In this document: positions 1 to 64,000 of the stretch, in pieces
How the letters are laid out: the number at the start of each line of letters is the position of its first letter
Numbering within the stretch: position 1 is the first letter of the stretch
NCBI GenBank assembly: GCA_905178155.1
Contig: CAJINV010000021.1
Location: forward strand, 417,050-481,049
DNA length: 64,000 bases
Origin: Amoebophrya sp. A120
Taxonomy: Eukaryota > Protista > Dinoflagellata
Direction of reading: 5' to 3'
Position numbers and translations under genes: made by a program
The notes under the pieces: model-generated
The model's database searches: none
Told to the model about the DNA's origin: nothing
What the model saw: only the letters and a program-made list of their open reading frames with translations

Positions 1-1
1 A

Positions 2-1651
2 AAACGCTCTCCGGACGGATCCCCCAAAGTGCTGGAGGTACGGACGTTGAGTCCCGAGCGGCTACGGGAGCTGGTGGGGCAGCACGGAGAAAACATCACG
101 CGGAATGTACGGGAGGCAAGCGCGGGTGGGCAGCAGACCTTTCTCGTCGACTCCCCGACCTCACCGGGGCGGAGGCAGATCCGAAGCGGCAGAAGTGCTG
201 CCCGCAATACGGCAGAGGTGGAGCACCAGATCGGGATCCAGAACATCTCGCCAGCACATTCCAGAGCGGAAGGAGCAAGAAATTCAACATCAAAAGCGAT
301 GTTGACTACAAATGTCCACGAGGACCACGAAGGCGGCGCCCTTCCGCCTTATTTGCGCTCGGTGGTTGAGCAATCGAAAACGCTGCAGACAGTTCCTGCC
401 ACCTCAGCTTCCGCTGATGGCAGAAGTGGCCCGGCGTGGCGCCTGTTAGACACACACGTGTCAAGAGAGGAAGGGGGCTTTGTAACAACAAGTGTGATTC
501 GTTTGCAAGGACTCTTTGGTTCGTCATCATCTCCTGGACGACAACGAGAAGACGAGGACAGGGATGAAACAAACGCTGCAGAACCCCCTTCGACACCCAA
601 GGCCGCTGCAGCGGACGAAGAAGCTACTGGTACTGCGCGTGCAGAAATTTTACCGCAAGAGCAGTTGCTGGACCAGCAACACGACATCACGACCACGCCA
701 CTCCAGCTCCCCATCCTGCGCTACCTCCGCATTGACCTTCGGGATGCGGTCAGCTCGAATCGACTCGTGCGCGAGCGCTGCTCCATCGGGGTTCGGCGGT
801 TGCAGGTCCACGGCTGCGGTTTCTCGGAGCACCGCCGGGCCAAAACTTTGCTGCAGGCACGCGCGGGCCGCGTCTGCGAGCTCTTGTTCGCCGCGGTCGA
901 AGCGTGTCCGACGAACATACTCGCCTGGCGCCAACTGTTCTGGATCCTGACTGTTTTCGTCCACGAGCAGGTGCAGGAGACGAAACTGTTATTGTGAGGA
1001 AAAATATCCCCTCCCCATATTGAAACGGAAATTTGTGTTGCTGGATTTGTGTACACAAATCTGCTCTGTCTTGCAGTGAGGCACTGCAGGCAAAGCCTAA
1101 GCCTATGTAGGTGTGTTTTGATGTAGGTGCTTAGCATAGCAGAGGCCTGCCATGTAGCTGCAACAGCAATACAAATCGCCTGCATAGTCCGGCGGATTCT
1201 TTGGATTTGCCCTCTTGCAAGAGAGACAGGATTTGTGGCCACAAATCAGCATCGCAAATTTTTCGGGGCGTGCCCGTTCAATATGGGGAGAAGGGATTTT
1301 TCCTTACGATAACTGTGCTCGAGAAACCGCCACGCCTGGATCTCCGAGGCCGTCGCGCGGGCGAGGAGAAAAAACGAGGCGGGAACTTCTGGTATCAACA
1401 GTTTGGCGGTCACTCACGACTCGGTGTCGGCAGTTCTGCGGTTTCGAATGGAAGAGATTTTTGCTGAGAACAAGGACACGCAAGTACTAGGAGATGAAAA
1501 ATCAAGGAGGAAATCGTCCGAAACGTCGCACCAGGTGGAGGAAGATGATGGTGAACAAGAAGCCTGTGAAGTACTAGAACAACCCTACATCCTCCTCGAT
1601 CGGCTGTGGCAGGAGTACATCCGGTTTTCGAGCGCTGACTGTGGCAACTGA
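2..1651 (+). CDS. 3' part of an uncharacterised protein (5'-truncated by the window), one TIR intron
   Basis: Frame is open from the window start. Removing 990-1316 joins ...QETKL to CSRNRHAW...LAVTHDSV (ORF 1403-1651, same frame). Confidence 0.7.
990..1311. mobile_element. TIR intron (introner), family A
   Basis: About 40-bp TIR TATTGTGAGGAAAAAT.../...ATTTTTCCTTACGATA; 5-bp duplication ACTGT; related to 10042-10370. Confidence 0.9.
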
Positions 1652-2418
1652 AGAAATCTACTCCAGGACTGCTGGGAGGTGATGTAGTTCCAGGGACGAA
1701 AGCGAGGCAGCTTCCACCCTGCAGCTCTCTGGAAGGGCATTTGCTACTCGGTCGGGGGGCGCAAGCACCAGCTTGCTTTACAATGATTGAGATTCCAAGC
1801 TTCCTAGAAGACGAGCGAAGACGTCGGCACGACCGACCAAGAAATGCACGCAGATGAAGATGTATGATTGAATATGTAAAACGAACGCTACTTGATGAAA
1901 AATGTAAGGTCCTAAATTAGGAGGAAAATGTCGAACACATCAACTTTTGTACGAGTGCGCTTGAAGACCACAGTGTGTGTGCGTCTGGACAGCAGTAGTC
2001 AGGCTGACTTCGCTGTCTTGCCAGCATGCTGTTTCTACTTGAGTGTGATCTTCTCCTCTCATACATAGTGAAGGAGCTTCATGAGAGAACGAGGCATCTA
2101 TTGGACCGCTATCTTCCACGGCAGTCAACTACTGAAGAATTCGCGGGGAGGAGTGCTGCTGCGTCGAGAACTACAACGAGGGGGCAATAAAGTGAATAAG
2201 ATGTAAATGATTTTTCATGAGTATGAGTGCAGGGCGGGGACAGAGTGACAGTGGGTAATCGTAGAGCAACAGCGAGAACAGCTTTCTGATACGCCAGAAA
2301 CAGTAGACAAGAGGGCTGCGAGCCACAGCCACGTGACGTAGAAGCTGCAGTGGCATAGATCGCGAGCATGAGGGCATCATCTTTTTCACGACCTCGCAGT
2401 AGTTGTACCAGGGGCTCA

Positions 2419-4788
2419 ATGAGGAGGCCGCGGTGGTCTGCTCTGGTACAGTGTGCGCTCGTACTTGCTGAACTCGCTGCAGGCTTCATCTACCTGGACA
2501 AGGACCTCAAGTCCGCTGGCTCTACAGGCAAGCTGCTGCGAAAGCAAAAGGACGAGGGCAGGAACGACATCAATTTCAGCAAGGGCTTCTATGACGAACT
2601 TGACCCACAGGCGACACGGCCGGCGCCTGAGAAGATGAAGCTGTTGACCCTCGATCGTCGTGTAAGCAGAGACTCGATCGCAATCGGCGGCGATGGGACT
2701 ACTGCGTCTGCAGAGGGGAAGCAGCTGCTCTGTGCGCTGCGTGACTCGGGTCGAGTTTGCGTTCCCGTTGTGGGAGACGACAAAAGGAGAAGCTGCGTCG
2801 CGAATTCGAGCGAATGCCACACAGGAGCAGCCGGGCGGCGAGGACGATGCAGCAGCAACTTCCTCTTTTGCGGCTAAGAGTAGGAGACTATCACTTTCTT
2901 CACCAGAACAAGAGTCTCTTGCAGCGGAAGCACAAGGAGCCCCCGACCCCGAGCAAGAAGACGCCTCTACTTTCTACCGTCCGCCCCTGGTGGGGAAAAG
3001 CTGCGCGATCGTGTCGAACAGTGGCGCCATGCTTTTGCACTCCTACGGAGACGAGATTGACGCGCACGATTTCGTACTGCGCATGAACCGAGCGCCGACG
3101 CGAGGCTTTGAAAAACACGTGGGGAAGAGGGAAAGCATTCGCGCGGGGTGGGACAGCACGCAATTCTTGAGGGCATTCTGTACTGAACGAGGTGCGGCAC
3201 TAGAAGCGACGGGAACGTCTTCAAGCGGCGTCGCGGATGAATCAGTGATTGAAGGAGCGAAGAACAGCAGCTCTGCTGGAGGTGCGTCAGCGTCGTCGCG
3301 CGAAACCGTCTACGTTCCTGAAGAGTTCATTCCGAGTCCCGAATGCATGCAAGTAACGCAAAATGAAAACAACGAGCAGGACGTGCAGACCGAGCTGAAA
3401 ACAGCCGCAGCTGCCCCACCAGACTTGTCAGAGCACACTGTTGCTTCTGTTGCCGAGCAAGAGAAGAGACGAGGGAGCATCAGCTCAACACGACCTCCCC
3501 TAGTTGTACCGTTCATGAAGACGTGGCAGAACGTCGGCATCATAGACGACACTTCGATCACTCGCTTCCTCCAGGAGCAGTATGGCGCTTCTGAGGCGTT
3601 GGCGTCTCTTCAGGGTGGCGGTGGAGAGACATCCGGGGCTTACTACGGCGTCATCTTGCTCTATGGATGTGTCAGAGTTGAGATCGACAAAGTTGAAATA
3701 ACTTGTAATGCATAAAATGGATACCATTTGGAAGCCCAATTTCCAAGCGGCGCATGACAAATTTCCGGAGCATCGGAATCCAATTTGTCGTGCTGTTTGG
3801 GCACAGAAGACCGCTTCTGTCATGCTCCTTTAGCAGCTCTTTTCCAAACCCTAAATAGGCTCACAATCTGCCTCGCTTGCCATCCCGGCAAGAGAGGCAA
3901 TTCATGCCTTGCAATTTATGCATGAGACATTATTTCAACTTTGACGATTTCAATTCTGACGCCTCCACATGCTCGGCTACTGCGACCACGTCGATTTTTA
4001 CGAGATGGCACCGTCGGAAGCGGCCCTGATATGCAAGAAAAAACTGTATGCGGGTAAGTCTGTAAATGCAAAGCTGCATGCGACACAGTTACTGTTACAC
4101 TTGTCATGCTAGTACAACCCACCAGCCATGAGGTCCTATTTCATGTGCGTTTTCATGTACTAGCTATGCATGACGGGATTTTTTCCTTGTCAAGCAGAGC
4201 AAATTTGTCATGCTGTCAAACGAAGACACCTATAGTAACACAGTTTTTTTCTTCGATACCTGACGCAACAGAACCACTACTATTCATCATTCTTTGGTGG
4301 CGAGATCCAAGACGAGCGGCCAAGTACGGAGAACGAACCCTGGGGCCGGGGGGCCTTGACGAACAGCTTCCACGCGTGGGTCCTATGCATTGCAAATATG
4401 TCTGGGTCTGTGGAAGATTGCGCGACTTGTCCTGCTCGGCCAGCACCACCCAAAAGCCTCTCAATTTTTTTTTTTTTGTGTTATGCAAAAACACAGTTAT
4501 TTCTCATGCAGAATAGCAATAGACAACACCTTCTAGCACCGCAGACGAAACTTGTTATGCTGGACCGTCAACTGATTAATTGTGGCGTCCTCAAGATGAG
4601 CCAACTAGCGTCACATGTTTCCGGAACCACATCGATGACATGCTTGCATTTGATAGGTCCGCGCGGAGCACGATTTTTTTCGTCGAGTGGCAATCACACC
4701 AGCGGAAGAAAGCCTCCGAACAGGGAAGCTGCGCATCCAGGGGCTCTCAACACTCACGGAGGAGGACTGCGCAGGTGCACCAAACTGA
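2419..4788 (+). CDS. GT29 sialyltransferase-like protein, copy 1 (3 TIR introns; one apparent extra G at 2748-2750)
   Basis: Hydrophobic N-terminus; sialylmotif L (CAIVSNSG...EIDAHDFVLRMNRAPTRGFEKHVG). After splicing: motif S (SGAYYGVILLGYCDHVDFY), NHYY and a VS-like HAWVRAE. The frameshift is evident against copy 2. Confidence 0.85.
3662..3969. mobile_element. TIR intron
   Basis: TIR TATGGATGTGTCAGAGTTGAGATCG/CGATTTCAATTCTGACGCCTCCACA; duplication TGCTC. The paralog shows the empty site (TTGCTCGGATACTGC, about 7395). Confidence 0.93.
4030..4258. mobile_element. TIR intron, family B
   Basis: TIR TATGCAAGAAAAAACTGT/ACAGTTTTTTTCTTCGATA; duplication CCTGA; homologous to 11082-11302. Confidence 0.92.
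4384..4655. mobile_element. TIR intron
   Basis: TIR TATGCATTGCAAATATGTC/GACATGCTTGCATTTGATA; duplication GGTCC. Removal gives HAWVRAEHDFF, matching the uninterrupted paralog HGLLRAEHDFF. Confidence 0.9.
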
Positions 4789-5482
4789 AAATTTGGTGCG
4801 GTTGCATTCTTTCGCTTTCATCTGGCACCCGTAGAAGTGCAGCGAGCGCGAGCTGGTGAACCGCCCGCGAGGGCGGCGCGGGGAAACCCGCGAACGCCAC
4901 GAAATCGTGGACAAAATAGAATTCTACGAAAGCCATGCGATAAGGTCAGGACACACAGAACAGAGTTACATAATGCATGGGACGAGTCTGATTTTCATTT
5001 TTTATTTTTTACACGCTGCACCACCTCCACCAGGGTGGAGGAGCAAATACTTCATGACTTGGGAGAATAGACACGAACAAGTACTTTACTACTGTCGCTC
5101 GGAGTAGATGTAGAAGAAGTGACACCTGTAAGTTGTTCTTTGATAGCACCACCGCTCGAGATGAACGACGGAATGCGCAGCGTCAAGCTAGTGTAGTTGT
5201 GGAATGTCGAACTGACAATGTGCGTGCACCGCAACGAGGGGTTAGTGGAGGTTTTGGTACATGACCACACAGACAAGAGGGCGGAGCGGAAGATTAAGTA
5301 TGTTCGTTCAACGCCGCCAGATAGACACTGCACGTCGAGAAGATCAGCAGTGATATGGTGCTACTAGCGAAGATCCAGCAGGTATTTTTTGCTGTGGGTA
5401 CTATAGGAGAGCTAGAACAACTACAACTTCTAGGAGAGGTACTTCTACCAGAGGCCGCGCCGCTCCACCAGAGTCAGAGACC

Positions 5483-8072
5483 ATGAACTACATGATGGCA
5501 GCACGACGCCCATTTATTTGCAGCGGTTCTCGGGAGAGCTGGCGGCGATGGTGGTCGGCTTTACTACAACTTGCTCTCCTGCTCGGTGGAGATGAAACAG
5601 AAACTGTACGAGGTTTCAAGGAAGTTGCCGAAACACCTACTTCCAGCACAGGAGGAAAGTTGTTGCGGAAGCACGAGCACGACGGTACCATTAACGACAA
5701 GATCGGTCCTCCGGTCCAAGAACCCCAAGACGAGGACCACCACGTCGATGGTGCACCCAAGAACACACGGCCCCGGCTGCACGTGAAGAACAAGAGCCTA
5801 CCGACGGCGCTCCTTCGCGTCGCCAGGAACTCTGCCGCTACTGGCGGTGACGGTAGGAACGCGTCTGCCGAGGGGAAACAGCTGCTCTGTGCGCTGCGTG
5901 ACTCAGTCGAGTTCGCGTCGCCGCCGTGGGGTGTGGCGAAAAGAGGAGGAGCTGCGTCGAGTGGAGGAGGTCCTCGTTTGAATGTGAATGTCCTCGCGCC
6001 GGCACGGAACACCGAGGAGGACCTCCAGGCTGACGAGGCAAGAACATCATCCTCAGAACAACTTCTTCTAAAGCCGGGAGTAGACGCTGGAGTACATCAG
6101 GAACAAGAAGACGCCTCTACTTTCTACCGCCCGCCTCTGCTGGGGAAGAGCTGCGCGATTGTCTCGAGCAGCGGCGCCATGCTTTTGCACGAGTATGGAC
6201 ATGAGATTGACGCGCACGACTTCGTACTGCGAATGAATCGAGCACCGACGCGACGGTTTGAGAAGCACGTCGGGAAGCGAGAAAGCATTCGCGTGGGGTG
6301 GGACAGCCCGCCTTTCGTACGGCAGTTTTGCAGAGAGCAAACGGCTGCATTTAATATTTTAGCAGCGACGGCGGGAAATAAGAGGAAGAGCCGCGCGGCC
6401 CACGGCCGCGTGCAGAATAAAAAAGATCAGCAAGAAGAAGCGGACGGCACTGCAGCCGCTGTAAACAACTCTTCACATGAGATGGACGACGAGACCGTGT
6501 ACATCATGGCGGACGAAATCCCGCACCCTGAATGCACGCAAATGCAAAACAAGCAGGCCGAGCTAAAAGAAGCAGTCCTCTTCAACGCCGGGCACGCCGC
6601 TGCTGCTGTGGCGGCCGACGAGACGACACCACCACTCTTTGAGGACGAAATACAGAGCACGAAGGATCATGAAGATCTACCGCGTCGGAGGACAAGTAGA
6701 ACAAGTGCGTCGATTGAAGGTGACGGAGCACTAAACAAGGTCGACGAGGGTCGTGAAGAAGATGACTTTCTCGCGCACGACAAGGACAATAATTTGTTCG
6801 GCAACTACAAGAATACGAGCAAATCTTCTACACCCATAATTCGAATTCCGTCCATCTTCATCAAGACCTTTCAGAACGTCGATGCAGACACTGGATCGCT
6901 CGGGCGCTTTCTTCTGGACGTTTACGGCCCCGGGGAAGCGCAGGCGCTGGATGCGCGCACAACAGACCCGTCATCGGGAGCGAAATACGGGGTACTACGA
7001 AAGCGAAATAAAAATAAAGCTCTAGTATCGAGGACGATCGATGTTGAAGATGTGCTGGATGTCGATAAGTACAGGTAGTTCTCGTTTTCATGCATTGATG
7101 AAGATTTGTCTTGCAGCAGCGGCACCAGCAGCTCCTCACCACTGACGCCCCCTCGGAAGTCTAAGTAAGTTGTAACAGCAAGTATGGCGCACAATTGCAA
7201 TTGCTGCAGCAAGTTGCTGTAGCGCTATCAAATTTGGGATAAAACTTTCGACTTCGGGTGGGTTTTGTAACCATAGCTGCGCTTGTTCTTGTATCGCCCC
7301 CTCACGCAGCTGAAATAATGAACACTATCTCAGCTGCAACCTTTGCAGCCGATAGGGATATGGCTTCTTTTTATTTTTCGTTTCACAGGTGATGTTGCTC
7401 GGATACTGCGACCACGTCGATTTTTACGAAAAGGCACCGTCGAAGGCGGCGCTTGTATCCAATGAAAAATGATAGAAAGCCGGACTACTTATTGCAACAA
7501 CCCCACCTCGTCAAATCATGGCGCAGACACCATGAAGATGCAGAGCGCGGTAAATAGTAGGTACCTACTTCTACTTAAGTACACAATCATAGAGGACGTA
7601 AGCTCTTGATGTTGATGTCATGCCAAATATATTCCATCTTCTCCTTGGATACCTTGGGGCGATAAACCATTACTTCTCCCGTCCCGACGCTTTGCTCGAC
7701 CCCGAATCGGATGAGCAGGAGGACACTGCATCTAGTGCGGCTGCGGTTCTTTTCGCTGACACCGGTGTGGAACTTGTGCGGAGGACGACCGGAAGAAGAT
7801 CTTCGAAGCAGGAGCGCAAGAAAACATCATACCTCGACCAGGAACAGGAACACCAGCCTCTTAGTCCTCCGCACGACGTCCAGCTCCCGAGTACGGAGAA
7901 CGAGCCGTGGGGCCAGGGGGCTGAAATGAACTCCTGGCACGGGTTACTCCGCGCAGAGCACGATTTTTTCCGTCGCGTGGCCATGACACCAGCAGAAGAA
8001 AGCCTGCGAACCGGGAAACTGCGCATCCAGGGGCTTGCGACCCTCACGGACGAGGACTGTCGACCAGGCTGA
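5483..8072 (+). CDS. GT29 sialyltransferase-like protein, copy 2 (GT-AG intron 6992-7388; TIR intron 7456-7656)
   Basis: Sialylmotif L; spliced SSGAKYGVMLLGYCDHVDFY...AALGAINHYF...WHGLLRAEH; clear paralog of 2419-4788. Confidence 0.87.
7456..7651. mobile_element. TIR intron (diverged)
   Basis: TATCCAATGAAAAATG/CATCTTCTCCTTGGATA; duplication GCTTG/CCTTG; removal restores the frame into ORF 7620-8072. Confidence 0.85.
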
Positions 8073-8882
8073 GAATGATGTACCGAAGATTTGGGGCAGT
8101 CATCTCTTTCTTGCATTCTAGCGCTTCGTCTTCAACAATCAACGATACAAGTGCAGCGAACGGGACCGCCTGCGAAGCTGGACCGCCAGCACTCGCGAAC
8201 GCCGCGGCTCGTGGGTGATCGTGTCTACGTCATGGACGCACGTGAAAAACAACATCAAATAAAAGTGATGTAGTTATGAAGTCAGGGATCAAGAACAGAT
8301 TCTCGGCGAAAATAGACCGCTTGTCGCTCCATATCAATTGGTGGTCGGACGAGTATCCATCATCCAATCGGACGCATTCATCTTCATATAGTAGAGCTGT
8401 GCGCTACAAGAACATCAACTGCGCTGCGTTAGAAGCTGCAAAGCCTGCTGCTCTTGCAGATGCGAACAAAAGCTTTTGAGACCACGAAGGCGCTGACAAT
8501 TTTACGAGCCTGCGTTCTACTTTGGAGAAGTAGTAAACCTGTTGTGGATAGCTTGGCAGCATCAAAGCCGAAAACTCATCCTCATGCTAAGCCTATGATT
8601 ATGGCAGGAAAACCAGATAAAGGTCGTAACTATGTGTATGTCAATGTGCATCTGGTAGTGGTACATCTTCGAAACCAAGAATCGCCTTTTTTTATTTGTC
8701 ACCTACTGGGCCCGTGCCGTCGTCATTGTGCGGAACCAAAAGTATTCGGCATCGGCTTTCCAGTACGATACAAGACGAGGCTCGAATTTTTCAGCACACT
8801 CCTCCCGGCTGGAACATCTATCTAAAAGTATTGCAACTGCAAGATTTATTCGGATGATGAAAGTAAGAACTACAACTACACG

Positions 8883-11800
8883 ATGGCAGCGACACATGGC
8901 AGGCGTTTTCGCGTGTTGGCGCTCCGCTCAGGGAGTTCGTTTTTGTTTCTCGTAGTCTTGCACCGCCTTGTCATCTTCATGCTTCACGAAACGCTGCCCG
9001 CCGCTGCCACGGACAGAACAGCCAGGCTAGGGAACACTGAGGAAGATGATGCTGTGCGTCTGGTGGGTCAACAGGGAGGAGATGAAGTGCAGCCGCAAGA
9101 GGACTTTGATGCTGCCGATCCAAGACCAACGGAGAGACCACCCGATCCTGCAGATGCAACTCGTCTTCAAGCACATAGACAAGCTGCGCAGGAGAGGAAC
9201 CGACGCGATGTGGAAAATAACATCAACACGGACGACGAGGTGTCAAGAGCCAGTACATCTCTATCAGTGCTCGCTGTAGCCGAGCATGCCGAGATGGATC
9301 AAGCAACTCCAGTGGGAGATCTGCCACAGCAGCTCGGCGCAGCGCGACTAGGTTCCGACCGGGCCGCTGCCCCTCCAACGCGGGGCGCTCCGCCGAGAAG
9401 AAAAAATCGCGTGAGCGGCACGAGAACCGAGCGTGATTCTTCTATTGTTCCTGGGGTACGAAACTACGCGGAGCCAATGTCTCCCGGAACAACAAACGCC
9501 GACCCGTCAGAGGACCACGGGGATAAAAATGCTCTAGCGACTGAGCGAGAGAAACAACATTATCGAGGAGGTGAGGCTGATAATCTCACTGGAGTAGATG
9601 CTGGAGGTACAGCAACTGTTCATCGCTCGGAGGATCTGCAAGAGGACGAGTTGTACAACGACCCTATGATATCCGAACTGCAGCTTTCGGCCGCCACCAC
9701 CAAAAATCCGGACGAGAAAACGAAGCCTTCGGACCTGGACAGCTCTTTTCGAACCCGGATAAAGATCGTGGACGAGGAACTGAAAGAGGAGAATGTGGGT
9801 TCCTGTTTGACCTACGTGTGCAGCGTGTCTACTGGGGGTGGGGGCGGGTCCGCCGCGACCAACGGGTACGACTTTCAATACACACTAGATGTGGACAAGC
9901 CTTGCAAGCTCACCAGCCCGGACACCACGGGCGACAACGCGAGTTGCGAGGCCGTGTGCTGCAGCTACTTTTACTGCTTCGTGAACCTACGCGATCTCGG
10001 GGTCGACTACGAGATGGCGGGGCTGAACGACAAAACCCGCATATTGCGAGGAAGAATCCGCCCTCCCCATATGCATATCGAAAAGGTATGTTTCCGAAAA
10101 TTTGTGTTGCTGATTTGAGACCACAAATCGCGTCTGTCTTGCAAGAAGACAAGCGCAGAGGCTTCCGCGCCGGTATGGAAGCGATTTGGCATGCTGTTGC
10201 GCCTAGGAAGCAGCCGCTTGTAATGCTAAGCAACTAGACGTAGACCCAACGAGCGCCCCTATCTAGGCCGAGGATCTGGCGGCCGCAATGCCCTCCTGCA
10301 ATACAAAACTCAAATACAGCATCACAGATTTCGGCTTTGATATGGGGAGGGGGAATTTTTGCTTTCGATACCGCACAGGCGTAGCCTTCAACGCCTGTGC
10401 GGACTATCCCGTGTAAAAACGTCCGCACCCCAGAGTTGTCTTGCAGATTTGCAATGACAAGAACATTTGTGATGCGCAGCCCCATGACAGGAAGTTCCCA
10501 TCGTGTTTTGAAATTTCTATAATGCTGTAAACAGAATGAGGAGCTGGGTTTGTAATGCGGCAGTCCTTGCTAACCTGCACTACACTACGAGCTGCAGCTT
10601 GTCATGCGTGACTCCCAAAGTTTCTGGGTTTGTGTTGCAAGGTCCCCATGATCTTGACTCTGGGGTGGGGACGTTTTTACTCAGGATACGGGCCAGCGAA
10701 CCGTCAAGTTCCTCAAGGTGCCTGCCTTCGAGGACCAGGGCGGGGGCCCCGGGGAAACCGCGGGCGACAACCGCATCGAGGTGGACAAATTTCTCGAACT
10801 GGAGAACTTCGTGTATGGTGTTGTCAAACGTTACATTCTCGAACTATTTCGTGTATTTGTGATGCAAGAACAGCAACAGTTAAATCGGCAAGCTTGCCAC
10901 TGTCGCATCACAGATTTTGCACAGATTTACATGCTGTTATAGCGCCTCGGAGATTTGTCATGCGAAGCAGCTTGATCATCTGGCCGCATAAGGTAGTTCT
11001 GCATGACAAATGTATGCAACAGCTGAGGGTGTAACGCTTGAACACGCCATATCGTGTCCGTGCCCGACTGCTACCACCGAATATGCAAGAAAAAAACTGT
11101 GTAAGTGTAACTCTGTAATGCAGAACACGCAACAGGAACAGAGTTACACCTGTGCCTGTCATGCCAGACAGCCATGAAGTCCCCTTTTGATGTGTGTTTT
11201 CCCTTACAAGCCACGGATGACAGGTTATCTCTGTCATGTACAGCAAATTTGTAATGCTGTCAGCGAAAGAAAGTTACACTAACACAGTTTTTTTCTTCGA
11301 TACCGAACGGGCTTCTTTCACTACCCAGTTGTCGGGACCGAAACCAAGCACGCGCTGCAAGTGCTGAAGCGGCAGAAACAAGTGGACAGCAACGTAGACA
11401 CCACGGCTTCCGGCCCGGTCGACTTCGACAACTTTTCCCTTCGCGAGCACCTCCCGGTGGCCTCGGCACTGACCACGCGAAATTTGCCGGACGACTCTCC
11501 CACCATCGACGAGATCCGAGACGCCGCGCGGACCAACGCGCAGGTGGCGAACAACGACGAGACCCTGGAAGTCCAACTTGGGCTACGCGGGTTTTACAAC
11601 ATCCATTCGCACGCCTTCGCGTGGGAGGACCCGATATTGAAGGTGCAAGGCGAGGGAAAGCTCGCGGGGGATATCCACCAGCAACTCGGCAAGAAGCGCG
11701 ATGAGTACAAACCGATGGATTTGTCCGTTGCGAACCCCGTTCAGGGCCCGAAAGCCGTCCTCGGGAAGACGCTTCGTCTGGTGGTCGCGGATTCCCGGGC

Positions 11801-14800
11801 CCACTGGCACTTGCCAAAGTGGAGTAAACGGTACGAGGGGATGAAAACTGGTGCTACTGGGGGTGGAGAACGAAGCGGCGCCAGCACCTTTTCGGCAAGC
11901 GACTACCAGCTGCCCTACACGCGGGAGGCGGAGCTGGCTTTCGCGGAAACGGGCAAAAAAGACGGCATCCCGATCAAACAGTGTTGCTCTTTCATCGTCC
12001 AGGCCATGACCAGTCCGAACTTCCTCAGTAACGACTTGGAGCTGACCGAAAAGTTTGTCGTTCAGAACTGTGTGGTGTTTGCCAAAAACATGCATGAGCA
12101 TCTGTTCGGCAAAGAACCCACTGCGGCTGAGCAGGCAGCTATTGATGCGGCAACAACTCCCGTGGGGCCGGAGGCTTTGCCGCCTGCAGGTGTAAGAAAT
12201 AACGTCGGCGCCCCGGAGGTTCCGAACGCTGACTGTGAGGTGGGACCCTGGGCGGCGGTCGGGGCGTGCTCCAAGACTTGTGGGATCTACGACAATACCC
12301 AAGTGCGGATCCGGCAAGTGACCTACCCCCAAAGCGGCAACGGGAAAAAGTGTCCCGCGCTGCAAGAGACCGTGCCCTGCACGCTCGAGGCGTACACCGG
12401 GGAGTGCAGCGTAGATTGCGAGGCGACCGACTGGTCGCCTCCTGAGTACGGCTCCTGCAGCGTGGGACCGATAAAGGGTCCCGGGGGTGCGGTTCTGTTC
12501 GCGAAGCGGTGCCGGAAAACCCGCATATGCATTGCAAATGTATCGCACTAAAGTGTAAAGTGTATTACAAAGTGCCTTACTTCGTATGAATAAAATATGT
12601 TTTTTTAGCTTAGGATGGCGATTTGTAATGCGTTGTATCTGCAATTGCTGCGAGCGCGATACTTTTGCAATGCATACCGCACGCGGGAGATCAAAACCCC
12701 ACCGACGGGGCCCGACGCAGCCCCCTGCCCAGGGAACAACGAAGAACTGGAGCAAGCAAAACTCTGCACCATCAACGACGATACCTGGAAAGAGTGCTGC
12801 GAGGATATGGCTTGCTCAGATGTTACAATCTCAAACGTTACAATAGAATCTGGAATTTGTCTTGCATGAACAGCATGAGTACCATACAGAGACTTGGGCT
12901 TTTTGCAATACAAATTTCGTCAGAATCTCATGGGGTTTGGGGCTCCGAAACTTGTCATGCGCGCCCCTTTGGGAGTAGGCCAGATGTTGCGGATTTTGCA
13001 ACACAAGTTCCAAACTCTATTGCAACGTTTGAGATTGTAACACCTGAGCGGGTTATGGAGGACAACGCCGGTGCGGAGTGGACCGAGTGGACGGCATGCA
13101 CCAAGACGTTATCAAATGTAAAAATGTCTGGGTCTGGACGGTTAGAACTTGTCATGCTAAATCTGAATGATGCAAAAATCTGTGTTGCGTGAGTGCCAAA
13201 AGCTGTCCGCTTTTGACCAAGTTGAGAGGGAGTATCTCATGCAGGAAAGGCATGACAGAGACCTCACAAAATCTGTCATGCTGGGTCTCACATTCCAGAC
13301 CTCATGGGTCATGGAAAACCTGCATCACAAATCTTGCATTCTTCCAGACCCAGACATTTTTACATTTGATAGACGTGCGGTGGCGAGGACGAAATGAAAT
13401 CGCGCACGAAGACCGAATACAAATACCTGATCCAGGACCCGGTGCAGTGCGTCAGCGAGGTGACACGGGACACAGCCCGTTGTCACGAGGGGCCGCAGCC
13501 GGACTGCCCACGGGACTGCAAACTGAGCCACTGGACCGAGTGGGGGGAGTGTTCCAGCACCTGCGGAAAAGGCCAACACACGCGGACAAGAACAGTTGTG
13601 CAGCAACCCATCGGGGACGGTGAGCAGTGCCCCGATAGTGCCACTGAAAAAAGCGCCTACGAAGAAACAGGGGAGTGCGAAAACACGATTGAATGCGTCC
13701 CGAAAGTGGACTGTGCACTCGAGGAAAAGTATGTCGCTCCTGTTGCCCAGGAAAATAATAACGGGAACGACAACACCGAAGAAGGCGGGTGGTCCCCCTG
13801 CAGTAAAACCTGCGGGGGCGGCGCGAAGTTCCGCATCAAGTTCGTAGACCAGCTGCCGCAGGGATCGGGGAAGAGCTGCCAGAAATTGTTTGGCAAGGGC
13901 GAAGGCATCACTGATGCCGCCGTGGTGGCCAAAGAAGACATCACTATCAGTTGGGGGTACATCGACGCCGGGGCCAACGAAATAAAGGGAGCACACTACA
14001 CCGATGGAACGCCAGTTGAAATAATAAATGCGGAGCAGGAGCAGAGCCAGAGCAGCGGCAGTGTTAGTACAAGCAAGCTCAAAATGTACATGAAGGAGAC
14101 AGCCGATTGCAATCGGGAGGTGAAATGCCCGGATCCTGTAGATTGCGTGATGAAAAACTGGGAAGCTTGGACGGAATGCTCCAAGAGCTGCGACGGCGGT
14201 ACGCGGACGCGCGCACGGTACGTAAAAACTCCGCCGAAGGAGGGTCGCCCGAAATGCCAAGACGTGGACCTGTACAAAATCGAGAATCTCCAGAAGGGCT
14301 ACGCCAACGGGACGGCGCCGCACTTTGAATGGCTCTCGACGGGCGGGGGCGGGCAAGAACAACACGACGGAAAGCTGCACCAGAAGGAAACCGCGCGCTG
14401 CAACGAGATACACTGCCCCTGCGCGATGGAAGAGTGGGCCGCGGATTGGACGACGTGCAGCGTCACGTGCGGCCCCCACGGGAAACAGACGAGGGAGAGA
14501 AAGGTGAGTACCCTGGGGGGCTACGCGGACCTGACCGGCTGCAAAAGTCTTTTCGGAGACGAGAGCAAAGCGGGTGTGCAACACGATAATGGGGTGTACA
14601 TCATACGCGACGCAGACGGGATTACTCGGCAGTGGGAGGAAAAATCGCCGCTGGAAAATTCGATACAGAAGGAAACGCGCAAGTGCAACAACTTTCCGTG
14701 CGACGACCAGCCAACAGGGGACGCTGCAACTACGGTAGCCCCGCCCGAGGACGGTCCACCGGCTTGCGTCCTAGACGAGCACTGGTGGAAAGCGGACTCC

Positions 14801-15442
14801 TGCGGCTGTCAATGGAGGGGCGTGAGTAGTCCCGCTACGGGCACGTGTTTCAATGATATCCCACGAAGAAAGTGTTGCAGTTACACACTTGATGTTGCAA
14901 TTGCAGCAACACAAATTTTCTCCGCATGGCAGAGAAAACTTGTAATGCAGAGTTCATAAGAGAAAACACGTATGAAACAAGGCTTGAAAGCATTTCGTGC
15001 ATCACAGAGGTTGTCTGTCTTGCGTGTTCTGCAGCACAATGCGTAACACTTTTTTCGTTGCATAAATGGCGAAGACGGCGCAGTGTACGCGGTCTATAGC
15101 AACGCTGCCGCGAATTGTCCGGCCTGCAAAGGCCGACCTGCGTCTGTCAGCACGCCCTACATTTTGTCCGACAAATCCTGCGAAGACGACAAATGCAGGG
15201 TGGGTTCCGCCCGTGCCCCTGCGTTCGCGAGCGGGTGGGTTCCGCCCTTGCCTCCGAAGTCGGGGGAGACGGTGCCCGGTTACCGAACCCTGGTGAACAC
15301 CGATATTAGAGACCTGTTTGCGTCGCAAGAGGCGTATTGGAACTACGTGAACGACATCGCAGCGCAGCAAGCGGTGCTGGAGGCTTCCCAAAAGAAGCAG
15401 CAGTCCAACTTCTTCGGGTTGCCCACATTTGGTCTTAGGTGA
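8883..15442 (+). CDS. Large secreted/surface thrombospondin type-1 (TSP1) repeat protein, 8 TIR introns
   Basis: Hydrophobic N-terminal segment; repeated WxxWxxCSxTCG...RxR motifs. One continuous frame results from removing 8 elements, e.g. WTEWTACTKT|CGG and CRKTR|TREIK. Confidence 0.88.
10042..10370. mobile_element. TIR intron, family A
   Basis: TATTGCGAGGAAGAATCCGCCCTCCCCATA/TATGGGGAGGGGGAATTTTTGCTTTCGATA; duplication CCGCA. Confidence 0.92.
10405..10688. mobile_element. TIR intron, family C
   Basis: TATCCCGTGTAAAAACGTCC/GGACGTTTTTACTCAGGATA; duplication CGGAC/CGGGC; homologous to 57256-57544. Confidence 0.92.
10814..11051. mobile_element. TIR intron, family D
   Basis: TATGGTGTTGTCAAACGTTAC/GTAACGCTTGAACACGCCATA; duplication TCGTG. 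Confidence 0.92.
11082..11302. mobile_element. TIR intron, family B
   Basis: TATGCAAGAAAAAAACTGTG/CACAGTTTTTTTCTTCGATA; duplication CCGAA. Confidence 0.92.
12526..12676. mobile_element. TIR intron, family E-like
   Basis: TATGCATTGCAAATGTATCGC/GCGATACTTTTGCAATGCATA; duplication CCGCA. Confidence 0.92.
12806..13057. mobile_element. TIR intron
   Basis: TATGGCTTGCTCAGATGTTACAATCTCAAACGTT/AACGTTTGAGATTGTAACACCTGAGCGGGTTATG; duplication GAGGA. Confidence 0.9.
13110..13371. mobile_element. TIR intron, family F
   Basis: Perfect TIR TATCAAATGTAAAAATGTCTGGGTCTGGA; duplication GACGT; reverse-complement homolog at 28358-28618. Confidence 0.94.
14857..15064. mobile_element. TIR intron
   Basis: TATCCCACGAAGAAAGTGTT/AACACTTTTTTCGTTGCATA; duplication AATGA/AATGG; removal joins to ORF 15083-15442. 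Confidence 0.87.
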
Positions 15443-16005
15443 AGCTGAAGCCGTCGTCGAAGACTTCAAGAAAGCTTCGCGACGAAGTCGAAGTTAGACC
15501 AGAAGTGCTGCAACTGTTCTTGTTTACTCAACTACAAGAACTCTAGTACACCTACACTACCGACAGCACTCGCGCGCCCGCGGAGACGTACTTAGAGGGC
15601 CGCTCCAGTGAGTGGTGTTGCGGGCACAGATTCGCCCTGAAACTTCTACACATTAGATACAATGACGCGAATTGAATACGAATGATCTCCATTTTGGTAT
15701 CATATGAGCTTTCTGAGCAATTATGCGAGCATCGCCCGAGCATGCCCGCTTGTTCCCTGGTCCTGAAAAATCGAGCAGGATCTGACGAAAGGTTTCAGTT
15801 TCCCATCATGATCATGAAAACGAGTTGGAGTGCGCAGACGGACCACGAGTAGAACGAATGAAGATAGAAAGAGCACCGGCGCGTCATAGCTTTCATAATG
15901 AACAGCATTCGACTCAGAAACATGACCTCATACTTGAAGATGGCACCATCGAGCTAGAACTTGAGCTACAGTGTGATCAAATACAACTACCAAAATCAAT
16001 TCAAT

Positions 16006-16995
16006 ATGTCGTCCTCCGCTGGAGATGCTCCTGCACCTTCTGACCCTGCTCCGGCCGCCAGCACCTCTCCCTACGTTCCCCCAGAACAGTGGGAGCCGCG
16101 CGAACTGCCGGACGCATGGGGACGGGAGACACTGCAGGCCATGGCCATGAAGCCCTGGACGCAGGAAGCCTTGCCTAAAGGCCAGCACGGACTGCAACTG
16201 TACTCCCTCGGGACGCCCAACGGCATCAAAGTTACCATTTTTCTGGAAGAGCTGGTCGAGATTTTGGACGACTTTGAATACGACGCTTGGTGGATCGACA
16301 TCATGAAGGGGCAGCAGTACTCCCGGGGCTTCCTGGAGGTGAACCCCAACGCGCACATCCCGTGTTTACTGGACACCAAGCCGGGTGGAGATACAACTGG
16401 AAGCGAAGAAGGTGCCAGCAATATGATCGACGACATTCGCATCTTCGAGTCCAACGCGATCCTGCTCTACCTGGCCGACAAGTTTGAAAAATTCGTACCA
16501 AGCAAAAATGAACCGTCACAACTGCATGACCGAACGGAGTGCCTCAATTGGCTGTTCTGGCAGAGCGGGGCATTTGGCCCCGCGTGCGGAAACTTCAACT
16601 CGGCGTTCGTCTACAGCAAGCCGGGGGAAAAAAACCGCGACGAGATCGACCGCACGACATTGGAGGTGAAACGTTTGCTGTCGGTCTTGGAAAATCAACT
16701 CAACCGCGACAGGTCCTCCGATGAACCACAACTACCGTGTTCTTGGCTCGCGTCCGCGGCTGAGACCGGCCCGAGCATTGCGGATTTTTGCGTCTTTCCC
16801 TGGCTCCGGACTCTGAGGCGGCGCGACATGGTGAAAAAGTGGCTTCGGCTGGAGGAAGATTACCCGGCCTTAATCCGCTGGTTCGACCTTCTTCTCGCCC
16901 GGCCGGCGGTGCAGCGGGGCATTCGGGTCAACAACGTCATGGAGCCGAATGGGGTGAAGAATCGACACGCACGGACGGATTTTGATGCTCTGTGA
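16006..16995 (+). CDS. Glutathione S-transferase, YghU/YfcG (Ure2p-like) group; intronless
   Basis: LQLYSLGTPNGIKVTIFLEEL, FLEVNPN, IFESNAILLYLADK, WLFWQ, SIADF...W, RPAVQRG motifs. Confidence 0.9.
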   Translation: MSSSAGDAPAPSDPAPAASTSPYVPPEQWEPRELPDAWGRETLQAMAMKPWTQEALPKGQHGLQLYSLGTPNGIKVTIFLEELVEILDDFEYDAWWIDIMKGQQYSRGFLEVNPNAHIPCLLDTKPGGDTTGSEEGASNMIDDIRIFESNAILLYLADKFEKFVPSKNEPSQLHDRTECLNWLFWQSGAFGPACGNFNSAFVYSKPGEKNRDEIDRTTLEVKRLLSVLENQLNRDRSSDEPQLPCSWLASAAETGPSIADFCVFPWLRTLRRRDMVKKWLRLEEDYPALIRWFDLLLARPAVQRGIRVNNVMEPNGVKNRHARTDFDAL

Positions 16996-17775
16996 GAAGC
17001 GTTAGGACTGCACAACAAGGTTGTAGTTACATGTTCATTTTTTTCCGGGAAGAAACATGAAGGCAACTTTAGATGACTTGTGCCTGATCTGGCCCGGCGG
17101 CAGAAGACGAAATCGCAGAAGTAGGACGCGAGAGTGTAGTGCGCTTGAAAATAGTCTCCGCGTGACGTCGTCACACTTCCTGGTCAATAGGCTACGAATA
17201 GCGGCAACAGATGGTGTCTTTGACGGATGAAAGAAAGTTCGCAAACACTTGAGGTAGATTGTTCGTCTTAGTTGGAGGTGTGTACAGTTGCAGAGAGACC
17301 GTTCGTATGGGTAATAGTCCGTCACTTCTGCGCATTATACTTCACCTTAGTAGATCGCTTTGTGTGGCTCGCCTTGTGCTTCGTCGTCCTCGTCGCGGTC
17401 GAAAGTTCAGTAGAAAAGAAACTTGGACTTTTCTTTTCCTTGCAGAAATTAGTTTCTCTCCGCGGCTCGCAGCCCTCTTTTCGTGTTCGATGTCGGATCG
17501 ATCTATCAAGGAGCAAACGCAAGCTTCCAGTGTGAATAAGCGCGAAGTTTTGTCGCTGAAAAGGTTCGATTTGTTTGAAGAAAAATTAGGCTCGTAAGAA
17601 CGAATGCAGGTAAAGCCTGTCAGATAGTAGAAACAAGTCTGTACTTGCCTTTTTTTCGTTCGAATTCTGTTCAACGAACTACGTATGAACTACGCTCGTC
17701 GTGTAAGATATTAAACACAAACAAGCTAAGCGTTCCTTCCTTTTTGTGCTTCACGCTTCCACCAGAGGCATCAAG

Positions 17776-20700
17776 ATGGGCAACGTTTACGGCTCCACGA
17801 CAGGTTATGCTAGTTCCTATTTTGGGCAGCACCTCCCGGGCGGCCAGCGCGTGTCCAACAACTCCCGAACGGAGGGTTCCCTAGCGCAGGGTTCCTTCCT
17901 GCCCGACTGGCATTCGTTGTTCGCGCTCATTTTCCCGGGCAAAACGGACGTGGGCGTGTTCGGGGCGACGCACGTCAACCGCTACGCGTTGAGCCAGCGC
18001 CCGGTGAAAATCTGCGGGAACGAAGCGGTGCTGCACGCGGGGCGGCATGCGGCCGACGTGCTGGAGCTGATGCCGCGGGAGAGGAAGGAGCTGCTGGAGC
18101 AGGAGGTTTTGATACAGCAGTGGAAGCGAGAGGAACGAGAGCGAAGTCGGGCCGCTGCGAGCACCAGTGCTGCTGAAAAAGCGGTTGTCCACCCAGGGAC
18201 GAATGTTACCGAAGTCAACCTCAACACCGGATCAAGCAACAAGGAAGGTGATACTCAATCCCAGCAGCCGTTTGTCCTTGACCTCGTTCCGCGGGCGGAA
18301 GACGGGGCAAACAGTCCCGGAGGCGAATCGCGCAGTGCAGCAACGTCCACCTCGGCTGGGGGTGCTAGCAGTTCGTCGAGTAGTTCCTCCTCGGCCTCTG
18401 CGTCTGCGACAGGCACAGGGGAAATAAGAAATGCGAACCGTGAGAGCAGGACCCTCGCGGAGAGAAATGGAGGCTCCGCTTCTTCGCTTCCCGAGGCCCG
18501 GGAACAAGAAGATGATGAGCAGGGCCAGCAAGGTGGTCACCCTCCAGCACCGCCGTCCCCCTCCCCGACATCCAGGCCCCGCGGCGCGTGTTTAGTGGTA
18601 GGTAGCCGGCGGAGAAAGGCCAGCACGACGAGCAACGCAAGTAGCGGCTCGGCCAGTACTGCGAGTAATGGCGCAGCGGGGGCCACAACGTCTTCTACTT
18701 CTGGTTCTTACCCGCCCGAAGACGGTGCTCCGGGGAGCAAAAGCTCCTCGTCCTTAGTAGAGCCGTCTACTGCGAAGTCATCTTCTAGCTCATCTACAAC
18801 ATCAGAAGTCGCACCAAAGACAACGATATCATCAAACCGCATCGTGCCGCTGGGGTTCGCCTGTCTGAAGGGACGCAAGCCAGACCCCAACCAGGACAAC
18901 TTTTTTGGCGTCACGTACGACGAAGGGCGGCAGTTTCTGCTCGGGGTCTTCGACGGCCACGGGCCGCAGGGGCAGGTGTTCAGCGAAATCGGCACGTTGT
19001 GGGCACCTTTGGTGTTGCAGCGGGAGCAACACCATCAGGAGGCGTTGAGAAAAGCGACCTGTGGCGAAGGTTATTCTGGGACAGAAAGTGCATTTTTTGA
19101 TGGTGGAGCCGCGTCTACTACAGATTCTAGTAGTGTCGCAGAACAAATAAATCAGGAATCTGCACCGTTGTCCCGTACTTCTTCTTCCTCCTCCGCTTCC
19201 AGCAGGTCCGAAGACCACTACTCGGAGATCATGCGGTCCGCGTTTCATAAACTGACCCGCGTGGCCACGCAACGACTGGAGGATAGCAAGGGAGAAAGTA
19301 ACGCGCTCTGCATGAGCGGAACGACCTGCGTCATCGTGCATGGACAGATTCACCTTGGAAGTAGCACATGCAGAAGCACGACGTCGGGAATACTAAATCG
19401 ACCGCTCGAGCAGGAAAATGCGGGTTTAGATCGTGGTATTGCGGGTGAACAAAACACGCGCGCCAGCACTTCCTCTTCGTCGTCAGGTACGACGCACGTT
19501 CAAGACACAGCTGACGGTGTTAAAAATACAGTTGGTGAGCCCGCCGCCTTGCCAGCGACCACTTCCGTCGTGGTTTCATCGTCTATTTGTGATCATGCTC
19601 CTGCTCTCGTCGATGAACAGGTGGAAATGGACGTTGACCGCCCAGGCACTACAGCAGTCACGTTGCCCGGTTATACGGTCTCACAAGATTCACATTCAGC
19701 GACGAGGGATTTTTCTGGCGACAGTGGCGCCGAGGCGTGCGATCGGGAACGGAGTAGCAGCCATGCGTCCTCGTCGTGTTCCCCGTCCGCTGCATCAGCG
19801 GGGAAAAAAGTAGTCGAGCTTGATGTTGACCAAGAGAAGCAAGTTCGCTCCCAGCTGCCGCATGGGTCTTCTACCTCTACGTCGTCTTCCTCTTCCACAG
19901 AAGGTGGTGCTTTTTCAAACGGTGCTGGAGCTGATTCCTCGCTGGAACTTGCGTTGAACTGTGGATGGCTCGGTATTCACGTGTTATTTGATGGCCGTGA
20001 TGAACTTCAACTTTTTCTTTTGAGCGTTCTTTTATTTAGCCTCGTCATAATTTTGCCATTTTTTGTTCTGGCTATTCTCCTGACAGGCGACTCCCGTGCG
20101 CTGGTGATTGAAGGCAGGCAAACGCCCCCTACCCGGTCGATTGTGTTGGAGAAAGTTACCGCACTGACACGCGATCACAAGCCCGAAGACGAGGAGGCGG
20201 ATCGTCTACAGTCGCAATGGGCGGCGGGCACAACAAAAAACACCGGGTTTATCAAAAAGCAGCGCGTTTGGTTCACCTGCGACAGCACCCAGCCAGGATT
20301 TATTTCGGGCCTGAACATGAGTCGGAGTCTGGGTAAGTACAACATCTAAGAAAGGCGAATACCATTCATAGATACGTAGTTTTTTGTTGTTCACTTCAGC
20401 TGCAGGTCGTGCTCGTGTAATGAGTGCATGAGTTGGTCTTTTTTTACGGGTCTACTTCATCCGATCTCTCTTCTCAGGTGATCGCTATGCCCATGATGTC
20501 GGGGTTTCCAGCGAGCCAGAGGTAACGAGCGAAACAATTTCGCTTCTGGAGCCCCGGCCTGCTGCAAACAGTTCCAGTTCTGGTTCCAGTGCAGCAGCAA
20601 AGGAGCAACTGCGATCGGGCACCAGTTCTGCGTCGAGCGCGGACGCAGCAGGAGTACAATCAGAGTCATTGTCCTGCGGCGCGGGCGGCGGAGAGGATGA

Positions 20701-21037
20701 CGCGGGTCCAACGGGAGGTTATGGTGCTCCGATGTCTTCTTCTTTATCAGGTTCGTTTCGACGTGCTGCCCCTACGGGACAACTACATCAAGCAAGACCT
20801 CAAGAAGTTCTTGACAGTACTGCTTATTCATCCCCAAAGCACGTGTTCGTTCTGCTAGCGACCGATGGCGTATTCGAGGTGTTGACGAACGAGCAAGTGG
20901 CCGAGCTGCTGCTGACCAATTTGAACCTCGGCAAGTCGCTGCAGCAGACCGCGGAAAATATCGCACGGTCAGCAGCGGATCTCTGGAACCAGGGCACCTA
21001 CATCGACGATATCACAGTTTTGTTGTATCTGGTGTAG
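17776..21037 (+). CDS. PP2C/PPM protein phosphatase with low-complexity insertions (GT-AG introns 19973-20086 and 20333-20477)
   Basis: NQD, GVFDGHG, SGTT, spliced WLGDSRA, LTRDHKP, MSRSLGD, LATDGVFE and DDIT motifs; MGN start may be myristoylated. Confidence 0.9.
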
Positions 21038-21814
21038 AAGATGTAGTTGTAGTGGGACGAGAGATGGTGCACGTAGTCTCTGCTACTTGCAGCCGGCACC
21101 CCTGACATTCATCGTGCTGGTGTCCTTCTAGAAGTTAGTAGTTTGATCCACTCTTCCTTTAGCCGTACCCACAGGTAGGTGATGCTTCGTCTACTTCACT
21201 TCTGGATTTGGGCTGATGCTTCTGTAAAACTCTCCTCGACGAGCACGAAGAGTGACAGGTGCGACGGCGGTGGTGTCCTCGTGTACTTAAATAAACGTAG
21301 GTGTAACAAAAAAACAAAAAGAGGAACTCGAGCTACAACTAGCTGAGCTGAGGCTGCTTGGTACTACAAGAAAACCCGCTAGCTGAAGTCGTTGAAGTTG
21401 CATGTGATGTTGAAGCGACAGCGACTCAATGAAATCCAAACTTCTAACACAGCTGCATGGAAAAAATGAAATTAAAAAGTATCATCAAGAAAGAATACGA
21501 TCGAGTTTTCAAAAAACACATTTGAAAAACTGCAACTCCTGCAGCTTTCTTCTAAAATTGGCTGCAGCGGGACCAACGATAGTAGTACAGCAGGGCTCTT
21601 TGCATGGCAATGGAATGAGGTGATAATTGTGTTCCTTGTTCCAACTACCGGGTTATTCAACTGCGTTTTTGCTCTTTTACTTAACTTTTCAATCAGTTCT
21701 TTCGCACGACGAGCAGATCGCGTCTTCATCGATCCATCTGCACAGCCACAGTGCTTATTTCGACGAAAAGAGCAGACTCCGCTTGTTGTTCGAAATAAAC
21801 ATTTCTTTTTGAAG

Positions 21815-24800
21815 ATGACGTTCCGCCGGTGGGTCATCTTTCACTTCCTCTTTCGCACAAGCAAATCTTGTCTCCTGCAAGAAGTGTCGCTATCGCAGAA
21901 GCTGTTTCTGCTTACGGCGGGGGCTACCTATGAGGCGAATGCGTTGGATCCGGAGAAGAGTACTAGCCGGTCAGGATCGGGTCCGCCGGGCTCCTTGTCG
22001 GAACAAAGCAACATTTTATTTCCAGGGCAAGAAGATGGCCGCTTTCTTCACGATGATGTTGGAGATAACATCGAGAAAAATTCGAATTACGTCGACATTA
22101 GCCAGGACGCCGACTTTTTCTCTCCCCAGAGCGAAGAAGATGTCGAGCAGGCCGCAGACTTTCATGAACGATCATCCAGCGAGAACCCTCGGAAGATGGG
22201 GCGCGGTGAAGGTCGTACGCCGGCGGTAGCAAGGCCCTCATCTCCGGTAAGTGCGGAAGCTGCACCAGCCGAAGAGATCCCAAATGGTCAGGAAGCGACC
22301 TCTTCATCGTCGTTCGCTGCAGCGGGAACAACCGATGGTGCGGGTGACGACAATATTAAAGCCGTCAATTCACCATCATCTCCTGGAAAGGTGCAAGTTG
22401 AAATTGATGCAGAAGCGAACCTACGAACTGCAAAAGTATCGTAAGTTGTACTCGTAATGTAAATGCACCATTAAAAATGATTTCCTTAGCATGAGAAATG
22501 AAATTTGTATTTGTAAATGCGGATTTGACTTAACAAGAAAATTTTAAATGCACGATTGCAAATGCAATACGAGTACAGTACGATTTTGCACAGGATAGAA
22601 CCAGTACGTCTCGAAGCAAGAAGTGCGGCAGATGGTGCGCGACTTGATGCTTCTTGAGCAGCACGCTGCAGGTAGAAGTAGCACTGACGCCCGGCTGCAG
22701 CGTCTGGAGGAGGAGAATCGGAGGCTGCAGCAGGAAGTGGAGAGGCTTTCCTCGAAAGCGGACTCGTTCCAGGAGGAAACCTGGCGGTCGTTCCAGCGGC
22801 TTCGCTTTGTCGGGGCCCAGGTGTATCACATGCTTTTCTTCAGCCTGTTATGCATTTCAAAAGTATCGCATTCGCACGGCACTGCCGCTAGCAACATAAA
22901 TCGCATGTTCTTGACACATTTCCTCATGAAGCAGAGCCGAGCGCTGGATTCAGGTAGGAAAGCAAATTTTTGCATTGCTGCAATTTTTAGTTTTGACGAG
23001 AGCGATACTTTTGCAGGGGATACCTGTGGATTCTCATCGGCACGTGTGAGAGTGCACAATCGTCCCTCCTCCTCATTTGTCATGCAAGATCCACAATCCA
23101 AATCCAAATGCCGCCTCGATGTCGATGTGGCAGTGTTTGCATGACAGATCCCGGAAGCCAAAGCAGTACTGCAGGACTAGCACTAGGCGCGTGAATTTGT
23201 CATGCGCTTCAGGAGGCTGCAGCTGCACATGTGCATGTGCTGCTGCTGGTGTTTGTACTGCTATGGATGCCATACAAATCAGGGGGAGCAGAAGTTGTGC
23301 ACTCCCATAGCACGGCACGGAGCAACCAGGACATTACCTTCGCGCTGATCGTTCTGGGGTTCCTGTATGGAGTTCTCACACTTTGCGCTGTCAGCTGTTA
23401 CATGATTTGTCATGCAAAGGCGCCATCGCCGTCATGTCATCTTCAACCTCCACACGATGAAGCTGGCTCACGTGGCTGATTATTGAAGCGTGGCAAAAAT
23501 TCGTTTCAAATTGTAATCAATTTATTATAGAAGTACTCTCTGGCAAATTTTGCTAGTTGTACAGGTCTGGCATTCATGAACTCACTGAAGAGTGCGTGAG
23601 GAGCACGGATGTAGCTAATGAGTAATGACAATGTCTGAGAATGCCATACTGTGTGCTGCGTTGTTGGTACCGCCGCACCTTGGTACTTGGCAATATTTGC
23701 TGGCGCTGATCGTCGTCGACGCTACTTCTCGAAAAAGCGGTCTACAACTGAGGATGAGCTCGCTCGTACTACTAGTGGTCGCGCCATAGCTGCAGAAAAT
23801 GCGAGCTCGAGGGCCTCTCGTCTCCCCAGTAGTGGCGAGACAGTTACAACCAGGCGCGCAATGCAGTCGACGAGAATTCTTGCGTCGTCTAACCCTGGAG
23901 AGGACTTGCTGCCTGCTGTTGCCGAAGAAGTTCTTGCGAGTGGGGGCGAGATGGTGAAAGCGGCCGCAGCGGGACCGGAGACCACCGAATTTTCGCGACA
24001 CAACATAAAGAACGATACAAGCGAGGGTGCGGGCGATCCTGATGTTCCGCACGTTGGCGTTGGCCGCGTGGCGCAGGAAGCTGCCGGCGGCGCAGCGGAT
24101 GGCCGCGCAGCGGATGTTCATGTCGCGCCCTCCGAAGAGGAAGAGCCAGACGAGGACACCAAGAAGAACTACCAAGAGAAGATGAGTAAGGTTGAAGAGG
24201 ACGAAGAGGATGACGCGGACCCGGTTCCGTATGATTTTATCCTTCAGGGCACCTTGTCGTGCGTGTGTCAGGACGGCGAGTCCGCGGAGGGACGCTTCTT
24301 TACGGTCTGCGTTGTGTTGTACATGATGAGCTCTCTGCTAGCAGCGCCTCCCTTCGAGGCCTACACATCTTGATGCAAGTTTCGAGACGTGACTGAGCTG
24401 CTGCAGGGCAACCCCGGGCTCCCGCGGCTGCAGAACTGGATTGAGGTAACCGCTCGGGCGTTGTGGCACGTGGTCCCATATGGCGTTCTCAAACGTTACA
24501 TTCTCAACTGTTACATGATTTGTCATGCAAAACTCCAATCAGATTCGACGCGATCAAGCTGTTGCGCATGACAAATTCTGGAAGGCCCAAACAGGCTGAG
24601 AATCTGTGCCAAATCTGTCATGCAAAAGGCGCTATCTTTCCCCTTTCAGTTTTGCCATTCTTGCACCACAAACTCATGTAACAGTTGAGAATGTAACAGT
24701 TGAGAACGCCATATCCCAAACTTCTGCTTTGTGCTCGTGGCGGTCCTCCCCGCGGCCTCCGATCCCCGCGTGCGGGCGAAGATCCGACGTGCGCGACTTT

Positions 24801-25864
24801 TTCTGGTCGCGCATCTCCTTGGGGCAGTATTGGGCTCGGTCGTGCTCTTGGCCTTCGAGTCGGTGCAACTCTTTTGGGGCGAGAACGTGCCGCTTAGCTA
24901 CCTGCTTGTGATTTTTGACCCCTGGGTTCCCACGAATTTCAACTTCTGGTCCCACCACCGAGATGCCTCCTCTTTCGGTGATTATGATTTTCTTGAACCG
25001 AACACTTGGCGCGGTGGCTGCATTGATTACGAAACGGAGCCCATTCCCTGGAACCGGTCGGTGTACGTGCGTCTCGTGGTGCTGGTCTCTGCGTACTTTT
25101 TCGGCACCGTCTTCTCCCTCCACAATCTGGCGATCCACGTTGTTGTGGCTTCACGAGGGGCACAGTTTCCCCCACATTACCCACTGGTCCAGAGCTGTTT
25201 AAGTGCCGTCATGGGTGATGTATCCAAGATTACGCTGGCCACAAGAAAGCAGATCGCCCGGTGCAGCTTCATCTCGGAGGTGCTTTTTATGTACTGCCTG
25301 TTTGGTCTTCCGGTCCTCTCGTCCTACTCTCGCCGTTATGACCACACTTCTAGCAGCTTTATGCGACTGGGCACCTCCCCTACGGAATCTGTCAGCCAAT
25401 TGGCTGCAGTGACCTTTCATCGGCTCCTTGACGCTTTCCCCCCGGAAAAGTTGTACCTTCGCGGCAACACGAAGGCAGAGCGAGAAAGAATGGTCATGCT
25501 TTCACCTTTCGAGCAAGTGGCCTGGCCCGCCGTCTTTTTCGAAGGACTGAGCAGCAACACAAGCCAACCCATGCGCATTTTCTCCTACCAAGACCTCGGC
25601 CTCGCCGTCGAGATAAAGTTGAATCCGCACAATGCGAAAATGATAAAACAGACGCTTCGTCCCTCGTTGCGCCCCCCGCGTCAAGGGTCGATCACCATGG
25701 CCACGCTTGTCGACGGCGGAATGGTTCCCATCCCGCAAAGCGAATTTGCACGCAAGATGGCGCACTTCGCGAAGCTCCAGGAGATCCGCGCACGCCGACA
25801 GAACAACACCGGAACATATCGGGACGCAACCCTTGACGAGCTCCGGAGTCAAGCTATGGTTTAA
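21815..25864 (+). CDS. Uncharacterised multi-pass membrane protein, 5 TIR introns, one in-frame TGA (24371-24373)
   Basis: ORFs 21620, 22623, 23651, 24389 and 24731 join in frame after removing the elements; several hydrophobic segments. Start codon uncertain. Confidence 0.7.
22422..22597. mobile_element. TIR intron, family E
   Basis: TACGAACTGCAAAAGTATCGTA/CGATTTTGCACAGGATA; duplication GAACC. Confidence 0.9.
22849..23022. mobile_element. TIR intron, family E-like
   Basis: TATGCATTTCAAAAGTATCGC/GCGATACTTTTGCAGGGGATA; duplication CCTGT. Confidence 0.9.
23045..23309. mobile_element. TIR intron
   Basis: TGTGAGAGTGCACAA/TTGTGCACTCCCATA; duplication GCACG. Confidence 0.87.
23366..23648. mobile_element. 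TIR intron, family D (diverged)
   Basis: TATGGAGTTCTCA/TGAGAATGCCATA. The duplication has decayed (TCCTG/CTGTG) but a 5-nt offset restores the frame into ORF 23651. Confidence 0.82.
24479..24713. mobile_element. TIR intron, family D
   Basis: TATGGCGTTCTCAAACGTTACATTCTCAACTGTTACA/TGTAACAGTTGAGAATGTAACAGTTGAGAACGCCATA; duplication TCCCA. Confidence 0.94.
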
Positions 25865-27045
25865 ACAACGAATGAACATCAACTTCTAAAATGTGGTCCG
25901 CGGGGCGGACGAAAAACACACGACTACCTGTTCGACGAGGCTCGGCTGAGCTCCTCCGCCCCCCACAGGAAAGGGCAGCCGTTCCGTTTTATGCATTGCC
26001 AGGACACCAGCCTGGTGTCACAGACAGTCACCCTCACCACGGGTGCAATTCCGTACGACCATCGCCGATATCTTGATCTTCATCTCCATCAACATCTGCT
26101 CCTGCATATAGTTTTGTGACTTCACCTTTAGATTGCCAGGACAACTTGCACTTGGTCGTGGTGGTGTCAACTACATGTGGCCCGAAATAAGAGGATGCTG
26201 CACGTTCATTTTTAGAAGTTAAGACGTATTGTGCTTATACATAGTCCATTGAATTACGACTGTTCTTTGGAAAAGAAATGTGTCCGAGCAACTTTCGGCT
26301 ACAACTTCTGTGCAAGCAGGATGATTACCACAACTGGTCGTGCTGCTACAAGTACGAAATCATCTTTTTCTTGTGAGGTAAATGGTATGAAAAGCAGCGT
26401 GAGCGTCAGGCTTCTATTTGTATTTTAATTTTTGTCTAAAGACCCGCACCACCATGGGTGACGTTCCTAGGACAAGCGGCTGTGTGCGTCACTCGCGATT
26501 TATTTGTTCCTGTTTTCATTCGCAGTCCACGCTCTTCTTGTTGATTTTTTTGTTTTCTTTTAGCTTTCGCTTCTCACTTTTTCGTGTCGGTTCAAACACC
26601 GCAGGGATCAAACAATCGACTGCAGTAACCACTGGCCTGGCTTGTTCCGACATGTTATAATTGTCTTCACAAATTTATCTAGTTCATCGTGCGTTCTTGC
26701 ACTTGCTGCACCCTGGCCGCCCTTCGTTCATTCAACTCAGTCACCTTGTCGCAACACCAGTTGGAACAGCAACAACGAAATTTTGCTTCAGTGAAGAGCA
26801 ACCAGATCCAGACCTTTGCTTTTTTCTTTTCCATGTCCATCAGCGTAGTTGTCCGCATGAAAAACAGCGTTCAACGTAGTACCTGCAGAAATAGTAAATA
26901 GGAATAGCGACAACTTCACTACAAAAAGAAAAAGTTGCAGAAATAACTATAAAACGCATTCCCACGACGAGCACGAACAACTTGTCATTATCATACAACG
27001 AATAAGTAGATACCACTACTAGTAAATCGCAGCTGGTAGACAAAA

Positions 27046-29037
27046 ATGAGCAAACTGTTGCAAGTTTCGGTTTGCTGGTGTGCCCTCTTCGGCGTTTCGC
27101 TTTCCCGTGGCCGATCGAATTCTGGTGCTCCTTCTCAACAGGTAGGAGAGCAAAATAATCCGGCGAGTGCACCAGCTGCCGGACCTGCTAGTACCAGCTC
27201 CGGACCTGAATCTGCCGTAGGCGCCGTCGAAACTTCTACCAGGGAGCCAGAAGGGGAGGACTTTGTCCTGGTAGACGAAAACATGCTGTCAGATTTGGAG
27301 GACGACGGAGAGCTGGTATAGTTGTTGTGGATACACGCTCATATCAACATTTCCATCCGTAGGTATGTGTATCATACAATTTTCATCTACAACCCCTGCA
27401 TAATCTCCATTTATTCATCAGTGTGTGTCAATATCTTGAAGCGTTCTTCTCCAAAGATTCTTATACTAACTTTATCCGTCTTGATCGCTCATCCGTATTT
27501 CTTACAACACGACGCAGGTATCAGAACCGGAAGGGGAGCAGCAAATTGACGACCCTATGGAGGGCGTGGTTGAGGAAGGAACAATCGCAGGAGCAACGAC
27601 TGACACCATCCTGCAAACCCCTGGGCCGCAAAACTACAACTTCGCGGCCTTTCACGACGATGAGTTTCCGCTCCTGCCTCCGACGTACCACCAAGATCAG
27701 GAAGAGCAAGCTGCTAGTGCAGCTACACCAGCGCAGGACGCAGTGTTGCACCGCATCCCGAGCGTGTTCAGTCGCGGAAGCTTATCACAGGAAAAACAAA
27801 GTGTTAACGTTAACGGTTTTCACAGATTGCAGTCATGCATCACAAATGTAGCCCAATATGCATGACATACATGACAAATTATGACACGTCTTGTGATGCA
27901 TTTCTGCATCACAAATTCCGCCAACGTTAACACTTTTTCTTGTGATGAAGCTCCACGGACACCAGCGTGAGTCTGGACAACGGGCGCGCACAGGATACGA
28001 ATGTCGGGACCATTACTGCCATTACTTCTACAGTCGGAGGACAAGAGCGAGCCGGGCTGGAACTACAGGATGCTGGTGAGCAGGGAGCTACTGTCGTGTC
28101 GGCATCTTCTTCAAATCAGGACACTACTACAACCTCTTCGGCTGCGTCCAGCGCGATGCAACAAACCACTAACACGGACGAGCAGGCTTCTTCTGCGCAA
28201 GAACTTTCTGTAAACACGGTGAATAATTATACCGGCAGCGCGGCTGCATCTTGTGCCGCACAGCCGTTGGAAACCCTGGCGCACTTTCTCGATGTGGAAG
28301 AAAACGACGCACGCCTGTTGACCACCGGCGCAGGTGGGGCAGCTACCGGTGCAACGGTATGGATTGTAAAAATGTCTGGGTCTGGAAGAGTGCAAACTTG
28401 TCATGCAGATTTTCCATGACCCTTGAGGTCTGGAATGCGGGACCTAGCATGACAGAGTCTGTGGGGTCGCTCTCATGCCTATCCTGCATGAGAAACTCCC
28501 TCTCAACTTGGTCGAAAGTGGACAGCTCTTGGCAGTCATGCAACACAGTTTTTTGCCTGGTTCAGATTTAGCATGACAAGTTGCATTCTTCCAGACCCAG
28601 ACATTTTTCCATCTGATAAACGGAGGACAGTGACAATAGCGATCGTTTCATGAACGAGCGGGACTTTTTATCAAACAAAAAAGTGTTAACGTTAACGGTT
28701 TTCACAGACACAGATGGCAGTCATGCATTACAAGTTTTGCCCTTCATGCATGCTGCGCAATACAAATTTGCGCACCTTTTCTGATGCATTACTGCATCAC
28801 AAATTCCGTTAACGTTAACACTTTTTCTTGGGATACTTTTGGTGGTGGCGGCAGCAGAGTGACGATGAAGATGACGGGGAGAATGGCGAGGAGACGACCA
28901 ACGGAAGCGCCGAGGACCCCAGCTCCTACTATTACGGCCAGGCCTGGGAGGCGCAGAATGGCTTCGACGCACAGCAGCAGCAGCAACCCACCGCGTCCGC
29001 CTACAACCGTACATTTATACGGTTTTCACTGATTTAG
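27046..29037 (+). CDS. Uncharacterised, probably secreted acidic low-complexity protein (GT-AG intron 27316-27517; 3 TIR introns)
   Basis: Signal-peptide-like N-terminus; ORFs 27046, 27557, 27967 and 28828 join in frame. Confidence 0.72.
27783..27947. mobile_element. TIR intron, family G
   Basis: TATCACAGGAAAAACAAAGTGTTAACGTT/AACGTTAACACTTTTTCTTGTGATG; duplication AAGCT. Confidence 0.9.
28358..28618. mobile_element. TIR intron, family F (opposite orientation to 13110)
   Basis: TATGGATTGTAAAAATGTCTGGGTCTGGAAGA/TCTTCCAGACCCAGACATTTTTCCATCTGATA; duplication AACGG. Confidence 0.93.
28669..28835. mobile_element. TIR intron, family G
   Basis: TATCAAACAAAAAAGTGTTAACGTTAACGG/CCGTTAACGTTAACACTTTTTCTTGGGATA; duplication CTTTT. 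Confidence 0.92.
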
Positions 29038-30211
29038 ACTTTCGCTTTCCGTCGCTTGCAGGCAGTCATGTAGACTACATGACTATGTAGCATCGTATGC
29101 ACAAATATTAAGCTCAAGTCTGGATTTGGAAGGAAGAAACACTAGCGTCTTTTTCTCGTTTCGTATGTTACTTTCGTATATTTTTCGTGCAATTCATCAT
29201 TCTCCTACTAGATCGAACATCAAAATTCAAAATAACAGATGACGAGCTGTCCACGCCGATCAGCTACCGCCGGCAAGGATTCCTGTCGCCGAGGCACGAA
29301 ACGCACTTTGGAATGGTCTAGGGTGAACTCGGAAGCACGACCACACGCAAAAATGTCGAGAACTAACAAAACATACGGGTAGCACGCGCCAAGGACTCAA
29401 CATTAGAATTCAACCGCACTTATCTTCTTCCGCACCGATATCAGAAAAACTTGCACTCCTGTTTATCTTCCTACACTTTTAGTTCTTAAAAATTTGTACG
29501 CCACACATGATATACGCAGCATCGTTTTCGTTTCATATTCGTCGTGTGTAATCGATTGATTTTTTGACTCTGTGAAACTGTAACTTTCTGAATGAAAAAC
29601 AGCTTGAAACTTCTTTACACAAGATGAAAAATAGCTAGAGGAAAACCTCGATTTTCTCTTTAGTTCTTATCTGCGAAAGTCCTAATTTTATGCGATGATC
29701 ATGATGGTTTTGAGTTTGAGTTTGACGATTATAGAATACAGAACATGTTGACAATTAAGAATCCACCGCGTGCTACTTTTCTTTCGTTTTACTGACCTGC
29801 AAATGCACACAGAACTCCAACGCATCGTAGTGTTGCCTAAACCTTTACCTTGAGAATCTAGCCGCATCGTATATGTAAATGTTCAGAGCAGCGCAAATAG
29901 CCGTCACTTCTGCGTCGCTCGACTCTGGGCATACTTTGCGCTCATGTTGTTCGCGTAGCTGTGATTGAATCTTAATCTCCTGAGACAGAAATAGGAATCT
30001 GTAGCAATCGGGCAGGTACCACGATGGGGTGAGAACAGCTTCTACTTTCTGATGTACGAACGACCAAAAAATACCAAGATCCACGAATTTGTTGAGATAT
30101 GCAAGGTGACGACGTTCTTGCACCAGCGCCTTGACCTCCGGCCCTTTCTTTGCAATTATCCAAAACACACATTCGTCATTAATCGCTTGTCAGCTACAAT
30201 AAATGTAAATC

Positions 30212-32766
30212 ATGAGGTTTAATATTCAACATCCGGCACGGGCTCTACTTCAACCAGCGATGCTCGGGCCACGCCCGTTTGCCTGCGGGCAGAGAAGCCT
30301 ATCAGGCTTGGCAGCGCGTTGCTCTAACGAAAAGCAGTACTGCTCAGGTTCTACTGGCACAGTACGACAACTATCGAGAATACCACGACGTGGGCATGCG
30401 AAGAGCACCAGTGGTCTTAGTGTTGGCCTGCGATGGCAACATTCCTCAGCACTCAGCGCTGAAGGTGGCGCGGCGGTGGTGGACCACACTACCGAAAGCA
30501 ACTCGCTAGTCATTCAACTAGGAAGACCAACAGAAGGAGATGCAGATGAAAAAATCACGGAGATTCTCCTCGTCGTCCCTCGTTTCAAGGACGAGGAGCC
30601 GACCAAGCTGCTTCCCGAGCCGGTTGTCAATTTTCTTACGGAGAATGGGGTTCGCTTCGAGGCGAAGACCGTCGGTGCCACAACGTGGGTATACAACCCC
30701 AGCAACCCAAGTTCTTCAGGTGAAGCACCAGCTTCGGAGTCCGAGAGGACTGGATCTCGGATAAAAAGAACCCTTCTTGTAGGTCTTGGAGAGTCGTCCA
30801 AGCTCACCTGCCACAGACTTCTCACCGCGGTAAACGCTGCACGTGCGGCCCTCGACGCACAGAAGGTCTCGGAGGCGACACTCACCGTTCTGTCGCCGGC
30901 ACGTGGTGCGGCTGATGGCCTGGAGCAGCAAAAAGATCATACTACGTGGTCAACATCTTCTTCGGTATTCCCGGTTGAGAGCACGCCCAATATTGTCGTT
31001 GCGGATCAGGAGGAAATCGTTGAGGCTGGGGCTGATTGCTCTTTCCATATCACTCCGCGCACCCTCACGGAAGCGTTTTTCGATGCGAGCTACAAATTTG
31101 ACCAGCTGCGCAAGAAAAAAAGCGCTCACGAGAACGAGAAACCAAGTAAAAACTCGCGGCCTCCGACAAGGCATATTTGGCTCGCCGCACCATCTCCATC
31201 ATCGTCGACTTCAGAATCATCCGCAGAGCTGCACGAGGACCAGCCTAGCTTTTACTCTAGTTGCGAATTCGGCAGTGCTGTCGCAGCCGGCAGTGCTTAT
31301 GCACGGACCTTGAAGAACCTCCCCGCCAACATTTGCAACACGGATTACATGGTCTCCGAACTTGAGAAGCTCGCGCGGCAGGATCGCGAAAATGATCAAG
31401 GCGGGAACAAGATCATGATGAACAATTTCTCAAATCTGACCGTCTTCGCAACAAAGGAACTGGAAGCCATGGGTTTTGGGTGTCTGACCGCGGTAGGCCG
31501 CGGCAGCGCCACCGAGTCGTATTTGACGCGTTTAGAGTGGAGACATGCGGGTGGTGGGCCAAGCGGTGGACAGCACGGAAGAATAAATAGAGAAAAGACC
31601 ATCGTTCTCGTCGGCAAGGGTGTCGTTCACGATTCCGGGGGGTTAAATTTGAAGCTCGGCTCTGGCATGTCCGCTATGAAGATGGACATGGGCGGCGCGG
31701 CCTGCGTGCTCGGTGTGTTGAAAGCGCTCAGCCAGCTTTTCCCGCCTGATGGTGAAGGTCGCGGCAGCACTGCTGGGCTACAAACACTAAACACGGAGAA
31801 CAAGTCCACCGGCGAGACAATAAACCACGGCACTCAGCCTGTGCGCGTCGTCGGTATTCTTCCCCTGGTGGAAAACTCAATCAGCGGCTCCGCCTACCGC
31901 CCCGGCGACGTGCTGACAAGTTTGGATGGCTTGACGGTCGAGGTGAACAACACGGACGCGGAGGGGCGGTTGATTCTGTGCGACGCGTTAACCTGGGCCC
32001 AGCAACAGTACCCGGACGCGGATTGTTTCATCGACATCGCAACCTTGATATGCATTGCAAAAGTATCGTACTAGTATAAATTGCATCACACATTTTTTCA
32101 AGAAGAAAAATGAAATGCTGATTTACCTAGAAAGGGATGTTTGTCATGCATGATCGCAATTACTACGAGTACGATACTTTTGCGCAGGATACTTGACCGG
32201 CGCCATGGTGACCGCGGTCGGCCCGGATTTTTCCGGGCTGTTCACCAACTGCAGCCAGCTGAAAAACGAGCTTTTACGCGCCGGCTTGTCCAGCGGGGAC
32301 CGGGCCTGGCCGTTTCCGCTGGTGGAGGCGGGGGAAAGGTACGAGGACATGCTCAAGTCCAAATATGCGGACCTGAGCAACTATCCAGTGTAAAAGCAGC
32401 GTACTTGTAGCTACTGCTGTTGGACTGCATGACAAACCTAGCTTCTATACCCTAGTAATCAGCATGACAAATTCCATTTTTCCTTCTGTAAAAGTTTGTC
32501 ATGTAACTTTTCCAAAGACGAAGCACAAGCAACAGTACCATAGTACAACTTTTGCAATGCATAGTAACATCGGGAGCTCGGGGGCGGCGGGCAGCATCAC
32601 CGCCGCGCTGTTTTTGAAACAATTTATTACGGGGAAAAATCGGTGGGCGCACCTTGACATCGCCGGGAGCGCGATGGGCGGGAGCTTCGACAAAGCCAGT
32701 GCGACGGGGAGGCCAGTGCCCCTGCTAGTGGAGTTCATCGCGAAGAAAATTTTGGGAATGGGGTAG
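30212..32766 (+). CDS. M17 leucyl aminopeptidase (2 TIR introns), possible organellar presequence
   Basis: [28 protein letters not shown]; splicing restores DIATLTGA and ADLSNIG...GSITAALFL...WAHLDIAG. Confidence 0.94.
32049..32191. mobile_element. TIR intron, family E
   Basis: TATGCATTGCAAAAGTATCGTACT/AGTACGATACTTTTGCGCAGGATA; duplication CTTGA; splits the conserved ATLTGA motif. Confidence 0.95.
32382..32563. mobile_element. TIR intron, family E-like (diverged)
   Basis: TATCCAGTGTAAAAG/CTTTTGCAATGCATA; duplication GCAAC/GTAAC. Confidence 0.88.
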
Positions 32767-32796
32767 GAAGTGACCGATTATATCGGCATTCGCGTC

Positions 32797-32896
32797 GGAA
32801 CCACGACGCGCTCAGTCAATGAAGAACACGACGCGCTCAGTCACTTTGCTCCGCAGGAAATGCGAGGAACCACGACGCGCTCAGTCAATGAAGAAC
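32797..32896. repeat. Short local direct repeat downstream of the aminopeptidase stop
   Basis: GGAACCACGACGCGCTCAGTCAATGAAGAAC at 32797 and 32866, with a partial third copy at 32828-32843. Confidence 0.8.
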
Positions 32897-33789
32897 GAAC
32901 ACAGGAGTTACACCCCAGAGCTACTAGACCTAGAGAACAAAGAGAAAGACGCAGCTTGATACCATCTCTTTGGTATTCTTCTTCTTTCATCTACTGGAAA
33001 ACTTTTTATTTTAGAAAAAAGTAACTCTTCGCTTGCAGCTTGCGACTACCTGGAAGATAAGCATCTGACTCCGCGCTGCTTTGAAGATTTGGACTATTAC
33101 CATTGTCGGTACTTGCACGAACTTGGATGAAAGTTGTCGGTATGCGTTGCAGAAGCTGTCAGCCGAGCTGCAGTTCCCGCACAGTATCTACTTGCACGTC
33201 GGTCACTATCGTTCATGCCGAACCACAAAGAAATACCACGTACATCGGTAAGAAATAACCCGTCCATCACGTCGAACCTTCGTGCTCATACAGGAAGACG
33301 TCGAAATACATGCCGGTAATGAAGATACATATCAATCGGTATCCATAGGATTGTGCTCGTCCTCGTGCCACAGCTGATATAATTTTGTCGTCCTTCCCAT
33401 CCATGAAGTAATCCAACATATTCCTCGTTCGTTTTCGTGCTAGCGTCGTTCTTGTTCTTTTCATCAATATTGATCATGGATTTCTTTTCCGTACCCCATG
33501 CCCGCTACAGCCAAGCAATCGCATCTCAACATGCCAAACCCCAAAATTTTTGTTCGTTGCCACAAAATTAAGAAAATGCTCTCTTCAAAATCAAAACTTC
33601 TAAGGCCTCCACATATTTCTACACCCAACTTTTGGTTTTGCAATGATGTTGACGTGGTCATATTAATTTGACGGACCAACTCCTCCATCACTCTAAAAAA
33701 TTTAAGCCCGATCAATTTATGGCCACCTCGTCAACAGCCTTGACCCGGCGTCCCCCACGTTCTGTTGGTCCCCTCAACCTGAACAAACT

Positions 33790-36700
33790 ATGAGCACCAT
33801 CGATCCCCGGTACCTTCGTCTCTCCGGCGCGCAGCTGGCCCACCGCCACAGCACAGCCGAAGGGAAGAACGAGCAGATTGTCTATGCTCTCTGGAAGGAC
33901 ATCACGAGCTCCCTCGAACGATCGGAGAGCCACAAAACCGAGGCGGCGGCGCTGATGGCGGCGATTCGGTACCGGGTTCGCGGCTACCCGGAGAAATTAC
34001 CCGCGATTTTGTCGAAGCTGGTGCGGTTTTTTTCCACAAACTTCGAGGACGTGAGCGACGAGCGGTTTGAGATGGCGGCGGATTTGGTGCGGGCGGAGCT
34101 GCCCGACGCCCGGGCGGGGGAAATTGTGTTCTGGGTCTTGCGCGGCATTCTCGTGGACGACGCGACATCGGTTTTGTGTCATATTGTGGCGCTCATGGAG
34201 GAGGAACTGCCGAATTTGCCGATTGTGGATAAGATCCAAAAAGCGCTCGTGTTGGTTCACCTCTACTACAACAGTTCGGAAGTGGAAGAACAGCAGGAAC
34301 TGCAGCAAACGCAGTACATTTCCGCCCCAGTAGGAGAGAAACAATTGCAGGACATGACGTTCCAACAGGGCTACGACTTCGCTGACTACAGCAACACGCT
34401 GAACAGCGGCACAGCAATGCCCTCGAAAGGCATCAAGCGGCCGCGCGCGGAGGGCGAGGCCAAGCCCGATGAACCAGAAGGGGAGGTCCGGCCGCTGAAA
34501 AACCAGGGACGACGAGGCGGACCAGGGTATTACAACGAGTTCGACGCGTTGCGGCGCGATTCTTCCGCGTACTCCAGCATCAACAGCAGCATTTCCCGGT
34601 CCTCTGGCCAACCGAGTCGGCGGAGCGCGCAGTCCGTAGCGAGAGTGGAGCCGACCGAGGAATACGGTGTGGTGAATACGTTTCTGGGAAAAATGTCCAG
34701 CGAAGGCGAGGGGGCGGAACAGTCGCGCATGGAGGCGATGCGCGATAGTGCGGTGGAGCAACAGGCTGGTGGAGTTGAACCCCAAGCGAGTATGCGGGGC
34801 GCCACGGACTCCGCCATTTCGATTTCCTCGGCCGGGAGCAATTCTATCAGCATCCAGGGCAGTGTCCGAAAGTCCAGCCAGATGCAGAGCCAGGCTGGTG
34901 TAGTACCGTCTCGCGGAAGCAGCTCCGCCGTTAACTACAATACGTCAATTAGCTACGGCACCGGCGACTACCCGCGCCGGGAAGAGGACAATCCGACAGT
35001 GGTCATGCAGTCGAGGCAAGACAGCTCGCAAATACCCAGATCGACGCGGGAAAACGAGTCAACCGGGTTTTTCCTCGCGCCAATGACGTCGTCTGCCGGT
35101 GCCTCATCAGGAGGAGGCCGGGCAGCAGGAGCCTCCTCTACTTCTGCATCCAGAACGCACAGCACTTTTAACGAGAGTGTGAAAATACCGTCGAGGTTTG
35201 ACCCGAAGTCCTCGACTTCCTCCAGTTCGACGTTCCGGTCCAGCTCGAGTTCTAACAACAGCAGCATGCGGGACCCGTCCAGCAGCTTCAGCACGGGGTT
35301 TGCCGTACCGTTGGCCACACAAACAATGTCAATGGCAGCTCGGGGCTTCAACAGCAGTACTTCCGGGCGTCCAACAGGACCGTCCAGCGCGTCCAGAGGT
35401 GGGAGCAGTGCTGTCCAGAGGACAAAATCATTTCCGATCGTCGACACCAACTACCGACCAAGAATCCCTTCGGAATCGCCGCGCGACCACGAACCGGTGG
35501 ATTCCAACCCGATGACCGCGGTGCAGATGTCGATCAAGAATATCGAGAAAACGGTCACTAACGTTGTTGCTGCGAAAGCGGGCGAGCAGCAGCGCCCGAG
35601 CGAGATGTTTGACCAGCAGGGCAGTACGCGAGCGCTCATCGCCAACGCGGAGCGAACGGTGGTGAATGCACAGGTCACGGAACCAATAACGAGCAGTGAT
35701 GTGGCCGCGCCACCACTTTCGGCGGCGCTTGCGGTGCCGCGGGCGAATCCCAGCACGGCGTCAAGTGTAGCTGATCCTGGGTCCGCTCGCGGTTCGAACA
35801 ATCCTTCGAGGACGGAGGAAAATTCGCTCTTGAGAATGCTGAATCAACAGCAGCAGGCAAGCAAACAGTCGTCCGCGCAGCGGATCGCGATGGAACGTTA
35901 CGGGCGTGAGGGGCCCAGTCTGGCCGCCCCGGCGGACGCGCCGGTGTATCCTGCGAGTGCCCAGAACAAGTTGCGACCTCTGACGCTGCGCGACATGCTG
36001 GATCCGACGGACGCCGGAAACTTAACCGCGGCGGAAAAAAGCCGCATTCGCGCATACAACCCCTCCCGGGACGCGATGGGGGACGTGATGCAACGCCCCC
36101 CACCACAAACGCCCGAGGACATTAGTGCGAAGAAGCGGGTGCCGCTGCTCGAGGTGTTAGCCAAGGTGTGTGACGCGGAGTGGAAGCGGACGAACCCCGC
36201 GGCGGAGGAGTCGTACCTCCCGCACGACTCCGCGGTGAAAGATTTGTCCAACCTGCGGAAACAGATCCTGCGCGCCATCACCTCCGGATCCTGGGAGAAC
36301 TACGGCATTGTGAATGCGAAATTCGAATCCATTATGCACACCGACGCGATCGGCGCGTACAAGGCGACGCAGAGCCAGCCGGTGGGGCAGAAACTGGCGA
36401 TGAAGTACGGGGAGACGCCGCAGACCCTGGAAATGATGGCGGTCCAGTGCGCGACCAACCCGTTTGTGCTGCAAAACGCTTCGCAGTACCGGGTCAACCG
36501 CGGGGAGTACTTGCAGGATATGGGCCGGGTATTATCTGAGATTGAGAACGAAGGGCGGGGCAGTCTGTTTCTCGCGATGGCGGGTGAGGAAGGGAACGAA
36601 ACCCTGGTCCAGCAAGCTTTAAAGCCTTACGAAATGTTGCAACAAAACATGGCCACCGCACTCGGACACAACCCCTCAGCACCGGGTACTACGGGCAATG

Positions 36701-39700
36701 CGACTCCGAGAACTAGGGGCAATAATTCGACGGAGCAAGTGCAGGCTTCGGAATATAATTTCAACAATATGGATCAAAACATCAACAACTCAAGCCGCAG
36801 TTTGACAAATTCCCTGTCCCCAAGGGAGAAGGAGATCAACGTGTTCCTGATGTCCACGAACAAACACCACGCTGGCGCCGACGGGACAGACCCAGCAACC
36901 CTGTTGAGCACCCCACCAAACAGCCGGGAACTGAAAGACCCGAGCTTTGTGTTGCTATCCTGTGCAAAAGTATCGTACTCGTAGTAATCGCAATCATGCA
37001 TTACAAATCTTTATCCCATGGCAAAACAGCATGACAAATTCCATTTGTCATGCTGAGCTAATTTGTATTGCAATTACTACTAGTACGATACTTTTGCAGT
37101 TCATAGTTGCAAATGGACGACAACGGGGTCACGAACTTCTTTGACCAAGTGATCGTGGGTATGAACGGACAAAATACAACTTGACCCCAGAAAGAGCATA
37201 GAGCGCCACGAGAATGAAACTAGCGACCTACGAGAATGAGGAAGCAAATGGGGCCCCACCCGCTTACAACTTTTCCCGCTCCGGACGGGGTAGAGGCTGC
37301 ACTTTTCATAGGGCTTGTGCCCGTTTTTTCGCGCAAAGCTACTTGTTTTGCGCGCGGTTTTTCTCCGCTCGAGCGGTCGGGTGGAGAAAAACTGCATTAC
37401 AAAATTGGAAAACCGGCCGGATGCAGATGCAGCTTTTCTCCCCGCAGGAGAAAAGCCGCATCACAAATTCGCAAACTCCGCTTCCTGCGGTTGGAGAAAG
37501 ACCGCGCCTCCGGTTCTCCGCATTACAAATGCGGAAAGGTGACCTTTCCGCATTACAAGTGCGGAAAGGTGCCCATAGCCATTGCATTTGTAATGCGGAG
37601 AGCCCGACCTTTCAAAGGTCGGGCTCTCCGCATTACAAATGCAATGGGCGGAAAGGTCGGGCTCTCCGCGTTACAAATGCGGAGTGCGGGGCTTCCCAGA
37701 GCTCGGGGTTCGGGTTGTGGGTAAAATGGGGAAAGGGGAAAGCCCGGAGCCTCGGGTTCTCCGCAACCCGGGCTCTTCTCCGCATTACAAATCCCCCCAC
37801 CCCTTTCGCCACAAGCGGCTGCTGCAGCCGCTGCACACCGTCGGGCGCAACCTTTTGCGCGATGCTATCCCCAAGCAGCAATATTCGCACTCCCGATAGC
37901 ATCGAGCGTGAGGCTATGCTGCATGGTATCGCTGCGTGCGAATTTCCCTCGCAGCCATACCATGCTGCATTAGGTTACGCACGACCTGTGGCTGTCTTTC
38001 TCTGCCCCCCTTGGGCGTTGTGCAGCTTCTTTTTACCCTCAAACACGACCGGACCCCGGGAAAAGTTGTGGTTTAGGGAGGAAGCACAACTTTTCCGCGG
38101 ACCACCCCAAGCCGGCCCCGCGGTGCCGCTTCTCCCGCATGAAGCCACGGGGTTGCGCGGGCCCTCGTGCAGTCAATGGTCCAAATTCCCGCGGCGCTCG
38201 GTGTTTCGCAAGCATACACCTCCGCAGAGAGACACGGCCGATTTTTGGCGTTTGCCGTTTTTGCGCCGGGCCCCGAGGGTCCGGTCGCTAGCAATGAGGG
38301 GCCAGCGCGCGCCTTCGTTGTGTAGCCGGCGCGCTTTTTGTGGCAGGCTGCGCGCCTTTTCGTTTTGTTTTTTTCGTTTCTGTTCCTGTTGGGGTCCAAA
38401 GACAGGGCGCGGAACTAGGGGCGCCGGTGCGCTGGCGGTGTTTCTGGGGCAGCGCCAGCAGCGATGCTTCAAGCGGAGGGGGGGGGGCATGCAAAAAGGG
38501 GTCGCGCTCTGCAAAAAGCAGCTCTGCAAAAAGGGGTCACGAACTTCTTTGACCAAGTGATCGTGGGCCCGCACGATCCCTAAATCGGAAACATCAATCC
38601 GCATGCCTATAGGGGAAAACCCTAAACCCTTTGCGACCGAACGCCCGCATGGAGTACTCCCACGAGCTAGCTGGCGGCCCCGGCTGCGCGACCGGGTCCG
38701 GAGGGGAGCGTGGGCAAGAGAGGCGTTGCTCCAGTGAAGTGCAACGCCCATGACCTTTTTTTCTTCGTTGCCCGGGTGCGCGCAGCCAGCGCCCTTCCCG
38801 GCGGCGATCACCTCCGACCGCCACGACCCTCTGACCCCCGGTCACGTGCCGTCCGGCTGGCCGGACGGACGTGACCCGCCCGGTCACGTCTAGGCTCCTT
38901 GTTATCTTGTAATAATTTTTAGGGCAGGGGACCTAAGGCCCACCCACCTGGGTGGGTCGAAGGTCCCCTGAGGACCTAAGCGGACATTTTGTGACCCTCT
39001 TCTAAGCTACTCAAAAAGTCGCGGCGCGCGCGGCGCTTTTATTTTGAGGGCCAGCGCACTGGCGTGCAGATTTGGCCCGGGGATGTCGTGCGAAAAAAAC
39101 GCGGGAAACCAGGGCCAACACAAAGAAGGCCAGCAACCGCGCCCGCAAATCGGGGGGGAAGACTGACAGACACCCGGCGGGCCCGGCAACGCATTATACG
39201 GGGCGCGCCTCGCCTGTTTAGTTTCTTTCTTTGTTTGTTAGTACGGGGTCACGAACTTCTTTGACCAAGTGATCGTGGGCCCGCACGAAGTCATCACCGA
39301 GGGCGTGAATTTCAACGTGAAACAAACGGAAAACTTGCCGTTTCGCCAGACCGTCGACTACAACCCTCGAAATTTCTCGGTTGCGTATCAAGGCGCGGGC
39401 GCGCAAACAGCGACGAAAATTATAGGTGCAAACAATAGTCCGCGGCAGCCAACGCGCGCGAACAACAATAACATACCCGAGGCAATACCCGAACAGCAGG
39501 AGTACGAGTCGTCAAACGAGAATAACGACAAAAAGAATGAGGAATACATCCTTCCTCCCAAGAACGACAATAATCTACCGCCAGCAGGGAAGAAGAAAAC
39601 GGTTTCCGCAAGTGTACAGAGCTACACGCAAAATCAGCGACAGGACCTGCTCTCGAAAATACCAGGCGGCACGACGAAAAACGCGCAGGAGGGGTACAGT

Positions 39701-39742
39701 GCCAATCAGCGCGACAACCTGCTTTCCAAAATGCCGTTTTGA
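33790..39742 (+). CDS. Large uncharacterised Ser-rich protein; one TIR intron and a 2.1-kb insert near the 3' end
   Basis: 1064-aa ORF continues after removing 36956-37110 (FVL|QMDDNGVTNFFDQVIVG) and resumes in ORF 39269-39742 (VIVGPHEVITEG...). Confidence 0.75.
36956..37105. mobile_element. TIR intron, family E
   Basis: TATCCTGTGCAAAAGTATCGTACT/AGTACGATACTTTTGCAGTTCATA; duplication GTTGC. Confidence 0.93.
37160..39243. mobile_element. 2.08-kb GC-rich insert flanked by a 36-bp exon duplication, with a third internal 44-bp copy
   Basis: CGGGGTCACGAACTTCTTTGACCAAGTGATCGTGGG at 37124-37159 and 39244-39279; internal copy 38533-38576; ends TATGAACGGACAAA/TTTGTTTGTTAGTA. Confidence 0.8.
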
Positions 39743-40617
39743 TGCGGAAGGGCCTTTTGGGTGCAGTGCTTCTGCGCCCTTGTTTTAATTATTCATTTGT
39801 TTTTTTCTTTTTTTATTTCGTAAGTGAGTCTATGATCATGCGCATCAAGCGCTGCAGTCCCTAAGTTGTAGACGTTTACTCACAGACATTCGACTTGAGT
39901 ATATTAGAGATTGAGATACTACTTGTACTACAACTTCTAAGTACAATATCACACCGTGCTGCAACTGCAAGAAAATCGGCTGGGGACGACACTTGATTCA
40001 ACTACAGTCCCATCAGATCTGGGAGTTTTCTGCCAATCGGAAAAGCTTGAGGACACAGAGACCCAGTGCCGCATGTTGCGAGTCTATTTCGGATATCAAT
40101 ATTCCTTCATCTTTTGCATTCAGGTTCAGACCGAAGATATTTGACAACATTATGAACTTGAAAACAACTACAGGTTGGTCGTCACCACCTGTGGTTTTTT
40201 TTGCCGCGCAGGCTTTTCCTTTTTGCTCTTGCGCGTTTTTGCTGTTCACATTCGAAGGTGGCACAAGCACACGGTTTGAGAGCAGTCCATGCTGATGTGC
40301 TGCGCGCGTCTCATTGGTGCAGCCGCACCAATCTTGTTGTGCCCCGCCCATGGTTAACTACTCACAGAGAGATTTATTTTATGACCGTACGTATCCCGGC
40401 GCGTAAGTACATACAATATCACGATCATCATGACCGTGACTGCGTAAATTGGTTGCCAGCACGCACAAGAACATTCCTACCGTTCAGAACGACGGCCTTG
40501 TGAGTGTGTGGAGTAACGTAAGTACATCAAGGTCAACATCAAGTACCAAAACGCAGAGGAGTGTTTTTACGTACCTGATCGATCCTTCAATGTTGTTGAT
40601 CAACTAGCGCCAGAATC

Positions 40618-43600
40618 ATGGTCGTCGGTGAAGACGTACTAGATTTCTTTGGAGATAACATTTCGCACAGCAGCACGTCCCAACCCGAAAACTCCACCCG
40701 TGTTGGTGGTTTGCCGCACCAGTCACCGGCCACCGGTACTGCTCCTACTACCACCTCTACGACCAACATGGCAATCGACGACTGGCTAGCAAGTTCTCCT
40801 CCGCGGAGCCATAAAATGCCTGCGACGACCGGAAATAACTACACAAAGCCGGTAGCAGCTGCGTCTAGCAATTTTGATGACGATTGGTTGTTCGGATCGC
40901 TGAGTTCTTCTAGCACGGAGAAGAAGAAAAATGAGGGGATCAGTTCCACAGCATCCATGTCGACGTCCACAGGGAACAGCAGCAGCACGGGAAGAACTTC
41001 TACGCCTACCAGTGGCGCAAGTTCTTCTATGCACCACCAGCTTCGTCCGGGCGGGGGCGGCAATGGCAACCTCAACCACAATCCGAGTAGTTCCTCTGCC
41101 AGTAGTTCGTCTAACTCCAGTGCTGGCCTGAGCGATGACTACCTCTACGTCGACTCCGAGACGCAGAGTGTGCAGCTGACAGGAGGGTCGACGTCAGGGA
41201 CAAGTAGAACTACAGCTCGGACGTCGGCTCCTTCTGCGCAACAGATGGTTTCTACGCCGACCACTACTTCTGGTCGCCAACAGGAACTACAGCACGTGCA
41301 CCCTCCGTCTCAATCCTCCCGAGCAGCACAACAGCTACATGAGGACTCATCTTCAAAAGTCGATCCTTTTTACAACAATCTTTCCACAACTACATCAAGT
41401 CGGGTGAGTTCGAAGGAAGGAAACAGCACGAATCAAAGCTTTTCCGTGGAGGACGACGTATGCACTGCAAAAGTACCGTACTCGTAGTACTAATTGCTAT
41501 CATGCATGACAAACATCCCTTTTTAGGTAAATCAGCATCACAAATTCCATTTTTCTTCTTGAAAAAAATTGTGATGCAATTTATACTAGTACGATACTTT
41601 TGCAATGCATACGACGATGTGGGGTACGATGTGAACATCAAGTTGGAGCAAGGTGACGACGAGCACCCAGGAACAAACGCTCATGAGAATAGTAGCAGCT
41701 CCGGCAGTAACAATACTAATTCCGGCACGAAGATGAACAATAAGCCCTCCGGCGCGCCGGAGTATTTTTCCATGGTTTCGAACGACTCACCGCCACGAAA
41801 TCAAGATATGGCGTTCTCAAACGTTACATTCTCAACTGTTGCATGGATTTGTGATGCAAAAACAGCAATAGGGAAAGGGGCGAGCTTGCAAGTCTCGCAT
41901 CACAAATTTGGCACAGATTTAGACGCTGCCTAGCCCTTCGAGACTTTCTCATGCGAAGCAGCTTGATAGTCTGGAGGCTCATGATCATTTTGCATGACAA
42001 ATCATGTAACAGTTGAGAATGTAACAGTTGAGAGCCCCATACAAGAGCAAGGAAATTTTGGAGATTCTCAAATGAGTCCAGAAGTAAACTCATCATCGAT
42101 AGCGAACACAGGAGCTGACGATGATGGAGCTCCTACTTCTGCAGGTGGACCCGGTGCACCAGCTGCGTCCTCGAGTACCAGCAAGCCGTTTTGCTACCAG
42201 ACCTTCGTCACTGAGGTGTTGAAGCACCCCAGTGCCACGCCCACGATACACAACGCCAAGCTGTTTGTGGACCAGGTAAGTATCTTCATATATTAATCGT
42301 TAGAGTGCAAACTAGCCTTTCTCGGCTGGATCCCCTTGTACAGCACGACCACGGAACATTCAGAATGAAGAAAATGAATTTTCTTTGAGGAGAAAACTTG
42401 ATGCAAAAATGAGGCATGATGTACAACTACCTCGCGTTTGCAATCTATCGCGCCCAATAATAAATAATGCAGGTGAACAACCTCGCACCGGAAAAGCGCG
42501 GTGCAGCCATCGCATCCTTCCGAGCTTACATCCCAAAGCTGCATGCAAAACTGATGGAGGCTGAGATCTATGAGGAGTATAATTTTGAGGCAATCAATTT
42601 GTGGTGCTTCTTCTTTCTTGTAGATTGTTGGAATGAATATGAAACTGCGCAAATCTTATTTAAGCATATTTCTATGATCCACCAGACTCCTCGTGGTCCT
42701 CTTCTACATCTAGCAATTACATCCGCACCAGGGCCGACGACCAGTCTAAGCAATACGCGCTCGAAGGGCTGGAAAAGTTTGTCGCGACCAAAATTTACAA
42801 TTCCGTTTTTCGCATCCATCCGGAGGACGATGGTCGACGGGATCGGAACGTCTCCACAAAACTCACCTCGCTCAAGTGGGTCAAGCTGCACCGCCATCTC
42901 GGTACTACTTATATGAATGCGGAATGCCCAACATGTAGTAACAATAATGTGGTCGAGCGCAAAAGCAGATGAACAAAAACTTCTACAAGCAAGTCAGGGT
43001 GTGAGTGTCAGCAGGCACGCCAGCATTATTACGTAGCAGAAAAAAAAAATGAATGTTCTTCGTACGTGTTTCAATTAATTTTTCTATCACACAGACGTGA
43101 GCGAAGCGGTTGCCGAGCACCCAAAACTGGAAGTGGCCAAGGATTTTTTTACGCGGCTGAACGAGTACAAAGCCCCCCGGGACAAGCTGATCTGCCTCCA
43201 GAACGTGTGCAAAGTTCTCCTGACCTGCCTCGAACAGTGCAGTAACGGCTCCTCGGCCGGGGCGGACGATCTCCTGCCAGTGCTGCTTTTCGTGCTGATC
43301 CAGGTCAACCCGCCGAACTTGCACAGCAATTTGGAGTTTATCTCCAATTTTCACCAGCAGCTGGTCGAGGAGGGCTTGTACTACCTGACTACAGTGAAGT
43401 CCGCGTTGGAATTCCTTCGTTCTATGGACCACACGGCCCTATCTAACGTGGACAAGGGCGAGTTTGAGTTTAACTGCGAAGACATTCTGCGCCCCTTGGG
43501 GCTCGCGTTGGAACCCGAGCCGGGGGAACCGGGGTTTCTTGACGGCGGGAATAATGGTGGACCGGGAGGCGGAGCGTCGTCGTCGTCTACCCATGGGAGC

Positions 43601-44239
43601 AAGGGCAGAAAGGCGGGTGGAAGAAATAACGCGAACAGGGACAACACTAGTGGTGCAACGAGTTCTAGCAACCAAGAGCAGCAGGGGTCCACACCTTTGA
43701 GCTTTCTCGGCGCTGCGAAAAGCATGTTCAATCTCGGTGGAGGCGGAGGTGGATCATCTTCGGCTTCGAATAGCAACAAGGACAGTAAGAATACCGGTAA
43801 CATGGCGGAAAACAACACAGCCAACACGACCCCGTCCGGAACGGACCACGGCGATATTAGCACAGTCGACGGAACATTATCAACGAATGGCAAAACACCA
43901 AGGAGCTCGGCGTCTTCTTCTCAGAATAATGCTGGTGCATCGGAAAACTACAACAGAAGTTCGTCCGGTGGAGCAAATTATCAGGGCCGATCGTTATCGC
44001 ACGAGGAAATCATGCAAAAGTGTCGGCAGGAGCTGGAGGCCACCCATCTCGTGGTCCCCTTAGATGACGACCGGCGCCTGATGCTGCGGGAGTTTGAGCA
44101 CCACTTCAACGCGCACAAAATGGACTCACTGACCATCCGTGAGGTGCCCCAGCTACTCTCGGATTACAAGGCACTGTCCCGGTTTTTTCAGATCCTCCAG
44201 AAAACCTACCACGAACAGCTGAAAAGGAAAAAGAAGTGA
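40618..44239 (+). CDS. VPS9-domain protein (Rab5-family GEF); 2 TIR introns and GT-AG introns 42276-42472, 42577-42713, 42902-43094
   Basis: EGLEKFVATKIY, YKAPRDKLICL, GADDLLPVLLFVLIQVNPPNLHSNLEFI, EGLYYLT motifs. Confidence 0.9.
41459..41611. mobile_element. TIR intron, family E (reverse complement of 32049 copy)
   Basis: TATGCACTGCAAAAGTACCGTACT/AGTACGATACTTTTGCAATGCATA; duplication CGACG. Confidence 0.93.
41807..42041. mobile_element. TIR intron, family D
   Basis: TATGGCGTTCTCAAACGTTACATTCTCAACTGTT/AACAGTTGAGAATGTAACAGTTGAGAGCCCCATA; duplication CAAGA. Confidence 0.94.
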
Positions 44240-45172
44240 GAGAAATGTACGGAGGACGTCAGCCCACGGCGAGGAAGGCATTTTCTGAATTCTGTCTTGG
44301 CTCTACATCTCCTTCTCCCAGCATAGCATGCGGCCGGACAGACTGTATGCTCGACAAATTTTGCAAATGTTACACGACCTGACTTCGAGGTCATCGTCAT
44401 CATTCGTCATGGTAGAAGTACAGGCCAGTGGAAACCTAGCAGGGGAAGGCGAGCCACCATGGAAGATAGGGCGATAAAGCAGCTGATCATTTTCTGCTCG
44501 TCTTGCTTTTCCTTGCATTTTCTTTTCGAAGAAAGAGAAACAGCATGTGAATGATGTTGAAAGAGCATATTGTTTTTGATTTTGCGTCATCATGGCCTTT
44601 CTTCGCATGAAATTAGTAGATGAGAAGAACAGGTCCAGGTGCTGCGCATCACCTCCAGTTGTGGAGGCTTGAGCAGGGAGAAGTCCAAACTTCTTGTCTT
44701 CAGACCTTTCGCTGCATAATTCAATAAGGTTGAAGCGATTTTTGATTCAAACAAATCTTGTTCAATCTTCATGATCCCTGTGCTAGTACTTATTAATCCA
44801 CCAACTGAAAAGTATTTTTTTTTGACACCAACTCCAACCAGAGCCCGTTGCCACCCAGCCCTGTGTAGTCGCGTCTGAGAGAAGACTCACGACGTTCTTG
44901 ATGTTGAGAGATTTTTTGTCGGTTTTTCTTGTGCCCCGAGAATACAACAGGATGTCTTGCATGGATCACTCTCCACTGGCACCGCAGGCGCAGACACCCT
45001 TCTTTCTAGTATAGTCCCGCCCATCTTAAGTTTCCTACCCGATTGACAGTGATCTGATCGTGATCACCGGCTTTCTTCCCCCACCTGCCTCCTCAAGTAT
45101 TCGGTTTTATGAATCAGACTCTCAGTTCTCTACGTCTGGACGACTTCGGGTGTTAGTTTTGTTTTTCAAAAG

Positions 45173-48084
45173 ATGACTCTGCACGATCTGGACGGGGATG
45201 CGATCGATGTTGAAGAGGCCAGCACCTCGAAAGGAACTTCTTTCTGCCAAACTGGAACTTGCGGACGCAGGAGAAAAAAGCCTACCCAACCTGATTTAAC
45301 CACCAACGACTACTCCTACGTCCTGTTTCCCGAAGACACTACAGTCGCACGACCACCAGTACAGGTACATGCAGCAATGTTGTTGGCCGGGGACGAGAAC
45401 TATCGTATGGGAAACCCCCCGACAGCTGCCGGAATACACGAGGAACGTCGTTGGTACCACTTCCGGTGGCGATTTTTGTGTGAAGACACGGAAGCGGACG
45501 CGACCTGCTGTGAAGACGCTTGGTGATACATAAAGTACTTTCTCGGGGTCTGGTTCGGCTCCTTGAGTGCACTCGCTATCGGCTCCTATCTGGTCTTCCG
45601 GTGGGTGCACGCTGAATTTCCATCCTCCGGTGGAGACGACGTCGCAAACGATCTACAACAACTTTTGTCGACGACAATTTCCAATACCAATGCAAGCCCG
45701 GTAGGAACCACGACGGTCCTTGCTGCTTCGTCGTTTATCTCTGGCGCTACTCCTGTCGCTGCAACGACGGCCCCAGGAAATGTGGTGGCGGGGGCCTCGT
45801 TGAGCGGTTTTCTACCGATTAGAACAAATGGGTAAAAAGCTGCTAAACGGTGAAATCTGTATGTCGATTACCAATATAAGCGCCTCGGCTCACATAAAGC
45901 TTAATATGACAGCAAACTATGCTCTTGCCGTAATGTTGAGTTTCAACATCCTACCAATCTCACAATTCTTGTGATTTGCGATTTCACGCCGGTCGTCCAG
46001 TTTTGCCGGCTGCTAGCGCAATGATTTTTGACCTAAAAGAAAAGCTGCATGTTTCTTGCTGTAATTCGAAGATAAAGCTGGCGGTCGTGACGAAAGCGAT
46101 TTCTTCTTCCTGCTGCAATTCTATCAGTACAACTCTTGATAAACCAGATTTATGTTTCGTGTAAGAAAGAAAGTAAATCAGGATGTTGATCCGTATCTGT
46201 TGTAAGATCTAGAGGTCAACCGAAAAAATCAAAAATCTATGGCGTTGCTCCTTGAAAAAACTACAATCCTTGAATTTGATTTTTTGAAGTTTTTCCTTCG
46301 GGCATCAAATTGGGGCCATCCTTACTTTGGGCCCGTTTGTGTTCCGATGCCTTTTTGTATGTGGTCATGTCCCGACGTTGATTCCTCTACGCAACGCGGG
46401 GTGTTTGGGCGAATCACTCACCAGTGAGAACAATCGATCACGAGACGAGACCACTCTGTGAGAAACAGTTTCGCAATTAAAGAAAGATGAAGAAACGCCA
46501 CGGTCACGGACTCCAGTGTGCGTCGGCACTCTTACCTCCGTGATGCTTTCTCGGTTTGCCGCACCACTGGAATTTGGCTTTCAGCCTGGGCCCGTTTCTA
46601 TCGTTTGCGTTTGCTCTACTAGAGGATTAGAGGGGCGGGGCTCCTCCAGAGTCCAAGTTATTGGAGGGCTTGGCTTTGGGAATCACGTCAACACGCCGCG
46701 GCACCGACCTCCTCGGGCCCGGTTTTTCTTCCCTATCTACACTTTCGGAGGCGCAATTATGTCGGTATTGCGGAAAGGCCTAGTTTGGTCGGGTTTCATT
46801 GGCATGGTGTGCTCTTCGTGGACCCCTTGTGGGGACGTTTTTCTCGTGGTATTACACGCGATGCCCCACGCCGGGGGTAGATAGGGGCGCGGCTGCTTAC
46901 CCGCTAGCCCGGACCTGCGGTCTGGTTCGCCAGCTTGTTGTCGGGCATGTTTTGTTTTTTTGGCTGGGGATTTTGGATTGGCGCCAGGTGCGTGCTCCCC
47001 TTCGCTTTTGGTGGCTTTTAGAAGCAATATCGGTTGCTCCCGCAGGGACGGCGGGGTTCCCGCCTTAGCTAGCTTGTCAGCGCCGCTGCCCGGTACAACT
47101 GCTACTCCTATGAGGAGGGGTCTTTGCGACATTCCGAATAGGAGCGATGCCTCCACCCCGCTTGCGCGCGGGTCTTGTTTGTTAGTTTCTAGCCCGGGCG
47201 AGGCGTGGTCAGTTCACGCGCAGTTGCGGTCCTCCTTGGGTGTGGGAGGTTGCTGTGCCGTAGCTACTTGCTTTCTCGGCTGTGGCCGCGCGCGCGTTCC
47301 GTGCTAGCCATGTGGCGGGAAGTCGTTTATTTCACCAGGCCACGGGGGAGAGCGGGCCTTTCATTTCGTGCGGGTTGTTGGAGATTGCTTAAAGGACGCG
47401 CGCTGGTAGACTGGCTTCCTTCTGTAAGAGGGCTTGCCTTTTTCGGGTACTTGCATACACTGCTCCTGCTCGAGTTGCAGATGCTCGCGCTTCTAGCGTT
47501 GGTCAGCGAGGTAGGGGCTACGTGCGCTCGGCGCGGCGAGTCAGGGGCCCGGCGATAACGAGGGGGAGGCGCTTTTGGGAGCGAGGTTGTGCTGCCTGGG
47601 CATACAACTGTGCGACTTGAATAGATTCAGTCGGTTGCCTGTCTTCCCTTGGGGGCAAGTGGGGCTGGGGCTGGCGTTGTTCCCCCATTCAACCACCGGA
47701 GGTGGGGTTCTGGGGGGTCTTGCCCTGGGGGCCAGGTGGTGGCGGAGTGGGCCGTTCCCCGCTACGGAAGCTAGGTCCGGCCTGCTGCGCCCAGCCCCTA
47801 CCTTCAGGCTCGCTCCAACGGGCCGCTTGGGCGGTGTCGGCTCTGTCTGGATAACACTCGGAAGGAACGCAGCGAAAATTAAAGAAAGATGAAGAAACGC
47901 CACGGTCACGGACTCCAGTGTGCGTGAAGATCGGTCGATCGCGCCAGGGGTGCCTACTATTGAAGATGTAGATGCTTTCCAAGTAAATAAAGTGTGGCAA
48001 ATGTTGCGGGATAAGCACGCTTCACTATCCACCCTAGGACACGACTACGATCCACTTCGGTTTGTCATCCGAAATCGGTTTTGA
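45173..48084 (+). pseudogene. Possible membrane-protein gene or pseudogene with three in-frame TGA codons and a 1.35-kb insert
   Basis: ORFs 45173-45526 and 45563-45835 are one frame split by TGA. The frame from 46239 reads through TGA 46425 and 46488 and, across the insert, into DSSVREDRSIAPGVPTIEDV...RNRF. Linking the two halves is inferred. Confidence 0.45.
46524..47876. mobile_element. 1353-bp GC-rich insert flanked by a perfect 49-bp direct repeat
   Basis: AATTAAAGAAAGATGAAGAAACGCCACGGTCACGGACTCCAGTGTGCGT at 46475-46523 and 47877-47925. Confidence 0.78.
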
Positions 48085-48726
48085 CAGTAGTGTTGTCGGT
48101 TCCGAGAAGAACTAAAACCAGAGCTGATGTTGACGCAGTATTGACACGCGCCCTGTAATGACGAAGAACTTGAGTCACGCTATGTCAATGAAGTAATGTA
48201 TGATGGTGAGTTACAGTAACAGTTATTCTTGTGATGTACTTTTAGACAAGGAAAATCGAGGAAGTTCATCAAAAATCGAACACCCCCCTACCCGGGGCTC
48301 CCGGGGAAATAAGTTGATTGGTGTGGGCCCCAACCATTTCGCATTTCCCCCCCGCGGAGCCCGCCCCGCCATGCGCTGCCGCTGGCATGTGTGTCGTTTT
48401 TAGTTCTCACGCCTGCGCATGTACGGGCCGAAGCGATCCCGGCATTTGCTCTACAGTCTTGCTCCGGTTCAAAGGTAGGCGCTTATGAAAGAACAGCCCG
48501 AAGGCGTTCGAAGGTGGCGCGCGTTTAAAATCGGCGCCACTGTTCCGAAAACGTTCCGGGGTCCCATTTTTTGTCCTGTCGCAGCGCAGAACGCTTCCGC
48601 TTTGTCACCTGAATGCTTTGCGCAGCTCGGAGAATGTAGAGCAGCGACATTACATCCACCAGCAGAACCACCCAGAGCCACAGGAGCAAACGGGCAGCCG
48701 CCCAACCCATGTCCCCGCCCCGCCCC

Positions 48727-49037
48727 GGAGAAAACAAATCATCCAAAATTTAAATGTAATATGGCATTCAGAAACGGAAACCTTTTCAACACCCATACGA
48801 AAACGGCGAATGTTCTGTTGTAGTGGGAGAGTTGTACAGGTATGATCCTCGGCGAAATGCAATAGAATACATCTGCGCAGGACCTGCGCAGATGTATTCT
48901 ATTGCATTTCGCCGAGGATCATACCTGTACAACTCTCCCACTACAACAGAACATTCGCCGTTTTCGTATGGGTGTTGAAAAGGTTTCCGTTTCTGAATGC
49001 CATATTACATTTAAATTTTGGATGATTTGTTTTCTCC
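48727..49037. repeat. Perfect palindrome, 155-bp arms, 1-nt spacer (A48882)
   Basis: 48727-48881 is the exact reverse complement of 48883-49037. Confidence 0.93.
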
Positions 49038-49217
49038 AACGGGAGAACAAGCTCGTTGTAAGTACATATTACCTTGAATGACTTGGTCCTCCGACTATTC
49101 TCGTCTTGTATTGGTACTTGTTATTTTGAAAGCTTAAGCCGACCAACCTGATACTGATTCTGCACAAACAGTTTTTCTTTTATTCATTTCTATCCAATAC
49201 ACACCTACGACTTCTAT

Positions 49218-51364
49218 ATGACCCCTGATCTCTTCATCATGATGGCCCGTTCCTCAAGTGCAGCAACTATGTGCAGGACCTTGCTTGGCACGTCCGTCGT
49301 TCTGTTTACACGCGGACCGGATGTCTTTTTTTGCGGCGATAAAATTGCCCTCTCCAGTCGTGGAGGCACGACTCTGATGGGAGTTGAGGCCGCTAGTTTG
49401 CAAGCGAGGACTCCTGAACAAGTTCATGCAGAGGAAGAAATATCGCGTTTTTTTACGAACAGGCTTCCGCGCGATAAACACCCACGACCGGCTCTACTTA
49501 CGACACAACCGCAAGACTCAAATAACGTACTTGAGCCGCAGCCACGGAGAGGGCAGCGCCTTGATGTGCTTTCGCTTGCGGATGAAGAGGAAGACGCATC
49601 TGGTGTTGAAAGAACATCCTTGCGGCCGCGCGGTCCGTGGGCAAGTGGAAGTGGCAGTTGTAGACGTTCTTCTCCCAGTACTGCTGGCCGGCGAAGGTCA
49701 AAGTCCCGTGCAGCGAGCAAGCATTCTTCCGGCAGTGGCCCTAGCCCAAGGCCGCTGTCTCCTCCCCTCAGCTCGCGCCCGACGTCTGCCGGAGGGCCCT
49801 CGCCACCGCCACTCTCCCGGCCTGCTACCCCTGCCCTGATGTCATCATCTTCAGACTCACCACCTACGCCTACGTACCCGGTCGGCGATTTAGAGGCGTA
49901 CTGCAAAGACCAAATGTACGACGCTGCCGGTTTTGTGGAAGATGTGGTGCGAAAAATCGACCCCGTGAGGGATATGTGTCCCGCACCGCCCCCTCTAAGG
50001 ACTACTTCGCCTTCCGTCTTCAAAGTGGAGAAGACCTTGCAAGATGCCCCAGGATACGCAAAAGTGTTTCTAGTGTGCAAAACATCTCCGGCTCGACGTC
50101 CAGCGGCTCACAACCATGAAGAGGGTGTGGGTGCTGGAGATTCTACCGTGGCAAACGGCCAAGGAGATGATGAAAAAATGGAGCGAGCGGTTATCAAGCA
50201 CGCGCCTGCAGAAGAAATTGAAGCAGCGCAGCAGATGCGTAGGGAAATCGGTACGATGACCGCTTTGGGCCTGGTCGGTGAACAAGATGATGCGACTACT
50301 TTCACCTCCTCCTCCTCTTACTCTACTGCGTCTGATGCTGATCCTTACAAGAATTTCAAAGACCATCTGGTCAAAATGACCGGTTGTTTCTCCGGAACGC
50401 CCTGCACATTCGCGCTTGAGTTCTGCGACATGCGAGACCTCTACGAGAAGATACTGGCTGACTGGAAAGCGAAAAGGCGTTTGACCGCTGCGGATCGCAA
50501 CAGGTATCTTGCCGAATTGCTCAAGGCCGTGCATTTTATGCATACAAAAGGCGTCGCACACCGCGACATTTCCCCGGACAACGTGCTTCTCACGTCAACA
50601 AACGTGGGAGAGTTGCCTGCTGGGTCGGCGACCGCGAAACTATCAGATTTCGGCATGGCGTGCTCTATTTACGAGAGAGTTGATGTTGACGATATCAAGG
50701 ACGAACAAGGCAAGGACCACGACCAGCGCAGTGGTGCTGAACATCAAAGATCAGAAATGCTGCCCCTAAAGTCTTGCGGGAAAAAGAGTTCCGAAACGTC
50801 ATGGGAAAGGGCAGTTTCATCGCGCCGGAATGTTGGGCCTACGCGCAGTCGGAGCAATTCAGAGAAGCCGCGTTCCGAGGTCTACAACCAAAAACAATGT
50901 CGGGGTTCCGGGCGAAACCTCTGGACATTTTTGCCACGGGTCTCGTTGCGGTGCTTATGCGCGTGGTCGGGGCACCCTGGGGGCATGACAAGTGCATTCG
51001 AGGGGTCCGACCCGCCGAATTTCTGTACCAAGACAGAGAGCGCAGAGAAAAATACACAGATGAGGACGGAAATCCGCAAACGCGACGGGTTCCTGCGAGC
51101 GCAAAAACGCGGCGCGAGGATTTCCAAGCACTTTTGCTGGAGTTGTGGGAGAAGGGGGTCTATCCGAAAAAGGGAAGCGAGTACTTGCGCCCCTGTAGTT
51201 TGCAGGAAGAGACCGAGGATAAGATGCTAGTGAAAGAAATTTCGCACATGCTATCAAAGAGACCCGCGGAACGAGCGACGGCGGAAGAAATGTTAAACAT
51301 ACACTGTGTGCAGAAATCGGGTCCTAGCAGTAGCCGTAGTTGTACTGCTGTTGCTCAAAAATGA
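49218..51364 (+). CDS. Ser/Thr protein kinase (apparent single frameshift at about 50750-50790)
   Basis: AVIK, HRDISPDN and KLSDFG in ORF 49218; GKGSFIAPE, DIFATG and PAERATAEEML in the overlapping ORF 50774-51364. Confidence 0.85.
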
Positions 51365-52615
51365 CCAAACATATTATTTGTGGTAATAGAAATACAGGAG
51401 GCCGAGAAAACGTGACACGTACGTAAAATGAGGAGAAGTTCTCCGACTGAACAACGCACGCTCGTCCTAAAGTAAAGAGAAAACTAGTGCTCCCCGTCGA
51501 CCCCGCTCTACCTCTGTGCAGTTTTAGTTGGTAACCATGAAGTAAAGAAAGTGCGTTTTGAATCTGTATTGAATTTGAGTTTGCATCAGTTTTTGTTTGT
51601 TGAATTCATGGCGTACGGCTAGCACAACTACTACGCAGTGTAGTTGGACTCTATACGTCAAGTAGGACCTATTTAGTATAGTACACACATTACAGTGGTG
51701 ACCTGAAATATCAAATATAGATAATTAAATTAAAAACCCATCTGCAAGTAGTTGCATCTTGCGAACATCTGCAATGGAAAAACAAGAAAAATGTAGTCGT
51801 GCATCTTGCGAACTACTGTGTACAAACAATTTGGTGCGAAAGTACAACCTCGTTCGAAAGAAGAAAGTCGCCTGATAGCAGCTCGGACATAACCTGAAGA
51901 ACAGGCCGCAAAGAAAAAACGAAACAAAACGAAGCAGTCTATGGAATACATTCGGTTCGCGGATGATTCTTCATTGGTTTGTACGTGCAGTTGGACCAGA
52001 CGGTGAAATGAAATCGCAAAAAAGAATCTGTGATCTACTTGCTCGAGGATGGGGACTAAAACGAAAAAAATGTGTTTTACCTAGAGGGTGGGTCAATCTG
52101 AAAATGTCAACAAGAACATCAGTTGAAGTTGTATGAACGAGCGACGTTCTTCTTGGTCGTGTGTCAGTGATGCCATACTCGCTAATATCGTTCGCTTCTC
52201 CATTTCCGTTGAAAATGGCTGCTAGTGTTTCACATTTTTCAAAATTTTTATGAATAAGAATATGAGTCTCTCGTCTTAAAGGCGATGTCGTCCTAGATCG
52301 TAGATCCCACCGGGTGTTCTCTGTTCATCAAGCTGTCCATGACAATAAAGAGGAAAGGTAAAAAACTATCAATACATGATAGAATGTTCGATGTCATGTC
52401 CTGTCGTGATGTGAAACGTTAACGTTGTATTCCACCCGCCAGTCGTCCACCAAGTGGTCCTTGACGTCCGTAAGCCTTTTGACTCCTAGCCCGTCTCCGT
52501 GTAGTTCATTCTGTTTTCGTCGATTGTGTCTCTGACTTCTCTGTGTCGATAATAGATTGATAAATATTTTCACTATTGTTGCAGGAACAGCACCAAAAAT
52601 CTTCATCTCAACATC

Positions 52616-55600
52616 ATGTCCCAGTTTCTGAAGCGGTTTTGCCAGGGCGCCCGGAAGGCGCTGCAACAGGCGAGCTTGAGCACAGAACAGACCGGGCCTG
52701 CTGCAGCACCTTCAAAGCAACCGATCATCTTCGTGATGGGCAACACTTCGTGCGATTTGGATAGTGTCTGTTGCGCTCTCGCCCTGGCCTATCTTTTCGA
52801 GTTGGACAAAACGTCGAAAACAGCAAACATTTCCTACATTCCGCTCCTGAACTACCGCCGGCAAGATTTCCCGAAGCTGCTGCAACAGGCCTACTGGCTG
52901 GAAAAGTACTTCCAAATTTCCGTCGACGATCTCTGTTTCTACGAAGACGCCGTGGCTACCATGTCTGCTAGTATTCCTGCGAAGGACGACGAGAAGGCTA
53001 CCGCTCCTGGTGCAGCCGCGGGACCACCATCACCTGCGTGTTCCTTCCTCCTCGTCGACCACAACGAGGTCGACCCCACACAGAGGGAAACTCTGCGGGG
53101 GAAGGTCGTTGGCTGCGTCGACCACCACGAGGTCAACGCCGGAAATAAAGTGGATCAGTTCCTACGAGGAACTTCTTCTTCCCCAGACGACCCCGCGTTT
53201 GCTTCCTTTCCGCAAATTCTGGACATCCGCATTCCCTCCGTCTGCGGTCCGGAGGCCATCGTTGGCAGCTGCTCTAGCTTGATTTTGGAACGAACAGTGA
53301 AAGTGTACGAAAGTAGGATAGCGACGCCGGCGACGGGTACTACTGGTTTACAACAAACCGAGTTTTTTTCCGAGCTTTTCTCGCTTCTCTCCGGCGCGAT
53401 TTTGTGCGACACGCGAAATTTCGCGGACGCGACCAAGGGCAAATGTGCCCAAGAGTTTTCCGAGCTTTATTTTTCGCTTCTCTCCGGAGCCATTTTGTGC
53501 GACACGCGAAATTTCGCGGACGCGACCAAGGGCGTCGGGGAGTGGCTTCGGGGGGCAACAGCGCAAGAGCTCCGCAAAAGCCCTCCAGCAAGGCATGCCA
53601 CGACCCCAGCTGGATGCTGTCTGACACGCGGCGAGTGGCGCCGCCGCAGCCGTCTGGCCTTAGAGGCCCGGAGCCCGCTCGAAGGCGGGGCTCTGCTCCC
53701 TTTCTAGTAGACCCGGATCAGTTGGGTTCCTGCCTTGGCACGCGGGCAGGGCCTGGGTCGCAGCGGGATGGGAAGACACCCCGTCAGAGGCATTGCCAAA
53801 TTAGCAGACGCGAAGCCGGCCATAAGACTGCCGTCACCCGCGCCGCGGACAGAGGAGTGCGTCGGAACACGGCGCATAAGCCTTGCTGCCCCACTGGCGG
53901 CGGAGGAGCTAGGATGGGGATCCACATGGCCAGCCCCGGCATGCCTGTTGCTCTGAGGCAATTCGACCTGCATTGCTTTGGGTTTGTGCTGCTTCGGGAC
54001 CTCCCCGGGGGACCTCCCCGAGGGACCTCCTAAAACCGACCAAAAGTGGAATGGTTCGGAAAATCTTCGCCCGATGGTATGAGACCTCCTCGTAGAGGTC
54101 CCTTGAGGACCTCCCTTGAGGACCTCCGGGAACGCCTCGAAAGGCCAGACTTCGGCTCGCACCTTTCCGCAGGACAAGGTCAGCACCCCCCACTCCTGAA
54201 GCAAAGTGAACGGCCAACCCCGGAGCCCCGGCCGGAAGGCGGGCGCACGGGTTTCTGCCAACACTGTGGCGGACTTGTAGATCCGAAGCTGCGCATGGTG
54301 GAAACGCGACGCAGCCTGCCGCCCGAAAATAAAAGTTGCGAAATCTGAGCGAAGGGCGCTCAAGCTTCGCCCAAAAACGTCATCCCGCTGGCCAGCGCCT
54401 GTTCCTTCATTGCAACAATGGCCGCGCGCCATGAGCTTCATTAAGAAAGCCAACATGCTTTCCGCGATAGGCGAGCTTCAGAGGCCGTGGCAAATTGGTG
54501 GACAAGACAAGACGGGCGTCTAGCTAGTCTCCGATGTGCTAGCTTTCCTCGCCCGCTTCACCGTCATGCCTCCGGAGCTGCGCAAATTGCCCCAAAAGCT
54601 ATGCGACTCCGTGCGGCGGCCTTTTTACCCGGAGCAGTGCGGCACAACTGTGCGACCGGTCGAGGGCTCACAGTCGGCGCCCGACTCGAGCATGAACCAG
54701 CTTGAATGCTCAAGATCTGTGCACTGTGTGCTGATTCTTTGCTCGCCGATTCTGATGGGCCTTTGCGCGCGCGCGTTCCGATACTTAAAGAAAAATTTGA
54801 AAATATTTCTTGATTCAACAGTTGATCGCGTTATAGCGGGTACTACTGGTTTACAACAAACCGAGTTGTTTTCCGAGCTTTTTTCGCTTCTTTCCGGCGC
54901 GATTACTAAGTGGAAATTTCCCGGAAACCGGAAAATTGAAAAAAATCCCTCTCTTTTGAAGACGACGCTGCGAGTACGACGTCGAGACGCGGTGGCTGCT
55001 CGGCGGGTTGCTGCGCGGATGTTCCTGCTTCTGCTCAAAGAAACCAGTCTAATTGATCCACTCAAAAATCCTCACTCACAGGTACTCACTATACGAAAAT
55101 ATCAAAGCACTCTACAGGTCGAAATCCTTACCCTGTCACGCCGATCCGCCGCCAGCAGGAGATAAACACACACACACGCCACAACTACTTCATTCGCAAA
55201 TCATAGTAGACTCTCCTCATCATAAATCTCTACGCATCAGAAATTCAAATAAAAAACTCAGATCATACAGGCTACCGCTACTCTACATGTGTGGCCCTAC
55301 AGAACCGAGGTGCTCAGGTTCGGAGTGGTCGTAGTCGAGCAAGGTGCCGAAGAGCAGGTGGATCACCAAGAGGACGTGTTGCACCGGGTGGCGCAACATG
55401 TCCTCAAGCTGGTGAGACAATACGGCGCCAGCAGTTCCTGGGATCTCGGTCCAGACGTGGCGGTGGTTCTGGTTGATTTTTTAAGCTGTAAACCTGATGG
55501 GAGAATTTCAATTTGATTTTTGATGTCGGAATGCGGAAGAACCTGTCTATTTGAGAACTTTTTGAAATGATCTGGATTTATGTGATGTTGTGGCGTGTGT

Positions 55601-58018
55601 GTGTGTGGGGATGGTCGATCTTTCCGTCGGCAACCGCGGGTACCTGGTAAGACATTGATGTTTCTGTTTATATCATGATGAGAATGTGACGCGAGCCTGG
55701 ACGCTGATCTTCCCGGACCGGATAGCGAGACGTAGGCGGAGGACTTTTAGCACGTTTGGAGGCGGAGGACTTGGAGGACACCAACAGGGCTGCTTCCTCC
55801 ACGGGACTTCTGCGAAAGGGAGGGAATTTTTTCAATTTTCCGGTTTCCGGGAAATTTCCGCTTAGTAGCGATTTTGTGCGACACGCGAAATTTCGCGGAC
55901 GCGACCAAGGGCGCAAAGTGGTCTGTGAAGGGGGATAAGGATATCCAAAAAAAAATGTTAACATTAACATTTTCACTAGTCAAATTTTTGTCATGTTTTT
56001 GTGTGATTTTTTTTTGTATTTTTTCATGCCAAGTAATGAACTACTGTAGCTACTCGAAATAGAACCCATGGGCAGCTAGCTACAGCTAGACTTCTATGTT
56101 ATTGTTGAGAGCTAGCTAGGCTAAGGTGTGCCGGCGCGGCGGACGTGAAGGAAAACAAGGCGGCCGAGGTGGCGGCCAGAGGTGCGGGGAGACTGGGAAA
56201 CAAGGCGGCCGAGTTGGCGGCTGGAATGAGCCTGCTGAAGGCCTTGGGGCAGTGTGCTCGTTTTTCCTCCGTGCTATCATGCACCATCATAATCGTACTG
56301 CCTTCATCGCAGCCCAGTCTTCAGCTGCTCTTCTTGACTCTAGGGCAGACCGGGGCCAGAGGTGGCCCAGCTTTTGCCTTTCGCCGTTGACCCCAGCGAC
56401 AGAGAAAAAAGGCAGTTTTTTTGAGCTTTGGGCCAAAAATTGGCGCTCAAGCAAAATCGCAAATTCCCGTGCGAAAATGCAGATTTTCAGGCAAATGTTA
56501 ACATTTCGGGCTACGTCCAGATTCCCGCGCAGAAATGCAAGATTTTGGGCAAGTGTTAACATTGGTCTGCAAATTTGCTCAAAAAATGCTCAAAAGTTGC
56601 CATCTTTTTTGCGCAAATGTTAACATCCGGCTCCGGAACGTCCCCGAATGTTAACATTCCCAAAAATGAGCGCTTCCCTGCATTACAAATTGAACATTTT
56701 GAATTTATAAAAGGTGGCAACCCGATCTCCATGGTCGCGACCCGTTGGTGGGCCGACCACATCATCAACCAGACGAAGGCCCGGAACCAGCTGGATTGCT
56801 TTCGAGCATTAGTTGCAAACGAGCAGCGCCACTACCTACGCGCGCACGAAGGCCCACGCACGTCCTCGATGTAGCAGGACGGATCCCGAGACCTTAGCCT
56901 AGTTAGATCAAAACATAAGCTACAGCATTTAGCTTGTTGTCCGTGGGTTCATATGCATAGTATCGCGCATTCAGCGCAATTCCAATGCAAAAAATGATTT
57001 TTTTTTGTCAAAAAACGCATTGAAATTTTGACTAGTGAAAATGTTAATGTTAACATTTTTTTGTTGAATAAAGGAGACTTACGAGACGGCGAAGCAGCTC
57101 TTCGGAGCAGGAACGTCCGCCACAACCAGCACTAGCCTGCTTCCATCCGACGAGGCCGCCTTGTGCCAGGATCTTTTTGACATCAAATTCGACGTGGAGC
57201 GGAATTTGAACCTCGGTGTGTCGGCTTTGCTGGGCGGGGACTACAAGCAGTTTTCTACCCCGTGTAAAAACGTCCCCACCTTCCCAGAGTCAAATTCTTA
57301 TGGACTTTGCGAACACAAACCTAGAAGTTTTGGGAGTCACGCATGATAACTTGCAGTTCGTAGCGTAGTTCAGGTTAACAAGGTCAAGGACAGCCGCGTC
57401 ACAAATCCATCCGCTCGCCTCCCTGTTGATCACATTCACAGCATTACAAATTATGCCAAAACTCGTCTAGAGGACACGCCTCTCTTGTTGGGGATGCGCA
57501 ATCCCCATGACGACTTTGGGCTGGGAACGTTTTTACTCAGGATATTTTCCTATCGCAGTGACACCCTCTCCGTCGGATACGCGACCTTCCCGATCCAGCT
57601 GGTTTCCGTTTTGCAAAAGTTCGATTTAGAAAAAACACTACTGCCTGAAATGAAGGATTTCTGCGAATCAAGAAAAGTGTCCCTGCTCGTGATCCTCAGT
57701 TCGGACCGAAACATGTTGAAACACTTCGGCGTAGGCGTTTTCTGCAACGAGGAAACAGCGGGAAGCGAGGCAAGAAACCTGGCGCTCTCGGCCTTCAACG
57801 CGATCGTCACGTCTTCCGCGACGGATGCGTCTGGGAGTTTGAAAGAGGAGATGGGACTTGTGCCCATCGAGCCGACGGGGGCTAGCGCAACGTCAATATT
57901 TCGGGTGTACGAGCAGCGGAGGGCGGAAAAGTCGCGGAAACAAGTCGAGCCCTTGATTCGCCAGCTGCTGAATTCCATATCGAGTAGTCCTGGGATGACA
58001 ACCATTGACGGCAATTGA
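52616..58018 (+). CDS. DHH-family exopolyphosphatase (PPX1/Prune-like), interrupted by a 1.5-kb duplicated-exon insert and 3 TIR introns
   Basis: MGNTSCDLDS, LVDHN, CVDHH, GSCSSLI, GAILCDT; after splicing DYKQFSY and SRKQV (DHHA2 domain). Confidence 0.88.
53334..54903. repeat. Triplicated exon segment enclosing a 1.3-kb GC-rich insert
   Basis: Copy A 53334-53440, copy B 53456-53534, copy C 54837-54903 continuing at 55873; unrelated sequence at 53535-54836. Confidence 0.85.
54904..55867. mobile_element. Long (964 bp), young TIR element in an exon
   Basis: Near-perfect 45-bp TIR TACTAAGTGGAAATTTCCCGGAAACCGGAAAATTGAAAAAA; duplication GCGAT; empty site visible in exon copies A and B. Confidence 0.94.
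55942..57070. mobile_element. Long (1129 bp) TIR element in an exon
   Basis: TATCCAAAAAAAAATGTTAACATTAACATTTTCACTAGTCAAA and its inverse; patchy symmetry to about 185 bp (CTAGGCTAAGGT 56116/ACCTTAGCCTAG 56891); duplication AAGGA. Confidence 0.92.
57256..57544. mobile_element. TIR intron, family C
   Basis: TACCCCGTGTAAAAACGTCCC/GGGAACGTTTTTACTCAGGATA; duplication TTTTC. Confidence 0.93.
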
Positions 58019-58613
58019 GAGACTTTTGACACGGTTTTGCTAAAAAACGTATAAAAATCGTGCAACTACAACGAAGAATTACATACTAGAAAATGAAAAA
58101 GATCCGTCGATCAACTGCAGAACGAATTCCACCAAGCCTATTTCTTCTATTCGCAAGAACAGTTGTATGTTCTTTGTTGATCATGGTCGGAGGAGTGTAC
58201 AGTAGTAGACCCTGTAGCACGAAGATGAAAAAACTGCCTTTATTTCAGACGCTAGATGAAGATCCGAAAGGAGAAACATCACGCACATGATCTCTACTTC
58301 TTGAAGATGTTGCTCATCTTTTTTTGGCCTCCATGCCTCCTGATCCTGTCCTGCTGATCCCGATCAAACTTTTAGTTCGGATCTTCATCTTCGGTTTCTT
58401 GCTCGTAACCGTTCTTCAAAAGCACCACACCTCCGAAAGCATCACTTGTTTGAAAACAAGTCCCGGCTTATTATGTTGTGATGTGCCGGTGAGTATATTT
58501 TCCTTTTCGTCAGATGTTCGCTTTTTGCCGGTTTTTGCGGTTCATACGACCTGTGAGGGTGGATGAAGTAGAAGTTCACACAAAATAGGAATAAACGCAT
58601 CACCAAATAAACA

Positions 58614-61600
58614 ATGAGTTCGTCGTCATCTAAAAGTCTTGCCGCTGGTTCCAACGTGCGCTGCAAAAGTGGTAATGCAACGACGTGCAGGACCCTTTCG
58701 CAACAATTTCTGTGGCCGGCGCGAAATGGAGCCGCTTCTGGTGTTGCTTGCTCGAAAACTTGTGTGTCGTTCGGTCATAGGTCATCTCAAATCCGCCTTC
58801 TCGCGGGAGACAGTAGCACAGACACTACAGCTCACCAACTACACAGCGCAGGAGCGCAGCGCTGCTGGTACGCGACCACCTCGAACTCCTCGGCTTCGGC
58901 CGGTGCAAGAACGGCACGACGACCCCAGAACTACACAGAGGAAAACGAAAATGATGAACAGCAGGACGAAGCCAGTCTGGGCGCGACCATGTTCAACGAA
59001 GCCAAGCCCTCATCTACTAGGCGAAGTGACTCAGCAAGAAGCGGGACAGCACTCGATCCAGCGGCGCCTGGAGCACTACTTCTATCAAAGCACAACTTGG
59101 CGAAGCTCTTGCGGAACGCACTGAATCCCGAGCGGGATTTCCGCTTTTCCGACACGGAAACATTTCTCCAGCTGCTGCACTTCAGCCTGAGACTGCTGAA
59201 CAAGGTAACATCTCCTACTCTTGGTCGTGGTGGGAGTTCTTCTTGTGCGCCAACTACATCATCGGCAGCTGCGGGAACATCATCAATTTTCGATTCCGAG
59301 GAACAGACAGAACTTGGTGGTGATGCTGAAGCTGGTTCGGCTTGTTCCAGTAGTTCTCCTGCTGCTGGCGACGTAGATATAGATGTACAACTTGTAGCCG
59401 CTCAAGAACAACTTCATGCAAATCTAGTACTCCACGAGCAGCGCACTAAACTTGACGAATTTCGTTTCTTCGCCGAACGCGTGTGCAGTCTGCTCACCAG
59501 CGCGGATCAGGTGACGTTTCTGCACGGCTCGCTCGAAGGCGACGCGGCCCTGGTGATCCTGGACTGGCTGGTCCGCGCCGCGGATTTGGGGTATGAGGTT
59601 TATTCCGACCAGACAGGGCTGGCCCAGGTACTCCTCGCACGGATTGAGGAGGATTTCTTTTCCTCGGAAGTCAAGCCGGTCAATGTGGTGTGTCGAAAGC
59701 TCTACGTGCATCGCAATAGTACTAGTGCCAGGCGAAGTAGTAGCTCATCATCGATAGGAGCTGCACCTTCAGAACTGCAGCAACCCGCTTCTCTTCTAAC
59801 GGTGTCCGACATCGTCAACTATCACTTGCCGGTGGCGCACAAGGTAAAGCTGATTACTTTTGGTAGAAACACGACCGCACGTCGACCATATAAAAATCCC
59901 GGAGAAGATGTTGAGCAGGGCCTATCAGGCAATAATAAGTCCCTCGACGCTTTGAAGCAGGAGGTGGCGCAGCAGTGGCGAAATCTGGATCCCGTGGACA
60001 TGGAACAGTGGGAAAAGGAACGCTTCGAAAAGTGCGAGGAGAAGGTCCCGCGCATGCGATTCGTCCAAGCCTTGGATCGGGCAAAAATGCCACCGGGGCG
60101 AAAGCTGCAGATGCATTTGAGTCTGCAACTGTTCGAGCTTGCGACGAGCAAAGCGGATCTCGGTCTGAAGGAAATTTTGCAGGTACACATTTATTGGATA
60201 CGGACGTTTTTTTTTGTTGCGTTTCCGCAAACAGCAGTCTTACCGCCCTGGTGGTCTTGACTTTTCTTGATACTACTTTTCATTTTTGATCTAGATGGTG
60301 GAAGACCAGAAGCAAAAGCAGCACCAGCAGAGGCTGCTCAGGCACGATGAAAATGCGCATGTCCTCGACCTCTTCCGCCATGAAAATACGACAAAACGAT
60401 CAGATATCCTATCCCTTTTCCCTGCTTGAGCGGGTCCAGCGTGGCGACGTCCAGCTGGATTTGAAAGAAGCGCTTTGCAGCCAGCTTCTGGACCGGAAAA
60501 CCGAGTCGCTGCTTCCCTACACGCTTGGCTTCTCTACTACGTTTTCCGACGTCCGCTGCGGGTCCGCGTTTCGCTTGTGGCACCGGAAACTGCTACCCGC
60601 TGCGCTGAAAATTTTGCAACTGTCAAATCCCTGGGTCTTGCTGGCAACGCAGGAGGGGTTTGGGAAACATCAAATAACCCTCGAGTTGGTGGAACAGTAT
60701 GAAAGAATGAGAACGAAGGTCGTAAGCAGGGAGATGTTGCCCTTGATGAAAAAAACAGGTCAACAAGGTACTGTCATCTCACCCGCCATAGCGCAGGAGT
60801 TGCAGGCCGATGAGCATTTCTTAACCAGAACATTGCCGTCCAAGATCGACGCTTGGCGGAGTGCTTCTACAGCAGGCAGTACAACTTCTACCGCCCTTTT
60901 GTACCGCGTTCCGGAGCTCACAAGCCTTCTGCACCTTTGCCGTACTAGTCGCGAAGTAGGCAACCTCTCAACGAAACTTGTCGCTCTTTTTCTGAGACAA
61001 TTTCCCGATGGGGGCGAAGAACTCAGGGACTTCAAGCGGAATGGCGCCACACCGCTCCAGCTCGCGCAGCTTCTTGATGAGTTGGCACTCATGTTGTTTT
61101 CGGCTAAGGCGAACGGAAGTAGTGTGAAGACAAAAAATAGTTCTACCGAAAAGAACGTCGAAACAACCACAAAGCAACATCCGGGTCGTGAACAGCAACC
61201 ATTGCAGGAGCAGCCTGGTTGTCTTGACATCGTCACGTCAGCTATGAAACTGGTTTGCGACGCCCTCTCGCCGCAGGACGGGAGAAATTTCAAAAAGACC
61301 GCCTCGACAACCACCACGTCGAGATCCGACACGAAAAGGACGCGAACCACAAGGCAAATACAGTCACTCTGGTCACTCGGCGCGCACGAGACTGACAGCT
61401 TTTCTGCCAAGGACTTTGCTGGGGTTGACTACTGGTGCTCCGATGTTGAACCCACCACCTCCGAACAAACTCGTCCTGTAGGGCGTCGCGGATCAAGCGA
61501 AGATCTTGATCACCACACGACTTCTACACCGCCAACAGTTGTTCCTTTCCCCTGGCAGTTTCGTTCCTTTGCCCGTCGCCACGCCAAACTGGTTTCCACG

Positions 61601-63357
61601 TTTTGCAGAACCCCGTTTGTCGAGCTGGACCCGGAAGTGTATTCCTGTCTCGCGCATCCGCTGTGGATTTTCGTTCAGGGGTTTCTGCTGGCAAGAACAG
61701 CTCCTCGGCGGTCATCTGCATCTGCACACCAGCAGACACCGAACCTTTACCACGAGAAGGAGCCCCCGCCCCTGCTCACCGTTCAAGAGGTTGCGGAGCT
61801 TTACGATGCCATGTCGGGGAACGTGGCGGACGTGGCACTATTTTCCGCGTTGGGAAAACTTTTTGTACGGGATTTTGTGCAACTTCTGAACGATCAAGAA
61901 GTTGTTCCAAATAGCTCGCCACAAAAACATCTTCCGCGACTTCGCCCCGTTTTGTTCACACCCGCGGAACTGTGTGTTGTCGCACACGGTTATCCAGGAG
62001 AGAACACCTATCCTCATCCATTTTCTGCATGACAAACGCTGGACTTTATGCAGGTTTTACATGACATACCAAACGAAAAAATGGGCCACAGCCAAAATTT
62101 CAAAATCTTTTTTTCCCGATTGAGGTGGCCGATGTGAGTTCTCAAGACGGAGCACTTCTGCCACTGCGTATTTTCCCTGGCCGGGGCGAGGATCACGGGT
62201 AGGTGGGCCTGCAGATGGCCTCCACCTTCGACGTCGCACCACGGGAATATCGGCGACCTATTGAAGGCAAGTGCCCTCCATCTGACCTGCCTGGTGGCAA
62301 GACTATTGATGGCTTCTCGGTCGGAACTCCAGGAGAGGCATCTGGGCACCACTGAAGGCACCCCCCTTAACGGGGTGCTTTCAGGGGGTGCCCTTCGTTG
62401 CTGTGGCCGATTTTTCGGAAACGGCCATACCATCGGTGGAAGGGGTTTCCGAAAAATCGGCCACAGCAGCGCAAGGCCGTCAATTTCGTGGCACCCCTCT
62501 GCCCTGTGGCCGATTTTTCGGAAGTGGGCGGCTTCTGCAGGACAAATGTCGAGAATCAGCTCGCATGGCCCCCCCGCCGGCGCGGCTTTTCCCAGCCCGG
62601 CAGCGCCATAGCCCAACGCCCCGTCTGGCCGAGGGTTGCAGAGGATAGCGCAGAGCCGCTTTGGCCGCGGCCTGCCAACGATTGCCGCCTACTGATATGC
62701 GCCATTTCCGCCGCGGGAATCCGTCGTCCCCGGGCCTGCGGGCCGGCCCGTCCGGGAAAAATTTTGAAAATTTGGCTGTGGCCCATTTTTTCGTTTGGTA
62801 TGACAAATTGGATGGGGATGGATCTTTTTTCTGTGGATAAAGGTCTGGCTGACGGAATTCAGTTACTGGAAATCGAAATCGAAACTGCTCCACCAAGGAC
62901 CACGGTGGGAACGGCCAAGAATGCTGAAGCGGCATATGAAAATGATCCACGTCATCAACTGCAACGTCAAAGAGCAGCCGACCAAGCTGAGCTTCGACAA
63001 GGTCTCCAGAGCGTCTGGCATGCGTTGAAAAATCACGTACCAGCGCTGGCGCCGTCTGACCGCTTGTTGTTGATCAATGCTATCGTGAAAACCGGTGAGT
63101 TGTCAGACGACTCGGAGTATCCTGTGCAAAAGTATCGTACTCGTAGTAATCGCAAACATGCATTACAAATCTTGCTCTTAAGCTAAATCCGCATTTACAA
63201 ATTTATTTATTTCTCATGCTGAGGAAATTTGTATTTGTAATGCATTTATACGAGTAGGAGTACTTTTGCAATGCATACGGAGTTCAGGCACACGATTGAA
63301 ACCCATGTTGTGAATGAAAAGGAACAGGATATCATTCAGGCAGTTGGGGCGCTTTGA
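58614..63357 (+). CDS. Large uncharacterised protein with a presequence-like N-terminus; GT-AG intron from 60183, 2 TIR introns
   Basis: ORFs 58614-60260 and 60347-62032, then AHG|LADGIQ and DDSE|FRHTIE after element removal. The junction at 60183-60425 is ambiguous (alternative acceptor or 1-nt indel). Confidence 0.68.
61991..62839. mobile_element. TIR intron containing a nested element
   Basis: TATCCAGGAGAGAACACCTATCCTCATCCA/TGGATGGGGATGGATCTTTTTTCTGTGGATA; duplication ACGGT/AAGGT; 110 bp without the nested insert. Confidence 0.87.
62067..62800. mobile_element. Nested 734-bp TIR element
   Basis: About 39-bp near-perfect TIR TACCAAACGAAAAAATGGGCCACAGCCAAA; duplication TGACA; internal repeats CTGTGGCCGATTTTTCGGAA. 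Confidence 0.94.
63118..63277. mobile_element. TIR intron, family E
   Basis: TATCCTGTGCAAAAGTA/TACTTTTGCAATGCATA; duplication CGGAG. Confidence 0.92.
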
Positions 63358-64000
63358 GGAGTTCGTTGTGGGCTCTTTCATAGATTTGTCACGAGTAAGA
63401 AGGACGTCGAGAAACAAGAATGACATAAACTGAAATGCCACGACGTGAGAACAGAACTTAGACAACTAAAAGCTTGTACTTCTCAAGTATCCGACCGAGC
63501 TTTTTTATTGTGCACTGGATGTAAGCAGTTCACTATCACTCCTGATTGGCTCCGTTTTTTCCAATGAGGGTTCAACGCGTCGGGGACTGCTGAGAGACAG
63601 GCACTGTCAAACTCCTCTTATTAAAACTTACAAGTAAGTAGGAGTGCTGTCAATTGCAGCTCTGCTAGATCGAGGGTGTTGTATCAAAATGATGAGAGAA
63701 AGAAGGAGCTGCGCCATGTGCGTGCCTAGAAGTTGGCTTACTTCATGAGAGATGTTTATTCCGAGTGATATATAACGCAATACTAGCCTTATCCCGCTTC
63801 CCGTGTCCAGTAACCTGCAGACTTAATAGTATTCCGCTAGATGAATAGTAGCGCTCAGCGTGTCTCTGTAGAGAATCGTTGTCGGCGCTTCAGCACAGGC
63901 AGGCCCATCTGCCGGCGATTTTCAAAGCGTCAGAACGGCTTCGGCACGATCCGGCACCGGCCGGCGCGGCGGGCAGGTTGGCCTTTGCCGTCATCTTGCA

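Follow-up and report, generated by a model that had tools for sequence, protein, structure and literature searches.

Analysis of the window, the whole 64,000-base stretch of Amoebophrya sp. A120 DNA, revealed 31 elements with terminal inverted repeats (TIRs), which occupy 9,056 bases. The carriers of the motif described below are introns with TAT…ATA TIRs and 5-bp target site duplications (TSDs) (Table 1), and they match the published Amoebophrya A120 introners. The TSD was perfect in 26 of the 31 elements, had one mismatch in 4, and was absent in 1; the TSD match was 0.90 at 5 bp versus 0.24 to 0.30 at other lengths. In 28 of the 31 elements, excision together with 5 bases left at least 59 open codons to either side; with 4 bases, this was the case for only 14 of the 31. 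The Pfam M17 profile was continuous over two introners of the leucyl aminopeptidase gene. A base preference at the insertion target was looked for, and none was found. TAT starts 881 of 926 element ends, and A has a frequency of 0.77 to 0.89 at end positions 11 to 14 (family-weighted ends). The short elements are non-coding, 110 to 330 bp long, and carry 3 to 6 motif copies each; subfamily lengths are 109, 149, 209, 236, 251 to 262, 279, and 305 to 321. Relatives of 27 of the 31 window elements were present in the contigs, and a search for the TIR pattern in viral contigs gave 0 matches. Introners do occur in genes in both orientations, as expected from the original prediction that the element can be used either way round. 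Summed contig depth over the elements was far above the background of about 45 in run X1. In run X3, whose RNA status is guessed, three contig pieces ended within 6 bases of element borders with no junction listed, and in the raw RNA, run X9 had 217 reads and run X10 one read that fitted in part, on a single element only.

Table 1. Elements and inserts of the window, with positions, strand, and motif sites
Feature	Positions	Strand	Remarks
Introner family A	990..1311	.	5 motif sites; TSD ACTGT
Introner family B	3662..3969	.	5 sites with exact match 3752; in sialyltransferase-like gene
Introner family C	4030..4258	.	3 sites with exact match 4203
Introner, D-related	4384..4655	.	4 sites, one a terminal variant
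Introner family A	10042..10370	.	6 sites; inverted versus 990 copy
Introner family E	10405..10688	.	5 sites, all antisense; no sense copy in transcript
Introner family F	10814..11051	.	4 strand-alternating sites, about 48-50 bp spacing
Introner family C	11082..11302	.	4 sites
Introner family G	12526..12676	.	1 internal site and 2 terminal variants
Introner, F-related	12806..13057	.	4 alternating sites
Introner family D	13110..13371	.	6 sites; highest read depth in run X1
Introner, C-related	14857..15064	.	5 sites
Introner family G, decayed	22422..22597	.	1 site
Introner, G-related, decayed	22849..23022	.	Weak sites only
Introner family H	23045..23309	.	4 sites
Introner, F-like left end	23366..23648	.	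1 site; without clean 5-bp TSD
Introner family F	24479..24713	.	4 sites
Introner family I	27783..27947	.	5 sites
Introner family D	28358..28618	.	6 sites; inverted versus 13110 copy
Introner family I	28669..28835	.	4 sites
Introner family G	32049..32191	.	Leucyl aminopeptidase gene; between Pfam M17 positions 195 and 197
Introner family G	32382..32563	.	Leucyl aminopeptidase gene; M17 profile uninterrupted
Introner family G	36956..37105	.	4 sites
Irregular insert	37160..38532	.	TAT-type left end, without matching right end; 35-bp duplication flanks; 9 motif sites, at 37392-37794
Introner family G	41459..41611	.	5 sites, 2 of them terminal variants
Introner family F	41807..42041	.	4 sites
Long TIR element, 964 bp, TAC ends	54904..55867	.	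Single site
Long introner, 1129 bp	55942..57070	.	In DHH-family coding exon; 2 sites; own TIR word repeated internally
Introner family E	57256..57544	.	2 sites; inverted versus 10405 copy
Short introner family L, 110 bp	61991..62839	.	2 sites 32 bp apart; hosts nested long element
Nested long TIR element, 734 bp	62067..62800	.	1 site; own TIR word repeated
Introner family G	63118..63277	.	4 sites with exact matches 63160, 63233

Exact matches to GCATNACAAAT numbered 34 in the 64,000-base window (20 on the plus and 14 on the minus strand) compared to a chance level of 0.17 +/- 0.38 in 100 dinucleotide shuffles, and the variable position was G, C, or T in all 34. Twenty-nine of them lie inside the TIR elements, 19 of which carry the exact word; the remaining 5 all lie within a single insert of about 1.4 kb (about 37160 to 38532). 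No exact match was found in the exons of the window or in seven canonical introns checked with approximate borders; these introns contain a single degenerate site (7102). The degenerate form (T)GCA[T/A][G/C/T]ACA[A/G]A(T) was present in all 31 elements with 113 sites; Markov controls gave 8.7 sites, and the remaining 54.9 kb of the window contained 24. The matrix was trained on the same 31 elements, and terminal TIR variants make up 8 of the 113 sites. Outside the elements and the insert, 15 mostly weak sites were present in about 53 kb. The window-trained matrix was applied to 856 kb of related contigs as an independent check and detected the motif in 458 of 464 short elements. The comparison of site density in these contigs gave 16.4 against 1.4 per kb, and 721 of the 883 sites outside elements were grouped in the manner of undetected elements. 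The shared internal motif is confirmed as a real observation: it recurs across unrelated TIR families in both orientations, and all 12 positions listed in the original prediction (3752 to 63160) lie within 2 bases of a match. An earlier description of the internal motif was not found in the literature searched.

Evolution of the motif core was analyzed on the branches of 435 copies from 16 subfamilies; the copies were found by their interior, so that the ends were not ascertained. The core changed at 0.10 to 0.11 of the background rate on internal branches and at 0.37 to 0.39 on terminal branches, whereas a column-permuted control motif changed at 0.98 and 1.00 of background, respectively. Of the 16 subfamilies, 15 had a higher rate on terminal than on internal branches (Wilcoxon P = 0.0006). 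These results indicate that purifying selection maintains the motif as a conserved island in families that cannot be aligned, with a constraint roughly 3.5-fold stronger on the lineages that continued to copy. The variable position evolves at the background rate yet avoids A (2 of 56 internal and 15 of 118 terminal changes were to A). The terminal TAT changed at rates of 0.00 (internal) and 0.13 (terminal branches); on the latter it changed less than the core did (P = 0.0008). A pairwise comparison of families within the window (motif identity, 0.90 versus 0.70) was dropped as inflated by ascertainment, and the tree test with the permuted control was used instead.

Decay of the TSD, seen at 16 of 269 third-codon sites and underestimated by this count, dated about 0.4 of the terminal change after insertion. 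A motif that is neutral once inserted is thus predicted to show a terminal ratio of 0.46; the observed ratio is lower, so that mild post-insertion constraint may persist. Core decay did not rise clearly over bins of TSD mismatch (0.38, 0.40, and 0.44), nor did a noisy class of 25 apparently non-exonic copies show more of it (0.31 versus 0.42, P = 0.095). Per-copy decay was alike for sense and antisense sites (142/4572 versus 132/4865, P = 0.27).

Same-strand spacings of 31 to 33 bp accounted for 23 of 98 pairs and were seen in 7 of the 9 broad families, with a P value of 0.011 in a family-level permutation; the window alone gave P = 0.026 with 7 families. Spacer identity between families was 0.31, compared to 0.26 in shuffled spacers. 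Two of the nine families have alternating strands at 47 to 50 bp. Further common spacings of 39 and 49 are not whole helical turns, and opposite-strand spacings were not significant in the family-level permutation (P = 0.22 and 0.84). The nearest motif start lies about 28 bp or more in from each element end. In the related contigs, no site centre lies within 32 nt of an end, and the distribution peaks at 38 to 50 and is mirror-symmetric. The pooled count of 464 sense and 504 antisense sites rests on noisy strand calls and would be symmetric anyway if insertion were unbiased; this test was replaced by one of one-strand families, in which subfamilies 7, 9, 10, and 15 showed an exonic orientation of 26:25. 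Long exonic elements (window 55942; L026:14019-15212) contain only 1 to 2 sites each.

Taken together, the motif probably serves, as double-stranded DNA, as the docking site of a single transposition protein that the families share, either a transposase or a helper. This protein would load on phased sites in the element interior, where a spacing of 31 to 33 bp, about three helical turns, would place the sites on one DNA face. The bound helper would bridge or bend the element and aid the joining of both ends of a 110- to 330-bp element, and loading on the array would determine which copies multiply. According to the accessible parts of the respective papers, subterminal binding arrays assist synapsis (PMC11707139) and MITE interiors are able to enhance transposition (PMC3660474). 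Splicing would mainly read the paired ends (TAT, then AAA at 11 to 13) rather than the motif; the element ends are likely the splice signal, and the motif may play a minor part. The common trans-acting factor proposed in the original prediction is supported by purifying selection on the motif across families that do not align. Between the two candidates named there, the transposition side is favoured by the stronger constraint on copying lineages and by the lack of strand or 3'-end preference, and a splicing factor is disfavoured also by the near-absence of motif copies in long exonic elements. A search for a transposase gave 0 Pfam matches in 18 open reading frames (ORFs) of the long elements and inserts of the window and 0 in six frames of an 812-bp element, and the accessible text of PMC7789003 reports none for A120. 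Long elements whose ends and TSDs are perfect have moved with 0 to 1 sites, which indicates that the motif is not needed by all elements.

The motif could instead be an orientation-independent splicing aid, with a factor binding the motif duplex (in folded intron RNA, or in DNA during transcription) and well-spliced copies surviving to found subfamilies. The terminal core rate below the neutral prediction would fit this model, as would the prediction that 76 of 156 consensus sites have another copy of the motif as their main pairing partner and the failure to detect U1 snRNA in the genus Amoebophrya noted in the available sections of PMC7789003. We consider it unlikely because the one-strand subfamilies 7, 9, and 10 are incapable of motif-motif duplexes yet exonic, the constraint is stronger on internal branches, and decayed or long exonic elements carry 0 to 2 sites. 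The TNAC core is similar to the branch consensus yUnAy, copies that point outward are often found 30 to 50 nt from the 3' end, and of the 289 introns with a sense copy, 176 have the last one at this distance. However, a sense copy is absent in 33 of 322 introns and lies beyond 60 nt in 103 more, one-strand families lack an orientation bias, and decay of 3'-near sense sites was no lower than that of 5'-near antisense sites (0.40 versus 0.30, P = 0.27), so that a branch point or snRNA-pairing site is very improbable. The balanced orientation of one-strand families and the introns without a sense copy together argue against any strand-specific RNA signal. An Rfam search of the window gave 0 matches, and two short snRNA words sought in the loci were absent.

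The motif could also be bound by a chromatin or DNA-binding protein of the host that maintains access to the element or protects it from silencing but has no part in the transposition complex; this would be consistent with the symmetry between strands, with selection at the level of lineages, and with the presence of the motif in different TIR families. Such a role is decidedly unlikely, as the motif is nearly missing from host sequence outside elements and holds a fixed distance from the ends. The end pattern TAT...AAA and the 5-bp TSD are found in all families, which makes their common ancestry likely, and common descent may be the source of the motif but not of its upkeep. A full explanation by colinear common descent is contradicted by unalignable flanks and spacers around a core evolving at 0.10 of the background rate on internal branches, and by the 31- to 33-bp spacing of same-strand copies in 7 of 9 families. 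It is hardly credible that the motif is a function-free relic of a single ancestral element: between-family alignment scores fall to null level after motif masking, conservation falls off at the motif edges, layouts differ between families, and selection is ongoing within subfamilies.

The docking-site model can be extended to a scheme that is possible but speculative. Unrelated short introner families might have arrived by convergence at the same phased array, used by a common DNA-bending helper that is distinct from the reader of the family-specific TIRs. The array would join the ends of elements that are too short to loop, thereby powering intron invasion, while long elements would loop freely without it, their own TIR word being repeated; the helper might also mark the element for U1-less splicing. 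Introners account for much of the non-canonical intron complement of this lineage (PMC7789003). The motif separates the questions of their mobilisation and splicing into two signals: an array in the interior, on which selection acts mainly through copying, and the ends, which stay conserved in all copies. It would also connect numerous TIR families of unknown class with a single common factor. Two sites 31 to 33 bp apart provide a specific bait for the protein, with A at the variable position as negative control; if the model is true, this bait could catch the mobilising enzyme of introners.

The elements resemble A120 introners as described in the accessible parts of PMC7789003 and PMC12130899 in their TIRs (TAT, 7 variable bases, AAA), short direct repeats (3 to 5 nt), non-canonical borders, and co-oriented genes, and the subfamily lengths found here match the listed family lengths. 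Those parts describe the ends only and mention no internal motif, spacing, or selection on the motif; the A120 introner paper, in its accessible text, argued against general transposase-mediated movement. Ginger/Tdd elements have TGTNR termini and a TSD of 4 bp (Ginger1/2) or 5 bp (TDD) with target preference (PMC2836005). Introners share TIRs and the 5-bp TSD of TDD-4/5 with them but have TAT ends (8 of 926 ends start with TGT), no target preference, and no integrase gene in the 18 ORFs and six frames scanned. A120 family 38 is listed as Ginger, with a 5-bp TSD and TA/TA termini, and lacks Ginger termini in the available sections of PMC12130899. The Stowaway MITE Ost35 is likewise non-autonomous with an interior that promotes its own movement, but it represents a single plant family moved by a mariner transposase, and a shared phased motif is not described in the accessible text (PMC3660474). 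The introner motif copies are repeated words inside the TIRs, on both strands and positioned relative to the ends. Subterminal transposase-binding arrays are known from Ac and En/Spm. Arrays of piggyBac/piggyBat and hAT elements similarly consist of several short words inside the ends on both strands, as far as the available sections of PMC11707139 describe them. In those systems the word is tied to one family and its own transposase, whereas the introner array is built from one word common to at least nine families with different TIRs and fills the whole interior.

Analysis of the window revealed 34 matches to the exact motif, GCAT[G/C/T]ACAAAT or its complement, against 0.17 expected, and every position named in the original prediction was correct to within 2 bases. 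Delimitation via inverted repeats and target duplications yielded 31 elements, which contained 29 of the exact matches; the other 5 lay within one irregular insert. A wider form, (T)GCA[T/A][G/C/T]ACA[A/G]A(T), gave 113 sites and was present in all 31 elements. The elements start with TA(T/C) as a rule and are 110 to 330 bp long, with three exceptions of 730 to 1130 bp. The flanking 5-bp target site duplication (TSD) is perfect in 26 of 31. Excision of the element and one duplicate left at least 59 open codons on either side in 28 of 31, and a leucyl aminopeptidase profile was continuous over two elements (135-195, 197-254, then 258 at residue 5). Any RNA support for splicing is indirect: in run X3, a presumed RNA sequencing run, 3 contig pieces end within 6 bases of element borders, and no splice junction was observed. 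All long-frame genes of the window are on the + strand.

An independent sample comprised 88 loci of one assembly fetched by one terminal inverted repeat (TIR) pattern, of which 87 were readable (856 kb, overlaps included). Element detection yielded 483 elements in this sample; applied to 126 kb of control sequence, the detector made 1 false call. A matrix trained on the window found an internal motif site in 458 of the 464 short elements, a set biased to family D (188/464). Insertion showed no target preference and produced a duplication of exactly 5 bp.

The motif had been described as shared by unrelated element families, and colinear common descent does not fully explain it. The window elements form about 13 to 14 groups with between-group scores mostly near null, masked scores among 16 subfamily consensuses were 12 to 25, and information content falls to near zero just beyond the motif edges. 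Trees were built from 435 copies (463 found via the interior minus 28 with more than 2 TSD mismatches). On internal branches, the six core positions changed at 0.10 to 0.11 of the background rate, compared with 0.98 for permuted motifs (minimum 0.84 in 200); the variable position changed at the background rate, yet A was avoided. Of the 9 broad families, 7 place same-strand copies at a spacing of 31 to 33 bp, the spacers being unrelated, and the remaining 2 alternate strands at 47 to 50 bp. Unalignable families, the edge drop in information, core constraint, and shared spacing thus rule out a mere relic. The motif matrix gave only a weak peak at element ends across families, at offsets 2 to 4.

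The TNAC core of the motif resembles the branch-point consensus, and outward-pointing copies frequently lie 30 to 50 nt from the 3' end; a strand-specific RNA signal was therefore tested. Host strand was assigned to 322 copies, with neighbours agreeing in 246 of 257 cases and 9 of 9 window calls correct. In subfamilies 7, 9, 10, and 15, every consensus site is on one strand, and 26 insertions carry no site in the transcript versus 25 that carry all. Of the 322 introns, 33 lack any sense copy of the motif and 25 lack any antisense one, and per-copy decay was equal for both strands and both ends. The orientation counts, the sense-free introns, and equal decay rule out such a signal.

The comparison of branch classes bears on whether the motif serves transposition or splicing: internal branches represent lineages that copied again, and terminal branches mix such history with residence in a gene. 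From internal to terminal branches, relative rates rose from 0.10 to 0.37-0.39 for the core, from 0.27 to 0.59 for TIR positions 15-30, from 0.01 to 0.24 for AAA at 11-13, and from 0.00 to 0.13 for TAT. Constraint on the motif thus relaxes to a similar degree as that on the inner TIR, whereas individual copies keep the tips conserved at both intron ends. The division is not a clean one: TSD decay suggests that about 0.4 of terminal change dates from after insertion, in which case a motif freed of all constraint should reach 0.46, and exonic/non-exonic and age comparisons of decay were flat. The motif may therefore have a modest role following insertion.

Features of the window and of loci in related contigs (L-numbers); introners are transposon-derived TIR introns
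Location	Observation	Matches or reading
Window 2666-7470	Tandem sialyltransferase-like genes; introners in first, none at matching site of second	GT29 (second gene)
Window 8826-15442	Long thrombospondin-repeat protein, 8 introners	
Element ends, e.g. window 12526, 32049, 41459; L036:4079	Terminal bases 3-14 of some families resemble a motif variant in register (TAT + 7 + AAA)	
Window 37125-39290	Three copies of a 35-bp exon stretch flanking two inserts (about 1.4 kb, 0.7 kb); first insert with introner-like start, 9 motif copies, no right end	No Pfam matches in inserts; first possibly one-ended transposition or assembly artefact
Window 46475-47925	1.35 kb GC-rich sequence between direct repeats of about 49 bp	No Pfam matches in 6 ORFs
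Window 48727-49037	311-bp palindrome, 99.7% perfect, upstream of protein kinase gene	May be an assembly fold-back
Window 53341-55912	Similar exon duplication around 1.3-kb GC-rich insert; 964-bp TIR element in second copy	DHH-family gene
Window 55942-57070	Long element; open frames interrupted, 1-2 motif sites, own TIR word repeated inside	
L026:14019-15212	As preceding row	TIR type of short, motif-rich family I
Window 62062-62805	Nested long element inserted on a motif copy of host element; duplication TGACA	
L012:10082-13630	3.1 kb nested introners bracketed by two inverted 206-bp element copies; near-perfect duplication spans whole arrangement	Possibly a composite transposon

Elements of up to 450 bp had a motif density of 1.7 to 3.4 sites per 100 inner bases; in the longer class, which includes nests of short elements, it was 0.6. 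The data show that the TIR elements are non-coding, insert with a 5-bp stagger, carry motif copies in phased arrays, and have no polarity relative to the transcript, and that selection acts at the lineage level. A protein, with a transposase or helper as candidate, would recognise the motif as a duplex; copies three turns apart would load it on one face, and the loaded protein may help the element ends pair. No integrase-like gene was found among the ORFs and frames scanned in long elements and inserts. The TGTNR ends of Ginger transposons are not those of these elements.

These results indicate that the motif is a real, functional cis element of a known intron class and apparently had not been described before. 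No description of it was found in the literature searched, largely open-access papers and taken without figures S14, S19, and S25 of PMC7789003, or in 14 supplement files; the 9 papers containing the exact word concern unrelated subjects, judging by their listings. Introners and subterminal arrays have already been described, among others in PMC9860276, PMC11282704, PMC11707139, PMC3660474, PMC2836005, and bioRxiv 2020.10.14.339549. A supplement of PMC12130899 lists one introner family with a 5-bp TSD, TA ends, and weak integrase-like similarity, and the element lengths agree with families in that paper. The anatomy of the window elements, which suggests Amoebophrya as the host, agrees with that of the Amoebophrya A120 introner elements described in PMC7789003.

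What the first reader, a model, noticed from the sequence alone, without database searches (positions are those of the whole stretch)
13110..41611. Introns are orientation-independent
Seen: family F copies 13110-13371 and 28358-28618 are reverse complements of each other, as are family E copies 32049-32191 and 41459-41611. All host genes are on the + strand and each needs precise removal. Inference: excision cannot rely on a strand-specific branch point or polypyrimidine tract, which argues for structure-directed removal.
Basis: partly seen in the sequence, partly recalled or inferred. Interest (0 to 1): 0.8.

Follow-up and report, generated by a model that had tools for sequence, protein, structure and literature searches.

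The report
Reversible transposon introns with hidden polarity
Small hairpin-ended transposon copies inside genes of the marine parasite Amoebophrya, an already published intron class, are missing to the base from likely RNA contigs whichever way round they sit, yet a 'UA' stays intact only at their transcript-5' end, so they are likely cut by a relaxed spliceosome that reads a symmetric end, not by shape alone.

Summary
The F pair (87.5%) and E pair (89%) are true reverse complements in + strand genes. They are the published Amoebophrya A120 introner elements (TAT…ATA inverted repeats, 5-bp duplication). Likely-RNA contigs lack both E copies, F 28358 and both orientations of a third family; F 13110 is removed in a public gene model. 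Among 306 strand-assigned copies, orientation is about even (E 63:50, F 13:14).

The inference 'therefore structure-directed' does not follow, because the inverted repeat puts the same motifs on both strands. The ends are also polar: the terminal TA is broken in 0 of 278 copies at the transcript-5' end and 13 of 278 at the 3' end (p=0.0002). Mismatched duplications point to a cut 1 base before and 4 after the element, making that UA intron +2/+3, as in GU-A donors.

Best model (0.55): a relaxed spliceosome reads N-U-A, with the stem or end as the 3' ruler. This scan noted both orientations, the 1+4 cut and the UA before, on other DNA of this genome. A polar A>G hotspot in family E is unexplained.

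The parts
13110..13371 (+). Family F element, orientation A; TSD GACGT; likely intron 13109-13375 under the 1+4 cut; in the thrombospondin-repeat gene
   Evidence: removed in public model P0001; no RNA joint displayed
28358..28618 (-). Family F element, reverse orientation; TSD AACGG; host gene on +
   Evidence: 266-nt skip in 4 of 4 likely-RNA runs
32049..32191 (+). Family E element, orientation A; TSD CTTGA; in the M17 aminopeptidase gene
   Evidence: 148-nt skip in 4 of 4 runs
41459..41611 (-). Family E element, reverse orientation; TSD CGACG
   Evidence: 158-nt skip in 4 of 4 runs
36956..37105 (-). Family E element, reverse orientation; TSD GTTGC
   Evidence: host gene not covered by the RNA contigs
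22422..22597 (+). Family E element, orientation A, starts TAC; TSD GAACC
24479..24713 (-). Third family (G), opposite to 41807; TSD TCCCA
   Evidence: 240-nt skip in X1 record 5
41807..42041 (+). Family G element, opposite to 24479; TSD CAAGA
   Evidence: 240-nt skip in 4 of 4 runs
32382..32563 (.). E-related element with mismatched duplication (GCAAC/GTAAC); RNA keeps the left copy at position 2
   Evidence: 187-nt skip, 3-nt slide
23366..23648 (.). G-related element with degenerate duplication (TCCTG/CTGTG); still removed as element+5, cut at least 3 nt into the repeat
   Evidence: contig coordinates and arithmetic: 918 removed, 317 kept
23045..23309 (.). Only known element with a broken 5' TA (starts TGT); under the 1+4 cut the intron starts GTG
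22849..23022 (.). E-like element, TSD CCTGT
10405..10688 (.). Element upstream of the finding with a TSD mismatch at position 4 (CGGAC/CGGGC); the public model uses the left base (Asp)
14857..15064 (.). Element with a TSD mismatch at position 5 (AATGA/AATGG); the public model uses the right base (Gly); an RNA contig piece ends at 14851
27783..27947 (.). Element ending ATG instead of ATA (broken 3' terminus), still removed
   Evidence: 170-nt skip in 4 of 4 runs
28669..28835 (.). Element of the same family and orientation as 27783
   Evidence: 172-nt skip in 4 of 4 runs
29009..29238 (+). Canonical GT-AG intron in the same transcript (control that these contigs are spliced RNA); starts GTA, no pyrimidine tract
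9477..15442 (+). Host gene, thrombospondin type-1 repeat protein (public A120 model P0001, 1326 aa), interrupted by 8 elements
30209..32766 (+). Host gene, M17 leucyl aminopeptidase
40600..44239 (+). Host gene region ending in a VPS9-domain ORF; holds 41459 and 41807

Best explanation
These are non-autonomous, MITE-like elements with TAT…ATA inverted repeats and 5-bp duplications that sit in genes in either orientation and are missing, with one repeat copy, from likely-RNA contigs; they are likely removed by a relaxed U2-type spliceosome that reads N-U-A at whichever end is 5' on the transcript and likely sets the 3' cut at a fixed distance from the other end. Shown: both orientations are equally common and both are removed exactly; no GT-AG is needed; the 5' TA is under strand-specific constraint; a perfect duplication is not needed. 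Inferred: (a) insertion by a cut-and-paste transposase in trans, with random orientation (no transposase found). (b) The cut lies 4 nt into the duplication, so intron = 1 nt + element + 4 nt, and the invariant U and A are intron +2 and +3, the positions of a GU-A donor, with +1 free. (c) The subterminal stem, or a protein bound to it, brings the ends together and replaces the AG and the strand-specific tract as the 3' ruler. Orientation independence then follows from symmetry: each end can serve as donor. (d) The chemistry is spliceosomal; this is the least tested step.
For: Orientation: E 63:50 (p=0.26), F 13:14, G 7:6; 1781 same v 1717 opposite pairs; 16 of 18 families with 3 or more copies occur both ways; orientation is not clustered on the E tree (35 changes v 37.2 shuffled). 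Removal. Register: left base kept at TSD position 2 (RNA; model P0002; stop codon otherwise in L063), positions 1-3 and position 4 (model P0001; stop otherwise in L023). Right base kept at position 5 (P0001, with the contig end; P0002). All 8 informative observations fit a cut after 4. Polarity: TA broken in 0 v 13 of 278 (p=0.00024); family-aware position 1 deviates in 0/232 v 7/232; substitution spectra show no general strand bias (family E A>G 178 v T>C 173). The single 5' exception starts GTG, a permitted GU-R donor. All 3 canonical introns seen in the contigs start GTA, and 2 of 3 lack a pyrimidine tract. Farhat 2021 (passages) found U2, U4, U5, U6 and nearly all spliceosomal proteins in A120, but no U1 snRNA. 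Its A25 repeats start TTA-R-R, which would also give U+2/A+3 if the cut there is at the repeat start (inference).
Against: No lariat, branch point or snRNA pairing was shown. G at +1 is at background (83 of 306) and AG ends only 22 of 306, yet both are near-invariant in spliceosomal chemistry (established knowledge). No 3'-arm adenine was more conserved than its mirror: the A at intron -7 varies in 3 v 8 of 278, p=0.23; none in positions 4-40. The choice between a cut after 3 and after 4 rests on one gene model and one stop codon in a short frame; two further look-ups returned only unspliced ORF calls and a codon-likelihood test was uninformative. Gene models are assumed, not shown, to follow RNA reads. 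The RNA evidence is contigs of one sample whose RNA nature is a guess by the tool. Sense folds are slightly more stable than antisense (165 v 133 of 300, p=0.03), a small point for structure.
Confidence: 0.55

Rival explanations
1. A dedicated non-spliceosomal machine (for example a domesticated inverted-repeat-binding protein with an RNA nuclease and ligase) recognises the stem together with the 5' UA and cuts 1 nt before and 4 nt after the element, as proposed in general terms for euglenid nonconventional introns.
For: No G+1, AG or detectable branch signal. At least 7 of repeat pairs 8-20 form in 268 of 300 predicted folds. U1 snRNA was not found in A120. A review reports euglenid nonconventional introns released as circles without lariats.
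Against: It does not explain why the only invariant bases coincide with donor +2/+3 of the genome's canonical introns, or why the one exception is GTG. No candidate enzyme was identified.
Confidence: 0.25
2. Pure structure-directed removal: only the hairpin shape is read, for example by a tRNA-endonuclease-like or Ire1-like enzyme.
For: Both orientations fold strongly (z -5.8 to -8.5, as expected of inverted repeats) and are removed. Terminal position 1 and family E position 21 vary in the direction that leaves a U-G wobble.
Against: The 5' TA is constrained while 3' changes giving A-C, A-G or U-C mismatches are tolerated. There is no overall G-U excess (347 v 313). All three terminal pairs form in only 183 of 300 folds. 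Flanks show no pairing for a bulge-helix-bulge (4-bp helix 128 v 125.7±4.6 shuffled).
Confidence: 0.15
3. The elements are excised from DNA (somatic or transposase-mediated), not from RNA.
For: A transposase acting on inverted repeats is naturally orientation-blind. The RNA label of X1-X4 is a guess, and 737 joints were not displayed.
Against: In the flat-depth (about 45x) DNA-like run X5, contigs run through 12526-12676 and 14857-15064 and into the other elements. X1-X4 also skip a canonical GT-AG intron and leave long stretches uncovered. The end constraint follows the direction of transcription. Removal with one repeat copy leaves no footprint.
Confidence: 0.03

Closest known systems
Introner elements (IEs) / non-canonical introns of Amoebophrya sp. 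A120 (Farhat et al. 2021, PMC7789003; seen: abstract, passages, sections 11, 12, 16 in full, term search of the supplement text; figures not seen)
   Same: Same organism label on matching proteins (P0001, P0002, 100% identity). Repeats start TAT + 7 variable nt + at least 3 A; 3-5 nt direct repeats; no splice dinucleotide consensus; predicted hairpin; co-oriented gene blocks.
   Different: The text I saw does not report orientation relative to the host ('orientation' occurs only for gene blocks) and says the border position remains unknown. Added here: even orientation ratio with removal both ways, a likely 1+4 cut, and a 5'-specific UA constraint.
TIR/TSD introners in general (Gozashti et al. 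2022 PMC9860276 and 2025 PMC12130899; passages only)
   Same: DNA-transposon-like introns with TIRs and TSDs.
   Different: The described families carry or co-opt recognisable 5' and 3' splice sites from the element or TSD. Here no GT/GC-AG exists in any register for 286 of 306 copies. The 2025 filter required same-orientation alignment.
Fritillaria borealis non-canonical introns (review PMC11282704 section 6; bioRxiv 10.1101/2025.08.15.670264 passages)
   Same: MITE-derived, non-GT-AG introns whose splice sites lie in the TIRs, removed by a modified U2 spliceosome.
   Different: Fritillaria has dominant terminal dinucleotides (AG-AC, AG-AT). Here +1 and the last 4 nt are arbitrary target sequence.
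Euglenid nonconventional introns (review PMC11282704 section 6)
   Same: TIR stem joins the ends, TSD-like repeats at the junctions, no pyrimidine tract, likely MITE origin.
   Different: The stem pairs +4..6 with -8..-6 (here +2 faces -5), and the introns are released as circles by an unknown mechanism. The product is untested here.

Membership tests
Amoebophrya A120 introner elements | Terminal inverted repeat starting TAT + 7 variable nt + 3 or more A | tested here: met
   TAT at 297 of 306 5' ends; A at positions 11-14 in 246-280 of 306; definition
Amoebophrya A120 introner elements | 3-5 nt direct repeat overlapping the exon/intron borders | tested here: met
   Exact 5-bp repeat in 240 of 306, one mismatch in 66; this was also a search criterion; 0 chance hits in 214 kb shuffled
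Amoebophrya A120 introner elements | Repeated in families | tested here: met
   18 families of 3-113 copies, one pair, 53 singletons
Amoebophrya A120 introner elements | Removed from transcripts without GT-AG | tested here: met
   7 element joints in 4 of 4 likely-RNA runs; GY-AG possible in 20 of 306
Amoebophrya A120 introner elements | Host genome is A120 | tested here: met
   Window exon 100% identical over 46% of the query to an A120-labelled protein; L030 exon 100% to another
MITE / non-autonomous TIR DNA transposon | TIRs, fixed-length TSD, no coding capacity, random orientation | tested here: met
   no Pfam hit in ORFs of the three longest window elements
MITE / non-autonomous TIR DNA transposon | Cognate transposase and evidence of mobility (empty sites) | tested here: inconclusive
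   No transposase hit in the window ORFs scanned; no whole genome held; empty alleles not examined
U2-type spliceosomal intron | G at +1 and AG at the 3' end | tested here: not met
   G+1 in 83 of 306, AG in 22 of 306 under the 1+4 cut
U2-type spliceosomal intron | U at +2, purine at +3 | tested here: met
   306 of 306 and 306 of 306 (305 A, 1 G) under the inferred 1+4 cut; constraint is 5'-specific
U2-type spliceosomal intron | Branch-point adenine and lariat intermediate | tested here: inconclusive
   No strand-biased motif or 3'-specific conserved A; lariats cannot be seen in contigs
U2-type spliceosomal intron | Dependence on U2/U5/U6 and Prp8 | not testable with these tools
   Needs depletion or inhibitor experiments
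Bulge-helix-bulge (tRNA-endonuclease-type) intron | Exon-side pairing forming a symmetric BHB around the cuts | tested here: not met
   No flank pairing above chance; direct repeats cannot pair with each other
Euglenid-type nonconventional intron | Release as full-length circles without lariat | not testable with these tools
   Needs circular-RNA or lariat sequencing

The most novel reading that the evidence does not exclude
Amoebophrya A120 has a spliceosome that has dropped U1, G+1 and the AG acceptor for most introns. It defines an intron by N-U-A plus an RNA stem that sets the 3' cut 4 nt past its end, so any TAT-ended transposon becomes a footprint-free intron at any site and in either direction. 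Splicing then selects polar changes within symmetric elements, such as the recurrent A>G about 25 nt before the 3' cut in family E.
Probability: 0.4. Interest if true: 0.8.

Novelty: already known. Interest (0 to 1): 0.5.

Why it matters
The elements are published, but how more than 60% of this parasite's introns are removed without GT-AG or U1 is open (PMC7789003). Removal in both orientations, a likely fixed 1+4 cut and a 5'-only UA constraint turn the question into specific tests: lariat versus circle, UA mutation with compensatory pairing, and U6/Prp8 dependence. They also explain how a transposon could invade coding sequence at no cost: it needs no splice site from the target and no preferred direction. 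If the machine is a spliceosome, its tolerance at +1 and at the acceptor is wider than usually assumed.

Tried and rejected
No whole genome was held and the records behind the loci could not be opened, so the census rests on the window plus 127 of 130 fetched loci from one assembly (3 overlapping ones dropped; 515 kb). Those loci were selected by a family E end pattern searched on both strands.

Rows dropped before counts: 75 of 381 elements had no host strand and were left out of orientation counts. The 263-bp palindrome and nested inner elements were excluded, and two window elements (22422, 32382) were added by hand.

Read evidence that led nowhere: no run was on record as an RNA holder. 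The raw RNA reads X8 and X9 did not cover the locus beyond repeat fragments, so splicing efficiency by orientation could not be measured. The gene holding 36956 had no contig cover.

Census of terminal variants: a first, loosely filtered census showed no significant polarity (position 1: 6 v 11; position 2: 9 v 11). It contained many multi-mismatch pairs unlike any family end, so I repeated it with a filter that ignores the terminal triplet. Both results are reported.

Register tests: codon likelihood at mismatched duplications was uninformative. Two protein look-ups returned only unspliced ORF calls.

Rejected: G-U excess in stems; exon-side BHB pairing; a TACG-context mutator as the cause of the family E hotspot (a neighbouring TACG site is 0 of 51); a subfamily explanation of that hotspot (33 tree changes v 32.8 shuffled, no linkage to other polymorphic columns). 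A conserved A at -7 was inconclusive. No copies of either end pattern were found in viral contigs.

Literature searches that found no statement on orientation of A120 introners. Huff et al. 2016 was not held; Roy et al. 2023 and Henriet et al. 2019 were seen only as citations or through a review. Figures of the Farhat supplement (S19-S25) were not visible and may bear on border position.
Full report
Observation. Self-BLAST confirms both pairs as reverse complements: F 13110-13371 v 28358-28618 at 87.5% over 256 nt, and E 32049-32191 v 41459-41611 at 89% over 145 columns. Same-strand similarity is limited to the inverted repeats. They belong to a set of elements that start TA(T/C), end (A/G)TA and are flanked by exact 5-bp direct repeats: 21 in the window v 0-1 in five shuffles. 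Retention gives early stops. Removal of the element plus one repeat restores + strand frames in genes for a thrombospondin-repeat protein, an M17 aminopeptidase, a VPS9-domain region and others.

Identity. A window exon matches a protein labelled Amoebophrya sp. A120 at 100% over 46% of the query. Farhat et al. 2021 (PMC7789003, section 11) describe A120 introner elements with repeats starting TAT, seven variable bases and three or more A, and 3-5 nt direct repeats. That is this anatomy, so the class is known. In the main-text passages and the supplement text, 'orientation' refers only to gene blocks, and the Fig. 3 legend says the border position is unknown. Gozashti 2022 allowed opposite-orientation matches in its method. 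Six searches found no statement on orientation in A120, but subscription papers were not searchable.

Removal in both orientations. Four runs of one sample behave as RNA: they skip a GT-AG intron at 29009-29238 and leave long stretches uncovered. All four skip exactly element+5 at 27783, 28358 (F reverse), 28669, 32049 (E forward), 32382, 41459 (E reverse) and 41807, and the record coordinates leave no extra letters between the pieces. Run X1 also skips 24479, the reverse of 41807. A 317-nt unshown part of that contig equals what remains after four more elements are each removed with 5 nt. In the DNA-like run X5, contigs run through or into the elements at flat depth. F forward (13110) had no displayed joint but is removed in the public model. 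The gene holding 36956 was not covered.

Larger census. A pattern scan returned 131 loci from one assembly; one of them matches an A120 protein at 100%. With the window, 515 kb gave 394 elements, with 0 chance hits in 214 kb shuffled, and 381 unique outer elements. A codon model assigned host strand to 267 confidently, with within-locus agreement of 227 of 228; 39 more were assigned by locus and 75 left out. Orientation is even: E 63:50, F 13:14, G 7:6; 1781 same v 1717 opposite pairs; 16 of 18 families with 3 or more copies occur both ways, and the other two have 4 copies each. Orientation is not clustered on the E tree.

Does this imply structure-only removal? No. The inverted repeat puts the same terminal motif and U-run on both strands (253 v 263 of 306), so orientation blindness is expected of a sequence reader too. 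But the stems show no G-U excess on the transcript strand (347 v 313). The terminal three pairs form in only 183 of 300 folds, while 7 or more of pairs 8-20 form in 268, and the flanks do not pair. In two copies shown to be removed, the extreme ends are unpaired in the predicted fold.

Polarity. With a filter blind to the terminal triplet, the TA is broken at the transcript-5' end in 0 of 278 copies and at the 3' end in 13 (p=0.00024). Five of the 13 would wobble and eight are true mismatches. Position 3 varies at both ends (8 v 3). A looser census that included non-family pairs did not show this. The family-aware count gives 0 v 7 of 232 at position 1 and 1 v 6 at position 2. There is no general strand bias in substitutions.

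Cut register. Mismatched duplications show which copy the mRNA keeps. Left is kept at position 2 (32382 RNA; P0002; stop otherwise in L063), positions 1-3 (23366) and position 4 (10405 in P0001; stop otherwise in L023). Right is kept at position 5 (14857 in P0001 with the contig end at 14851; L030 in P0002). All eight fit a cut after base 4, though 3 versus 4 is thinly supported and two more look-ups were uninformative. The intron is then 1 nt + element + 4 nt, and the constrained bases are U+2 and A+3. The three canonical introns seen start GTA, and the single 5' exception (23045) starts GTG. G+1 and AG are at background. The case at 23366, with only 2 of 5 repeat bases matching, shows that a perfect duplication is not needed.

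Mechanism. Most likely (0.55), a relaxed U2-type spliceosome takes N-U-A as donor from whichever end is 5' and places the 3' cut 4 nt past the other end, using the stem or a stem-bound protein as ruler. A120 reportedly has U2, U4, U5 and U6 but no detectable U1. Rivals: a dedicated non-spliceosomal machine reading stem plus UA (0.25), shape only (0.15), DNA excision (0.03). The chemistry is untested.

Unexplained. In family E, the A 21 nt from the element end (intron -25) is G in 34 of 62 and 12 of 50 copies when that arm is 3' on the transcript, but in 5 of 50 and 3 of 63 when it is 5'. The change is recurrent on the tree, unlinked to other polymorphisms, absent at a neighbouring TACG site, and not seen in other families. 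Tolerated U-G wobble, selection against a competing branch or donor site, or a site-specific strand-specific mutator are candidates.

Earlier notes of this scan (read after my reading was formed) report the same class, both orientations, the 1+4 cut and a UA donor mimic on other pieces of this genome. They are unchecked notes and not independent support.

Verdict: observation confirmed; interpretation partly supported; class already known; the added rule is testable and not found in the papers I could see. Interest 0.5.

Noticed in passing
family E, element position 21 from the transcript-3' end (window copies and L001-L128): Recurrent A>G only when the arm is 3' on the transcript (34/62 and 12/50 v 5/50 and 3/63); not a subfamily trait, not a TACG-context effect; unexplained.
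   Followed up: yes
window 48751-49013: A 263-bp palindrome, 262 of 263 positions self-complementary and extending into the flanks, with no loop and no 5-bp duplication, just upstream of the kinase ORF; could be a fold-back element or an assembly artefact.
   Followed up: partly
window 61991-62839 and 62067-62800: Nested elements: a 734-bp TAC…GTA element with 24/24 perfect ends and 59% GC inserted into a 110-bp TAT…ATA element; no Pfam hit in its ORFs.
   Followed up: partly
window 54904-55867 and 55942-57070: Long elements (964 and 1129 bp) in the DHH/DHHA2 gene; 54904 starts TAC and shares sequence with repeats at 53334-53534; no transposase domain found.
   Followed up: partly
window 29009-29238, 42277-42472: Canonical GT-AG introns with A-rich 3' ends and no pyrimidine tract; the ordinary introns of this genome may also do without one.
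   Followed up: partly
many elements, e.g. window 13110-13371, 24479-24713: An internal motif GCAT(G/C)AC occurs on both strands in about two thirds of elements across unrelated families (196 sense, 192 antisense of 306); a possible transposase or stem-binding protein site.
   Followed up: partly
window 2669-8070: Two tandem glycosyltransferase family 29 (sialyltransferase-like) genes, partly duplicated, one with elements.
   Followed up: no
window 37122-37159, 38530-38576, 39243-39288; 46475-46523 and 47877-47925: Short exact direct repeats of 37-49 bp; the first set copies the 3' end of the gene at 33709-37184.
   Followed up: no
P0006 v L042: A 93%-identical ORF of the same length from another contig suggests a related strain with elements at the same positions, useful for polarising duplication mismatches.
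   Followed up: no

Follow-up and report, generated by a model that had tools for sequence, protein, structure and literature searches.

A 2.1-kb variant introner with an internal copy of its own target site in a gene of Amoebophrya sp. A120

A protein-coding gene of the dinoflagellate Amoebophrya sp. A120 is interrupted by a 2.1-kb insert (37160-39243), which lies between two exact copies of a 36-nt exon segment, contains a third copy in its interior, and is likely removed from the pre-mRNA whole and exactly, as one non-canonical intron. The insert is a variant of the A120 introners and not a plain member, since it behaves as A120 introners do, except that the short direct repeat of that group is missing. 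The middle target copy is very probably a scar of the insertion process when all scar models are taken together; among them, we give about an even chance to one insertion event in which the polymerase filling the gap jumped from the element to the target as template and then returned to the element. Coordinates refer to the window, i.e., the whole 64,000-nt stretch of DNA analyzed, and, unless indicated otherwise, to its forward strand.

Anatomy of the insert and its removal from RNA

A 35-nt core is present in three copies (37125-37159, 38533-38567, and 39245-39279), all of which are 100% identical. The left and right copies have 37 nt in common (37123-37159 and 39243-39279), and assigning the final A to the GTA end of the element leaves a duplication of 36 nt; the left copy (T1) is therefore given as 37124-37159, or 37 nt with position 37123. 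The middle copy (T2, 38533-38576) has 44 nt in common with the right copy, comprising the 35-nt duplication and the next 9 nt of downstream exon, and the right copy together with these 9 exon bases (T3, 39244-39288) forms an imperfect palindrome. The three exact repeats, including the downstream exon bases in T2, had been described in an initial annotation of this DNA and are borne out here; no match to the core was found in any of 100 shuffles with up to three mismatches allowed.

The target copies delimit two parts of the insert. Part A (37160-38532; 1373 bp, non-coding) starts with TAT, represents the left portion of a repeated introner-type element, and has a ragged inner end composed of short local repeats (38489-38532). 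Part B (38577-39243; 667 bp between T2 and T3) comprises the right ~430 bp of another element, M, broken at its left side (38577-39002), and a repeated tail, B2 (39003-39243), which contains a pyrimidine-rich stretch with TTAG and ends in GTA. All parts have diverged copies in the contigs, and no copy of the whole from A to B2 was seen. A 452-codon frame (37202-38560) and a 222-codon reverse frame of the insert were scanned and dropped as candidate genes, as neither showed a Pfam match, including any to a nuclease, recombinase, transposase, or reverse transcriptase. No Rfam family reached its gathering score, the weak matches being plain hairpins, and no viral contig matched the insert.

The first exon of the host gene (33790-36955) encodes most of the annotated 1225-aa protein P0121, residues 1-1055 of which map at 100%; P0121 belongs to no Pfam family, and no relatives were found among proteins of 595-1894 residues. 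The exon is followed by an ordinary 150-bp introner (36956-37105) with TAT...ATA ends and a 5-bp direct repeat (GTTGC), a short exon (37106-37159) whose end is the left target copy, the insert itself, and the last exon (39280-39742), which is in frame once the insert is removed exactly. The annotated sequence of P0121 spans both the small introner and the 2.1-kb insert uninterrupted and keeps one target copy. An aminopeptidase frame of the window has 100% identity to a protein labelled Amoebophrya sp. A120. Elsewhere in the window, a local triplication of 31 and 17 nt occurs in an aminopeptidase gene region (32797-32896), two tandem genes encoding glycosyltransferase-29 (sialyltransferase-like) proteins accompany a gene encoding a thrombospondin-repeat protein (2666-7078 and 11283-14959), and a perfect 155-bp inverted repeat has a 1-nt center (48727-49037).

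The insert is a real feature of the DNA. Five of 11 sequencing runs were compared (X1, X3, X4, X6, and X9, leaving out X2, X5, X7, X8, X10, and X11), of which X1 may represent the sample from which the window was assembled. The junction between T2 and part B is crossed by an exact X1 contig (38547-38719), which has just 30 letters to the left of the junction and a depth of 29.9, compared with 25.8 and 26.4 in the flanks, and the junction between part B and T3 is crossed by an exact X3 contig (38976-39272) covering 30 nt of T3. No contig bridged the junction between part A and T2 (38532/38533) in either of two runs (X1 and X4, among the 15 of 39 contigs listed), and no exact contig across 37159/37160 was present among the 24 of 6693 pieces listed. 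Since the target exceeds the 31-letter word of the assembler, contigs passing through it are graph joins and are not read-proven.

Runs X3, X4, and X6 were treated as RNA on account of the spliced small introner and the empty bins at 40176-40500 in X3; the DNA and RNA-like runs originate from different samples. The small introner is absent from the RNA-like contigs, as shown by the X3 joint 36950-37106 and by X6 record 18, a 721-nt contig of depth 5, which runs from 36567 over the spliced introner into T3 and on to 39562, joining 36955 to 39243. Contigs of X3 and X4 pass unbroken through the target at a depth of 166-172 (graph joins). Across the RNA-like runs, exon contigs have a depth of 95-172 versus 6-17 for exact contigs of parts A and B; in X3, the A and B pieces have a depth of 6-16 and the exons 95-166, with 0 at 40176-40500 beyond the gene. 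The raw RNA run X9 contributed two reads on the window, both less than 90% alike.

Exact removal is likely from P0121 (the A120 annotation rests on transcript alignments; Farhat et al., 2021, PMC7789003) and from the RNA-like contigs of X3, X4, and X6 with the exact junction (graph joins). The initial annotation had proposed that a TTAG at the right end and a GT in the left target copy would allow canonical, in-frame removal. Such sites do exist: the TTAG places its AG at 39240-39241, with in-frame GT donors the product would be longer by 6, 27, or 33 nt, and with a further GT-AG pair by 9 nt. However, none of the corresponding products (+6, +9, +27, or +33 nt) is present in P0121 or in the X3, X4, and X6 contigs compared, and the exact junction is what both P0121 and the main contigs contain. 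An unspliced transcript would reach a stop 8 codons into part A, and removal of part A alone would leave a stop codon four codons into part B.

Outer ends, inner ends, and the nested element

The TAT start and the GTA stop of the insert abut the target copies exactly. Introner-like TAT...GTA outer ends with G-U-rich pairing, as noted in the initial annotation, are confirmed: the left end (37160-37173; TAT, 8 nt, AAAA) pairs on the sense strand with the right end (39230-39243) at 13 of 14 positions, through 10 Watson-Crick and three G-U pairs. The energy of this pairing is -9.4 kcal/mol on the sense versus -3.7 kcal/mol on the antisense strand, and the inner ends, which lack pairing, give -3.1 and -3.2 kcal/mol. 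Among the 63,986 14-mers of the window, the right end is the sole 13/14 partner of the left end, and 18 14-mers pair that well with the right end. When matched with the ends of 10 other introners, the left end reaches no more than 11 with their right ends and the right end no more than 10 with their left ends; the 10 true introner end pairs score 10-14 of 14, and 7 of 90 non-cognate pairs reach at least 13/14. The outer stem forms with a probability of ~0.14 when the full insert is folded, and with flanks about 1 or 0 pairs are expected at 37 or 20 °C. The summed contig depth at the two outer ends differs tenfold (about 730 versus 64-150), which is not what one homogeneous family would give, although depth is no copy number. 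Another copy of part A begins at 37160 with 205 nt of different flank. Similarity between A and B2 is not significant in either orientation, the score being reached by 31 and 124 of 500 shuffles, and the idea that the right part of A and B2 are arms of one inverted repeat was rejected (31/500).

The window (990-63277) harbors at least 19 introners with TAY...RTA ends, which are flanked by exact 5-bp repeats and show no bias toward GT-AG; when 5-bp repeats flanking paired ends were scanned for regardless of end sequence, 16 of 22 matches had TAY...RTA ends. The right end of the insert reads TAC, 8 nt, AAA, an end type present in 3 of the 19 introners. The motif GCAT(T/C)ACAAA occurs 23 times in the window, six times in the left 640 bp of part A and 17 times in introner intervals, as defined by 25 intervals with boundaries partly set by hand; confined to introner-type elements, it may serve as a signal for a transposase or for splicing. 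At 23366, 1113 bp upstream of the introner 24479-24713, there is a third left end of introner type, which suggests a composite or nested element (23366-24713).

The inner part of the insert can be compared with an intact relative of its right half. A scan of metagenome contigs revealed one locus (L001), from a relative with common introner families, which contains the intact 1148-bp element M (L001 2976-4123), a non-coding element flanked by a 3-bp repeat, with imperfect terminal inverted repeats of ~260 bp and GAAG...CTTC ends, its end type thus differing from that of the TA introners. Window positions 38575-39006 match the right part of M (L001 3700-4127) at 92.6%. Upstream of the break, intact M has its own sequence and no target copy, and three X1 contigs and one X4 contig match from 38578 with the upstream sequence of M itself. 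Part B is thus a broken M followed by the 241-bp tail. The telomere-like CCCTAAA motif near 38578 and 38620 is part of M. A 6135-nt X4 contig holding a 56-nt match to the start of part B (38581-38636) could be a longer transcript related to M.

At the inner junction of part B, a 2-nt microhomology overlaps the target. Part A shows, at 38498, 35 nt before its inner end, the single 8-of-9 match to the first bases of the target found in either part, and the short local repeats come after it; another copy of A diverges beyond 38488, without running on into a target and part B. Both inner ends resemble breaks at which microhomology is present.

Origin of the middle target copy

Two further inserts with long duplications are present in the window. 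At locus D (53334-55912), in an exopolyphosphatase-like gene, a 107-bp duplication surrounds a 1.3-kb insert, D1, which has a TA-like end at its right side alone and a ragged left side. Inside, a 15-nt filler and a 79-nt, error-bearing partial re-copy of the target give the order target-filler-target-insert-target, the same layout as at the main insert, and a 964-bp introner was later acquired within the right copy. Of the 107 sites, 3 differ between the left and the right copy. The corresponding protein, P0122, uses the right copy as exon, with a GT at 53337 and an AG at 54820-54821, adding six residues. At locus C (46475-47925), a GC-rich 1353-bp insert (46524-47876) lies between exact 49-bp direct repeats, has neither TA-type ends nor an internal target copy, and no clear gene extends across its empty site. 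A, C, and D1 are of similar size (1373, 1353, and 1302 bp), 12 comparisons among A, B, C, and D1 gave no significant similarity, so that descent from one source was discarded, and inspection by eye yielded no target motif common to the three loci above chance. Target duplications in the window measure 36, 44-46, 49, and 107 bp. An extra target copy in two of three long-duplication loci within 64 kb would exceed what independent insertions lead one to expect.

The initial annotation had offered two explanations for the internal copy, namely two stacked insertions, each producing a long duplication, or a stored target copy guiding splicing, repair, or homing; the former is still a live option and the latter is not supported, while we favor template switching as a third. 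In that process, one introner-type donor would have supplied both outer ends, and its two strand joins to the target would have been offset by 36 bp. Gap synthesis may then have come off the donor where hairpins are frequent, used 44 nt of the exposed target as template, and resumed on the donor at a later point, within the nested M, presumably in this order, so that T2 would be left as a 44-nt scar replacing the lost middle of the element; the polymerase could have been a repair enzyme or a reverse transcriptase. This reading draws on the paired outer ends, the repeated parts, the break in M, the inner microhomology, and the layout of locus D; against it count the lack of significant similarity between A and B2, the tenfold difference in depth at the outer ends, the non-cognate end pairs that also reach 13/14, the low probability of the outer stem in the folded insert, the unbridged junction 38532/38533, the conflict of exact removal with the A120 rule on cut positions, and the fact that no intact A-to-B2 donor was seen. 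Its main rival, which yields an identical map, consists of two successive half-insertions, part B arriving first with a 44-46-bp duplication and part A then entering the left copy with a 35-bp duplication, so that T2 would be common to both duplications. Here, the left side of B would have been broken and repaired and the right side of A broken, and the pairing of the outer ends would reflect a general motif and the survival of spliceable outcomes. We consider this account possible, but the less probable of these two. The geometry fits without remainder, D1 offers a precedent with a TA-like end on the right only and a ragged left, the sizes of A, C, and D1 are alike, the depths at the two outer ends differ, and part B alone would have had in-frame GT-AG exits comparable to the six residues added at locus D. 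Two insertions at most 2 nt from one position would, however, be required, the outer ends would pair better with each other than with the ends of 10 other introners for no reason, and the extra copy at locus D is set off by 15 nt of patchwork filler and not by a second element. One-ended integration with large duplications exists as a mechanism.

It is improbable, in our view, that a long-duplication insertion, produced by non-LTR retrotransposon machinery or by a transposase whose cuts are several helical turns apart, was followed by an internal deletion patched with 44 nt from the right target 700 bp away. Attempted excision of M could explain the break inside it, long duplications are a product of non-LTR elements (PMC9977147), the 49-bp repeat of locus C comes without TA ends, and the IS481EU target site duplications of about 4, 15, and 25 bp (PMC10045372) form a series that 36 and 45-46 bp would extend, albeit post hoc; but the patch begins within 1-2 nt of the first base of the duplication, for which random later repair provides no reason, and the three target copies are 100% identical. 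Decidedly improbable is a cDNA junction that did not arise by splicing, i.e., from insert-free cells or from reverse transcriptase jumping between the 36-nt repeats, or a misassembled copy. Direct repeats around structured RNA are known to give false introns (PMC8240250; PMC2923612), DNA and RNA-like data come from different samples, and junction 38532/38533 is unbridged; on the other side, the T2/B junction has flank-like depth in X1, the exact junction dominates in the RNA-like runs by the exon and insert contig depths given above, and the unspliced form stops early in part A. The chance that the element stores its own empty target as a guide appears slight indeed. T2 is exactly the sequence of the restored junction, locus D also has an internal copy, and palindromic T2 could cross-pair with an outer copy as a relay (-22.4 kcal/mol, with T3 and the ends of part B). 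Yet none of four other copies of the sequence after T2 (three X1 contigs and L001) carries its own target there, these copies of M having M sequence instead, contrary to what a stored local target would predict, and no joint from the end of A to the start of B through another target was found in 39 contigs (32 from X1 and seven from X4; 15 of the 39 listed). The frames tested gave no protein family, and Rfam gave no family at gathering score. Removal of A alone leaves the stop in part B, the relay pairs have a probability of ~0 in the folded transcript, the copy at locus D is partial and contains errors, and a same-strand copy is unable to base-pair with the exons.

Splicing geometry and relation to known elements

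In A120, a distance of 1-5 nt is reported between inverted repeats and splice sites (Farhat et al., 2021, PMC7789003, Fig. S23 legend). For exact removal of the insert, the two cut offsets from the paired ends sum to 36, so this 1-5 nt rule cannot hold for both cuts, and at least one cut must lie 18 nt or more from the paired ends. None of the 38 possible registers of exact removal is a GT-AG pair. Under the template-switch reading, the paired ends would bring T1 and T3 together, and a cut in the same register of each would restore the exon; T2 would not be required. The palindromic target may close the gap between exact removal and cuts beside the stem, as the 3' half of T1 can pair with the 5' half of T3, giving a stem of -21.6 versus -9.4 kcal/mol (-36.5 kcal/mol for the small introner 36956-37105). 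The terminal stem could thereby extend into the exon and leave an effective direct repeat of 8-16 nt, which would correspond to normal introner geometry, with T2 able to serve as a relay. The target is an imperfect palindrome to a degree seen in 0.3-0.6% of coding windows (z = -3.0); the cross-pairing of the T1 and T3 halves alone is equaled by 28% of coding 36-mers, and the folded transcript favors self-hairpins over target cross-pairing. A palindromic target as a general rule was rejected, since the targets of C (6-32%) and D (12-27%) are not significant. It seems doubtful that A120 has an undescribed, common mode of introner insertion with long duplications (35-107 bp) in which inserts at palindromic targets are spliced exactly.

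Guide-bearing elements include TnpB/Fanzor with omega-RNA and IS110 with bridge RNA, in which target-matching sequence adjoins element sequence, as in the insert; unlike them, the insert shows no effector in the frames scanned, and its copy is unique to this insertion and located at a break and not at a conserved position. In R2 and L1, microhomology and filler derived from the target mark one ragged junction, a pattern that the insert resembles. Long, variable duplications, as found in the window, are also a trait of non-LTR retrotransposons (126 bp for R9 and more than 50 bp for Dualen; PMC9977147); unlike those elements, the insert has no reverse transcriptase frame and no clear 3' tail, and both its outer ends are of inverted-repeat type. 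Among DDE transposons with short inverted repeats, IS3EU/GingerRoot have TA..TA ends, as does the insert, and IS481EU/IS1202 have TNT..AYA ends, which are unmatched on its right side (PMC10045372). The insert has no transposase in the two frames scanned, and its 36-bp duplication exceeds the range given for these families in the available part of that source (6 bp for IS3EU and about 4, 15, and 25 bp, in helical-turn steps, for IS481EU), where no internal target copy is mentioned for either. Classification as a Replitron was rejected, as neither the short direct terminal repeats nor the HUH frame of that group (described in a preprint) were seen.

Closest to the insert are the introners of A120 itself, for which direct repeats of 3-5 nt have been described and 3-8 nt surveyed, an 8-20-nt inverted repeat joins the intron ends, and the end motif consists of TAT, about 7 variable nt, and at least three A (Farhat et al., 2021, PMC7789003). 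In a later survey, family 38 is given as "5-bp TSD, TA/TA termini", and the 58 A120 rows of supplement 8 have duplications of 2-11 bp (Gozashti et al., 2025, PMC12130899). The insert shares with these introners short paired ends starting with TAT (here a 14-nt inverted repeat with the end motif), non-coding content, repeated parts, a position inside a coding exon, removal from mRNA, and absence from the annotated protein. Unlike them, it has a 36-bp repeat, a third, internal target copy, and a broken nested element, and its two cuts cannot both adjoin the stem. The freely accessible literature yielded no account, for Amoebophrya, of introners with long duplications or of internal target copies.

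Non-canonical splicing in Amoebophrya without a detected U1 snRNA and the mover of introners are open questions (Farhat et al., 2021, PMC7789003), and the insert provides a test case for this unexplained splicing, although it is one locus and known processes account for part of it. Ordinary introners hide their cut sites in a 5-nt repeat beside the stem, whereas the intron ends of the insert could separate cutting beside the stem from a repeat register and from a stem extended into the exon. If the palindrome model is true, RNA stem geometry alone would set the splice sites in this U1-less organism, and these sites would lie in or near the target loop (37138-37145/39258-39265). Locus D is the contrast case, with one TA-like end, GT-AG splicing, and six extra residues. 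Finally, the presence of three inserts with long duplications in 64 kb points to a class missed by surveys of 3-8-nt repeats, and the junction scars of such inserts would tell whether introners move through DNA or RNA.
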